A stretch of 64,000 nt of DNA from the NCBI GenBank assembly GCA_002104945.1, contig MCFH01000048.1:1-64000 (forward strand). The letters are read 5' to 3'. Each line of letters starts with the position of its first letter. Within the stretch, counting starts at the first letter, position 1. The notes beneath the pieces are model-generated. The model had not been told where the DNA came from, made no database searches, and saw only the letters and a program-made list of their open reading frames with translations. The position numbers and the translations under genes are program-made. Shown here one piece after another: positions 1 through 64,000 of the stretch. Origin of the DNA: Piromyces finnis finn (taxonomy: Eukaryota; Fungi; Neocallimastigomycota).

Positions 1-240
1 AAACTCAATTCTGTAACGATACGTAATTCCTACCAATACCGCTTTACCGACATATAGAACGTGTCAAAGTAAATGATAATAACCTTAAAAATGAATGAAT
101 AATTTTATGAAATATAACCCTTTCTTAAATAAATAATTTCTCTTTTTTATAATAATTCTGAGTAAAAACGACCTAATAGTGTAATAATAAAATAAATTAT
201 TAAATAAATAAAACGACTTAATCCAATAATGTATTAAAAT
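1..240 (+). repeat. Inverted duplicate of ~3705-3947 (RT fragment fused to family G LTR end)
   Basis: AAACTCAATTCTGTAACGATACGTAATTCC... is the reverse complement of the sequence ending at 3947, with several 1-nt indels. Confidence 0.85.
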
Positions 241-539
241 AAGATATATTTTATTTTTATTAGTTTTATTATTTTATTTTTGTTATCGTTTCTTCTTTTG
301 CTTCCTTCATCATAGCTTATTTCATTTTGATTATAATCTTCATATTTATTCATTTCTTTCTGTGAAATTCCATTACTCTTCTTCTTTTGCTTTAATATAT
401 TAATTTAGGGTTGGTTCAAAATGGATGTTTTATTATTGATTTATTAACATTATTTTATTTTTATCAATAATTTAGTAGATATACTTTTATTTTTGTGAAG
501 CACATTTATTGTATTTAAATTTTTGTTTAGACTGCAGAA

Positions 540-1252
540 AGATTGCATACTCCCATCAATTAATTTAAATAATTCCATCATCATAACTTTCAGGACATTC
601 GAAGTCTTGATGACCTACGTAAGCAATTTGCGCAAAAGTTTATTTTAAGTTCAGATAATTTTTGGGATAACTCTGAATTTCGTCGTTATTGTTAGTTATT
701 TTTAAGTATATTTCTTTCTTTCATTCTGTTATAAACTGGTTTATTATAATAGTTATCTTTTGTTCATTATTAATATCTTATTATTGTATTATTATTTAAA
801 TGATCGTTGTTGTTATTATTTTGATAATAGTTATTATAACCGTTTTATTGTTAGAACATCATAACTTGGTGTATTACTGTAAATTTTGTAGTTTGGATAT
901 TATTGTTGTTGAAGTTAGGGATATATCTGTTATTATATTATATTTTATATGTATTGTATTATTGTGCATTTTCTTAATTTGTCATTTTGTACTTGTATTG
1001 GTAGTAAATAAATGTCTAGCTTATTCTTTGTGTTGTATATATTTTCTATGATTTATTTTTCTTGAAGTTTATTGTATTTTCTTTTTTTTTTTTTTTTCCA
1101 GAGAGATTACTTTTCCTTTTTTTTCTTTCATTAGATTCATTATTTTCTCTTCTTCGAGGTTTTTCATGGAGTTTTCTAAGTTACTGGTTCTCCTTCCATA
1201 AGATTTCGTAAATTAGGTAATCTATTAAAAGTTATAATTTTTGTTTGTTTCC
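540..1252 (-). pseudogene. Frameshifted gag-like ORF remnant with CCHC zinc knuckle
   Basis: Minus strand ~591-634 reads CANCLR/GHQDFECP across a 2-nt gap. It lies in an Asn-rich broken frame starting near ATGGAAACAAAC at 1252. Confidence 0.4.
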
Positions 1253-1800
1253 ATTTTCTGTACTATTAGTATGTATTATTTAATATATTATATTATCTTT
1301 ATTAATTATTGCTATTTCCTATTTTATTTTTTTTTATCAATTAATGATTATTAATTTTTGATAATAATTATTATCTTACATTATTAAATGAAAAATTTTA
1401 TTATAGTTTATTATTTTTATATATATATTATATTTTAATTTAATTATTATATCAAGTCACGTAGCAATTTATATATTTAAAATATTTATTATTATTTGTA
1501 TATTTTATATCTCAATTTCTCTAATGTATTTAATTTACTTTATATAATGCATTTATATAACTTCATATGTTTTATTAATTGTTATTAAATATTATTATTA
1601 TTCACTATTAATATATTTCTTATTAAATTACATATATTTCTTATTATTTTAATGTGTAATTATTAAATTCTATTTTAAATTAATTAATTATTCTATTGAT
1701 TATATAATAACTTAATTTATTTTTCAATTTTTAATAATATTGCATTTTTTTTAAAAAAAGATGTAAATATTAATATTTAGCTTCACCGGCCTTTAAAGTT

Positions 1801-2340
1801 TGATACGAGAAGTTATCTTAATTCTATAAATGAATATAGAAAGTGATAATATCTGTATCTAAATTTTAATAAATAAAAATAGAAAATAAATAAATGATTT
1901 TTATACTTGTTCATCTGCAAGTCTTTGCTAGTTTAAAATATAAAATATTTTATTTAATTATAAAGTTTTAATATTTAATAACTCTTGTATTTTAAATATA
2001 TATATTATTATTATTCAATACATCTCATATGTATTATTATAATTACAAATATTATTTTATTAATTATATATTTAATTTTACTGGATTATTAGGAACATTT
2101 AATAAATTTAATATAATATATCTAATTTTACGGATTATTAGGAAAATTTTAAATGAACTTTTCTATTACTATTTATACAAAATTATTATTTAAGCATAAT
2201 TATAAACAAATATAAACTATTTAATTTAAAAAGAAATAAACAATTAAATATCATAAATTTTACATTTATAATTTCTAATTTAATAATTTTATGCAAGTTA
2301 ATTATTTTAATTTTTAACTATCTGTGTTTTAATAATAATT
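1801..2340. mobile_element. Partial LTR, family C (TGATAC...)
   Basis: Starts TGATACGAG. Homologous to 11823 onward and, inverted, to 20571-20621. Confidence 0.65.
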
Positions 2341-2894
2341 TGCAATTTATAATTTTGAATTTTACTTCAAAAAGTGATTATTATATTATATCTTACAGTA
2401 TAACCGTATAAGTATATTTTAAAATATTTTTTCATAAAAATTAAAATTGTTTTATAATAAACAAAAATTGTTTTATTAGAAACACTTGTTTTCTAATATT
2501 TAAATATTTAAAATTTTATTTATTAAATTATTAAAATGATTTTAAATTATAAAAATATTAACAAAACTATTAATTTTTCCTTGTTAATAATATAATTAAA
2601 ATAAGAATATTTACATGTATTTATATTTTCTTTTAATTTAAACTATTTACATTAAATAATAAATTAATAATATTTACAATAAAGTAATAAAAGTAATTAG
2701 AAATAGCAATAAAATAAATAATTAAAGTTAAAGGATATAAAAAGTTGTTTATTTACAATTAATAAAGTAATAATTATTTTAATATTTTAAAAAAGTGTTT
2801 ATTATATATTTTATAACTTATTTAAGTTACTTTTAGGGTTAACTTAAAAATCAGGTTATAATAATTTTATGTTTATTAATTTCATTATTTATCA
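2341..2894. mobile_element. Degenerate LTR, family F (...ATTTCATTATTTATCA)
   Basis: Homologous to 21410-22220, 38419-40228 and (inverted) 32720-33505. Confidence 0.7.
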
Positions 2895-2897
2895 CAA

Positions 2898-3870
2898 TGA
2901 TGCGTTGACGATATATTTTTGAATAATATAATGTTTTTATATAATAAATTCTATATTATTATTATGATGAAACAATAAATTTAAAAAAAATAAATATGTT
3001 TTATAATTAACAAATAAATCACTCAAAACTCGAAATAAACTCTTTATGTTTTAGATTAAATATTTATTATTTTTTAATTATTTATTATCTGTTTATTGTC
3101 TTTTTATTCTCTATTTATTGTCCGCCTTTTTATGAAGAAGAATTTTATTTCCTTTTATACATTTTTTATTAATGTATTATTTTTTTAAACATTAGATATT
3201 ATTATTACTATTGTCATTATTTATTAAAATTAAAAGAATAAATTAAAATTATTTTTAGTATTATAAAATATATAATTATTATTTGATCTTCTTTTACTTC
3301 AAAGTGTTTAAACTAAAAAATTATTATAAACTATCATTAACTATCATTAAATGTATAATACTTGAATAAAATAATTAAAATTTAAAATTAAAATAAATTA
3401 AAATAAATTAAAACAAAATTAAAATATTAAAAGTATCGATTATTATAAACACTCATTTTATACAGAAACATAAAAGATTCTGTATTTTATCTTTAGAATT
3501 GTTATTATTATTCTATTTCCAGGTTTTAAGTTTATCATTTTTAGTAATAATTACCAATTATTTATTTATTAATTTAATATGTAAATTTAAAGAATTGGAT
3601 AAAACACTAAAATTAATAATTTGATGTATACCATTTTTTTTTGGTTTATTTATTTATTTTTATTTATTATTTATTTATTTTATTTATTTATTTATTATTT
3701 TATTTTAATAATTATTGGATTAAGTCGTTTTATTTATTTAATATTTTTTTTATTATCATTTAGGTCGTTTTTACTCAGAATTTATTATATAATAAAGAGA
3801 ATATTATTTATTTAAGAAAGGGTTATATTTTCATAAAATTATTATTCATCATTTTTAAGGGTTATTATCA
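2898..3870. mobile_element. LTR, family G (TGATGCGTTGAC...)
   Basis: Long homology with 35458-36477. The right boundary is uncertain. Confidence 0.65.
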
Positions 3871-3874
3871 TTTA

Positions 3875-6800
3875 CTTTGACACGTTCTATAATGTCGGTA
3901 ATAAGCGGTATTGGGTAGGAATTACGTATCGTTACAGAATTGAGTTTTTTATAATCAAACAAACTCTAAGTACCATCTTTCTTTTTCTGAAACACCCTGG
4001 ATATCCTGCGGTGATTCGGATGGTCTAATAAAGCCTTTTCTAAATTTTCCTTGATATACTCTTCTAAAACTTTTGATTCTTCTTCTGATAAAGGATAGAT
4101 GGGACCATAATGAAGAGTAGCATCTTTTTCTAGTACTATTTTGCAATCTGTAATTCTATGTGGCGGTAGTTTATCAGCTTCTTGTTTGCTGGAAAACTTT
4201 TTGCCCAAATTCGATAGGGTCTGGAATATCCTCAATAGTATGTTCTTCTAAATTGCTTACTTCTTCTGGTTTTTCGGACAAAAAAGTATGAATTAAATAA
4301 TTATAATTATATCCATCATAATTATTTTTATTTAATATAACTTTTTAGAAAATTTGGAACGTTTAGCTTTGAATTTGTGGAATCGACCATTTTCTTCTTC
4401 TTAAAGGTTTTGGATCTGAAATAAAAATTATGAATTTTATTTTTTAAATTATAAAAAGTAGCGGAATATTTTTTATCATTATTTGCACCTGTAGAAGTGG
4501 TAGGTGTAGTATTCTTATCATTTCTATTATAAGAAATGAATTTTTCTAAATTTAAAAACTTAGTAGCATGCTTCATATTGAATTTCTTTTTGTTAAAATC
4601 ATATTTTAAATTTGAATATAAATATTTTTATTATAATTATAATGAATTTCATATTTGGACATGAATATATTTCCAAATAATAAATCTGTCGGAATATAAT
4701 CCGCAAGTAAAAATTTTTCTTTGAAATTGATGAAATGAAATTTATTGTTGATAAATAGTTTTAACTGGAAGTTTAGGTTGATATATTCATCAAGTTCAAT
4801 TGAAGTACCACTGATACCTTGTACAGTGATAACATTATTCATTTTGTGAGAATGTAATTGTAATGTACGTAATAGTTTGTACGACATAAATTACAATAAG
4901 ATCCACTATCTAATAGTGATGTACATATAGTTTTATTATGTATTTTATTTGTACCTCCATTATTGGATAATATATATGTATTAAAAGTAAAGAATGTTGA
5001 AGGTAACGTATTATCTTTATTGATAGTGGGAAAAGTATAGTTTAATATTTTTATATTCGAGTGGTGATGGGACTTCAATGGAAGTCCTTTATTTAGTTTT
5101 TTGAACTAATTTTTTGAGCCTTATAATTGTTGTTATAGTAATTATTATTATGTTTTTGGAAGTTATTGCTATTGTTATTGTTATTGTTATTGTTGTTGTA
5201 TGGTCTGTGGTGGTTGAAATGTGAATTTCTTTTCTTGTTAGATTTGGAACTGGAAGACTGGGGTAATCTTATTCTTTGTAGAAAGAGAACTTTCAATCAA
5301 AATACATCTAGTTATAATGGACTCCATAGTGGTTGGAAAATACCTCCATCTTTTCAATTTCTTCCCTGATATTTTGGATGTAACCCATTGTAAAAGATTA
5401 AAGATAATGCTTCTTCATTCCATTTAAATTGTTGTGAAAGAGAGCGGAATTCTTCGATATAATCATTTATTTTACCATATTGTTGTTTTAAACGAATTAT
5501 TTTGATTTTAGCTATCTTGTAACTAGCAACATTGGAGAAAGCAATTCTTAATCCATCCAATAATTCTTGCATGGTAGCTGGATAAATATTATCCTTGTAC
5601 TTGGCAAGATACCAATTTCTAGCAGCATCACGAAGACGGGATTGTACAAAATTAATTTTTGTTTCTTCTGGTAAAGATCGATTTGGTAGAGTTTTAAAAG
5701 TATCTTCACATAATTGACAAAATAGATCGGTCTCACTAGTCTTACCGGAAAAACATACCTGGATCTGGGACTTGAGTAATTGGAGTAGCAAAACGACCTC
5801 TCATGATAACATCATGATCTAAGTCAAATCTTGTTGAAGTAGATTCATCATCTCTAAAGGCAGTAGGTCTTGGAGTAGCTATCCTATCATAGTTGGTATG
5901 TAACAATGGATGTTCATCTTCATTCTGAGTAACTTGACTATTATTCATACTGGTTAATACTCCCATGATTTCATTTAAACGATTGTTCACATCATTGGAA
6001 AAATTTTGAAAATCTTCACGGAAAACCAAATTTTCATTGATACCCTCAATGATATATTTGGCAGTCTGAGTAGCATCCTCTCTAAGTTGGTTTACCTCGT
6101 CTGGGAAGTTAGGAACTGGAGTGAACATTCTAAAGTAGCCACTAAACAGCGGGTAAAGATTATTGTTAAGTTTTTTGGATTTGGTTATGCGGCCAGGTCA
6201 GAATGTTATCAATTATATAGTAGATATGTTTTTTAAGAAATTAAATTTAAATATAAAATAACCCTTTAAACTTCCAAATGAGAAATTAATATTTATTCTT
6301 TAGAATAACTTTTTTTATAAAATTTTATTTATTTATTAATAATAATATAAATGATAATATATTTAATAACTATATAATTAAGATTATAACTATAATCTTT
6401 ACAAAGAATTAAAATCGAATTCAATTCATTCTATTTTATATTCTTTTTTCAGATTATTAAATTGATGAAAATAAAGTATTACATGTAATATGTTAATAAT
6501 ATAATAAGATTGTTTGTTTGTCTGTTTGTTTTGTCATGACATAAAATAAAATAAACATATGATTAATCATTTAAACACTTGATCCATTAACCTATTTTAT
6601 AATAATTAAAATTATTTAATTTATAAATGTTAACTGTTACACCTAAATGGTTTAGTTCTATTTTTAGTAACAGTCACTATCATTAATTAAATTAATATAA
6701 TTAGAATTTCTATTGATATCTTTTTAATTTTCGTCAAGTCATAAGAAATGTCTATGATCCATACTTGATATCATATTAATTTTAATTTACTTATTAAAAT

Positions 6801-7158
6801 CTTCAAATGATCATATCTTCCTTAAATGACCAGTTAGAAGGACCGCGATTGTACCAAAATGTAGCTTTTTCCTTAAGCTTTCTAATAAACCTGGTTTCAT
6901 AGCCGTAGCACTTACAGCCGTAGCGATCGTTTTTGGCGAGTTACACCTTGTTTCGTGTTTGTTTATTTTTGGTTAAGGGTTATAGTGTATTGATATTAAA
7001 TTTTTTGAAATCATAACCCTTTCACTGAATCAAAATTTAAAAGGTGACTTTTAAAGGTGTTTTAAAATAATTATTGGGATTATTTAATTCTAATTATTAT
7101 GTTTAATTAATTATAGATATTATCTGAATTTGTTTTAAATCCAGTTAATATCTTCACA
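3875..7158 (-). mobile_element. 3'-truncated, frameshifted Ty3/Gypsy element, family B (5' LTR, gag, protease, start of RT)
   Basis: LTR 6164-7158 (TGTTAAG...TTCACA; TSD-bounded solo copy at 39173-40176). Fragments: gag (FVQSRLRDAARNW), protease (LLDSGS), RT start (LPPHR..CKI; DYKKLNSVTIRNSYPIPLI across indels). Confidence 0.9.
3880..6128 (-). pseudogene. Broken gag-pol of family B
   Basis: ORF pieces 5742-6128, 5354-5791, 5093-5296, 4839-5078, 4606-4887, 4328-4576 and 3966-4235 join by frameshifts. Confidence 0.85.
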
Positions 7159-7159
7159 A

Positions 7160-7196
<37 letters not shown>

Positions 7197-7216
7197 AATT
7201 CATAATTTATAAAATT

Positions 7217-7712
7217 TGTAAAAGGTTTATTATAATATTAGTTAATAGGTTATTAAATTAGTTAATTAAGTTAGTTATTACCTCTCTATACGAGTTAATA
7301 ACTAAATAAAGTTTTATAAAAAATAATAAAAGAAGGAAAATAAATATTATAACACTAAAATAAATATAAACACTTATATAAATATTTTATGAAATAACTT
7401 TTACTTAAATAATTATATTTTAATTATATCTTTTATTTATTAATTATAATTATCTACATTAATTATTATTATAGTTATTAATTTACTTTAATACTAACGC
7501 TAAAGTATTTAACGTTAGTTTTGACTATACTATTTAACTATATGAGTTTATTTTCTTTACCACTTGATTGGGTAAAGCAAATAAACTTCCTATTTAATTA
7601 ATAACCATTAATATATGGTTATGCATATATTTGGCCAATAAATGGTGACCAGAATATATGGTTTCAATTGAAATATTTGTGGGCAAACTTATGGCCACAA
7701 ATATTTCTTACA
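7217..7712 (-). mobile_element. Solo LTR, family A
   Basis: TGTAAAAGG...TCTTACA, near-identical to 26770-27264 and 33874-34368. 5-bp TSD AAATT at 7212-7216 and 7713-7717. Confidence 0.95.
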
Positions 7713-7724
7713 AAATTCAACAAA

Positions 7725-7796
7725 GGAGGGTTGGCGCAACGGTAGCGCGTCCGCCTCCAGAGCGGAAGGTTGGGTGTTCGAATCACTCACTCTCCA
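7725..7796 (+). tRNA. tRNA-Trp (CCA)
   Basis: Cloverleaf: acceptor GGAGGGT/ACTCTCC, D stem GCGC, anticodon arm TCCGC-CTCCAGA-GCGGA, TTCGAAT loop. Followed by a T run. Confidence 0.97.
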
Positions 7797-7896
7797 TTTT
7801 TATATATTTTTCGTTTAATCTTTTTGAGTATTTGTAATGACTTGATTTATACAATTGTATTCAATAGCAAAAAATAACAATAAAAAATAGAAATAA

Positions 7897-7929
<33 letters not shown>

Positions 7930-8788
7930 GCATTTATGTAAACATAAATTTTATTAGTAATAATCGAATTTCTTAAAATTACATGTATCCATCTTAAATA
8001 AAAATAAAAGTAGGATGTAAAATTTTTATGACACAAGTTTAAATAGATCGAAAAAAGTAGAATTTGAATGATATGTTTTTATTTACTCATTCTATAAGTT
8101 TTATATTGTTAAATTTAAAAATTTAAAAACATTTCATTTTATAGCATTAATTATTAGTTTTAATTAATATAATGCGTCTTGCTATATATTAAAAATATAT
8201 TAATTTATTACTTTCATATAATTTTCGTGAGTTTTTAAAATAATATTTTCTATTTATACATTTATTTATAGGCAAAAGTTGTTTATATTCTACATTTTTA
8301 AAATTTAATTAAATATTTATTTACTATTTTAATTTTATATTAGATTCATTAAAAAATTTTCATAATATTTTATTATGATTATTATTTTTGTTGTCAGTAA
8401 TGATTATTTATATCATTGAGTATAAATCAATCTTTTAATCGTGACATTTTATTAATAAATACCCAAAATTTTTAGTATTTTTATAATAATAGTTATAATA
8501 TTATATATAACACATATAAATAATATTTGTATAATAAGTTTATTTATTATTTTATATTTATTATTATTATTTATTTATTAATATTAATAATTATTGATAT
8601 TTATTATTCACATAATACAAGTATATAATAATATCTTTTCTTATCCATTGAATAGAGTTACATTTTAATTATTGTAAAATTATATTTTTCATATAATTAA
8701 TTTAATTAATAAATAAAGATTAAATAATGAATATTTTTATAATTAATTAATAGTAAACAAAAAATAAATTATTAACACAAAACAAAAA

Positions 8789-8860
8789 TGGAGAGTGAGT
8801 GATTCGAACACCCAACCTTCCGCTCTGGAGGCGGACGCGCTACCGTTGCGCCAACCCTCC
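8789..8860 (-). tRNA. tRNA-Trp (CCA), identical convergent copy
   Basis: Exact reverse complement of 7725-7796, with its own T-run terminator. Confidence 0.97.
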
Positions 8861-8872
8861 TTTCTTGAAATT

Positions 8873-9489
8873 TGTCAAAAAGCGATTTTTTATTAAAGAA
8901 AAGTGTGGTAAGCACACTAGTTATATTAATTAATAAATATAATACGCTTTCCTATTGAAGGCGTAAAGCTAATAATATTTATATAAAGAAATTTAAATAA
9001 TATTTTTATTTTAGCAATAACTTAATATCAGCATATATTAAGTTATTAAAAATATTAAAATTTTTAAAGTTTTAGGTTTTATAGGAGTTTATAAATTTTA
9101 TTAACTTTAGGTTAAAAAATTACTAACGCTAAAGCTTCGTAATTTTTGTCAATTTTTGTTCTTTTTATACATGAACAATTTTAATTATTACATTTTTTAA
9201 TTTTAATTAATTATTGTCTAATTATAAAATATTTAATTTTTATAAATTAATAATTAATATAATTATTGTAAATAGTTAATAAATTTAAAATAAAATTTTT
9301 AATAATAAAATTTTAATAATTTTAAAAATTTAATAATTTCAAATATTAGAAATTTTATACTTTGAAATTTTTTAATAAAAATTTAAAAAATAAATTTTTT
9401 CAAATTTTCAAATTTTCAAATTTTAAAAAAATTTTTAATTTTTTCCATGTGTCCAAATTTTTTAAATTTTTATATATGTTATTGTGACA
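8873..9489. mobile_element. Solo LTR, family D (related to A)
   Basis: TGTCA...TGACA termini and 5-bp TSD AAATT. Shares TACTAACGCTAAAG with family A. Inverted partial copy at 12889-13415. Confidence 0.9.
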
Positions 9490-9496
9490 AAATTTT

Positions 9497-11022
9497 TGAT
9501 AAAGAATGAAATTTATAAATAGTGAATTAATAGAATAGCTGATTTTAATGTCACGAATACTAGTGAAATTACAATTTCAAGATCACTTGGAATTGTGAAA
9601 TCACTTATGAAAATTCAAAATCAACAAATATTTTATTTTCAAATAAATTATAAAATTTTATTAAGAAATATTTAAAAATTTAGAAAAGGTTAAAATATGA
9701 CCTTAACCCTTAATAATTTTTATAATAAATAACTTTAACCCTTATCGTTAAAATGGAATAAGAAAAAACACGCGTATCTCCTCAACGAATGACGATTTTT
9801 GAATAATAATATTTTGGTTATAATTACGTTCGTTAGAAAGCCACGCTCGAGACAAACAACATATCTTAAAATCAGGTCAATATCTCTGCTGGTTCACGAG
9901 ATATTCCAATTTAAAGATATTTTGTTAGCAATGATTAATTGTTTATTCAGAGAATGATCACCCCTGATATATCAAACATAAATCATTCACTCAAAGTATA
10001 AAAAATTATTGTTTAATTAAATTAAAATTATTTTCCGGAACTAATTAACTTTATTTTATAATAATTATTTCAATAACATAATTTATAATCTTTGAACTAG
10101 AGGATTATAATTATTAATATTATATTCAATGAATTATATTATAATTAAGAAATAATTAATATTATAAATATATAAACAATAGTTATTTTTAATAATTAGT
10201 AGTAAGTCTTAAGTTTAGCCTTAGTATTATAAAATATATTATGAATATAATCATGTACTAAAAAGTTATTTTAGTATTAAATGTAAAATTACAAATAGTA
10301 TAAATAGTTTAGAATAGTTTTATGAATTAAATCTTTGTAAAGATTATTATCTTATTAATACTTAATAAGTATTACTATTAAATAATCTTATTATTATATA
10401 TATTCTTTAAATAAAATAAAAAGGAATTATTTTAACTATAATACATAATATAATTATTCATTTATAAATCAATTAAGATTATTTTAATAAAACATTTTTT
10501 TTTCTAACCTAGTTATCTTTTAACCTTTTATTTAATTTGATATTTTAATATTAAATTATAAGTTTAGTAAAACTTTTACATTTAAAATTATATAAATTAA
10601 AATAATAGTAAATAATCAAAATAATATAAAATATAAATGTTTAATTAAATTTTAAAAATGTAAAATAGAAACAACTTTTGTTTATAAACAAACTTAAATG
10701 TAATTATTTATTATAATTAGAAATAGAAAATATTATTTTTAAAGATTGTTACTAATTAGCCAGGAAAATTAGAATATTTTAAAATTATAATAAATTAATA
10801 TATATTTTTTTTTATATAATACATAGCGAGATGTATTATATATTTATTTTAAATAAATAAACTAATATTATAAAACAAGATGTGTTTTTAAAACTTTAAA
10901 TTTTATTTATAAATTATATAAAACTTGTAGAATGAGCAAGTAAAAATAAATCATTCAAATACACACCAAATATACCACTTTCTAAGCTTATTTAGAATTA
11001 AGGTATATTTGAACGTGTGTCA
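9497..11022. mobile_element. LTR-like unit L (possibly composite)
   Basis: TGATAAAG...GTGTCA flanked by TTTT on both sides. No second copy in the window. Confidence 0.5.
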
Positions 11023-11028
11023 TTTTTG

Positions 11029-11819
11029 TGTAAGAAATAATAATTATTTGATACATAATTAATATTTCTTAGTTAAAATCATTAATTATTAATCATTAAT
11101 TAATGTTATTAATATTAGTTTATTTAAATAATTATTCTTATTTAAATTTATTTTAATTATTTATTTTCACTTAATTTTAATATCTTAAATTACATTTAGC
11201 CATTTAATTATATTATTCATTAATATTTTATTTAATATTTTTATTAATTATATTTATGCATTTAATTAATTAATTAATTACTTTTATTTAACTTTATATT
11301 TTTATCAAATATATTTTATTTATTTAATTAATTACTTTAAAATAATTATTCATTGTTTAGGAATCGATATTTTAAGGTTTTTTCCAATTTCTAAAATAAT
11401 TGGTTTTACTTAAAATATACGATGATCAATATGTATAGAATGTTGATCGAACTTTGTTTAGGTTTTTCTTCTAATCTTTTCCTAAACAAAAAATTATTTT
11501 GTTAAGATTAGATAAAATTTTAATTTAAACTTTAAATTTATTAAATAATATAAATAAGATTCTTGATTCTCTTCTAAGGAATCAAGAGTTATTATTATAA
11601 GAAACAAATTATAATAATAAAAGTGTTTTTAATTTTATTTTACTTAACTTAGTTATAATAAAACATATTAACTTATTAAAGTGTAAAATTATTTCTACTC
11701 TTATAATAAACTCGAACTTAAAGATAAGTATTAATATTTATTTTTTTTTTATTCTCAATTTATCAATAAATTGTAGTTAATAATTCTATTATATAATAAT
11801 TTATAATGGAATTATTACA
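11029..11819 (+). mobile_element. Solo LTR related to the 47886-54000 element
   Basis: TGTAAGAA...ATTATTACA with 5-bp TSD TTTTG. Internal blocks are collinear with 47886-48716, including AGAGTTATTAT. Confidence 0.88.
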
Positions 11820-11822
11820 TTT

Positions 11823-12297
11823 TGATACAGTAGAAAATATTATCTTAATTCTATAAATGAATATAGAAAGTGATAATATTTGTATCTAAAATTTAATAAA
11901 TAAAAATAAATAAGAAAATAAAAATAGAATAAATGATTTTTATACTTGTTCATTTGCAAGTGTTAGTTAGTTTTTAATATAAAATGTTATTTTATTTAAT
12001 TATAAAATTATTATATTATCATATTATTTAATAACTCTAGTATTATTAAATAATTAAAATTTAATACATCTAGTATGTATTATAAATGTTGTAAAATAAA
12101 TATTGTTTTATTAAGTATAAATATCTAATTTTTCTCTCTTGGATAATTAGTAACCATAATATATAAATTTAATATAACTATATCTAATTTTTATGGATTA
12201 TTAGGAACATCTTTTAAAATAAAATAATTCTATTACTATTTATATAAAATTATTATTTTAAAGTATAAATATAAACAAATATAAACTATTTAATTTA

Positions 12298-12328
<31 letters not shown>

Positions 12329-12881
12329 TTTACATTTATAATTTTTAATTTAATAATTTTATACAAGTTAATTATTTTAATTTTTAACTATCTGTGTTTT
12401 AATATTATTATTATTATTATTATTATTATAAATTCATAATTTATAAATTTAATTATTTATCATGATATAAAAATAATATGTGACTTGAGCATATTATTAT
12501 ATTAGTAATTTTTCCTAATATTAAATTTATATAGATTTATTATAATATTAATTATTTCTACAATGTATAAGAATATAATGTAAATGTACGACAAATGTAA
12601 TATCATGTAATGTAAAAGAGCATTGTAAATGAATGATCCATATAGTTCCAGCCTTATAATTGGTCAATTAATTATTAAGTAAGCCTCATTAGTATAAATA
12701 GACTAGAATAAATATTATTAAAAAGGGCTTCTTGTTTTAGTTAGAATTTTAATATTTGACAACGACAGAACGTTTTAGTATTTAGACAGAATAGAAATAT
12801 TGGAACGTTATAAATAAAATTATTAATAAAATATATATTAATTAAAGTTTAATTCTTTCTACATAAAATTAACCCGTATCA
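11823..12881. mobile_element. LTR, family C
   Basis: TGATAC...CGTATCA, homologous to 1801-2340. The right TSD is not resolved. Confidence 0.6.
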
Positions 12882-12888
12882 ATCAATT

Positions 12889-13415
12889 TGTCACAATAAC
12901 ATATATAAAAATTTAAAAAATTTGGACACATGGAAAAAATTTATTTTTTAAATTTTTATTAAAAAAATTCAAAGTATAAAATTTCTAATATTTGAAATTA
13001 TTAAAATTTTTTTAAAATTATTAAAATTTTATTATTAAAAATTTTATTTTAAATTTATTAACTATTTACAATAATTATATTACTTATTAATTTATAAAAA
13101 TTAAGTATTTTATAATTGAACAATAATTAATTAAAATTAAAAAATGTAACAATTAAAATTGTTCATGTATAAAAAGAACAAAAATTGACAAAAATTACGA
13201 AGCTTTAGCGTTAGTAATTTTTTAACTTAAATTTAATAAAATTTATAAACTCCAATAAAACCTAAAACTTTAAAAATTTTAATATTTTTAATAACTTAAT
13301 ATATGCTGATATTAAGTTATTGCTAAAATAAAAATATTATTTAATTTTCTTTATATAAATATTATAAGCTTAACGCCTTCAATAGGAAAGCGTATTATAT
13401 TTGTTAATTAATATA
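12889..13415. mobile_element. Truncated inverted family D LTR
   Basis: Reverse complement of ~8925-9489. Confidence 0.85.
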
Positions 13416-14150
13416 TGTAAAGTGGGCTAGGATTGGTATGTAACTTGGTCAGAATGTTTCATATAATATAACTTAATTTACCAATAAAATATTAAACTTA
13501 TTTATTATTAAACCTTTTCTTCAGAACTTATTAAAGAATTTAAATAATACTAATTTAAAATTAAATAGGTTTTTATATTTAAAATAAAAATTTTAATATA
13601 ATTTAATTACGAAATTTGTTTATTAATTATTTGTTTATGAAGATAATATTTATTAAGTTATATTATAGTTAACAATTAATAATTAATAATCTTACAAAGA
13701 ATTTCAAAATTGATTTCAATTCTTTGTTTAAATACTTTTTTCTTACATATAATAAAATTACATTGATATTAATATTGATATTAATAATAAAGATAAAAAT
13801 AAAATAATTTTAAATTAAAATATTAATAATTGATATTGATATTAATAATATGAATTCATATGATAGATCTTAAGATTAATCTTTTAAATTGCTTTTAAAA
13901 TAAAAGTATTGTTTTAACCATTTTAAATTGTAAATATTTAATATTATAAATTGAGAATAACAATTACTGATACTAATTATATATTCTCATGATTAATTAA
14001 TTAATAATTATAACTAATGATTTTTGATCCAAAGGCTTTTTGGCTTGATTATGATTAAGGTTATTAATCAAAATTATTTGAAAAATTATTAATTGATTTT
14101 TATAATTGATTAGGTTTGTAATCAAGAATATTTATTATCTAACCTTATTT

Positions 14151-14153
<3 letters not shown>

Positions 14154-14187
<34 letters not shown>

Positions 14188-17100
14188 CTAGGAAGAGAAT
14201 ACACATCTTTTATTTATTTACTTATTTAATTAGTGATATTACATAATATTAGGTGATAATACATATTGATATAATAAATAATAAATAAAAATAATAAAAT
14301 ATATATAAATAAAAATATAAATATAAAAAAATATAAAATAATTATTTAAGTTGCATAAAAGTTCAATGAACTCTGCAATTTGTACTGTGTGGGATTGGTC
14401 CCTACCTAATAAATTAAATGAAATAAAAAAAAGAAGTAACATCAGGTATGATAGTGTGGTGTCCACTAAACTCTCCCATGAGTTCATAATGTTTTCATTC
14501 GAATTTGAGGAAATACTAACATTGAACCCTATGTACGGAACATTGGAAATGTTCCTTTGCCATATCGGTACGACGTCGGCGCTCTTGATTACGTTAGGTA
14601 TCTTACTAAACCTATCAAAAAGTAGCTTCATAGAGCTACTAATGATAGGGATTGTTTTAGTAAGAAAAGCCGCGAGACCCTCTACATATGGAACATGAGA
14701 CCCCGATGAACTGTAAAGCTGTTCATTCAAATGTCTTTGTTCCGCCTTATCGATTTGTAGCTCATCATAAGCTAAAGTTCCACCAAGAAGGAACGTAAAA
14801 ATATAGTTATAAATTGTTTTTCTTACTTCCGTTTCGGGGAGTAAGTATGTGATGAATTGATTCTTATATTTATTGTAAAAAAGGGTAAAAAGATCGTCAA
14901 GAAAGCTAAGTGAAGAAGCTCTGTATTCAGAGAATGCAGAACATTCTAATATCCAATGGTAAAAAGATTGTTCGTCATATCCGCAACATGGACAGACACG
15001 AGGGCAGTCAGGAGTAACTCTATTACTGGCAATAGCAATTCGGGTAGTATTTTCATAACCGCATCGAATACGAATAATCCAGGTAATTCCTAAATTTAAG
15101 TGAGGTTTGTTGAGACCGATATGCATTAGGCGATTTGAATTAAGGAATTTGTTGTTAGTATATCTGAGGGCTTTACTTCCATTATTTAGGCTACTATTAT
15201 TCCAATAATATTCTCTAATATCTTTAGTACTTTTAATATTTATTTTCATAAGTTTCTTATGTAGTGAACAAGATTCTTTGGCCCAAGAGTAATGAGACAT
15301 GGGAGGAATAGATCGGACGAGATCTTTAATTATACAATTTGATTTTCTCCATTTAACAAAGCATTTCACTTGTTGCGCAGCACAAATACCTGAAAGGGTA
15401 GGAAACTTCATATCTCTTGTAAAAGCATACAGACTAATAAATGAATTTCGTTCAAAAACAAAATCTTTGTTATTAAAACTTTTATTGTGAAAGCTATTGA
15501 CACTCCATAAAACAGCAGTATTGATAAGAGATTGGACTCTTCTAGTTCTATTTTTGTTGGAACCAAGCAAAGGAGCATAATAAGAGACTTTGCTTAAAAT
15601 ATAGGAATGAATTACTATGTTTTTTAAGCCAATAGGAACACAATTGTTGGTGAGGAAGTTCTTAAAAGAGAATAAAGATTTCTGAACTTTTTTGTACATA
15701 TTAGACAGAATAGGAGTCAAAGAAAGATCTTCGTCGAATGGGATTCCAAGATAAGTATAGCAAGAAACCTTTGGAATCGAGTACATACCGATGTAAAATG
15801 TTGGGTCGACATAACTAGGGGATCTATTAAAGTTGATAGGTTTAACAACAATAGTTGCACATTTATTTATTCCAAAAGACATTTCATTTAAATTAGCCCA
15901 ATCAAGGACCAGATTGATCATCTTTTGAAGGTTCTTCTTACTAGGAACAATCAAAACAATGTCATCTGCGAAAAGGCCACCACAACAACGTTTATTACCT
16001 AAGCTAACTCCAAGCCTTTCACATTTATTTAAAATATCATTGATAAAGAGGTTAAACAGTATAGGAGAAAGAGGACATCCTTGTCTTACACCACGGTTTA
16101 TAGGGAATTCATTGGAAAGCATATCCAAGAAACGTGCACGAGCTTTAGAGGTAAAGTAGAGATTATTGAGAAAATCAAAACATTTACCACGTATACCTAA
16201 TTTATATAACTTTGTAAGGATATTAAAAATAGGAACTGAGTCGTATGCTTTTTTAAGGTCTAGAAAGGCGACATAAGTGGCTTTTCCTTTAAATTTTCTT
16301 CTTTGACAGATTTCTCTAATGGAAATAAATAAGCTAATACATTCTTCTTTATTGCGAAAACCAAATTGCTCAGGTCTTATAAAATTATGAGAAAGAGCAT
16401 ACTTTGAAATTCTATTAGTTACAATTTTTGAAATGATTTTAAGACCTACATTGATGAGAGAAATACCACGATAATTATTACAGTCTGAAAGATCGCCTTT
16501 CTTTGGAATAGAAACAATGGAAGCAGAGTTCCATTTCAAAGGAAAGGAACTATTCCAGATTTTATTAAAAATTAATTTAAGACAATTTCCAGCAGCCTTA
16601 TGTTCTTTCTCCAGTTCTTAGTTACAAAAGAAAGCTTTGAAAAATTCAATTGGGATACCATCGGGACCTGGAGCCTTGTTATTCTTCATTGACAGAACAA
16701 CATTTCTAATTTCCTCAATAGAAATGGGACCATTTATATTCTATGCTATTTGATTGATATGGTTGAATTGGAAGGCTCTTTCCCAGTAACCACGATTTAA
16801 GCTGTGATTTGTAACATCAGATGCAAGATTTTCATAATGTTCAGCCCAACGTTTTAATTGTTCTTGAGGAGTAAATAAATCCTTGCCATTCTTGTCCTTA
16901 ATAGTTGAAACATGGGAGGACGAATAACTTGGTTTGGCAAGTTTTTTAAGGCCTTTCCAACCTTGTCTAAAGCTTTTATCAATAAAATGTTTACCAATAG
17001 AAACAATATTAGCTTTATAGAGATTGGATCTGAATTTACTCTTAACCTTTTTGATGGTATTACATAGATTTTGGTATATGGAGAACTGGTTAAGATAATT

Positions 17101-20068
17101 TTCCATGTCAGTGCAATCTGAAAGGGGCTTAATATTTTTGTAAGCCAGGTGTTTTTCATGTGATAAGTTTTTGATGTATTGAGGGCAATGGAATGCTGGA
17201 CCTTTTAAATCTGCAGGCACAATGGCTTTTATTTCTTTACCTATAGTTTTGGAAGTATCTAAAAATCTTGAAACCATATCGTCAGCCGAAAGGCTATCGC
17301 AATTAGCTTCAAGCTCGGAAGCTAGAACAGCAAAGTAATTACTAGTAAGAATGTCAGAACACTTTGTGTTACAGATATGACTTGACCACTTAAAGGTCTT
17401 CTTAGGCTTTTTGAAACCATCCGAAGAGTCTTTTTTACAAGACACAAGGATCGGTTTGTGATCAGAAACATCGTGGAAAACTTCGCAAACTGAAGATTTG
17501 TTTATGTGTTCTGTCATAGCTTTGTTGTATATAATATGATCAATGCATGAAAATTTAGATCCTTTTTCCCAGGTAAAATTATTACCAGTTAACTCAGCCA
17601 TAGTCCAATCCGGGAAGTGTTGTGATATATAAGATTTGATTTTTATAGCTGACATATTAAAGTCTCCTACAAGGATAGCTGGGTGGTTGAATTTTTTATG
17701 CGTTGTTAACCACTTATCAAGTTCATCAAAGGCAATTAATCTAGCATCCGGCCATCTAGTTTACGGGAAGTAAATATTACCGATGGTACATCTCTGGTTC
17801 CAAAATGACAATATTGTAACTGAAATGATGTAGTTATATAGAAGAGGTTCAGGAGTAAAGGAACAAGAGTTATGAACACCAATGTAAAGTCCTCTCATAC
17901 CTGGAACTTTAGGATTAGCACGTCTGTGTACTGGTTTATAGTTCGGTAGGCATGGGGAGGAAATTGCATTACCACAGAGGAATTGACTGTTACCTACTTC
18001 TTGAAGACAGACACATACAGGTTTGAAAACAGAGATGAAGTATAAAACACCGTCCTTTTTCTCCGGGTTCCAAACATTGATGTTCCAACAAGTACATAAG
18101 TTGAAAAAGGAAGCATTAGAGCTTAGATGACTAAAATAGAAATCGTCAGAGAGTGGACCAGTAGTAGATTTGATAGATCGTTTGTTATTGTATGATCTAT
18201 TGTTTTTGAGCTTATCAATGAATTTCCAAGATATTTTACTAGAGATAGGGAGTTTTTCAGAAAGTGAGTGTATAAGTAACATGGCTTTAAGCGGGCATTT
18301 TCCATTGACTTTTAGAATGAAATAGGTACCGAGTGATTGTGAATATTTTTTGGTGAGGGATTGAAGAATATCATTGAAAGGTTGAATGTCCTTTAAAAGA
18401 AATTCCATTAGTCGTTGTTTTGACCATGAACTAAGATCATGGATAAAAATTAGATATGATTTATTGGAGTTAGATTCGAAGAAACGAAGACCACGTCGTA
18501 AGGTAGGTACAGTACAATTGGTATTGTTCATTTTGAAAGAACTTATTATGACAATAGATATTAATAATTTGAAGTATTGATATAATGATATAAATAAGAT
18601 AATGAAATAAAATATATAGTAAAATAAAAATAATAATAGTAAAGACGGATATATTATATAGCTAGTGGATTATTTGTCAATCAATATTTTAAATTTTATA
18701 ACTGGAAAAGTGGCTAAGTTGTTGACAAACTTAGTTCTAACTCTACTGAAGACTTTAAACGGGAAGATAAATTTTGAATATCTATCACTTTGGATTTCTG
18801 TATTATAACTGTATTTTGAAAGCTCTTTATATTTATAAGAATTGTATAATTTATTGGATGATTATTGTATTGTGTTGATTCTGATTGTTGAATTTGAATA
18901 TTCATTTAGGTTGTTTATGTTGTAAGGTAGAGAGATAATAAGAGTGAAAAGTTGTTATATCAAAAATAATGGAAAAAAAGTTGAAGAATTTTGGGTAAAC
19001 ATAATAAAATTTTTTTTTAAAAGATAAAATTGAAACAAGAGTAGTATTTACAATATAAAAATAGAATACTCGATTTTCCAGGATAGAAGCTTTGATAATA
19101 AAAATGTTAAAGAAAAAAAGGTGTTAATACTTACCATAATAGTCCATAATAAACCTAATTAAGTTATACAGATATATAAATATACATATAATATAAAGTA
19201 TAAGAAATATATATATATATAGAAAAGAGATAGAAAAAGTATACAAAAGAATGTTAGTAGAAAAGAGATTCCTTGGAAAATCTAGAGTTACAAAAAAAAT
19301 AAGAAATAAAAAAAGATATTACTAGAATCATATAAAATCATAAGGGAAAAATAAAAAAGCCGCGCCCCTCGAAAATAATAAAAATAGAAAAAAAAAATAA
19401 AAGATTAAATATGATTATAGTAATGAAAGCCGCACCCCACACGAAACTCAAGAATAAATGAAAGGAATAACAAACTAACTGAAAAAACAAAACTATCTGA
19501 CATCTGACTAATCAACATATAAAGAATAAAAAAGGAATAAAAGAACAAAGAGAATAAGTAGTAAACTGGGATAACAAATTATCGATGAAAGCTAAAATAA
19601 AAATGAAATCAAGAAATATTCAAAATCAGTATTTAATACTACTGAATCAAACAATTTTAAGTTTAAAATAATATGTTATAAAGGTTGTTAAAGCAACTAC
19701 TATCTAAAAAATAAGTTGAAGGTGTAAGGGATATATGATATAACAACTAACACTCAAATTATCGACTCTGTTCGCTCAGTACCATGAGCTTAGTCCTAAT
19801 AATATTTCCAAATAAAGACTTACCAAGCATCCATTGCGCAATACTTGGATTTAATTCTTTCTACTCTCTCAGTACCATGAGCATGAGTAGACCCCCTTGA
19901 GAAACTCCATTTATTAAATAAATGAAGGCACGTTCCTAAGAGGGCACCAAGCATCCATTGCGCAATACTTGGATTTAATTCTTTCTACTCTCTCAGTACC
20001 ATGAGCATGAGTAGACCCCCTTGAGAAACTACATTTATTAAATAAATGAAGGCACGTTCCCAAGAGGG
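14154..20068 (-). mobile_element. Full-length non-LTR retrotransposon (LINE, APE-RT type)
   Basis: Poly(A) tail (T run 14154-14184) and 13-bp TSD AACCTTATTTAAT at 14141-14153 and 20069-20081. APE, RT and zinc-finger motifs present. Confidence 0.95.
14239..18531 (-). pseudogene. LINE endonuclease/reverse transcriptase ORF with three in-frame stops
   Basis: One frame throughout. Motifs: WNIN, CLQEV, GDFN, IDH, SDH (APE); KAPGPDG, QFGFR, LDLKKAYD, GVRQGCPLSP, FADD, YLG (RT); CPCC..H..LEC. Stops at 17761-17763, 16741-16743 and 16618-16620. Confidence 0.92.
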
Positions 20069-20069
20069 A
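19822..20069 (-). repeat. Two tandem 124-bp monomers forming the LINE 5' end
   Basis: 19822-19945 and 19946-20069 are near-identical. A partial third motif GCTCAGTACCATGAGC sits at 19774-19789. Confidence 0.92.
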
Positions 20070-20570
20070 ACCTTATTTAATAATAATGGAGAATTTTTAA
20101 ATTAAATTATTTATAGAAAGTTGGATGACTTGAATAATGACTTTAATTATATAAATTAATATTAATCATTTTAATATATATTATTATATATTTATTGGAA
20201 CTAATTAATTCTTTAAATAGCTATATCTCAAGAACTAGTGGTCTAAATTAGCTGAAAATTTGTGAGAATATAGATCTCAACCAGTAACCAGTACTTTCTA
20301 ATAAAATTAATTTGAATTCTCTAGAAAAGGAAAATAGGACACGAGATTCAGAAGTTATCATTAGTTTCGTATAGCACATTTTCTTCTCAAGGGTTAATTT
20401 ATTGAAAATTAAATTTTTGTGATCCTTAACCCTTTTCAATATTAAATTTTTCCAAGTGATCTTTTTAATTATTTTTAAAAGTGTTTTATAATTTTTGAAA
20501 TATAAATTTGATTTTTAAATTGTTTATTTGAATATTTAATTTATTTTTTAATCGTCTTCTATTCTTGACA

Positions 20571-20621
20571 ATCACTTTCTATAGTAAAATATAGAATTAA
20601 GATAATATCCTCTTCGTATCA
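20571..20621. mobile_element. 51-nt terminal fragment of a family C LTR (inverted)
   Basis: Reverse complement of the TGATACG...GAAAGTGAT start of family C. Confidence 0.7.
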
Positions 20622-20624
20622 ATA

Positions 20625-21404
20625 TGATGCAATATATTTCAAAAACACCATAAATAAAATATAATTGTGAACGTTAGCAATAGGGAATGAGAGTTGAATA
20701 ATATATTAGATAATATTGTATTTATTTCTATTTTATAATAATAAAAATAAATAATAAAAACAAATAATAAATAATAAAAATAATAAATTTTATAATAATA
20801 TAATTAAATAGATTTTGGTTTAAAGTTTCTTTATTTAATTATTATTATTATTATGATTATAACATTAATAACATTCAATACTAGTAGAATCGAAAGTTAT
20901 TGTTTAATGAATATAAATACTTAAATATAAAATGTAAATATAAAAATATGTTGATAAAATTCTTATTAATAATAAAATATAACTTTTTGAAATAATAAAA
21001 ATAAACAATAATTATTCTTTTCTTTTATAATTAATATTTTAAACTGAATTAAATATAATAAATACTAAATACGTAATTAGTGACCTAAAACTAAACTAAA
21101 ATAAACTGTAACTAAAATAAAATAAAATAGAACTTATACTTAAAACTAAAATATCAAATATTATTTATAAATGAAAAGTTCTCTCTTCTTTTTTTATATC
21201 TTGTTCTTTATCACTATTTTTATATCTTTTCATTTCTTGTGTAATTAATTATTCTAATATATGTGTAACATTTGCGTCATAATAATTTATACTAATATAG
21301 TTTAATTATTATTAACACTAGTAATTGATATACAATTTATAAAAGGATTAGATATTATTCATGAAATATTTAAAATATTATATTTTTCTATGCATCTTGT
21401 ATCA
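20625..21404. mobile_element. Solo LTR, family H
   Basis: TGATGCA...TGTATCA with 4-bp TSD AATA. Second copy at 37038-37789. Confidence 0.88.
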
Positions 21405-21409
21405 AATAA

Positions 21410-22220
21410 TGATATAATTTGATAATAATCTTAATTTTGAATTTTACTTCAAAAAGTGATTATTATATTATATCTTTTGTTATAACTATATAAGTTATAT
21501 TGATTAAGATTTAAAATCGTTTTTATAAAAATTAATAAAATTGTTTTGTTAAAACACTAAATTGTTTTATTAGAAACACTTGTTTTTATAATATTTAAAT
21601 ATTTAAAATTTTATTTATTTAAGTATAAAAGTGATTATTAAAATTATAAAATATTAATCTAACTATATAATATTTCTTTATTAATAATAATAATAATGAT
21701 TAAAATAAGAATATTTACATGTATTTATATTTTCTTTTAAATTTAAACTATTTACATTAAAACAATAAAATTAATAACTATTTACAATAAAAATAATAAA
21801 AGTAATTAGAAATAACAATAAAAGAAATAATTAAAAGTTAAAGAATATAAAAAGTTGTTTATTTTACAATTAATTAAAGTAATAATTATTTTTAATGTTT
21901 TAATAAAGGTGTTTAATTATATTATTTTATAACATGAATTATTATATTTGTTTACTTTTAAAGTGTAATTTACTAACGAAGTTATTAATTATTTAATTTA
22001 ACAATTAATTTAACAAAAGTTATATATTTTGATCTCGATTAATTAAAGTTTATTATTTTCTTTCAATAATCAAAATATATGCAGTGTTTAGGATTAATTT
22101 TATTTAAGAATTTTGGTAAAGTACTTAATTAAACTATAACTTATTTTAAGTTACTTTTAGGGTTAACTTAAAAATCAGGTTTAATAATAATTTTATATTT
22201 ATTAATTTCATTATTAATCA
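21410..22220. mobile_element. Solo LTR, family F
   Basis: TGATATAATTTG...TAATCA. TSD ATAA is recovered after removing the younger neighbours. Confidence 0.85.
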
Positions 22221-22961
22221 ATATGATAACGGATTGGTAGTTATATTATAACTTTTTAACTACTTCTTCTGTTATCTTATATTGTTTTATCTCGACAGCT
22301 ATTGTACGAGCTTTAACAATATCTACTAGTTTTATTAATTTATTTTAAGTTATTTTATAGTTTTAATAGTTTTATTATTTTAATAATATTTATATAGAAT
22401 AATAACACCAGATTTATTCTAAAAAATATTATTTATTATTAACACAATAATTACAAATTAGACAAGTTTAATTTCGTTTTTATATTTTCTTTTATTTATT
22501 GTTCTTACGCTCTTTTTAACAATAATTTTTATTATATAAAAACTTATTTTTGTCTTTTAAATATTATTATGTATTCACTAATTAATTATATTAACTATTA
22601 TTAAAATTTAACTTATTATTAATAATCTAAGTCTTCTCATTTTCTACTAAAAATTATTATTATTCTTTATATTAAAAATTATTTTTATAATTTAACCCAA
22701 TCAAATATATAAATTTATAAAATATTTGATTTTATGTAAATTATATTTTTATAATAAAGTATATAAAATTATTTAATAATTATTTTATAATAAAATTTTC
22801 TACTAATATCAAATGTATAATATATTTATAATTATTATTTATCAAGATTTCCTCCCCTAAGATACGACTTAGTGGTAGCTGATAAAAATATTCATAAATA
22901 ATAATAAATATATAAGTTTTTGATATTTTTATACTAAATATTTAAAAATTTAATTTTTTTT

Positions 22962-22998
<37 letters not shown>

Positions 22999-23197
22999 AA
23001 AAATAATATAAAATAAGGTTTATAAAAAAAATGATGAAAAATTTGAAAATTTTTATTAATAAAATTTTTTTTTCAAAGAGAAATAAAAAAAATGAAGTGA
23101 AATTTTGTTAAATGTCGTAGTGTAAATATTTTTGTGTTTTTATATATTTTTGTAATGTAATTGTCGTATTATTTGTATATAAATGTTTAATGTGGTT

Positions 23198-25195
23198 TTA
23201 TCTTTCTTTAAACTTTGAAAATAGATGAAATTTTGATTTTAATATGTCGAAATAATGTCGTTTTAAAATTGAAGTTACTGATTTGATATAATCTTTTAGA
23301 TTGAAAATAATTGAATTTGAAATACTTTCTTTTACACTTTTTATTATACTGAAATATATATTCTTAAACGAATTATTTGATGAATTTTTGATTATATCAT
23401 TTTGTTTATTTCGCTTTTTTCTTGATTTTAATTTCCTGTTAATATTAATATTCAAGTGATTATATTTTAGAATTTTACTTTTATTTTTATATATCTTGAT
23501 TTTGTGGCATTTTTCGTGAATAATTGGCGTTTTTTCTGCTTCATCACGGCCGACAAGATTTGACTTATTAATTGAAAATTTAATAAGTGAATCGTTTTTA
23601 ATTCTTTTTGGAAATTTGCTGAAATTTGAATGAAAAATGTGATATTTTGGATAAAAATATTTATTTTTAAATTTGAATAAATGTCGAAATTTAATTGAAT
23701 ATAAAAGTTTGTTTTTATTGTTAAAAGTCGAATTAAAATTTTGAATTTTGATATTATTATTAAATGAATTAAATTGAGATTCATTAATATTTGATGGATT
23801 GAAACAATGAATCATTGAAATATTTGAAAGATTATTTTTATTTTGTTTAAAATTTGAGGGACGAGCAACCATAATAGGAGATGAATTAGTTTTCATGTAG
23901 AGAGAGTCATCATCAGGATCAATGTATAATCGGTGATTCTTTTGAGATTGACGACCTAATATAATATCATAACATGAATCTTCATCTTCTAGAATCCAGA
24001 ATAATGCATAGATTTTTAAATCACCAAATTTAAGAGTTAAATTAACAGCTTGATTTGTTGAAATAACTTGTTTGCTAGCTAATTTAAAGAAAGTTCTCTT
24101 AAAATGTGTAATATTATGATTTGCTGATATTAAATTAAAGAAGGATTTAGTAATAACATTAACATCAGAACCAGTATCTACTAAAACTCGGACAATGTTA
24201 TTATCAATTGAGCCAATGACAGAAGCAATGTTGATTTTATTAATGACATTAATTTCGTTATCTGCTATATTGATAATATCATCATCATTGTCATTATCAG
24301 CATCATCATTGTTTTCATTATTTTTATTATTATAATTTTCATTAATGATATTAATAAATGAATTAATATCATCATCATTAAGATCCATATTTTGAATGGC
24401 GTTTATTTTCCGAACGTCATTTGGATCAAGCTTTAAACCTTTGGCACAAAGTCTTCTGATGATAGGACTGACTGCAAGCAATTGTGCAAAAGAGATACCA
24501 GCATTTGTATTATTAAGGGCATCAAAAATATTATATTCTTTATTTTTGCCCAACATGACAATAGAACGTAGGAAGTCATAATAGTTGCTTTTGGGAGACT
24601 TTTTGCTATCTATAACTTCTTCTAATTCGTCCTGTTTACTTGGTATATCTGGACCAATTCTTCTTTTATTTCTGGTTTCTTTATTTTTCATCTTAGCAGA
24701 GGAAATATTCTTGCCTGCAATTACCGAGGGGTCTAAGATGTCTAGGCGGGAAGTAGTGGTATGAAAATTTGAATTTTTCTCATTACGAATTTCTTGCTGT
24801 TCTTTCATCTGAGTGGCCTTTGTGTGTATTGGTAATGGATTTTCTCGAAGTTTCTTTTTCTTCGACTGAGTCACGTGATCCTCATCATCACTTTCATCAC
24901 TTTCTTCAGAACTTTTTCTCTTGAATGCATAAATAAGGTTTTCGATGTCCTTATCATCGACTGTATTTGTCACGTGATCACGTGTAACGTAATCCTTATC
25001 ATTTTCATTGATTGGATCATCCACCAAAGGGTTAGAGAATTTTTCTTTAGAATTTGGAAATTTTTTTGTTTTATGGGAATCACGTGTATTACCAACATAG
25101 ATTTGCTCATTAATGTTGTTGATGTTGTGGGTTTGGTTATTATCAATTTTGGAGTTAGAAGGGGAAGATTGAGAACTTCCCCCATTTAATTTAAA
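23198..25195 (-). CDS. Retropepsin ORF reached by -1 frameshift, with a basic C-terminal tail
   Basis: The -1 frame is open from the slippery site. LVDTGSDVN and IILGR are aspartic protease motifs. Confidence 0.82.
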   Translation of the reverse strand, partial: FKLNGGSSQSSPSNSKIDNNQTHNINNINEQIYVGNTRDSHKTKKFPNSKEKFSNPLVDDPINENDKDYVTRDHVTNTVDDKDIENLIYAFKRKSSEESDESDDEDHVTQSKKKKLRENPLPIHTKATQMKEQQEIRNEKNSNFHTTTSRLDILDPSVIAGKNISSAKMKNKETRNKRRIGPDIPSKQDELEEVIDSKKSPKSNYYDFLRSIVMLGKNKEYNIFDALNNTNAGISFAQLLAVSPIIRRLCAKGLKLDPNDVRKINAIQNMDLNDDDINSFINIINENYNNKNNENNDDADNDNDDDIINIADNEINVINKINIASVIGSIDNNIVRVLVDTGSDVNVITKSFFNLISANHNITHFKRTFFKLASKQVISTNQAVNLTLKFGDLKIYALFWILEDEDSCYDIILGRQSQKNHRLYIDPDDDSLYMKTNSSPIMVARPSNFKQNKNNLSNISMIHCFNPSNINESQFNSFNNNIKIQNFNSTFNNKNKLLYSIKFRHLFKFKNKYFYPKYHIFHSNFSKFPKRIKNDSLIKFSINKSNLVGRDEAEKTPIIHEKCHKIKIYKNKSKILKYNHLNININRKLKSRKKRNKQNDIIKNSSNNSFKNIYFSIIKSVKESISNSIIFNLKDYIKSVTSILKRHYFDILKSKFHLFSKFKER

Positions 25196-26040
25196 TGGTT
25201 TTGGGTTTTGAGGAGGGTAGCTATGATTTTGTTCACATCAGTCATTTCGTTTGGGCAGAAGCGGGCATCATGTCCTTTCTGGTTACAACGGTGGCAGATA
25301 TGAATTTTCATCTGGGCAAAGCTTTTGGTCAAAGCATCCAGATCTGATTCTTTAGCTTCTTCTTTAGTAGTCTTTTCATTATCAGTACTACTATTATTTT
25401 CGTTATTATTATAAGAGGTTTTATCTTCAACTTCTATTTTTCTCTTATAATAATTATTTTTGTTTTGAGTTCTTTTATTGGGTACATATTCATCATCACT
25501 TTCATAAGCAGATAGAAGCTCATCTGCTTTAATAGCAATGACCATAGCATCCTTTAAAGTTTTTGGTTGTTTGTTAATAAGAGAATTTAATATAGAAGTT
25601 CTCCTATTAAAAGCTTTTGTATAAAGAAAAACAAGTCTTTCTTCAGAAGGCTTGTCCCTTTCTTTAATTTCTTTCAAAAGGTCGTTAAAAGAACGGTTAA
25701 ATTCTCTAACAGAGCTTTTGTTTACTTTTATTTTTTCTAACTTATTTAGGTTTCTATTAGAGGTTTTATCATCCTCAAATAAGTTAGATATTTTATTGAT
25801 AAATTCATTATAAGATAGGGATCTATCTTCATAATAAATATCACTACAAAGATCCTTTGAGTTACCGGTAGTAGCAAGCAAAGCAATTCTCTTCTTTTCT
25901 TTTTCAGAAAGAGCTAAGTCTTCTAAGATATCTTCAAGTTCCATTTTCCATCTGAAGAACTTAGTATCTTTCTTGCCAAGAGGGCTTATTTCTTTAGCCA
26001 TACTAGCGGCTCTTTCAAAATTGTTTTTATTTTCAGTCAT
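25186..26040 (-). CDS. gag: Gag with CCHC zinc knuckle
   Basis: 284 aa with CHRCNQKGHDARFC. Ends at the slippery site TTTAAAT. Confidence 0.88.
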   Translation of the reverse strand: MTENKNNFERAASMAKEISPLGKKDTKFFRWKMELEDILEDLALSEKEKKRIALLATTGNSKDLCSDIYYEDRSLSYNEFINKISNLFEDDKTSNRNLNKLEKIKVNKSSVREFNRSFNDLLKEIKERDKPSEERLVFLYTKAFNRRTSILNSLINKQPKTLKDAMVIAIKADELLSAYESDDEYVPNKRTQNKNNYYKRKIEVEDKTSYNNNENNSSTDNEKTTKEEAKESDLDALTKSFAQMKIHICHRCNQKGHDARFCPNEMTDVNKIIATLLKTQNHLN

Positions 26041-27285
26041 ATTTAGTAAATAAATAAGATAATTATACTAAATATACTAATTAATAGGAATTATTTAAAT
26101 TTTCGGCTTTCCCACGGGACGACTGAGGTTCTCCACCACTTGATAACGGATTGGTAGTTATATTATAACTTTTTAACTACTTCTTCTGTTATCTTATATT
26201 GTTTTATCTCGACAGCTATTGTACGAGCTTTAACAATATCTACTAGTTTTATTAATTTATTTTAAGTTATTTTATAGTTTTAATAGTTTTATTATTTTAA
26301 TAATATTTATATAGAATAATAACACCAGATTTATTCTATAAAATATTATTTATTATTAACACAATAATTACAAATTAGACAAGTTTAATTTCGTTTTTAT
26401 ATTTTCTTTTATTTATTGTTCTTACGCTCTTTTTAACAATAATTTTTATTATATAAAAACTTATTTTTGTCTTTTAAATATTATTATGTATTCACTAATT
26501 AATTATATTAACTATTATTAAAATTTAACTTATTATTAATAATCTAAGTCTTCTCATTTTCTACTAAAAATTATTATTATTCTTTATATTAAAAATTATT
26601 TTTATAATTTAACCCAATCAAATATATAAATTTATAAAATATTTGATTTTATGTAAATTATATTTTTATAATAAAGTATATAAAATTATTTAATAATTAT
26701 TTTATAATAAAATTTTCTACTAATATCAAATGTATAATATATTTATAATTATTATTTATCAAATAAAATTGTAAAAGGTTTCTTATAATATTAGTTAATA
26801 GGTTATTAATTAGTTAATTAAGTTAGTTATTACCTCTCTATACGAGTTAATAACTAAATAAAGTTTTATAAAAAATAATAAAAGAAAGAAAATAAATATT
26901 ATAACACTAAAATAAATATAAACACTTATATAAATATTTTATGAAATAACTTTTACTTAAATAATTATATTTTAATTATATCTTTTATTTATTAATTATA
27001 ATTATCTACATTAATTATTATTATAGTTATTAATTTACTTTAATACTAACGCTAAAGTATTTAACGTTAGTTTTGACTATACTATTTAACTATATGAGTT
27101 TATTTTCTTTACCACTTGATTGGGTAAAGCAAATAAACTTCCTATTTAATTAATAACCATTAATATATGGTTATGCATATATTTGGCCAATAAATGGTGA
27201 CCAGAATATATGGTTTCAATTGAAATATTTGTGGGCAAACTTATGGCCACAAATATTTCTTACAATGCCCCCCTAAGGAGAAAAC

Positions 27286-30200
27286 CTAGGCAGGGTTTTG
27301 GACACTAACCATGAATTCCTGGTAGCATTTATCTTGAAATTCCTTGAGTAGCTTATCATAGTGGGAGTTCTTGTCAATGATATCAGCATCAACCCACTCT
27401 TGCCTAAAGTCACTAAAGGTAGCTAAGTATTGGTAGTTATCCTTCTTTCTTCTGGCATTCATGATTTTGATAATTTTCTGGTAGCCCACTGGTGCAGGTG
27501 TTAGTTCTTCAGGTTTGTTATGGTAGGGTTCAAGTTCACTGATATGAAACACTGGGTAGACATTGGGGAAAGGTGACTTGCTGATATCCAACCGGTAGTT
27601 AAGCTTGCTTTCATCAATTCCAATAACCTTGAAAGGGCCGTACTTTCTTGCTTGTAGCTTGTAGAAGGGAAGAGGGTTGTAATTTTCTGGTTTTCTTAAC
27701 CACACCAAATCCAGGAGCCTAATTTTAGGGTAGTTAAGTTCTCTTCTATGGTCCAAGTGGTCTAAGAACCGTGTTCTTGATATGTCCAGCATGTGTTTTA
27801 AGTTACCTAAGTTGTGAGCGAAGCTATCTAATATAGGAGCTTCACCAAGTGAGTGGACAAGTTCTGAGTCTTGAAGGTTCATATGTACCTGGTAGTTATA
27901 CAAGGCTAGGAATGGGGACTGCTTAGTAGAACTGTGCACTGCATTATTATAACAGAACTCAGCTAAGTACAAGTACTTCAACCATTCGTCGTCGTCAAAG
28001 GTCTTCACAAAGCATCTAAGGTACATACTTACGTAGGAGTTGTTACGTTCTACCTGACCAACTGTTTCATGATGGCCAGTAGTAGCAAGGTTTACTTCTA
28101 CGCCAAAGAACCCCATAATGTCCTTCCACAACTTACTAGTGAACTGGACACCACGATCCGTAGTAACCGATTTGGGACAACCATATAACTTGAATACATG
28201 TTGTAAGTATGCTAAGGCTGTTTCTTTAGCAGTAGGCATACTCCTAAATCCTACTAAATGTATCATTTTGGTTAACTTATCGCTACAAACCATGATACAA
28301 CCTCTTCTAGTGACTTCTGGGGGTTCTGAGGGACTACTACCTGGTTTTCTACGTTCCTTAATAGGTAGGTCCGTCAGGAAGTCAATTTCTACTTCTTGCC
28401 AAGGTAAGTCTGCAACTTTTACCCTAGCAGCGCTACCGTACGGCTTGTGTCTGTTGTCCTTTTGGGTACAACATATGGTACAAGCTTTAATATATCCCGC
28501 AATGTCATCCTTCATTTTTGGCCAGTAGTAGTTTCTGGCTATCAGGTCATAAGTTTTATCTTTTCCCAGATGACCTGCTGTTTCACTATCGTGGTTAAGT
28601 TTTATGATTGTTTCCCTTAACACCTTTGGTACATATGTACGTTCTGGTGCATCCTTTCTAACAATCAACCCATTAACCATCAACCACTTCTTTTTGATGA
28701 GCTTGTGGCCTCTTTTTGCGTCAAGACCATCTCTAATTTCCCTAGCAAGCTCATCCGTGTTGTAAGCTTGTTTCAGTTCTCCCACAAAGCTTACTTCTAA
28801 CACCGCATAGCACTCTTCTTCCACGGGTGGAAATTCTTTTACCTGTTCAGGTCGAAGGAGGCTAGCTTTTTCCATCTCCAGTTGTACCTGTTCTGGAGAT
28901 ACCATTCTTGATAGGATATCGGCTCTACCATTCATTTTCCCTGGCCGATATATTATTTCGAAGTTGTATGCAGCAAACAGCTCTTGCCATCTTGCCTGTC
29001 TTGCTGTCAACAACTGTGGTTTTGTGGCGAACAGGAGATTCCTATGGTCACTATATACTAGGACCTTATGTTTCGCACCCATTAACAGGTGTCGCCACTC
29101 GATGAAAGCATTCCTAATAGCCAACAACTCCTTTTCCGTGATGGAGTAGTTGATTTCTGCTTTCGTAAGCTTCTTGGAATAGTAATACACAGGGTGTAAT
29201 TCGTTGTCATCGCCTAGTTGTGATAATACACCACCCACTGCGTAGTTACTAGCGTCGCACTCCACTATAAACTGACGGTCATGGTCAGGATATGCTAATA
29301 CTGGTGGAGACAACAGCATTTCTTTTAACTTCTCGAACGCCTGGATGCGTTCTTCATTCCACAGGAACTGTACCTTTTTGGACGTCATAGCATATAACGG
29401 CCTTGCTATCTTAGAGAAGTCCTTTATAAACTTCCTATAATAGTTGCAGAATCCAAGGAATGACTGTAGTTCTTTGAGGTTGGTTGGTTGTGGCCAACTT
29501 GCTACAGCTTTTAACTTCTCTGGGTCGGTTTTAATACCATATTTTCCAACTACATGACCCAGGAATGCAAGTTCTTCCTTGTGGAACTCACACTTCGCTA
29601 ACTTAGCTACTAGACGATTATCTATTAGCTTTTGTAGGACTCTTTTTACATGCCCTACATGCTCTTCAAGTGACTTGGAATAGATGATGATATCATCCAA
29701 GTACACTTGACAGCAGTCGTTGATTTCTTCTGCCAGCACCGTGTTGATGAACCCTTGGAACGTGGCAGGAGCATTAGTCAACCCAAATGGCATCACTAGA
29801 TATTCATAATGCCCAAACTTGGTTGAGAATGCTGTCTTGTATTCATCACCTTCACGAATACGCACGAGGTTGTAAGCAGACTTCAAATCTAACTTGGAGA
29901 AGATAGTCGCGCCTTTCATAGCCTCGAACACTTGACTGATGAGTGGTAAGGGAAAGGAGTTACGCACTGTTACCTTATTAAGACGCCTATAGTCAGTACA
30001 TAATCGTCTTTCACCACTCTTTTTGGGCACGAATAACACAGGATAACCTGCAGGACTTTCTGACTTCCTGATGAAGCCCTTTGCCAGGTTTTCCTCTATA
30101 TATTCCTTCAGTGCTTTTTCCTCTTCTGGATTGAAGGGATATATAGGCCCTTTATGAAGACTAGCATCCGGCTCCAGGTCGATCTTACAGTCGTAAGGAC

Positions 30201-31917
30201 GGTGTTCTGGTAGCTGGTTAGCTATTTCTTCATTAAATGCTTCTTTGAAATTGTGGTAGTACTTCTCCACGATTTCTTCAGGTGTGGGTTGATTTTCGTT
30301 TAAGTTTTCTCCCTGTACCAACCCTACGTAAATGTGATTTTTCTCTAAGTTCGACTCTTGTACCAACCCTACTGAAACACAAGTTTTCTCTAAGTTGGAT
30401 TCAAATGCCAACCCTCCGGAATCACATTTTTTCTCTAAGTCAACACTCTGTACCAACCCTACTGAAACGGGATTTTTCTCTAAGTCAGAACTTCGTGTCA
30501 ACCCTCCGGAACTTCCGTTTCTGGTTTCTTTTGTAGCCTTGTGGCTACCATTACCCACGATTTCGGCTTCAATGTTTTCTGCGGTTACAGTTACCAGAGG
30601 CCTTCTTGCCTTTGCATTAGTAACTGTAGTTATGGGACTTAATTGAGTACAGTAGTAGATATCGCCGCCATTTACACCATAACTGTTGGTGTGTCCTTTA
30701 TCCTTATTATTATCTACTACGAAGTATCTCACTTGTGCATCTTTATCATAACCTCTGTAGATAAAGTGCTCATCCATGAAGCCCAGTCCCACAATGATCA
30801 TCTCCGGCATGTTGTCGGATAGGTGACAACTTGTGTTGAAGCAGTATGGTTTAGCTTCTTGTTCGCCAGATGGAGTTAACCATAACTTCAACTGCAAGTC
30901 ATCTGAGAACTGCTTTAACTCGATATCTCCATTCACAGTTCTGAATATGGCTGGTTTGTCCACTACCTTTAACCCGAGCTTCTTTGCTAAATTTGGGTGG
31001 ATGAGGTTTGTAGTGGAACCAGTATCATACAAGACTTCTACCCTTTTTATGTCTCGAGGGTTGCTTCTTGCATTTATTTCAGCTACTAGTTGGTTCTGAC
31101 TGTAGTAGCTGTTATTGACCGTCGTTTGACTTGCCATAGCCTTAGGTAATGGGTTATTTCCCATACTAGAAGATCCTTGTCTTGGTTGGAAGCTAGAACT
31201 TCTTCTAAAGCTTGACTTATTTAATGATTCACGACGTTCTTTAGTACCGTTATTGTTTTTTGCGTAAGCCTGAGTGTTGATCTGCTCAACTTTAGGCTTA
31301 TTATTTGGCTTGTTGTTCTTCTGCTTTAACTCAGCCCATCTAGATGGTCTACATGGGTCTGTGATGTCCAACAAGGCCATAATAGTGGTCTGGCGGTCTC
31401 TTTTGTCGTACTTTTCTATGGTTTCATTACGGAAGACTGCTTGGTGATCATCGCACTTTAACAAGACTTCACTTAATGTTTCCAGCGTACGTTCCTGTTC
31501 AGGGATATCATAGAACGCTTCCCTGACAGAAGGCCTGACCTGTTGTATTAACACCTGTCTCCTAACATTTTCAGGGAGCCCAAGTGTTTCCGTCAATTCA
31601 TTAAACTCTTCCAAGTAATCGTATGCTTTTCCCCACTCATGTGTGAGCTTAAGCAACTTTGACTTGCAGAGTTCATGGGGAGACTCTGGTGGGAACTTAT
31701 CTTGAAGGTGGAGGAATAGTCTTTCAGCATCAGGATTCCTACGCTGCAACATCCTCTCTCTAAGTCTATACCATCTCAATACTTTCCCACCTAGATGATC
31801 TTCAATGAAGCTAACCTTTGCCTTTTCGTCGTTACCATAGTCATATGGGTAACGTTTGAAATGACGTAAGCACTTCTCTTGAAAACCCTCTAAGTCTATC
31901 CCATTATTATCAAACAT
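27286..31917 (-). CDS. pol: Gag-Pol: capsid, protease, RT, RNase H, integrase, degenerate chromodomain
   Basis: YDTGST, LCTDYRRLN, YLDDII, ECDASNY, HHCC zinc finger, D-D-E, GPF..PVFHISEL and C-terminal YQYLATF..EWV. Confidence 0.95.
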   Translation of the reverse strand: MFDNNGIDLEGFQEKCLRHFKRYPYDYGNDEKAKVSFIEDHLGGKVLRWYRLRERMLQRRNPDAERLFLHLQDKFPPESPHELCKSKLLKLTHEWGKAYDYLEEFNELTETLGLPENVRRQVLIQQVRPSVREAFYDIPEQERTLETLSEVLLKCDDHQAVFRNETIEKYDKRDRQTTIMALLDITDPCRPSRWAELKQKNNKPNNKPKVEQINTQAYAKNNNGTKERRESLNKSSFRRSSSFQPRQGSSSMGNNPLPKAMASQTTVNNSYYSQNQLVAEINARSNPRDIKRVEVLYDTGSTTNLIHPNLAKKLGLKVVDKPAIFRTVNGDIELKQFSDDLQLKLWLTPSGEQEAKPYCFNTSCHLSDNMPEMIIVGLGFMDEHFIYRGYDKDAQVRYFVVDNNKDKGHTNSYGVNGGDIYYCTQLSPITTVTNAKARRPLVTVTAENIEAEIVGNGSHKATKETRNGSSGGLTRSSDLEKNPVSVGLVQSVDLEKKCDSGGLAFESNLEKTCVSVGLVQESNLEKNHIYVGLVQGENLNENQPTPEEIVEKYYHNFKEAFNEEIANQLPEHRPYDCKIDLEPDASLHKGPIYPFNPEEEKALKEYIEENLAKGFIRKSESPAGYPVLFVPKKSGERRLCTDYRRLNKVTVRNSFPLPLISQVFEAMKGATIFSKLDLKSAYNLVRIREGDEYKTAFSTKFGHYEYLVMPFGLTNAPATFQGFINTVLAEEINDCCQVYLDDIIIYSKSLEEHVGHVKRVLQKLIDNRLVAKLAKCEFHKEELAFLGHVVGKYGIKTDPEKLKAVASWPQPTNLKELQSFLGFCNYYRKFIKDFSKIARPLYAMTSKKVQFLWNEERIQAFEKLKEMLLSPPVLAYPDHDRQFIVECDASNYAVGGVLSQLGDDNELHPVYYYSKKLTKAEINYSITEKELLAIRNAFIEWRHLLMGAKHKVLVYSDHRNLLFATKPQLLTARQARWQELFAAYNFEIIYRPGKMNGRADILSRMVSPEQVQLEMEKASLLRPEQVKEFPPVEEECYAVLEVSFVGELKQAYNTDELAREIRDGLDAKRGHKLIKKKWLMVNGLIVRKDAPERTYVPKVLRETIIKLNHDSETAGHLGKDKTYDLIARNYYWPKMKDDIAGYIKACTICCTQKDNRHKPYGSAARVKVADLPWQEVEIDFLTDLPIKERRKPGSSPSEPPEVTRRGCIMVCSDKLTKMIHLVGFRSMPTAKETALAYLQHVFKLYGCPKSVTTDRGVQFTSKLWKDIMGFFGVEVNLATTGHHETVGQVERNNSYVSMYLRCFVKTFDDDEWLKYLYLAEFCYNNAVHSSTKQSPFLALYNYQVHMNLQDSELVHSLGEAPILDSFAHNLGNLKHMLDISRTRFLDHLDHRRELNYPKIRLLDLVWLRKPENYNPLPFYKLQARKYGPFKVIGIDESKLNYRLDISKSPFPNVYPVFHISELEPYHNKPEELTPAPVGYQKIIKIMNARRKKDNYQYLATFSDFRQEWVDADIIDKNSHYDKLLKEFQDKCYQEFMVSVQNPA

Positions 31918-31947
31918 AGGTACTTTTTCTTCATACCTATGTACTCG

Positions 31948-32673
31948 TCAGTCGAACATCTTCACGTCCCCATCCTCGGAATATTCCGTAGGGTTGGTGC
32001 TGCTACTAGTTCCAGCACCATGAGGATTACCCATACCACCGGTTTGATAGGATGTTCTTTCATGAGCTCTGGCTTCAGCTCTTCTGTTCATGGCTTCGAC
32101 TTTAGCCTCGAACAATTTTTCTCTTTCTTCTAGAGCGTTTCGTTGCTCCCTCAATCTGGCCATCTCTTCTTCAAGTTCTTTTTTATAAGAGACAAAGGCA
32201 CTAGATTGGCGGTACAACGTTTCTTGGTTGTTTAGCACTTGCTGGTGGTCTTGTAACCTTTCCTCATGTTCTGCAGTAAAGGCATTTTCCACAGCATGCA
32301 GCTCTTCCAAGCTAACTTGGCTAGCTGACTCATTTGCTTCCAACCTTTGATCCACTTCAACAAATTTTTGCTGAAGAGCATCGTTTATCTCGCTCTTGTA
32401 AACCTCAATACCCCGAAGTTGTTCTTCCATAGCACCCAGACGGTTTCCCATACTAGCAAACTGGCTAGATATTTCCGAAACCCATCTATTAAGAAGAACT
32501 TCAATGTGTTGCATTGGGTTTACCTCACTATTATTAGTAAAAAAGAAAGAAGGATCAACAGGGGCGGGCATAGAATCCCCCTGTTGAACCTGTAAATTCT
32601 GATTAGATTCGACCTCAGTGCTTTCGAGAAGCACCGGGGTTCGAACCCGTGACATTCCCTCTACACCATCCAT
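31948..32673 (-). CDS. Upstream ORF, probably the N-terminal part of Gag (coiled-coil rich), in frame with the downstream ORF
   Basis: The first true ATG is at 32673; the longer start in the ORF track comes from an inserted LTR. A single TGA at 31948-31950 is followed by 10 sense codons in frame with ATG 31917. Confidence 0.7.
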   Translation of the reverse strand: MDGVEGMSRVRTPVLLESTEVESNQNLQVQQGDSMPAPVDPSFFFTNNSEVNPMQHIEVLLNRWVSEISSQFASMGNRLGAMEEQLRGIEVYKSEINDALQQKFVEVDQRLEANESASQVSLEELHAVENAFTAEHEERLQDHQQVLNNQETLYRQSSAFVSYKKELEEEMARLREQRNALEEREKLFEAKVEAMNRRAEARAHERTSYQTGGMGNPHGAGTSSSTNPTEYSEDGDVKMFD

Positions 32674-32719
32674 GCCATCCGCGCTCGCCGCGTCAGGACG
32701 GGTCCCGTCCCTTACGAAT

Positions 32720-33505
32720 TGATAAATAATGAAATTAATAAATATAAAATTATTATTAAACCTGATTTTCAAATTAACCCTAAAAGTAACTTTAAATAAG
32801 TTATGGTTTAATTAAGTACTTTACCAAAATTCTTAAATAAAATTAATCCTAAACACTGCATATGTTTTGATTATTGAAAGAAAATAATAAACTTTAATTA
32901 ATCGAGATCAAAATATATAACTTTTGTTAAATTAATTGTTAAATTAAATAATTAATAACTTCGTTAGTAAATTACACTTTAAAAGTAAACAAATATAATA
33001 ATTCATGTTATAAAATAATTAAACACCTTTATTAAAACATTAAAAATAATTATTACTTTAATTAATTGTAAAATAAACAACTTTTTATATTCTTTAACTT
33101 TTAATTATTTCTTTTATTGTTATTTCTAATTACTTTTATTACTTTTATTGTAAATAGTTATTAATTTTATTATTTTAATGTAAATAGTTTAAATTTAAAA
33201 GAAAATATAAATACATGTAAATATTCTTATTTTAATCATTATTATTATTATTAATAAAGAAATATTATAATTTTAATAATCACTTTTATAATTAATTAAA
33301 TAAAATTTTAAATATTTAAATATTAGAAAAACGAGTGTTTCTAATAAAACAATTTAGTGTTTTTAATAAAACAATTTTATTAATCTTTATAAAAACAATT
33401 TCAAATTCTAATCCATATAACTTATATAGTTATAACTCAAGATATAATATAATAATCACTTTTTGAAGTAAAATTCAAAATTAAGATTATTATCAAATTA
33501 TATCA
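32720..33505. mobile_element. Inverted solo F LTR nested in the leader of element A
   Basis: Reverse complement of family F, with 4-bp TSD GAAT at 32716-32719 and 33506-33509. Confidence 0.9.
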
Positions 33506-34380
33506 GAATGATGTTTTTGTGTCCAATTTATGGACACCCCGAGGGTTAGGGGACTTACCTGTGTTTTTCATTTCTAGCTCGAAAATAAATTCTTTCAATA
33601 AATTAAAGAATTTATTATATAAAATATGGTTATAATGAATTTTAAAATTTAAAAATAATGAATTTTCTATTGCTAAACTATTAAGAAATAATTATTTTTA
33701 ATAATAAATTTACTTCTTTTAAATATAATATTTGAATATTATATAAAATATTGTAAATAATTATTATTAAACAATAATTTAAATAAAATAAAATATGTTT
33801 TTTAAGAACTTTTAATAACACTAACCTAATTAAAACTAAGCTAACGTAAGAACTAACTATAAAGCGTTAGTATTGTAAAAGGTTTCTTATAATATTAGTT
33901 AATAGGTTATTAATTAGTTAATTAAGTTAGTTATTACCTCTCTATACGAGTTAATAACTAAATAAAGTTTTATAAAAAATAATAAAAGAAAGAAAATAAA
34001 TATTATAACACTAAAATAAATATAAACACTTATATAAATATTTTATGAAATAACTTTTACTTAAATAATTATATTTTAATTATATCTTTTATTTATTAAT
34101 TATAATTATCTACATTAATTATTATTATAGTTATTAATTTACTTTAATACTAACGCTAAAGTATTTAACGTTAGTTTTGACTATACTATTTAACTATATG
34201 AGTTTATTTTCTTTACCACTTGATTGGGTAAAGCAAATAAACTTCCTATTTAATTAATAACCATTAATATATGGTTATGCATATATTTGGCCAATAAATG
34301 GTGACCAGAATATATGGTTTCAATTGAAATATTTGTGGGCAAACTTATGGCCACAAATATTTCTTACAAAAATTATAGAA

Positions 34381-34454
34381 GCTCGCGTAGCCTAATTGGA
34401 TAGGGCATCAGACTTCTAATCTGAAGATTGCGGGTTCGAGTCCCGCCGTGAGTG
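34381..34454 (+). tRNA. tRNA-Arg (TCT)
   Basis: Acceptor GCTCGCG/CGTGAGT, anticodon arm TCAGA-CTTCTAA-TCTGA, GCGGG-TTCGAGT-CCCGC, followed by a T run. Confidence 0.96.
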
Positions 34455-34467
34455 TTTTTAATATTTT

Positions 34468-34899
34468 GTCAAAATTTCATTATGATAAACAAAAATTGTT
34501 TATATTTTATATTATTTTAATTATTTACTATTTTAATATAATATTAGATTTATTAAAGTAATAATTATTTTTAATGTTTTAATGAAAGTGTTTAATTATA
34601 TTATTTTATAACATGAATTATTATATTTGTTTACTTTTAAAGTGTAATTTACTAACGAAGTTATTAAATATTTAATTTAACAATTAATTTAACAAAAGTT
34701 ATATATTTTGATCTCGATTAATTAAAGTTTATTATTTTCTTTCAATAATTAAAATATATGCAGTGTTTAGGATTAATTTTATTTTAGAATTTTGGTACAG
34801 TAATTAATTAAACTATAACTTATTTTAAGTTACTTTTAGGGTTAACTTAAAAATCCGGTTTAATAATAATTTTATATTTATTAATTTCATTATTTATCA
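34468..34899. mobile_element. Degenerate partial family F LTR
   Basis: The 3' half matches family F and ends ATTTATCA. Confidence 0.65.
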
Positions 34900-34902
34900 A
34901 AA

Positions 34903-35017
34903 TGATACGTTATTATATAAAATATCATAATATTATTATTATTTTAAGGTTGTGATAATAAGGAATTATGCTGAAATAATATATTTCAGTTATTAATAAT
35001 TATGAGATTTATTTATT

Positions 35018-35049
<32 letters not shown>

Positions 35050-35453
35050 CACATTATTATATAAACAAAAGAATAATTTTATTATTATTAAATATTTATC
35101 TTTATTTATTATAATATATAATATATTATATTATTTGTACATTTATTTATTAATAATACATATTTAAACAATTATCTTTCTTATACAAATATACTATTTA
35201 TTCACTTATTAATATTACTAAATTATTACTAAATTCCTACCACTTATTTTATTATATTTTATTATCGGAACTTAATTATAAAATCAAGAACCCTTTTTTA
35301 AAATTATTTAATTCTCAATTATATTTATATTAGTATATATTAATTAAATTTAACAGTAATTAAAATTATTATTAATCAATTATCATCTTAACCCTTATGT
35401 AAATGGACCTGGAGTTTATGCTAAAAGTAGTATTTTTTATTTGTCACGTATCA
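34903..35453. mobile_element. Solo LTR-like unit J
   Basis: Inverted termini TGATACG...CGTATCA, flanked by short A runs. Confidence 0.65.
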
Positions 35454-35457
35454 AAAA

Positions 35458-37033
35458 TGATGCGTTGACCGATATATTTTTGAATAATATAATGTTTTTA
35501 ATAAATAATAAATTCTATATTATTATGATGAAACAATAAATTTAAAATAAAATAAAAATATGATTTATAATTAACAAATAAATCACTCAAAACTCGAAAA
35601 CAAACTCTTATTATATTTTAAATTAAATCTTTATTATATTTTATAATTTATTTATTATCTATTTATTTTCTTTTTATTCTCTATTTATTGACCCCTTTTT
35701 ATGAAGAAGAATTTTATCTTCCTTTTATACATTTTCATTTATTACATGTATTATTATTTTAACTATTAAATATTATTATTACTATTGTTATTATTTATTA
35801 AAATTAAAAGAATAAATTAAAATTATGTTTTAGTATTATAAAATATTAAAGAATATTACTTATTTGATTTACTTATTACTTCAAAATGTTTAAATTTAGA
35901 AAAATTATTATAAACTATCATTGACTATCATTAAATGTATAATACCTTGAATAAAATAATTAAAATTTAAAATTAAAATAATATTAAAATAAAAATAAAA
36001 TTAAAATAAAATTAAAACAAAATTAAAATATTAAAAGTATCAATTATTATAAACACTCATTTTATACAGAAACATAAAAGAGTTCTGTATTTTATCTTTA
36101 GAATTGTTATTATTGTTCTATTTCCAGGTTTTAAGTTTATCATTTTAGTAATAATTTCTCAATTAGTTATTTATTAATTTATAAGTTTAAAGGAATTTCT
36201 AAAGAACACTTGGACAAAACACTAGAATTAATAATTTGATGTATACCATTTTATTTTTAGTTTGTTTATTCATTTTTATTTATTTATTTATTATTATTTT
36301 ATTTTTTATTATTTTAATACATTATTGGATTAAGTCGTTTTATTTTATTTAATAATTTATTTTATTATTATCACTATTAGGACATTTTTACTCAGTAATA
36401 AAGAGAATATTATTTATTTAAGAAAGGGTTATATTTTCATAAAATTATTATTCATTCATTTTTAAGAGTTATTATCATTTATTTTTATTATAAGTTACGT
36501 AGTATTTAATAATACCATAAATTTAATTATTTATTTTGTTTCCAGGAATTGAACAAAAGGGAATTATACAAAATAATATATTCTAATAAAAGAATGAAAA
36601 AGAATTTGTATATTTATTTATCTTATAACTAATAATTATATTTTAGTGTTATTAATTACTTTGTTATATTATAATTTATTATTTTCAACAATTTATACAC
36701 CAAGTATTTGAATATAAAAAAAGGAAATAAACATAAAAATCTTATTTATAACTTTCTCTTTTATTTTATTAATAAAAATAATTTTAAATACATTTATATA
36801 TTTAATATAAAAATATTTAAGTTAAAATAACTATGAAAATTCTCAATAATTAATTATATTTTATAAAAGAACTTTCTCTTTTAAATAAAAGTTAATCTTT
36901 GTTACTTTTATATGAAATTTTTATAGTATTTTATTGGTTAGTTAATAACTGATTAAGCTATTAAATAATTGCTAACCCTTAATTCAACTATATAAGTTTA
37001 ATATTTTTAACTATATAATTTTATCATGTACCA
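35458..37033. mobile_element. Family G LTR plus an unresolved extension
   Basis: 35458-36477 matches 2898-3870. The unit ends GTACCA before an AAAA spacer. Confidence 0.55.
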
Positions 37034-37037
37034 AAAA

Positions 37038-37789
37038 TGATGCAATATATTTCAAAGACACCATAAATAAAATATAATTGTGAACGTTAGCAATAGGGAA
37101 TGATAGTTGAATAATATATTAGATAATATTGTATTTATTTCTATTTTATAATAATAAAAATAAATAATAAAAATAAATAGTAAAAATAATAAATTTTATA
37201 ATAATATAATTAAATAGATTTTGGTTGAAAGTTTCTTTATTTAATTAATATTATTATGATTATAACATTAATAACATTCAATACTAGTAGAATCGAAAGT
37301 TATTGTTTAATAAATATAAATAGTTAAATATAAAATGTAAATATAAAAATATGTCGATAAAATTACTATTAATAATAAAATATAACTTTTCTGAAATAAC
37401 ATAAATAAACAATAAATATTCATATATAATTAATATTTTAAATTGAATTAAATATAATAAATACTAAATACGCAATTATTAACCTAAAACCAACCTAAAC
37501 TAGAACTATTAAAATAAAATAAAACTTATACTTAAAACTAAAATATCAAATATTATTTTACAAATAAAAAGTTCTCTCTCTTAATATCTTGTTCTTTATC
37601 ACTGTTTTTATATCTTTTCCTTTCTTGTGTAACTAATTATTCTAATATATGTAACTTTTGCGTCATAATAATTTATATACTAATATAGTTTAATTATTAT
37701 CATTAGTAATTAGTATACAATTTATAAAAGGATTAGATATTATTCGTAAAATATTTAAAATATTATATTTTTCTATACATCTTGTATCA
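37038..37789. mobile_element. Solo LTR, family H
   Basis: Homologous to 20625-21404, with AAAA on both sides. Confidence 0.88.
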
Positions 37790-37793
37790 AAAA

Positions 37794-38414
37794 TGATAAA
37801 TAATAATTATAAATATATTATAAATTTGATATTAGTAGAAAATTTTATTATAAAATAATTATTAAATAATTTTATATACTTTATTATAAAAATATAATTT
37901 ACATAAAATCAAATATTTTATAAATTTATATATTTGATTGGGTTAAATAATAAAAATAATTTTTAATATAAAGAATAATAATATTTTTTAGTAGAAAATG
38001 AGAAGACTTAGATTATTAATAATAAGTAAAATTTTAATAATAATTAATATAGTTAATTAAATAATACATAATAATATTTAAAAGACAAAAATAAGTTTTT
38101 ATATAATAAAAATTATTGTTAAAAAGAGTGTAAAAACAATAAATAAAAGAAAATATAAAAACGAAATTAAACTTGTCTAATTTGTAATTATTGTGTTAAT
38201 AATAAATAATATTTTATAGAATAAATCTGGCGTTATTATTCTATATAAATATTATTAAAATAATAAAACTATTAAAATTATAAAACAAATTAAATTTATT
38301 AAATAAAACTAGTAGAAATTGTTAAAGCTCGTACAATAACTGTCGAGATAAAACAATATAAGATAACAGAAGAAGTAGTTAAAAAGTTGTAATATAACTA
38401 CCAATCCGTTATCA
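37794..38414 (+). mobile_element. Solo LTR, family I (opposite orientation)
   Basis: 621 bp, reverse complement of 22224-22844, with AAAA on both sides. Confidence 0.9.
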
Positions 38415-38418
38415 AAAA

Positions 38419-40228
38419 TGATATAATTTGATAATAATCTTAATTTTAAAATTTACTTCAAAAAGTGATTATCATATTATATCTTTGATTATAACTATAT
38501 AAGTTATATGGATTAGAATTTAAAATTGTTTTTATAAAAATTAATATAGTTGTTTTATTAAAAACACTAAATTGTTTTATTAGAAACACTCGTTTTTCTA
38601 ATATTTAATTATTTAAAATTTTATTCATTTAATTATAAGAGTGATTATTAGAATTAGAAAATATCAACTAAACTATATAATATTTCTTTATTAATAATAA
38701 TAATGATTAAAATGAGAATATTTACATGTATTTATATTTTCTTTTAAATTTAAACTATTTACATTAAAATAATAAAATTAATAACTATTTACAATAAAAG
38801 TAATAAAAGTAATTAAAAATACCAATAAAGGAAACAATTAAAAGTTAAAGAATATAAAAAGTTGTTTATTTTACAATTAATTAAAGTAATAATTATTTTT
38901 AGCATTTTAATAAAAGTGTTTAATTATATTATTTTATAATATGAATTATTATATTTGTCTACTTTTAAAGTGTAATTTACTAACGAAGTTATTAAATATT
39001 CCATAACACTGCATATATTTTAATTATTGAAAGAAAATAATAAACTTTAATTAATCGAGATCAAAATATTATAACTTTTGTTAAATTAATTGTTAAATTA
39101 ATTTTAGAATTTTGGTATAGTAATTAATTAAACTATAACTTATTTTAAGTTACTTTTAGGGTAAACTTAAAATGTTAAGTTTTTGGATTTGGTTATGCGG
39201 CCAGGTCAGAATGTTATCAATTATATAGTAAATATGTTTTTTAAGAAATTAAATTTAAATATAAAATAACCCTTTAAACTTCCAAATGAAAAATTAATAT
39301 TTATTCTTTAGAATAACTTTTTTATAAAATTTTATTTATTTATTAATAATAATATAAATGATAATATATTTAATAACTATATAATTAAGATTATAACTAT
39401 AATCTTTACAAAGAATTAAAATCAAATTCAATTCATTCTATTTTATATTCTTTGTTCAGATTATTAAATTGATAAAAATAAAGTATTACATGTAATATGT
39501 TAATAATATAATAAGATTGTTTGTTTATTTGTTTGTTTGTTTGTTTTGTCATGACATAAAATAAAATAAACATATGATTAATCATTTAAACACTTGATCC
39601 ATTAACCTATTTTATAATAATTAAAATTATTTAATTTATAAATGTTAACTGTTACACCTAAATGGTTTAGTTCTATTTTTAGTAACAGTCACTATCATTA
39701 ATTAAATTAATATAATTAAAATTTCTATATTGATATCTTTTTAATTTTTCGTCAAGTCATAAGAAATGTCTATGATCCATACTTGATATCATATTAATTT
39801 TAATTTACTTATTAAAATCTTCAAATGATCATATCTTCCTTAAATGACCAGTTAGAAGGACCGCGATTGTACCAAAATATAGCTTTTCCTTTAAGCTTTC
39901 CAACAAATTTAGTTTCACAGCCGTAGTACTTATAGTCGTAGCGTTCGTTTTTGGCGAGTTACACCTTGTTTCGTGTTTGTTTATTTTTGGTTAAGGGTTA
40001 TAGTGTATTGATATTAAATTTTTTGAAATCATAACCCTTTCACTGAATCAAAATTTAAAAGGTGACTTTTAAAGGTGTTTTAAAATAATTATTGGGATCA
40101 TTTAATTCTAATTATTATGTTTAATTGATTATAGATATTATCTGAATTTGTTTTAAATCCAGTTAATATCTTCACATAAAAATCAGGTTTAATAATAATT
40201 TTATATTTATTAATTTCATTATTTATCA
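38419..40228. mobile_element. Family F solo LTR interrupted by a family B solo LTR
   Basis: F sequence stops at 39172 and resumes at 40177. Confidence 0.85.
39173..40176 (-). mobile_element. Solo LTR, family B
   Basis: Near-identical to 6164-7158, with 5-bp TSD TAAAA. Confidence 0.93.
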
Positions 40229-40231
40229 AAA

Positions 40232-40938
40232 TGTTACGGTTCGAGGAATTTACTTTTATTTATAAAATATTAATAAATTTATTAATACTCAAAAATAATA
40301 TTAAAATGAAATAAGAAAAATTGTTTTATTAATAAAATTGTTTTATTAAGATATTAATATAAAAATTATAAAATAAAATAAAAATAAAAATAAAAATATC
40401 TGTATATTCTCTAATTCTTATAATATACACCTTTTTATACTTTTTGTAAAAAATTAAGTAGTGTTAATTAAAAGAATTAGTCTTTAATTATTTACATTAA
40501 TTTTAGTATTTAAATTACTTTTAAATGAATAATAAAATTACATTACTATTATAATAAATATTTATACATATTATTAAATTGATTAACATACATTAAAAGT
40601 TTACTTTAAATATATTTAACTAAAGAATTTTACTATTTTACAGAAATATTATTCATAATTTTAATTAATAAAAATTCATTAACTTGATAAATTAAACTAA
40701 AAGTTCAATAAACTATAATTTTCAATATATTATTATTACTAAATTAATTTTTAAGTTTAATAAAATAAAATTTAAGTTCAATAAAAATAATTATTAATAA
40801 TTTTAAATATAATTTAAGTGTATACATTAATTTACAAATAAGAATATTGTAAAGTTTTCATACATTTAGGAACAATAATGGATTAGGTCATAATCATTAA
40901 TTATGACAAGAATAACATTATTTGTTGGTTCCTTAACA
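40232..40938. mobile_element. Solo LTR-like unit K
   Basis: TGTTA...TAACA termini with AAAA flanks. Single copy in the window. Confidence 0.65.
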
Positions 40939-41636
40939 AAAATGGTACAGAATTTTATTATAAGTACCTTTTTCTTTATTGTTTGGGACACTACAACAGT
41001 TATAAATAACAAATTTATATTCTAGATGAATATTTTTTGATTATATATTATTTTATTATTTTGTTTATTATTTTATTATTTTTATTACAAGCTTTATTAT
41101 TTATAAGTATTATTTATTATTATTTTATATTATCATTTGTTTTAAAAATAGGTATAATCTTAGAAAATAAACTAATATTATTATTAATTCCTTCACTAAA
41201 TCTAACAATAATATTATTTATTCTTCTATTATTATCACCTTATCTTTATTTTATTTATAATATAACTAATATAAACTAACTAAAACTAACTAAAAACTAA
41301 AAACTCTTCTTTTCTTTTTTTTATATATATACGCGTCTTTCTCTTCCTTATATAATTATATTTTTATCATCCTTATATTAAATTATAAAAAGTTTATTTT
41401 ACTTTAATAAATTATTTATAAGTTATTAATTTAATTTAATTTACCATTCTTATTATTACTATCGTTATATAAATTTATTAAATAAAAATATTTAAATCCA
41501 TATATATTATAAGGGTTATTTCATTTACCAAATATATGGATTTATTGCATTTTTCTGAATGTGGTGTACCAAGACATCCCGCCTTAGTTTGGACTTCGTC
41601 CCTTGAAGTCCAATTTTAAATATTTTTTTTTTTTTA

Positions 41637-44600
41637 TTACAATTCAGAAAAATATGGAATTATATTCTTTAAGTGAATATTCCGTTCTGCAATTTCCCCT
41701 GAAATAGGATCACAAACTGTAACTGTATTAAATTCTTTCTTTATGATTTTTAAGGGTCCAGTAAAATAAGGGTCCAGTTTCCTTCTATTGAATACTTTAA
41801 CTAATACTAAATCTCCAGGTTTATATGCGGCTCTCATTCGTTTACTCTGTCGTCTCCGGTCACTCCATAATTTATTGGCTGTTTCAATATTATCGATGGC
41901 TTCTTGTATCCACTTATGATGTCTCACGAACTTCTGTATCCAATATTCCTCTTCGTTCTCATACTTATTCCTGTCTTTCATCAAAGATAGTTCGAAGGGT
42001 TGTAGATCTTTGCGTCCATATAGTAGTTCAAAGCTGCTGAACTTTGTAATTTCGTTTTTACAAGTTCTAAGAGCCCATAATGCACTAGGCAGTATTTCAT
42101 CCCATTCATCTTCTTCATTACCTAATAGTTTCAGATATTTGATTATCTCCTTATTCCGGTTTTCCACTTCTCCATTAGATGCAGGGTGGTATGTCGATAC
42201 GTATTGGACGTACACGTCATGTAAATCCAGGAATGCCTTCGTCTTATCAGATCTAAATTGAGGCCCATTGTCTGTTACTAGAACCTCTGGAATACCATGG
42301 CGAGAAAATACCCTCTTCAAAAAGTCAATGACATCATCGGATTCTATATTCTCCAAAGCCTCAGCCTCCACCCATTTAGTTAAATAGTCCACTAGGACAA
42401 TGATGTATTTATTGCCTTTATTTGTTATTGGCAACGGACCTACCAGATCAAGACCTACTCTTGAAAATGGTAAGCCTGGCTTTGTAGGTATGCTTTCAAC
42501 AAAAAGGTTAGATTTCTGTGGCTTGAATTGTTGGCATCTTGGACAACACTTAATATAAATTTTTATATCGTTATTCATGCCCTTCCAATAAAATTCCTTC
42601 TTTAGCCTATGATAGGTCTTGTATATACCTTCATGTCCGATAGAATGAGCGGCTTCAATTAGTCTGAATTTTTCTTCGTCATCATCTATAATTCTTCTTA
42701 GTTTCCCATTACTCTTGTAGTATTGTATTCCATCCATAGTTATAAGTTTCCTATTAATAAAATCATTTATATTTTTATATTGATTATTATTCTCACTTAT
42801 TTTATTATTAGTAGTAGTATTACTATTGTTCTCCACGATCACGTTGATTGTTTGTTTGTTATGACTTGGTCTTGGTGCTAACTGACTTTCTTCCTTACTG
42901 GTCAATCTTGATAGAGCGTCAGCTATTACATTCTTCTTTCCTTCTTCGTACAACACTTTGATTTTTAATATACTAAACGTAGTGACCCATTTAAGATGTC
43001 GATTATTGGTTGGTTCGCTATTATTAATCAATCCAACTAGCGGTTTATGGTCGGTGATTAATTCAGTTTCCAACGTATTTCCTACTATATAATGCTTGAA
43101 TTTCCTAGAACAATAATATGCAGCTGTCCCTTCTAAATCTGTTACACTATAGTTTTCTTCTGATTTATTCAGTGTCCTACTTACAAAGTGTAGTGGTTTC
43201 TCCATTCCATCTTCATCTATTTGTAAAATCACTCCACCTATCCCATTACGTGATGCATCTGTTCTAATCTTGAATGGTTTATCAAAATCCGGTGGCATTA
43301 ATATCGGAGCTTCTATTAGTCTTAATTTTAAGATTTCAAATGAATTATTCGCCTCTGGACTCCATTTGAACTCTTCGTCTTTCTTTAATAACTTAAATAA
43401 TGGTTTAGCATATTGTGCAAATTTATCAATAAATTTTCGGTAGTAACTTACAGCCCCTAAAAACGAACGCAATTGAGAAACATTTTTCGGTGGTAGCCAG
43501 TTCATGATTACCTGCGTTTTCCCCGGAATTGGTTTAATTCCTTCTTTAGATAATACATGGCCTAGCAATTCTACTTCTTCTTGAAAGAAGTGACACTTCT
43601 CAATGTTGATTCTTAAACCATTTTCCCTGAGTATTTTAAAAACCTTTGATAAATCTCTAATATGTTCTTCCATTGTATTGGAAAAGACTATCAAATCATC
43701 AATATAAATAAAGACACACTTCCCAATAAGGTCGAAGAAAATCCTGTTCATTTCTCTCTGGAAGGTAGCTGGGGCATTACATAACCCGAAAGGCATTACC
43801 TTGAAATTATAGTTTCCATATATAGTGGTAAAACATGTAAGATCTTCATCCTCAGGATACATCGGAACTTGGTGGTAACCCGAAAACAAATCCATAGTAG
43901 TCAAAACAGCTTTCTTACCTACGTAGCACAGTATGTCATCAATTAGTGGTAGAGCGTAGGAATCCTTTATTGTACATTCATTTAAGCGTCGATAATCCAC
44001 ACACATTCGGTATTTTCCATTTTTCTTAGGCACTAAGACTACAGGCGACGACCACGATGAATGGGATGGTTCAATTAATTTATTCTTAATCAGCTTGGTT
44101 AACTCCTCTTTCAATGCATCTGCTTGCACTTTTGATAGCCTATATGCTCGTTGTTTAAAAGGAAACGAGTTTGGCTTCAACCTGATACGATGAGGTAGTA
44201 ATTTTGTTCTACTCAGATCGTCAGTTTTAACAGCGATAACATGATTAAATTTATCAAATAGCTTTCTTACTACATCTCTAATATCTTTCGGAATTTTATT
44301 CACAATATTATTAATAATATTTTCTTTTGTTTCTAACGTTCCTTCTTTTCCTTCATTCTGGGTAGACATCGCTACTGTTATTAACATTGGTGTTTCTTCT
44401 ATAGTTTCCTCCTCTGAATCCTCCCCTTTAGATTCCTGGAGATTTACATCATAATGGAGGTCTGCAATTTTCATGGGAGAATTGTTTTTATCAATGTAAT
44501 ATAAATTATCATCCACAAAATTTAAACTAAACCTATTCCTTTTAAGGGAATCGATTCCAATTAATATATCAAAGATATCATCTTTTTCGATAACCCTAAA

Positions 44601-45719
44601 TATCTCTGTGAAAGTCTTCTCGCCAATTGTGATTTTTAGTTTATATATATCCGTATTCGATGAAGTATTGGAATATGCCTGAAATATTGTCTCTGTAATA
44701 TTTCCTACTGGCTGCTTGTGAATCCTAAATTTGCGGAGTGCTGACTTTGTTATCATATTAACGCTGGCACATGAATCTAAGAATATTTCAGCCTCCACAT
44801 CTTCTACCTTCCCGCGGACTTTGACAACTTTATGTTCTCCAAGCAAGGTGACAGCATTTGTTACTGCATTTTTGAATTTTGGTGTTAATTTCAACTTCTG
44901 GGCAAATGCTGTGCGGAATTTTGGGAACAGGTCTAATAAATTCACAAGTTCTGTTACCACTTCTGTTGAAGCTACTTCTTTAACTAAATCATCTACCTTG
45001 AACTCTTCAAAACCATCCATTAGACGTATGTGTTTTTCAATATTTAAAATTTGTTCTTGCGGTGGGTTAGGGTTTATTTTATCTATTTCCTTCCTTTCTT
45101 GTTTCTTCATTTCAGCATTTCTTTCTTCCCGATTTTTCTTCTTTACATTCTCTATTCTTTTATCATTTAGATAGGATACATCCAAGTGTTCTAACTTCTC
45201 TACTTTGTTTAATTTTCTATTTTCCTTAGGAGTTGTTGCTTTGCTCTTATCATTCTTGCCCAATTCTTCATTTATATCATCCAACTCCTCTTCCATTTCT
45301 TCTTTTCCTATGGTTTCTATTAACTTATTTTCATCTTTGGTTGATTTTCCATCAGAATCTATTGTTATAATTTCAGAAGTGTCCAAGTTCATCTCCTTAT
45401 CATTATTATTTATATAATTCCTTCTCTTATCTAATTGCTCATTATACTTCATAGCAGCAGTTTTAATAGGCATAGGATTTCGCTGTAGTTTATTCTCATG
45501 CATTCTCTTTATTTGGCTGGTTGTTTCCTTGTGCGCATTTTTAGCTTTGCTATTTGTGTCTTTTGATTTCTTCGTTGCAACCAAGGTTATAGACGAAGGC
45601 TCTCGGTAATTATTATTTGAGGTATTAGTATTAATTATGGTTTTATCTACCGTTGGTTGTACCACCGATAGATTGGTTTGTTTACTGGGAGTTGTCCTTC
45701 TCCCAGAGTTTAGTTTAAA
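41637..45719 (-). CDS. pol: Pol (protease, RT, RNase H, integrase) by -1 frameshift
   Basis: FLDSCAS, MCVDYRRLN, YIDDLI, TDASRNG, HHCC and D-D-E. No chromodomain. Confidence 0.95.
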   Translation of the reverse strand, partial: FKLNSGRRTTPSKQTNLSVVQPTVDKTIINTNTSNNNYREPSSITLVATKKSKDTNSKAKNAHKETTSQIKRMHENKLQRNPMPIKTAAMKYNEQLDKRRNYINNNDKEMNLDTSEIITIDSDGKSTKDENKLIETIGKEEMEEELDDINEELGKNDKSKATTPKENRKLNKVEKLEHLDVSYLNDKRIENVKKKNREERNAEMKKQERKEIDKINPNPPQEQILNIEKHIRLMDGFEEFKVDDLVKEVASTEVVTELVNLLDLFPKFRTAFAQKLKLTPKFKNAVTNAVTLLGEHKVVKVRGKVEDVEAEIFLDSCASVNMITKSALRKFRIHKQPVGNITETIFQAYSNTSSNTDIYKLKITIGEKTFTEIFRVIEKDDIFDILIGIDSLKRNRFSLNFVDDNLYYIDKNNSPMKIADLHYDVNLQESKGEDSEEETIEETPMLITVAMSTQNEGKEGTLETKENIINNIVNKIPKDIRDVVRKLFDKFNHVIAVKTDDLSRTKLLPHRIRLKPNSFPFKQRAYRLSKVQADALKEELTKLIKNKLIEPSHSSWSSPVVLVPKKNGKYRMCVDYRRLNECTIKDSYALPLIDDILCYVGKKAVLTTMDLFSGYHQVPMYPEDEDLTCFTTIYGNYNFKVMPFGLCNAPATFQREMNRIFFDLIGKCVFIYIDDLIVFSNTMEEHIRDLSKVFKILRENGLRINIEKCHFFQEEVELLGHVLSKEGIKPIPGKTQVIMNWLPPKNVSQLRSFLGAVSYYRKFIDKFAQYAKPLFKLLKKDEEFKWSPEANNSFEILKLRLIEAPILMPPDFDKPFKIRTDASRNGIGGVILQIDEDGMEKPLHFVSRTLNKSEENYSVTDLEGTAAYYCSRKFKHYIVGNTLETELITDHKPLVGLINNSEPTNNRHLKWVTTFSILKIKVLYEEGKKNVIADALSRLTSKEESQLAPRPSHNKQTINVIVENNSNTTTNNKISENNNQYKNINDFINRKLITMDGIQYYKSNGKLRRIIDDDEEKFRLIEAAHSIGHEGIYKTYHRLKKEFYWKGMNNDIKIYIKCCPRCQQFKPQKSNLFVESIPTKPGLPFSRVGLDLVGPLPITNKGNKYIIVLVDYLTKWVEAEALENIESDDVIDFLKRVFSRHGIPEVLVTDNGPQFRSDKTKAFLDLHDVYVQYVSTYHPASNGEVENRNKEIIKYLKLLGNEEDEWDEILPSALWALRTCKNEITKFSSFELLYGRKDLQPFELSLMKDRNKYENEEEYWIQKFVRHHKWIQEAIDNIETANKLWSDRRRQSKRMRAAYKPGDLVLVKVFNRRKLDPYFTGPLKIIKKEFNTVTVCDPISGEIAERNIHLKNIIPYFSEL

Positions 45720-46744
45720 AGCCCCTTTTCTTCCATTTCGGCAAGTTGTTTAAAAGTATATGGACATTCTATACGTTTGTGTCCATTTTGTCCACATCTG
45801 AAACATTTTATATCGGAATTTCTTTCATCAATCTCCCTTGGAATAGCATTGGTTGGTTCTATCAGGGATACCCTTTTTTCCGCATTTCTTGTTGTAGAAT
45901 AAGATTTATTCATGCCTTGATAAGGGATTAAACCCATTCTACTATTATTATCATTCTGTTGATTTACATAACCATTGGTGTTGCTCCAATTAGACTGTCC
46001 TCCATAAACTCTGCGGTAGCTAGTCCTAGTTCTATTGAAATATGGATATCTAAAGTTCTGGTTAATATTCTTCCTGTCGTAATATGAATTATGCGAATCC
46101 TCTTTATTATCATTCATAAGTCCAGTATAAATCGGATGATTTAATAGAACATTATCACTTTGGGCAGCTAAAGTAACATTCCTTGTTCCTCTCCTTTGGT
46201 TAACTTGTTCCTTGTTTTTCTCTTTAATTTCTCTCTCAGTATTTTCAGCTCGTTCAGCAATTTTGTAAGCTTCTTGTAGGTTCTCACAATCAGACATTCC
46301 TACCTGGGAGCACGGATAGACACGAGCACTAATAGAGTCTCTATATTCCTTCACTGTTATTAATTTCTGATATTCCCTACTTAGATTATGATACAAGTTT
46401 CGATATCTATAATTAAACTTTTTTATAGTTTCTCCTTCCGCAATATTCATGTTTCTAAGTAGGGTCCATTTATCTCCCTCAGTAATCTTCATATCTTCTT
46501 CGATGGCTATTTGTATTTCTTTAAGTGATGGGTAATGGACTTCATTATTTCTTCTTATTTTTAACCTTCTTACAACTTCTTTGGTATCAGACTCTACTGC
46601 GGCCATAGCCCAATTATACACTTGTCTAGGCTCAATTAAATCATAGAGATCCAAAAAGTCGTTCATATCCACTACCCATTCCCATACATTCTTCCCATAG
46701 TTATCAAGTTTGGGAACCTCTTTACGTATAGTAGTTAAATCCAT
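45710..46744 (-). CDS. gag: Gag with CCHC zinc knuckle
   Basis: 344 aa with CFRCGQNGHKRIEC. Ends at TTTAAAC. Confidence 0.92.
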   Translation of the reverse strand: MDLTTIRKEVPKLDNYGKNVWEWVVDMNDFLDLYDLIEPRQVYNWAMAAVESDTKEVVRRLKIRRNNEVHYPSLKEIQIAIEEDMKITEGDKWTLLRNMNIAEGETIKKFNYRYRNLYHNLSREYQKLITVKEYRDSISARVYPCSQVGMSDCENLQEAYKIAERAENTEREIKEKNKEQVNQRRGTRNVTLAAQSDNVLLNHPIYTGLMNDNKEDSHNSYYDRKNINQNFRYPYFNRTRTSYRRVYGGQSNWSNTNGYVNQQNDNNSRMGLIPYQGMNKSYSTTRNAEKRVSLIEPTNAIPREIDERNSDIKCFRCGQNGHKRIECPYTFKQLAEMEEKGLLN

Positions 46745-47133
46745 TTCTCAAAGATGAACTAATATTACTCTTATTATTGTTTGTCTGTTTATTATATCGC
46801 GTGATTTCTAATTGTATATATTTTTATATTTTATTATTATTAACACGCGTATTAATTATAAATTTATGTTATTTTTTATATATAAATATAAACTATTTTA
46901 TTTTAATAAATTTAATTCTTAGAACTACTTATATTATCGACTTTGGTGTAGAAGGCCTTTAGCTAAGAAGTTTTTCATTCAACAGCCGCGATCTACCCAA
47001 AGCGGTTGGTGGAAATATGTGTATTCTTCAAATTAAATAATTAAAATAATATAATTTAATAGTTATATATAATTTATTATTATTATTATTATATATATTA
47101 ATTTATTATTATTATTATTATTATTATTATAAA

Positions 47134-47173
<40 letters not shown>

Positions 47174-48752
47174 TTTTTTGTATAATCTCTATCTATTACT
47201 CATCTATTTTCATAAATTTGCTTGTTGTACGCCCGGATTCTCCACCAAAAACTTGGTACAGAATTTTATTATAAGTACCTTTTTCTTTATTGTTTGGGAC
47301 ACTACAACAGTTATAAATAACAAATTTATATTCTAGATGAATATTTTTTGATTATATATTATTTTATTATTTTGTTTATTATTTTATTATTTTTATTACA
47401 AGCTTTATTATTTATAAGTATTATTTATTATTATTTTATATTATCATTTGTTTTAAAAATAGGTATAATCTTAGAAAATAAACTAATATTATTATTAATT
47501 CCTTCACTAAATCTAACAATAATATTATTTATTCTTCTATTATTATCACCTTATCTTTATTTTATTTATAATATAACTAATATAAACTAACTAAAACTAA
47601 CTAAAAACTAAAAACTCTTCTTTTCTTTTTTTTATATATATACGCGTCTTTCTCTTCCTTATATAATTATATTTTTATCATCCTTATATTAAATTATAAA
47701 AAGTTTATTTTACTTTAATAAATTATTTATAAGTTATTAATTTAATTTAATTTACCATTCTTATTATTACTATCGTTATATAAATTTATTAAATAAAAAT
47801 ATTTAAATCCATATATATTATAAGGGTTATTTCATTTACCAAATATATGGATTTATTGCATTTTTCTGAATGTGGTGTACCAAAATGTAAGAATTAATAA
47901 TTATTTTTTGTATAAATTAATTCTTATTTAATTATTTTTTAATTATTAAATTAATTATTTATTTAAACTATTAGCATACATTCATTTAAATTACTATAAA
48001 CATTTATCTATATTGATATTAATTATTCATTTACTTAATTTAAAATTTATTTAATTACTATATTAATTATTTATTTATTTAATTTAGTAATATATTTAAA
48101 ATAATAGTAAACATTCATTTATTTTTTAATTAATAATTTTTGTATTACATTTTATAAGAAACATTATATATTTTATTTTACGTTTGTATTTTATATTTAT
48201 GTATCGTATCTTGAAATAACTTATAGAAACAATTAGAAAATATAAATACATATTAGGACAATCGGATATTAAGGTTTTTCCGAATTTTAATCGGTTTTAC
48301 TTAATATTACGATGATTGATATATTAGTTATCAATCGAATATCTTTTTAGGTTTTTCTTCTAGTCTTTTCCTAAAAAGATTATTTGTTAAGATTAGAAAT
48401 TCTTTATTAAACTTTAAATTATCAAAAAATTATAAATATAAGGACTCTGGAATTCCACTAAAGAATCCAGAGTTATTATTTTAAGACAATTATAATAAAT
48501 AACCCTTTCAAAAACTATATTCATAAAAAATATTTACATTAAAGATAGTCTTAATATTTTGTGTTTGTTATTATAATTCACTTATAATAAACTCTTTAAG
48601 ATAAGTATTCATTTTTATTTACTATTAAGAAACTTCTCAATTTAATAATACATATTACGATTTGTATTATTATATTGTAGATAATAATTATTATTAAATA
48701 TATAATAATTATTACAATAATAACTCTACTGTAGATAGATAAATTTTAAGTA

Positions 48753-48910
48753 GCCAATTAGATTAAAAAAAAAATTTAAATTACCAATTAAATAGTTTTA
48801 AAAAAAAAAAAAAATTAAATTGCCAATTAAATAGTTTAAAAAAAAAAAAAAAAAAAAAAATTAAATTTCCAATTAATTAGTTAAAAAAAAAAAAAAAAAA
48901 AAAAAAATTT
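48753..48910 (+). repeat. About four degenerate CCAATTA..TAG-poly(A)-TTAAATT units in the element 3 leader
   Basis: Directly visible, with variable A-tract length. Confidence 0.7.
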
Positions 48911-49097
48911 AAATTTTAAGACAAATAATAATAATAATTAAATATAGTGATAATATTAAAAGACATATAGTTTATTTTCTTATAATAGTGATTTTAAATA
49001 TACAAATATAAGTATTCAAATATATAATATAAATTTTATTAATAAAAAAAATTTTTTTTTAGTGATATATATTATATAACAATTATATTTAAATATA

Positions 49098-52000
49098 ATG
49101 GAACTCAATGGTATTGATAAGGACTCTGTTGAAGTTAATGCTGATGAATTCCCTAAGAGCACTGTGACTTCTAAATTAATCGAAGCCATGACGGAATTCA
49201 TCCCCACTTTCTTCTCTCCGAACGGTGTATTATCGAAGGAAAAGGAAGCTAACACTAGAGAGAATGTCCTAGAGACATTAATCCAAAGCGAAGAATTCTT
49301 TAAGGATCATCCTAAATCATTTACTAGCGACGAAGAAAAAAATGCGTTTGTTATAAATAAACTTAATGGAATTGCTAGAAAGTGGGGTTTATCCCTTTTG
49401 ATCGATGGAACGCTTAGGACTCTCAGTTTTAATGAATTTAAAAAACTACTCCTTAATAACTTCGATACCGGAGACGAACGTAAGCAAAAATATATGCTTA
49501 TAAATAAGTTATGGAACCTAAAGCAGCTTCAACTTGGGAAAGTTACTGAATATACCATTGAATTTCGAAGGTTGGCAAGTAGAATCGGTTGGCCAGATGA
49601 CGTTTTTATTGACATCATTGGTAAAGGACTCGTTGATCGAGTACGTGAGGAATACGATAAAATGGATAAGCCAAATAGTTTATTTGAAGCTACAAATATT
49701 ATAATTAACCTTGACAAAAAATGTTTTTTGGAAAATTGCATTAGAAACAAACATACCGAAATGCAAAAGAAAGGCAGCAAATCATTTGGAAGAAAGAAAG
49801 CTGAATTAAACAAAACAGAAAATGGAAACCCATTTCATAGACATAAAAAGAGTAAAGCAAAACATAGTATTCTTTCTGCTACTACTAATTACACTCCTGA
49901 TAAACAGAACACAATAACTACTATGTGTTTTTTGAACTTAGGAACTAAAAACTTAAAAATAAACTTTCTTATTGACTCAGGGTCTGCTAGAAGTTTTATT
50001 TGCAAAACCTTCGCGAATGCAAATAAAATTCCTACTGTAGGGTTGACATCCCCAATCAATATACATTTACCCAATGGTAAGAGTATGATTATTAAGCAGG
50101 CAACCAAACCATTAAGATTAAGAATTATGGATCATGAAGAAAAATATGAATTCTGCATCGGGAACTTGCTTCTTCAGGGAATCTCAGGAATACTTGGACG
50201 TGATTGGCTTTCCATTCATAATCCTTTCTTAAATTATAAGACTAACAAAATATACTTTTTGGAGAAGTACTGCGGTAAACACTGTCCTTCAGCAAAAGGC
50301 AATAAGTTTGTATACCATTCTGATGAAATCTCCGCTCCTATGGTAAATAGTTTGAATAATGACTCAATTATCCCGGATTCAATCTCTGAAGACGAACTGT
50401 ACGACCAGGATGTTTGTGCTACTATCTTAGAATTAGACAGCTTTCAAGATAATGCTGAAAATAATAATATTCAAATCCTAAAAAAATATTATTATGACTT
50501 GACGACAGTGTTTCAGAAGCAAAAGGCCGACGTACTCCCCCCTCATAGGGACTACGATATGTCCATAGACTTAATTCCAGGTGGACAGTTATATTTTGGT
50601 CCGATATATTCTCTTACGATCGATGAACAAAAAACTTTAAGAGAATATGTCAAAGAGAATTTGAACAAAGGCTTTATTCGGAAGTCGAAGTCACCAGCCG
50701 GAGCTCCTGTACTTTTTGTAAAGAAACATGATGGAAGCCTTCGTTTATGTGTCGATTATCGTCGACTAAACGCAATTACAGTTAGAAACAGTTACCCTAT
50801 TCCTAGAATAAACGATATGATTGAATCTTTCAAAGGCGCTTCAATATTTACCAGATTGGATTTAAGATCTGCGTACAACCTTGTACGTATTAAAGAAGGC
50901 CATGAATATCTCACGGCTTTTAGAACTCCTATCGGTCATTACGAATATCTTGTGATGCCCTTTGGTCTTCGTAATGCACCATCCGTTTTTCAAAGATTCA
51001 TACAAGATGTTCTCGCGGAAGTTTTAGGTTCATTTGCCCAGGTGTACTTGGACGACATTATAATATATTCTCCTAACCTTAAGGATCATGTTAGTCATGT
51101 TCGAACAATTCTTAAAGCCTTAATCGATAATGGGTTATATGTAAAATTAGAAAAGTGCGATTTTCACGTAAAGGAAACCACCTTTTTAGGCTTTACTGTC
51201 TCTACTAATGGACTCCTAATGGATAAAAACAAAGTGAAATCTATATTAGAATGGCCTACACCAAAAAACATTAAAGAACTTCAAAGCTTTCTAGGACTCT
51301 GTAATTTCTACAGAAGGTTTATAAAAAATTTTGCTGAAAAAATGGACCCACTTCGCAAACTCTTGAAAAAAAATTCTGTGTTTAATTGGGATAATATCGC
51401 TGCTACTGCTTTTTCAAAGCTCAAAGAATCCTTTTTAACTAATGAAATACTCATTTTTCCTGATCCAGAGAAGGAATTTGTGGTAGAAACAGACGCCAGT
51501 GATTTTGCAATAGGATGTATCCTTTCACAGGTAAGTAATAATGATAATCTCTTACACCCCATTGCATTTTATTCTCGTTCATTAAATAACGCTGAGTGTA
51601 ACTACACCATATATGACAAGGAACTCCTTGCCATTATTACCGCGTTCGATACATGGAGGCACCACTTAGAGGGTGCTAAATTTCCTGTCCAAGTTATTAC
51701 TGATCATAGAAACCTTTTATACTTCAAAAAACCACAACTATTAAGTCAAAGACAAATCCGCTGGAGCATGTTTCTATCAAGATTTGACTATAGAATCTCT
51801 TATAGACCTGGTTCCAGGGGTGGAAAACCTGACTCCTTATCAAGGAGATCAGACTACAAGATAAAGCATGATAACGACTGCCATAGAATAATTGAAGATG
51901 ATGTGTTTTGCTGTACTACAGATGATAACATTAGTCATTTAATTCAATTCCAAAAAACAGATAAATTTTGCAAGGAAACTTTTCAAAAAATTAAAGACAA

Positions 52001-53144
52001 CTCTGGCAAGGTCAAAAGTTCTCTTTTCACCGTCATCAATGGTGTGCTCCATTTTCAAAATCGTATTATCGTTCCCTCACCTCTCAAGGCAAAAATACTT
52101 AAGTCATTCCATGATTCACCAATTAATGGCCATCAAGGGATTGATAAGACCCTAGAAAAAATTAAACGTTACTATTGGTGGCCAAATTTGAAAAAGGACG
52201 TTATAAATTATGTCCTTTCATGCGATATATGTTGTAGATGTAAGACCCGCAGGCACAAACCGTATGGGAAAATCCTGCCACTGCCCATTCCAAATAAACC
52301 TTGGGAAGTTATTGGTGTAGATTTTATTGTCTATCTACCTAGTTCGCAAAATTGCACATGTATCATGGTAACTGCTGACCATTTAACAAAAATGGTTCAC
52401 TTAGTGCCTTGTGCTGATGTCCCTTCTGCCGACCTTACTGCCAAACTCCTTTTACTTAATGTGTTCCGTTACCATGGATTTCCGAACATGATCATTTCTG
52501 ATCACGGTTCCCAATTTTCCTCAGAATTTTGGACATCTTTATGTTCATCTCTACATATAAAACCAAGATTAGCCACAGCCCATCACCAACAGTCAAATGG
52601 CCAGATTGAAAGGATAAATTCGGTCATAGAACAATATCTTAGATGCTACTGCTCCTCTGCTCAAAGTGATTGGTGTTTCTATCTACCTCTCTGTGAACTT
52701 GCGTACAATAACTCACTTCACAAATCCTTAGGCATATCACCGTTTTTTGCCAATTATGGGTTTCACCCAAATTTTGTTATTGAATCACCTCCATCGTTAC
52801 TCAAGGACAATGCTTCGAATCTCACTAGAGACTGGTCGTCTCATTTCAATGCTCTACAACAACACTTAAATAAGGCAAAAGAAGATTTTAAAAAATACGG
52901 TGATTACAGGAAATTGAGTGGGCCAAAATTTAAAGTTGATGATCTAGTATGGTTGAAAAGATACTACTTTACCAACGAACCCGCTAAAAAACTTTCATCT
53001 CAATATCTTGGTCCTTTTAAAATCGTCGAGGAGAGAAATAGAATGAATTACCGGCTTGAATTACCTGAAAACCTACATATTCATCCGGTATTTCATATCT
53101 CACAATTGGAACCTTACACAAAGAGAAATCCAGAACTGGAATAA
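49098..53144 (+). CDS. pol: Single-ORF Gag-Pol polyprotein
   Basis: 1348 aa. LIDSGS, LCVDYRRLN, YLDDII, ETDASD, HHCC, D-D-E and HPVFHISQL, then a stop with no chromodomain. Confidence 0.96.
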   Translation: MELNGIDKDSVEVNADEFPKSTVTSKLIEAMTEFIPTFFSPNGVLSKEKEANTRENVLETLIQSEEFFKDHPKSFTSDEEKNAFVINKLNGIARKWGLSLLIDGTLRTLSFNEFKKLLLNNFDTGDERKQKYMLINKLWNLKQLQLGKVTEYTIEFRRLASRIGWPDDVFIDIIGKGLVDRVREEYDKMDKPNSLFEATNIIINLDKKCFLENCIRNKHTEMQKKGSKSFGRKKAELNKTENGNPFHRHKKSKAKHSILSATTNYTPDKQNTITTMCFLNLGTKNLKINFLIDSGSARSFICKTFANANKIPTVGLTSPINIHLPNGKSMIIKQATKPLRLRIMDHEEKYEFCIGNLLLQGISGILGRDWLSIHNPFLNYKTNKIYFLEKYCGKHCPSAKGNKFVYHSDEISAPMVNSLNNDSIIPDSISEDELYDQDVCATILELDSFQDNAENNNIQILKKYYYDLTTVFQKQKADVLPPHRDYDMSIDLIPGGQLYFGPIYSLTIDEQKTLREYVKENLNKGFIRKSKSPAGAPVLFVKKHDGSLRLCVDYRRLNAITVRNSYPIPRINDMIESFKGASIFTRLDLRSAYNLVRIKEGHEYLTAFRTPIGHYEYLVMPFGLRNAPSVFQRFIQDVLAEVLGSFAQVYLDDIIIYSPNLKDHVSHVRTILKALIDNGLYVKLEKCDFHVKETTFLGFTVSTNGLLMDKNKVKSILEWPTPKNIKELQSFLGLCNFYRRFIKNFAEKMDPLRKLLKKNSVFNWDNIAATAFSKLKESFLTNEILIFPDPEKEFVVETDASDFAIGCILSQVSNNDNLLHPIAFYSRSLNNAECNYTIYDKELLAIITAFDTWRHHLEGAKFPVQVITDHRNLLYFKKPQLLSQRQIRWSMFLSRFDYRISYRPGSRGGKPDSLSRRSDYKIKHDNDCHRIIEDDVFCCTTDDNISHLIQFQKTDKFCKETFQKIKDNSGKVKSSLFTVINGVLHFQNRIIVPSPLKAKILKSFHDSPINGHQGIDKTLEKIKRYYWWPNLKKDVINYVLSCDICCRCKTRRHKPYGKILPLPIPNKPWEVIGVDFIVYLPSSQNCTCIMVTADHLTKMVHLVPCADVPSADLTAKLLLLNVFRYHGFPNMIISDHGSQFSSEFWTSLCSSLHIKPRLATAHHQQSNGQIERINSVIEQYLRCYCSSAQSDWCFYLPLCELAYNNSLHKSLGISPFFANYGFHPNFVIESPPSLLKDNASNLTRDWSSHFNALQQHLNKAKEDFKKYGDYRKLSGPKFKVDDLVWLKRYYFTNEPAKKLSSQYLGPFKIVEERNRMNYRLELPENLHIHPVFHISQLEPYTKRNPELE

Positions 53145-54017
53145 CAATGTTTTTTTTAAAAGGGAGCAATGTAAGAATTAATAATTATTTTTTGTATAAA
53201 TTAATTCTTATTTAATTATTTTTTAATTATTAAATTAATTATTTATTTAAACTATTAGCATACATTCATTTAAATTACTATAAACATTTATCTATATTGA
53301 TATTAATTATTCATTTACTTAATTTAAAATTTATTTAATTACTATATTAATTATTTATTTATTTAATTTAGTAATATATTTAAAATAATAGTAAACATTC
53401 ATTTATTTTTTAATTAATAATTTTTGTATTACATTTTATAAGAAACATTATATATTTTATTTTACGTTTGTATTTTATATTTATGTATCGTATCTTGAAA
53501 TAACTTATAGAAACAATTAGAAAATATAAATACATATTAGGACAATCGGATATTAAGGTTTTTCCGAATTTTAATCGGTTTTACTTAATATTACGATGAT
53601 TGATATATTAGTTATCAATCGAATATCTTTTTAGGTTTTTCTTCTAGTCTTTTCCTAAAAAGATTATTTGTTAAGATTAGAAATTCTTTATTAAACTTTA
53701 AATTATCAAAAAATTATAAATATAAGGACTCTGGAATTCCACTAAAGAATCCAGAGTTATTATTTTAAGACAATTATAATAAATAACCCTTTCAAAAACT
53801 ATATTCATAAAAAATATTTACATTAAAGATAGTCTTAATATTTTGTGTTTGTTATTATAATTCACTTATAATAAACTCTTTAAGATAAGTATTCATTTTT
53901 ATTTACTATTAAGAAACTTCTCAATTTAATAATACATATTACGATTTGTATTATTATATTGTAGATAATAATTATTATTAAATATATAATAATTATTACA
54001 CAAAAAAATAGTAAGAA

Positions 54018-54088
54018 GCATTGATGGTTTAGTGGTATAATTACCGCCTGCCACGCGGTAGACCCGGGTTCGATTCCCGGTCAATGCA
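54018..54088 (+). tRNA. tRNA-Gly (GCC)
   Basis: Acceptor GCATTGA/TCAATGC, anticodon arm ACCGC-CTGCCAC-GCGGT, CCGGG-TTCGATT-CCCGG. Confidence 0.97.
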
Positions 54089-54447
54089 TTTTATAGCTTA
54101 GTCTAGATTATCACCTAAAAGTATTAATATTAATTTAGTTTTAATATAAAAAATTTATTATATAAATCATTTTTTCTAGACTAGTTATCTTTAATTTTTT
54201 TTATTTAATATTTTAATATTAAATTAAATTATTTAAGTAAAACTTTTACAAAGTTTTAGTATAAAAACAATTATTAAATAACTATCAAGTTAAAGCACTC
54301 TAAAGTAACAAAGAAGTGGTTTAAAAGCTATATTATAACTACTAATTCTTTATTGTATAAATTTTATATCCTATTTTTATTTAAACAATAACTAGAAAGG
54401 ATGTTTTTTTTTTTTTTTTTTTCATCTATAAAAAAAGTATATGTATA

Positions 54448-54479
<32 letters not shown>

Positions 54480-55243
54480 GAGACATTTTTCACTTTTAAA
54501 AAGGATTACTATTATTATTTAGGGATTTAAACATCAATAACAATATTCAAAATGACTTTTCTTTTATAGAATATTCTATTCCTTATCATCAATAAAATGG
54601 AAAAATATGTATTTTGTAAATAGATATTTAAAAAAAAAAAAAAAAAAGTCAAGAATCTACAATAAAACTCATTTAAAACCCTATATTAAAAGGTTTTAAA
54701 TTACAACTAAAAATATTACTATTATAAAATAAATGCATTCTACTACTATAGTCCTTTAAAAATCTTTCTTTTCTTATTTTTTTTTTATTTATTTATTTTA
54801 TTATTATTATTTTTTTTAAGAATAAATATATGATTTGTTTTATGTATGTTATTTTAAAATAAAAAATGATGCTAATAAAAATGACCTTTTTTAAATATAT
54901 ATATATAATAATAAATAAATAAATAAAAAAATAAATAGCCAATAATATATAAAATAAAAAAAAAAATCTTTTCTTCTTTGTTATTTAAAAAGAAAAAAAC
55001 TTTTTGTCAATAATAGTAATTAAAACATAATTGTTTAAAAAAAAAATTATAATACTTTATATATATATAAATGAATTAAAATAAAAAATTGTTAGTATTG
55101 AACTTATATATATATATACATATATATATTTAAAAACTAAAATATAAATTTATTAGATTAAATAATTAAACTGTGTGATATGTTGTTATTGATGAATATC
55201 AACATGGAATTGTATAATATAACATTGTATAACTTTTTTTTTT

Positions 55244-55969
55244 TTACTTCATCAAAATATCAATATTTAAAGATGCTTTTGTAGCATCGGATGGGTTTTC
55301 ATTTAATAATTCGGGTTTTATTTCCTCGTCACCTGTAGTTGGTTTACATTGTGTACTACAACGCCAACAGATCATATTTTTACAAGTACTACAAGAATGT
55401 CTTAAGGAAGGATTAGAAAGAGAAGCAGCACAAAAGTAACCTTTGCAATGTGCACATTGATTTGTTTGAGCAGAAAATGGAAGATATCCAACGCAATTAC
55501 GACAAATTGGATGATATTCATCTAAACCTTTACAGGCAACACAAAAAGATGTTCCTTTTTGACGGTTACCGCAATGAGGATTACCACAAAGTTTTGAATG
55601 ATCGATACAACCTTTACAGTGTTGTAAAACATGATTACATGTCTCACAGTAATCAACAGTAACAGGTGCTGAAGGTTGAGTAACAAAACGGGTTTTAGTA
55701 TTAACATTATTGATGGAAGGAGTAGTATGACTTACTGTATAGTGGTTACTAATATATTCACTAAATTTACTACTAGCTAACTTTTCAGTTTGGGTATTAT
55801 CAAGATGGGTATAATTTGGTATAAAGTTTTCAAAAGTAGTACTTTTAGATGACGAGGTAGTATATTTGTTCATATCAAGTTTAATTTGTTTTGCATTCAT
55901 TCCATCTAGAAGACCTACAGGTTTTCTTTTTAACTCACTATTAATTGTTAAAACTTCTGTACTTGACAT
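55244..55969 (-). CDS. Cys-rich putative zinc-binding host protein of unknown family
   Basis: GC-richer open frame from ATG 55969 with many CxxC-type pairs. The 3' end may be spliced. Confidence 0.7.
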   Translation of the reverse strand: MSSTEVLTINSELKRKPVGLLDGMNAKQIKLDMNKYTTSSSKSTTFENFIPNYTHLDNTQTEKLASSKFSEYISNHYTVSHTTPSINNVNTKTRFVTQPSAPVTVDYCETCNHVLQHCKGCIDHSKLCGNPHCGNRQKGTSFCVACKGLDEYHPICRNCVGYLPFSAQTNQCAHCKGYFCAASLSNPSLRHSCSTCKNMICWRCSTQCKPTTGDEEIKPELLNENPSDATKASLNIDILMK

Positions 55970-57261
55970 GATGGATACTTTTATATAGAGGCTTAAAAAA
56001 AGATAATAATGCAATTGATTTATTTTACGTTTATATTTTTTCTTTTGAATAAAAAAAAAGTTCTTTTATTAGCTAAAAAAAAAAACTTTTTTTTTATTAT
56101 TATCACTTTATAATAATATGGGATAAGAGTTTAGAGAAATAATAGACTTTTTTAAGTACAGTAATATTTTACTCGTAAACAAAAACATATAAATATTTAT
56201 ATATTTATATTAATTTGGATTTTTTTATTATAGGATTGTTGTGTTTTAATATATAATCGTTTTTTTTTTTACTGAAATGAAGTAAAATAATATATTAATT
56301 TAAAGTAATAATAAAATCAAATTTTATAAAATTTAACTATTTTTTTTAAATTAATATATTGTTTATTATATTGAATTGAATTAAATTATTGTAAAAAAAT
56401 AAAAGTAGGCTGTATTTAATTATTTAATTACTTTTATTTAATAAATAAAACTATATAAAATTCAATATACTTTATTGTATCAATATTAATTAATATTTTA
56501 ATTTTGTTGGAATTTTGTATTCTTTATTTTAAAAAAGTGAATTGATTATTGAAAAAAAAAAAGGAACCTATATTAAATTGTTAAAAAAGAATATTGTTAA
56601 AAAAAACTCTTTTTATATAAATAATTTACTTTTTATATATATTATTTTCAATATATACTTGTATTTAGTTATTTATTTACACTATGACTACCTACCTTTT
56701 ATAGTTAAAATTCAAAAATGTGACATTAAAATATTTATTTTTTTTTTTAAATTGATTTTTAATTTTTTCCGTAAAGCTATTGGTTTCAAAAATTTATGTT
56801 CCTTACTTTTATATTGAAATTAGTAATAATGTTATTAAATATATGTTTTTTTGTTGTTGTTGTTCTCTTTTATTATGGTTGTTATTTAAATATTTTTCTA
56901 GGATTTTTTTTTATTTTATTTCTTTTTTTCCTATTAATGAAACTACTCAATTTTTAATTTTTAGTAAATTAAATAATATTAAAATATCTATAAAGTTTTT
57001 TTAAAAAAAAAAAAAAAAAGAATAACTTTGTTTTTTTAAAGTAAATGTTCACTGAAATAATTATTGAAAATTTAATAAATTTATTCTTTATTTAAAATTA
57101 AAATTTTCATTGAAAAAAAAAAGATAAAAAGAAAATTTTCTAGTTTTATATTCTAAAGTAAAAAAAATAATAATAATAATATTCATAAAATAAAAAATTA
57201 TTTAATTTATTTCATCATTAGTTTTTTGTAAAAAAAAAAAAAAAAAAATGCGATGAGGATG

Positions 57262-57264
<3 letters not shown>

Positions 57265-57333
<69 letters not shown>

Positions 57334-57865
57334 TTCCGAGTGCATTTCTCCCATCGATCAGAGTTAGCTCCAATGGTGGTTCTTAGAGAAACGTTGGCTC
57401 ATTCCTATTGCTAGGTGGTTGTGACCCTCCTGGTCTGTCATACTGTTTCTTCAGCTTCGACGCTCACTTAATCCATGTACATTAGATGCATGTCGTTGTA
57501 CGATATTTCACAACTACAATGCTAAGCCTCTTATAGTCAATTTGATCACGTGTCAACCGCCCCCTAATGTTTACACTTAAATTGATTAAGGAATATTATG
57601 TGTTTTTGGCATAGCCTAAGTCACCACTTATTAAGTTCTAATTTGGAATGTACCATGTACACTAGACCCTCTCAGGCCGGCTAGACGAGTGTTATTATCA
57701 TAGTAGTAAATTAGAAAGTTCATTTATACTTACCTGAATATCATAACCCAACCCATGGCAAACCCAGTGGGAAAATCCACAGGCACTGACATCTGCGGGG
57801 TCGAACCAGAAGCCTTATGTATGCTAAGGAAACGCCTTAACAACCAGGATAAAAACTGGAACGAC
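57265..57865 (-). mobile_element. SINE-like retroposon with tRNA-like head
   Basis: 66-nt poly(A) (T run 57265-57330), 12-bp TSD ATGAGGATGATA (57253-57264 and 57866-57877), B box GGTTCGACCCC (57797-57807), no long ORF. Confidence 0.8.
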
Positions 57866-58355
57866 ATGAGGATGATAATAAGTTTATATAAATGTATAAT
57901 AATAAATAAATAAATAAATGGTTTAATAAATAAGTGAATGAATAAATAAATTATTTTAAATTTTTTTTTTATAAAATAGGATCAACATAAACTAATAATT
58001 AAAATTATGATATCATAATAATAAAAAATATATATTTTTAATATAAAAAAATTATCAATAAATAAATAGAATAATAAATAAAATTATATATATAATAATG
58101 GTAAAAATTTAAATTGATGATGAATCACCATAATATATAAATTTTTTTGTAATACAAACTAACGATTTTATTTTCATAGATTTATGATATTATTTAATAT
58201 ATGGTAGATTTAATTCATTTTCCTATAATTTAATTTATTAGGATATGATTTAATATATCAGAGATATAATTTATTATTCTATGCTATAATATATTAAGAA
58301 ATTTTATATAGTTATTTATTAATAAAATACTTTTACAATTGAGTATTTATTATAC

Positions 58356-58508
58356 TAATTATTATTATTCTAATTATTATTATTATTCTAATTATTATTA
58401 TTATTCTAATTATTATTATTATTCTAATTATTATTATTATTCTAATTATTATTATTATTCTAATTATTATTATTATTCTAATTATTATTATTATTCTAAT
58501 TATTACTC
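58356..58508. repeat. 18-bp minisatellite (TAATTATTATTATTATTC)n, about 8 copies
   Basis: Directly visible tandem array. Confidence 0.9.
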
Positions 58509-61500
58509 TATTTAATATTCAATGTTATTGTACCATTTGTACTTACAATAGTTACTTATTATTATTCTACCTAATAATAATGCTTACATTATTAATACTC
58601 TTTTCACTACACCAAGTTTATTATTATAATTTCACTCTAAGTATTATTCTACCAATGCAATAAAAAATTGATCCTTTTTAGCCTACAAAGGCATACATTT
58701 ATTAAATCAATTGTGATTTATTTAATATAATAGAATTTATCCATTTAAACCCTTATTTAATAGTAAATGAATAAATTAAATAAATTATTAAAGTTCTCCT
58801 TCGCCTTCCTTCCAATTTAAAGTTGTGACCTGAAATTGTTGTGCTTACATTTATTAAGATGGTGATTAAAATCGTCTACCATTTAATTTTCATTACAATG
58901 TAATATATTATTCACATAAATTCTATTTCATTCATTTCAATATGTCGTAAACCTTCTATTTGCTTCATTTTCATAAAATATTTTAATAATTGAGTTAGAG
59001 TTGTCATCTATTATATTATTAATTTACTATTAATATGCATTATCAATATATTTTACATATATTAATATATATGATAAATATATAAATAAATAATCCTATA
59101 GAATTAGCATATGTAATAATAAGTCTTATTGAATATATATTAATATATATTATAAATATAATGGTGATATATAGTATAATATAAAATATTATATAAATAG
59201 AAAATTCTATATATATAAAACTTTATAGTTTAAACTTTCCTATTCATTTCTATCCTAATTAATTCAAATAAATTATTTAAATTGTTTTATATATATATTT
59301 ACATTCTTTAGTATAATATATTAAATATATGATAATATATAGTTGTTTATTAATGAACTATAGAATTGATTATAATATATTGATAAGTATATTACATTTT
59401 ATTCCTCTATTAATTTTTTTTGATAAAATATATTATTCAATAATAATCAATATAATTCTAATATATTGTACCATAAATAAATTGTTTATTTTTTAAAAGG
59501 TAAAAAATTAAAAGTAACAAAAGATTTGTGTGAAGATAAATGAATTATAAATTAAATGAATAAATAAATAAAATAATAATTATTAATTAATAAATATTAA
59601 TGAATGAAAAAACTTCAAATGCAAGGAAAGAAAGAGAAAATTAATATAATGACTAATATTATTAATAATACTCACAATAGTTAATATGAGATAATGGATG
59701 AACACAATATTTATTTAAATATTCATTTAATTTTATTTATTTGTTTGTTTATTAGCTTATTAGGTTACAATGTGCGAAATTTATTTCCTACTAGAAATCA
59801 TACCGCCACTACTAAAGGTTGATCATGCCATTTAATGTGGTAAAAAAAGTAAAAAAAAAAAAAAAAACATAAAAAATAGGAAGAATAAATGGATGATAAT
59901 GGTGGCGGTAAAAAAAAAAAAAAAAAAAAAGATTTTAACTTTTATAAAAATAAATTTAAAATCAAATAAAAAAAAGTATACCAATGTATTCATTCTAAAA
60001 ATAGTAACATGATAAATATAAAAATTTTAAAGTAGGTTAAAATGGACCTTAAAATTTAATTCAACCATACTATAAAAAAAATAGATAGCATGAAAGTAGT
60101 TTTTGGCTATGATATACTTTTCATGCTAATATCACATGTATTAATAAATCATCATATGATCAAATACATAAAAAATATCAACTTCATTTAAACTAAATTA
60201 AAATCCCATTTATTATCTAAACCAAATATAGTAAAACTTTAATGAAATGGTATAAATTAATATATTAAAGTTTTATTCTTAATTTATTTTAAATCGTACA
60301 ATTGTTTTGAATTGTTTAAAATGGTAAAATGTAACCACACTCAAAATTAAAGTATAATAGTATGGAATATAAAAAAAATAAAAAGAAATAAATTATCCAC
60401 TATTTTCTAATTAAAAATAATCAAATCATTTTAATGAATGCCGTTACTGATTCATAAAAATAAATATATAAATAGATTAATAATCTTAAACCATAAAATT
60501 GTAATTATAGTATGGTTATACATTTTATTTTTTGTAGAAAAAAAAAGTAGCCTATAATGAATAACAAAAAAAAAAAAGAACAATAGGAATAAAAAATAAT
60601 GACATAATATTTTTTTTAATTTATATATCATAACAATGCACCTTTCTTTCTACTGATAGATTATTCTATACAATTTGAATTATTCATTTTTTTTTAAAGA
60701 AAAATATCTCATATATTAATTTAAGTTTTAATTTTATATATTTGATTAAATTAATTTCTCTATATGTGACAAAAAAATTAATAGTACAAATTTAATTAAT
60801 TTCTACAATAAATATATTGACAGTATCTACAATTAAATTGATTGGACGATATGGTACATTATACGTAGTGAAAGAATACACAACTTTACAATTTTATAGC
60901 TTATTATAAAAAATATATATCAATAATAATAGTAATAATACCAGTAATAATAGTAATAGCAATAATACAATTAATGTTAGCATATTACATTAGATATTAT
61001 ATCTAAAAGTTTATATGAGCCCCTCTTTTCATTTCCTTTATAACACTTTCTTTTTTTCCATTAATTTTTTCTGCTTTTTATTGGTGGTTTTCAATAGCAA
61101 TGATTTTAAAGTTTCGTTTTCCAACATTTATTGTTGTACAAGATAGATGTAATAAAAATTTAATGGTATTGGTGAAGATTAATTGTGGAAGGGAATGTAT
61201 TGGATAGAGGATTTTTAAATAATCATCTAACCTTACCCAAGAAAAGCTATATACGTTAAAAGAATGAAAGAGGTCAACCAAAATAGAAATTAAAATAAAG
61301 AAAAAAACGAAATATAAAAAGTTACAATTAATAATAATAATAAATTTTCTTTTTTCTTTTAAACATCACTTGTTACAGCTTTTTTTATTATACAGGAAAA
61401 AAAATAATTAATTTAAAAATAAAAATAATGGTGATACAAAAAATAGATTAAATACAGATATTAACTAAACAATTTATAATAAATATGAACAATAAATTAT

Positions 61501-64000
61501 AATATATTATGATTTAATTTTATAGTATATTTTAATATAGTTTTCTTTTTTTAATTTAACTAAAAAAATGTTTTTTTTTTTTCTTTTTAAAAATTCTATT
61601 ATTAAAAAGATTACATACAAAATAAAATTATCATTACATATAATATAATATATTGTAATATAGTGTTGTTTCTATAGATAGAAATGATTATCATTAAAGA
61701 AAAAAGTTTTTTTGATAATAAAATAAAATATAATCATTATAATTAATATATTATAATATATTGTTTAAACTCAAACTTTAATTATTAATTAATATAATAA
61801 TTATAAAAATTTATATATAATTTCTCCCTATTTTACATCTTTAAAAGTATGAAGTATAAGATGAAACCCATTCTATTAGAATTATAATAATAAAAAATAA
61901 GTGAGTATTTTAAAGGAAAGAGATGAATTTGATGATGGTAAGGATAAGGAAGAAAAGAATAGTTTTATTTTAAGAAAACTTTCCTCCGGATATTGCAGTC
62001 CAGAGCTCCACTCCTTATCTGCAAGTCTTATAATTCATAAAGCATTAAAAAATATTTTTTCTTTATTGAAATACAACAGATAGAATAATGTGATAATAAA
62101 TTTTAATAATATTTACAAATATTAAATTCTTCTCAAATTGATAAGAAGAAAAAAAATAGAAAAAAAAAAAGGTAGGGTAGATTGATTAATTAGATATAAT
62201 AAAAATAAATACATATTTTATATATATTTAATTCTCCTAAAAAAAAAAAAAAAAAATGAATAAATACCTTAAAAAAAGTTGGTATTACTTTTGAATATCT
62301 TATGCTTATTAAAGCACACTTTAAAATCTATCCACTTGAACTGATTATTTATTATAGTTTAATGGTATTTAGAAAAATGTATTATTCATATTATTTATTA
62401 TTGTTATTATTGTTATGGTTATTATTATTGTTGTTTTGAAATTGAAAAAAGGATCACCATTCTCTTTTAAATTTTAATAATTATTAAAAAAAAAGGGCTA
62501 CATTTTTTTAATTAATAATGGATGGGTAAATGAATATGTATACATTTTGATGTGATGTATACATTTGTAATGAATATTTGAAAGCGATAAAAATTTTGAT
62601 GTCAAACTTTAAGAACCTTTTTTTTCTTAGAAAAACAAAAAAATAATTAGTTATAATCTTTTTTTATTTATTTATTCATTTATTTATTCATTAAAACGTA
62701 TAATAAAAATAATAATAAAAAAAATAAAATAATTATACAGAAATCAAAAATGAATCTAATCAAAGAAAGGAAGATATGGTGGCATTTTATTATTAATGAT
62801 TTCATAAGATTTAGTTTTTTCTGTATAAAGATAATATAATCTTGATAAAAAATAAATACAAAATATATATAATAGGCAATAAAAAAAAAAAAATTGTGGT
62901 GTCGTTAGTTATTTTTTAGCCAATTCACAAAAAAAATGTAAATCACAAACATAAATCTATGTTAAGTATGATATAAAATAGTATCACATGATACAATAAA
63001 ATAATGTTATACTATTACTTATCAATTCAATCTTTACTATTTAAATTTAATTAATAGTATAATTGGTAGATGGTAATGATGAAGTAGTAATTTGTAGGAA
63101 AATAGATGTCAAAGTGGAAAGGGGTAGCAGTAGAAATAGTGTGTAGTAGTATGGTGGATGGTTGATGGCTATGTTTTTTTAATTGAATGAGGAGGAGAGA
63201 TTTAATCTATAAAATTATTAAATCTTTTATTAAATCTCTTACATTAATAAAAAAAATTAATATAAAGATTTTTTTTTTTATTTAATTAAAAAATAAATAA
63301 AATTAATAAATTTTTAGTATTAATGACAATGATGATCTATGAAGAATAAATTAATCATAATAATATTAATATTATGATGAAGATGATGATTCCTTATGTT
63401 TATGCCTATTGATGAGGATGATGTATAATAATATTGTTATTAACCACTATCATGTATTATTAATTAATATATTATAATTAATAATAAAAAAATGGCTGTA
63501 ATGATATATATCCTAATAGTAACTGCAATAGTAAAGATTCATAGATTGTTATATTAATATTTATTATTAGGATTAATATTATGATGTAGAATCATCATCC
63601 TTTGCCATTTAATAATATTTAATATCATTGATTTATTAAAATATATAGATTGGCTAGTGAGGTGTAGAAATAAATAATATATTTAATTAAAAATATTATT
63701 TTATACCTATATTGTGGCTAAAATAAAATTTTTATGATTCATCATAGGAACAAAAAAAAAGTTTAACTTTTTAGTAAAAGATTTATCTAATCTATATTTT
63801 ATTTTTTTATTTTTAGTATTATTATTTTTGTATAATTATTAACATTGCATTCATGAGCCTACAATAAATGAATACAATATAAATATTAATTTAATATAAC
63901 ATAATAATGTTTAATGGTAATCATGACATTCTATAGTATGCCGATATAATCTGTCATGGAAGTTATTTCTTTATAGAAATATTAAAATTTAACACAATTT

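What the first reader, a model, noticed from the sequence alone, without database searches (positions are those of the whole stretch)
6164..54088. Multi-family tRNA-targeted LTR retrotransposon system building polarised, chronological insertion stacks
Seen: all four tRNA genes have an LTR 12-17 nt from their 5' end, with further LTRs packed behind it and separated by only 3-7 nt. The 3' sides between the Trp pair (7797-8788) and after Gly carry no LTRs. Full-length elements with matching LTRs sit nearest the Arg and Gly tRNAs, and solo LTRs lie further out. Known: Ty3 (via TFIIIB), Ty1 and Dictyostelium DGLT-A/TRE5 target Pol III genes. Inference: each new element lands next to the tRNA and pushes older ones away, so the array records invasions in time order, like leader-proximal spacer acquisition. 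I am not aware of this being described for this lineage, but I cannot search the literature.
Basis: partly seen in the sequence, partly recalled or inferred. Interest (0 to 1): 0.92.

Follow-up and report, generated by a model that had tools for sequence, protein, structure and literature searches.

The report
tRNA-targeted retrotransposon stacks in gut fungus
In this anaerobic gut fungus at least ten families of virus-like jumping genes insert at a fixed spot a dozen bases in front of tRNA genes, each newcomer pushing older copies outward; the behaviour is known from yeasts and slime moulds but I found no report of it in this fungal group, and two families use a second fixed spot about 65 bases out.

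Summary
All four tRNA genes have an LTR end 12, 12, 12 and 17 nt from their 5' end. Further LTRs sit 0-8 nt apart behind it, and the 3' sides lack them.

Target-site duplications let both large stacks be peeled back insertion by insertion.

Support beyond the window:
- 20 tRNA-Arg loci, chosen only by tRNA score, were all occupied.
- Nearly all 36 tRNA-Trp genes and 3 of 4 tRNA-Gly(gcc) genes are occupied.
- The family-A LTR end lies 11-13 nt from at least 8 tRNA types.
- Two paralogous empty/filled site pairs show the insertions directly.
- An age proxy falls with stack rank (permutation p about 2e-4).

The elements are Ty3/gypsy retrotransposons of two deep lineages. The system is therefore a new member or variant of the known Pol III-targeting kind (Ty3, Tj1, DGLT-A), not a new principle. 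I found no report of it for Neocallimastigomycota.

- Families B and N1 use a second register at -64 to -67, always in one orientation.
- Each family has its own offset.
- Family A shows a strong orientation bias.
- A multi-family insertion hot spot lies inside family A's own leader.

Earlier notes of this scan had already recorded the second register and a tRNA-promoter mimic elsewhere in this genome.

The parts
7725..7796 (+). tRNA-Trp(cca), target gene
8789..8860 (-). tRNA-Trp(cca), target gene. It forms a tail-to-tail pair with the first Trp gene.
34381..34454 (+). tRNA-Arg(tct), target gene
54018..54088 (+). tRNA-Gly(gcc), target gene
7217..7712 (.). Family A solo LTR (496 nt), 12 nt upstream of tRNA-Trp+. 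It is 100% identical to at least 17 other genome copies.
7159..7216 (.). 58-nt end piece of an older LTR, cut off when B inserted in the second register
3875..7158 (-). 5'-truncated family B element. Its LTR is 6164-7158. Before the A insertion its end lay about 65 nt from tRNA-Trp+.
   Evidence: (93% to the internal part of B in L019)
1813..3878 (.). Older LTR remnants (M-like, G-like, I) at the far end of the Trp+ stack
8873..9494 (.). Family C solo LTR, 12 nt upstream of tRNA-Trp-
9495..10580 (.). 52-nt end piece of an older LTR (9495-9546) followed by a family N1 solo LTR (9548-10580). This is a second-register insertion.
10583..14153 (.). Older LTRs and fragments of the Trp- stack: F2-like 11140-11819, M pieces, C inverted 12908-13415, N2 13416-14153
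14154..20068 (-). Non-LTR (LINE-like) retrotransposon with a poly(A) tail of about 32 nt and TSD AACCTTATTTAA, inserted into the old LTR N2/N3. It is not part of the targeting system.
20069..22220 (.). Old end of the Arg stack: N3 plus an M-type end (20069-20620), H solo LTR (20625-21404), G solo LTR (21410-22220)
22224..26761 (-). Family D element (4.5 kb, gag plus a protease-like ORF only). Its 621-nt LTRs are 99.84% identical, its TSD is AATA, and it is rank 2 at tRNA-Arg.
26770..34368 (-). Family A full element. Its 495-nt LTRs are 100% identical, its TSD is AAAAT, and it lies 12 nt from tRNA-Arg. It carries a G solo LTR (32720-33505, TSD GAAT) in its leader.
34548..37033 (.). Oldest LTR remnants of the Gly stack: G fragment 34548-34899, I 35449-36495, and an E-type end just before 37034
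37038..40938 (.). Solo LTRs H (37038-37789), D inverted (37794-38414), G (38419-39172 plus 40177-40228, split by B solo 39173-40176 with TSD TAAAA) and K (40232-40938)
40943..47882 (-). Family E full element. Its 629-nt LTRs are 99.69% identical, its primer-binding site starts TGGTGGAGAATCC, and it is rank 2 at tRNA-Gly.
47886..54000 (+). Family F full element with a single 1348-aa gag-pol ORF. Its 831-nt LTRs are 100% identical, its TSD is CAAAA, and it lies 17 nt from tRNA-Gly.

Best explanation
The window is a set of Pol III-gene landing pads. At least ten families of Ty3/gypsy LTR retrotransposons (A, C, D, E, F/F2, G, H, K, M) integrate 11-17 nt upstream of the mature 5' end of tRNA genes. 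By analogy with yeast, where the start site lies about 10 nt upstream of the mature end, this is at or a few bp upstream of the Pol III start site. Each family has its own offset. Integration makes a 4-5-bp target-site duplication and leaves the internal tRNA promoter intact.

Because the site is re-created at every insertion, the next element lands between the last one and the tRNA. Older copies are displaced outward, collapse to solo LTRs and decay. The result is one-sided stacks that are roughly chronological.

Two further families (B, N1) use a second register 64-67 nt upstream, always in one orientation, and cut the then-proximal LTR 44-58 nt from its end.

Shown here: the positions, the TSDs, the order of insertion, the family diversity and the recent activity. 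Inferred: the integrases read position from the Pol III pre-initiation machinery (TFIIIB, placed by TFIIIC), as Ty3 integrase does.
For: Genome-wide evidence:
- There are 183 exact A-LTR ends. Of these, 27 are followed by a B box at 55-85 nt, against 0 for the control. At least 15 distinct sites lie beside Arg, Gly, Trp, Cys, Ser, Met, Glu and a Ser- or Leu-like tRNA, at 11-13 nt.
- Almost all 36 tRNA-Trp genes have an LTR-type ...CA end at 12-16 nt.
- 3 of 4 tRNA-Gly(gcc) genes are occupied and one is empty.
- All 20 tRNA-Arg loci picked by Rfam score alone are occupied.

Empty versus filled paralogs:
- An A2 element with TSD TATGA lies 11 nt from tRNA-Glu.
- A B element with TSD TATCA lies 66 nt from tRNA-Arg.

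Order of insertion:
- TSDs include the terminal bases of the older LTR.
- LTR-pair identity at rank 1 is 100, 100, 100, 100 and 98.8-99.4%. At rank 2 it is 99.84, 99.69, 99.26 and 99.74%.
- The age proxy gives a summed rho of -7.78 and a permutation p of 2e-4.

Element identity:
- All have Ty3/gypsy pol domains.
- The best solved relative is Ty3 Gag-Pol, 7q5b.
- There are two lineages, at about 30% identity to each other.

Inside the A leader, six families inserted at one spot with their offsets in the same relative order as at tRNAs. This points to one shared measuring mechanism.
Against: - No host-factor contact was tested.
- The Pol III start sites are not mapped, so 'at the start site' rests on the yeast spacing.
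- Ty3's chromodomain 'ruler' is not universal here. A has a chromodomain fold and B aligns to it, but F, E and K end right after the SH3-like domain and are equally precise.
- The sampled loci are biased. One tRNA family was fetched, many loci are on small repeat-rich contigs, and several are duplicates of each other.
- The age proxy is crude, and one stack (L020) runs the other way.
- At least one tRNA-Gly gene is unoccupied.
Confidence: 0.88

Rival explanations
1. Insertion is essentially random. Only copies beside tRNA genes survive, because insertions elsewhere in a gene-dense genome are removed by selection.
For: The genome has long gene-rich contigs and short repeat-rich ones. tRNA/TE islands could be tolerated 'safe havens'.
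Against: - Selection cannot give single-nucleotide registers (A at 11-13 nt at 15 or more sites), family-specific offsets, a second sharp register at 64-67 nt, fixed orientation, or intact abutting LTRs with 0-8-nt gaps.
- The downstream sides would be equally 'safe', yet they are empty.
Confidence: 0.03
2. The tRNA genes are cargo, not targets. The LTR-tRNA junctions were spread by segmental duplication, or the tRNA travels with the element.
For: Many loci are duplicates: L003/L004/L011, L006/L010, L007-9, and C56 matching the window. tRNA-Arg(tct) and tRNA-Trp each have about 35 copies.
Against: - The same LTR family abuts at least 8 different tRNA types with different 11-13-nt spacers.
- The same tRNA type is abutted by many families.
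- Each element has its own TSD.
- Empty and filled versions of the same site exist.

Duplication inflates the counts but does not create the pattern.
Confidence: 0.04
3. The targeting is real, but it is directed by something other than TFIIIB/TFIIIC. Candidates are a positioned nucleosome or histone mark read by the chromodomain, or a DNA-sequence preference for the A-rich spacer.
For: - A, and by alignment B, carry a chromodomain-like tail.
- The spacers and TSDs are A-rich: AAAAT, CAAAA, AATA.
- The second register at about -65 is close to where an upstream nucleosome edge could lie.
Against: - F, E and K lack the chromodomain and still hit the same register.
- The TSD sequences differ: TATGA, TATCA, GAAT, TACA.
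- AT-rich sequence is everywhere in this genome of 14-20% GC, yet insertions are only found in front of tRNAs and in front of a B-box-bearing site in the A leader.
Confidence: 0.1

Closest known systems
Ty3 of Saccharomyces cerevisiae (Metaviridae). It integrates 1-4 bp upstream of Pol III start sites through integrase-TFIIIB contacts (PMC5911963, PMC8632968).
   Same: - Ty3/gypsy gene order, and Ty3 Gag-Pol is the best solved relative (E 1e-103 to 1e-142).
- The register is a few bp wide, 11-17 nt before the mature tRNA.
- TSDs are 4-5 bp.
- The tRNA gene is left intact.
- Solo LTRs accumulate upstream.
   Different: - Pol identity is low (no value was computed), and the host belongs to a different phylum.
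- There are ten or more families, against one.
- Three of the five autonomous families lack any C-terminal chromodomain, which is Ty3's 'ruler'.
- Family A is about 10:1 orientation-biased, whereas the Tj1 paper (PMC4600332) implies that wild-type Ty3 has no fixed orientation.
- The A/B/F lineage has no tRNA-type primer site.
Tj1 (and Tj2-10) of Schizosaccharomyces japonicus. It is related to Tf1/Tf2, is self-primed, and integrates 1-10 bp upstream of tRNA start sites in a fixed orientation. tRNA and TE clusters lie at centromeres (PMC4600332).
   Same: - The A/B/F lineage shows the Tf1-type hallmark: 11-12 nt directly after the 5' LTR are complementary to an internal LTR site.
- It has an SH3_Tf2-1 integrase domain.
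- Several families are orientation-fixed.
- Many families co-cluster with amplified tRNA genes on repeat-rich contigs.
   Different: - A, B and N1 have their 5' LTR facing the tRNA (divergent), whereas Tj1 points the same way as the tRNA.
- No phylogeny linking these elements to Tj1 was made.
- Whether the clusters are centromeric here is unknown.
DGLT-A, TRE5 and NLTR-B of dictyostelid amoebae. DGLT-A inserts 13-33 bp upstream of tRNA genes, TRE5 at 40-54 bp and NLTR-B at 39-64 bp (PMC5006619, PMC5911963).
   Same: - Several unrelated families share tRNA genes as targets in an AT-rich genome.
- Distinct upstream registers coexist.
- Solo LTRs are common.
   Different: - The far registers in amoebae belong to non-LTR elements. 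Here the -64 to -67 register belongs to family B, a Ty3/gypsy element, and to N1, of which only LTRs were seen. Its spread is about 3 nt.
- No family that targets the downstream side (like Skipper-2 or TRE3) was seen here.

Membership tests
Ty3/gypsy (Metaviridae) LTR retrotransposons | Direct LTRs ending TG...CA that flank gag, protease, RT, RNase H and integrase in that order | tested here: met
   LTR pairs are 99.3-100% identical. Pfam gives the order RVP/Asp protease, RVT_1, RT_RNaseH, Integrase_H2C2, rve for A, B, E, F and K.
Ty3/gypsy (Metaviridae) LTR retrotransposons | Short target-site duplication, a primer site after the 5' LTR and a polypurine tract before the 3' LTR | tested here: met
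   TSDs are 4-5 bp: AAAAT, CAAAA, TATGA, TATCA, TACA, TATT, GAAT. The primer site is TGGTGGAGA.. in D, E, K and M. Purine-rich tracts precede the 3' LTR.
Ty3-like Pol III start-site targeting | Integration in a window a few bp wide just upstream of tRNA genes | tested here: met
   Distances to the mature 5' end are 11-17 nt, with A at 11-13 nt at 15 or more sites. The start site itself was not mapped.
Ty3-like Pol III start-site targeting | Integrase binds TFIIIB (Brf1, TBP) | not testable with these tools
Ty3-like Pol III start-site targeting | A C-terminal vestigial chromodomain of the integrase acts as a ruler | tested here: inconclusive
   - The A tail folds as a chromodomain: pLDDT 81-85; Z 5.8 and rmsd 1.4 A over 61 residues to the Rhino chromodomain; Z 5.5 and rmsd 1.7 A over 59 residues to the SUV39H1 chromodomain.
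- B aligns to the A tail.
- F, E and K end right after the SH3-like domain.
- Pfam's Chromo model does not match.
Tf1/Tj1-type self-priming elements | About 11 nt directly after the 5' LTR are complementary to a site inside the LTR, and there is no tRNA-type primer site | tested here: met
   A, A2, B, F and F2 have an 11-12-nt perfect complement that starts at the first base after the LTR. Only 0-7 of 300 shuffles reach this length. E and K do not show it.
Chromoviruses | A chromodomain recognisable by sequence at the integrase C terminus | tested here: not met
   There is no PF00385 hit even at E up to 10. Only fold-level and language-model similarity was found.

The most novel reading that the evidence does not exclude
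Two deep Ty3/gypsy lineages in an early-diverging fungus have each evolved, or retained from an ancient ancestor, single-nucleotide reading of the Pol III pre-initiation complex. Within one lineage a switch of contact surface created a second LTR-element register about 53 nt further upstream, with fixed orientation. In addition, family A carries an internal A-box/B-box mimic in its leader that recruits the same machinery and so acts as a landing pad for six other families.
Probability: 0.3. Interest if true: 0.7.

Novelty: new variant of a known kind. Interest (0 to 1): 0.52.

Why it matters
- **Wider taxonomic range.** The review table I read lists tRNA-gene targeting by LTR retrotransposons only for ascomycete yeasts and for Dictyostelium (PMC5911963). 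A rich and apparently active system in Neocallimastigomycota widens that range. It bears on whether Pol III targeting in Ty3/gypsy elements is ancient or repeatedly invented.
- **A natural comparison set.** The genome holds many related integrases, with and without a chromodomain. They have offsets that differ by single bases, two registers and different orientation rules. This could be used to find which integrase surface measures distance from TFIIIB.
- **A practical use.** The stacks give a relative time line of element invasions. They also mark tRNA/TE islands that may matter for assembly, for chromosome structure and for strain typing of these biotechnologically used fungi.

Tried and rejected
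- **Fetching more genome DNA.** I planned to fetch all 63 top tRNA loci and the flanks of all A copies. I used coordinate-only pattern searches instead.
- **Cross-species check.** Homologs of F pol at 59-71% identity occur in gut metagenome or transcriptome contigs and in an Orpinomyces gene model. The four contigs I fetched (4.6-9.4 kb) have no tRNA and no LTR pair. Targeting in other genera stays untested.
- **Rfam on the window.** It found no Pol III gene other than the four tRNAs. It found no tRNA at the hot spot in the A leader.
- **Pfam Chromo on the A and B tails.** No hit.
- **Reads.** Contigs from three runs that are only guessed to be RNA cover much of the F ORF at low depth with no or few differences. 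This is a weak hint of transcription. It gives no strand or start information and no empty-site evidence from other strains.
- **The 55-nt 'A end' next to N1.** I first thought it was part of the N1 LTR. I rejected this because N1 is preceded by equally short ends of four other families.
- **B at 97 nt in L015.** This is an outlier. It is explained by an indel relative to its paralog L003, where the distance is 66 nt.
Full report
**Source.** The window is the first 64 kb of contig C176 of a 56,455,805-bp assembly in 232 contigs. Earlier notes of this scan call the organism an anaerobic gut fungus. From memory, the size and contig number fit Piromyces finnis; I did not verify this. Intergenic GC is 13-20%.

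**Observation.** ARAGORN and Rfam agree on four tRNA genes. Self-comparison shows that about 45 kb of the window is LTR-retrotransposon DNA arranged in four one-sided stacks.

The stacks, listed from the tRNA outward:
- **Trp+ (7725):** A solo LTR at 12 nt, a 58-nt LTR stub, then a 5'-truncated B element and older remnants.
- **Trp- (8860):** C solo at 12 nt, a 52-nt stub, N1 solo, and at least five further LTR pieces up to 14153.
- **Arg (34381):** full A element at 12 nt, full D element, G solo, H solo, and the N3/M remnant.
- **Gly (54018):** full F element at 17 nt, full E element, K solo, G solo split by a B solo, D solo (inverted), H solo, and older remnants back to 34548.

The Gly stack is 19.5 kb long. 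Gaps between neighbouring LTRs are 0-8 nt. The space between the two Trp genes and the DNA after Gly have no LTR repeats.

**Order of insertion, read from the sequence.**
- The A element at Arg is flanked by AAAAT on both sides.
- F is flanked by CAAAA, and the left copy consists of E's terminal CA plus AAA.
- D's AATA includes G's last base.
- In L014, F2's TACA is the end of an A LTR.

Removing A, D and G in turn leaves the next LTR 15, 14 and 15 nt from tRNA-Arg. Removing F leaves E at 15 nt from tRNA-Gly. The spacers of each stack, minus one TSD per insertion, add up to one original spacer of about 15 nt. Each element therefore arrived when the element behind it was already there, and it landed in the same small window.

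**Beyond the window.** I took the 63 best Rfam tRNA hits in the genome and fetched 10 kb around the first 20, all tRNA-Arg(tct), with no knowledge of their surroundings.
- Every tRNA unit in these loci has a recurrent LTR end 11-24 nt upstream. This includes the dimeric Glu-Arg and Ser-Met units.
- 22 of 24 non-duplicate units, window included, have the end at 11-17 nt.
- Downstream, 20 of 25 units have no repeat boundary within 300 nt, and the rest show no register.

Genome-wide pattern searches gave the following:
- There are 183 exact A-LTR ends.
- Of these, 27 are followed by a B box at tRNA distance, against 0 for the reversed control. By inspection at least 21 are real tRNAs of at least 8 types, at 11-13 nt, at 15 or more distinct sites.
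- Of 36 tRNA-Trp genes, all but one ambiguous group of four copies show a known LTR end motif at 12-16 nt. One further duplicated group of seven has it at 24 nt.
- Of four tRNA-Gly(gcc) genes, three are occupied (offsets 14, 16 and 17 nt) and one on a large contig is empty.

**Direct empty/filled comparisons.**
- L002 and L007-L009 share flanks that are 98-100% identical. L002 reads old-LTR-end, TATGA, 6 nt, tRNA-Glu. The others have a 6.7-kb A2 element between two copies of TATGA.
- L018 and L019 are inverted paralogs on C176. L019 has a 7.5-kb B element between two copies of TATCA inside an M LTR, 66 nt from tRNA-Arg.

**A second register.** B and N1 never abut the tRNA spacer. They are always separated from it by a 44-58-nt terminal stub of whatever LTR was proximal at the time (ends of A, F2, M, G, C and D). 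This gives 64-67 nt to the tRNA in nine cases. The one outlier, at 97 nt, is explained by an indel.

In L020, N1 and B are stacked at this second site. All six B copies and all six N1 copies have the same orientation relative to the tRNA. A first-stage note of this scan on the same contig (s1-173529) had described such a register, and my data confirm it independently.

**Offsets and orientation.** Offsets are family-specific:

| Family | Offset from the mature tRNA 5' end (nt) |
|---|---|
| A | 11-13 |
| C | 12 |
| G, M | mostly 14 (outliers: G 16 and 22, M 24) |
| D | 14-16 (11 in one degenerate copy) |
| K | 14-16 |
| F/F2 | 15-17 |

- A is strongly orientation-biased. There are at least 21 sites with its 5' LTR facing the tRNA, against 2 the other way. 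The second pattern was longer, so the ratio is approximate. In the fetched loci the ratio is 6:1.
- D, G, C and F occur both ways.

**Age against rank.**
- LTR-pair identities of full elements are given under Best explanation. The four rank-1 pairs at 100% contrast with 99.26-99.84% at rank 2 or in the second register. Rank 3 and beyond is solo or fragmentary.
- As a proxy for solo LTR age, I used identity to the nearest non-partner, non-duplicated copy in the 264 kb held. This falls with rank in 10 of 11 stacks (rho -0.5 to -1.0). The summed rho is -7.78 and the permutation p is 2e-4. The proximal member is the younger one in 32 of 46 adjacent pairs.
- The proxy is crude, because sampling is limited and I chose the stack members. 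It supports rough chronological order, not strict order.

**What the elements are.**
- A, B, E, F and K encode protease, RT, RNase H and integrase in gypsy order. Ty3 Gag-Pol (7q5b) is the best solved relative.
- They form two lineages. A, B and F are 39-47% identical to one another, E and K are 43% identical, and the two groups are about 30% identical to each other.
- D (gag plus a protease-like ORF) and M (2.3 kb) are non-autonomous.
- D, E, K and M have a primer site beginning TGGTGGAGA, whose nine bases match the 3' end of tRNA-Trp.
- A, A2, B, F and F2 have no such site. Instead, 11-12 nt directly after the 5' LTR are complementary to an internal LTR site (0-7 of 300 shuffles reach this). 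This is the hallmark of Tf1/Tj1-type self-priming (PMC4600332).
- Relatives of F pol (59-71% identity) occur in gut metagenome or transcriptome contigs and in an Orpinomyces gene model.
- Many A LTRs are 100% identical across the genome. Runs that are possibly RNA hold identical low-depth contigs of the F ORF. Activity therefore seems recent.

**Mechanism.** Shown: position-specific integration upstream of Pol III genes. Inferred: the integrases dock on TFIIIB, positioned by TFIIIC, as Ty3 integrase does (PMC8632968).

In Ty3 a vestigial chromodomain after the SH3-like domain acts as the ruler. Here the A tail is predicted with pLDDT 81-85 as three strands plus a helix. It superposes on the Rhino and SUV39H1 chromodomains (Z 5.8 and 5.5, rmsd 1.4-1.7 A), and B aligns to it. 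F, E and K stop right after the SH3-like domain. A chromodomain is therefore neither necessary for the first register nor specific to the second one. The ruler must differ between families.

**A supporting oddity.** In the leader and gag start of A-type elements there is a hot spot. Of 43 genomic copies of the site, 6 are interrupted within an 8-nt window by LTR ends of six different families, the G LTR inside this window's A element among them. Their offsets stand in the same relative order as at real tRNAs: C 3; A, G and M 4; F 7; D 8.
- A perfect B box (GGTTCGAACCC) lies about 72 nt downstream, and an A-box-like motif about 34 nt downstream.
- Rfam and ARAGORN see no tRNA there.
- This fits the idea that the elements read the Pol III machinery rather than the tRNA sequence.
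- It resembles an earlier finding of this scan about a tRNA-promoter mimic in another element's LTR (s1-173540).

**Comparison and novelty.** The behaviour is that of Ty3, Tj1, Tca8, the Yarrowia elements and DGLT-A (PMC5911963, PMC5006619, PMC4600332). Six full-text searches found no report for Neocallimastigomycota or chytrids.

New here are:
- the host lineage;
- the number and depth of the families that share the target;
- single-base family offsets;
- a sharply defined register at about -65 used by B, a Ty3/gypsy element, and by N1 (only LTRs seen), in one orientation;
- unusually clean stacks.

The principle, and its consequence that new copies displace old ones, is expected from what is known.

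**Verdict.** The system is a new variant of a known kind, of moderate interest.

Noticed in passing
window 32640-32720 (minus strand), inside the A element; also the G solo LTR at 32720-33505: This is an insertion hot spot in the leader and gag start of A-type elements. Six of 43 genomic copies are interrupted within 8 nt by six different LTR families, with offsets in the same relative order as at tRNAs. A perfect B box (GGTTCGAACCC) lies about 72 nt downstream and an A-box-like motif about 34 nt downstream. No tRNA is called there. It may be an internal Pol III promoter mimic.
   Followed up: partly
window 14154-20068 (minus strand): A LINE-like non-LTR retrotransposon with an RVT_1 ORF of 766 aa, a poly(A) tail of about 32 nt and a 12-bp TSD (AACCTTATTTAA). 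It is inserted into an old LTR where the Trp- and Arg stacks meet. It has no copy in the 20 fetched loci and shows no sign of tRNA targeting.
   Followed up: partly
L002 9119-9274, L004 9120-9274, L006 694-848, L018 5968-6132: tRNA genes occur as tight dimers: Glu-Arg with a 9-10-nt spacer and Ser-Met with an 8-nt spacer. The insertions sit upstream of the first gene of the dimer. In L007-L009 the Glu gene of the dimer has a 10-nt deletion in its D-arm/A-box region.
   Followed up: partly
genome-wide: tRNA-Arg(tct) has at least 34 copies and tRNA-Trp has 36. Many lie on short repeat-rich contigs in duplicated blocks together with their LTR stacks. This may reflect tRNA/TE islands, haplotigs or centromere-like regions.
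   Followed up: no
L006 914-2000 and L010 919-2005: A single N1 solo LTR sits 65 nt from tRNA-Glu on one side and 65-67 nt from the divergent tRNA-Gly on the other, with only about 53-nt stubs of two different LTRs left. The best explanation is recombination between two N1 copies that deleted everything between them.
   Followed up: no
window 57310-57865: A 556-nt stretch is 100% identical to L017 1174-1729 (C176, about position 111.9 kb). It is not one of the LTR families and its nature was not examined.
   Followed up: no
window 22224-26761 and L017 6391-8677: Two non-autonomous elements have nearly identical LTRs: D (gag plus a protease-like ORF, 4.5 kb) and M (2.3 kb). Both share the TGGTGGAGA primer site with the autonomous E and K families, so they are presumably mobilised in trans.
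   Followed up: partly
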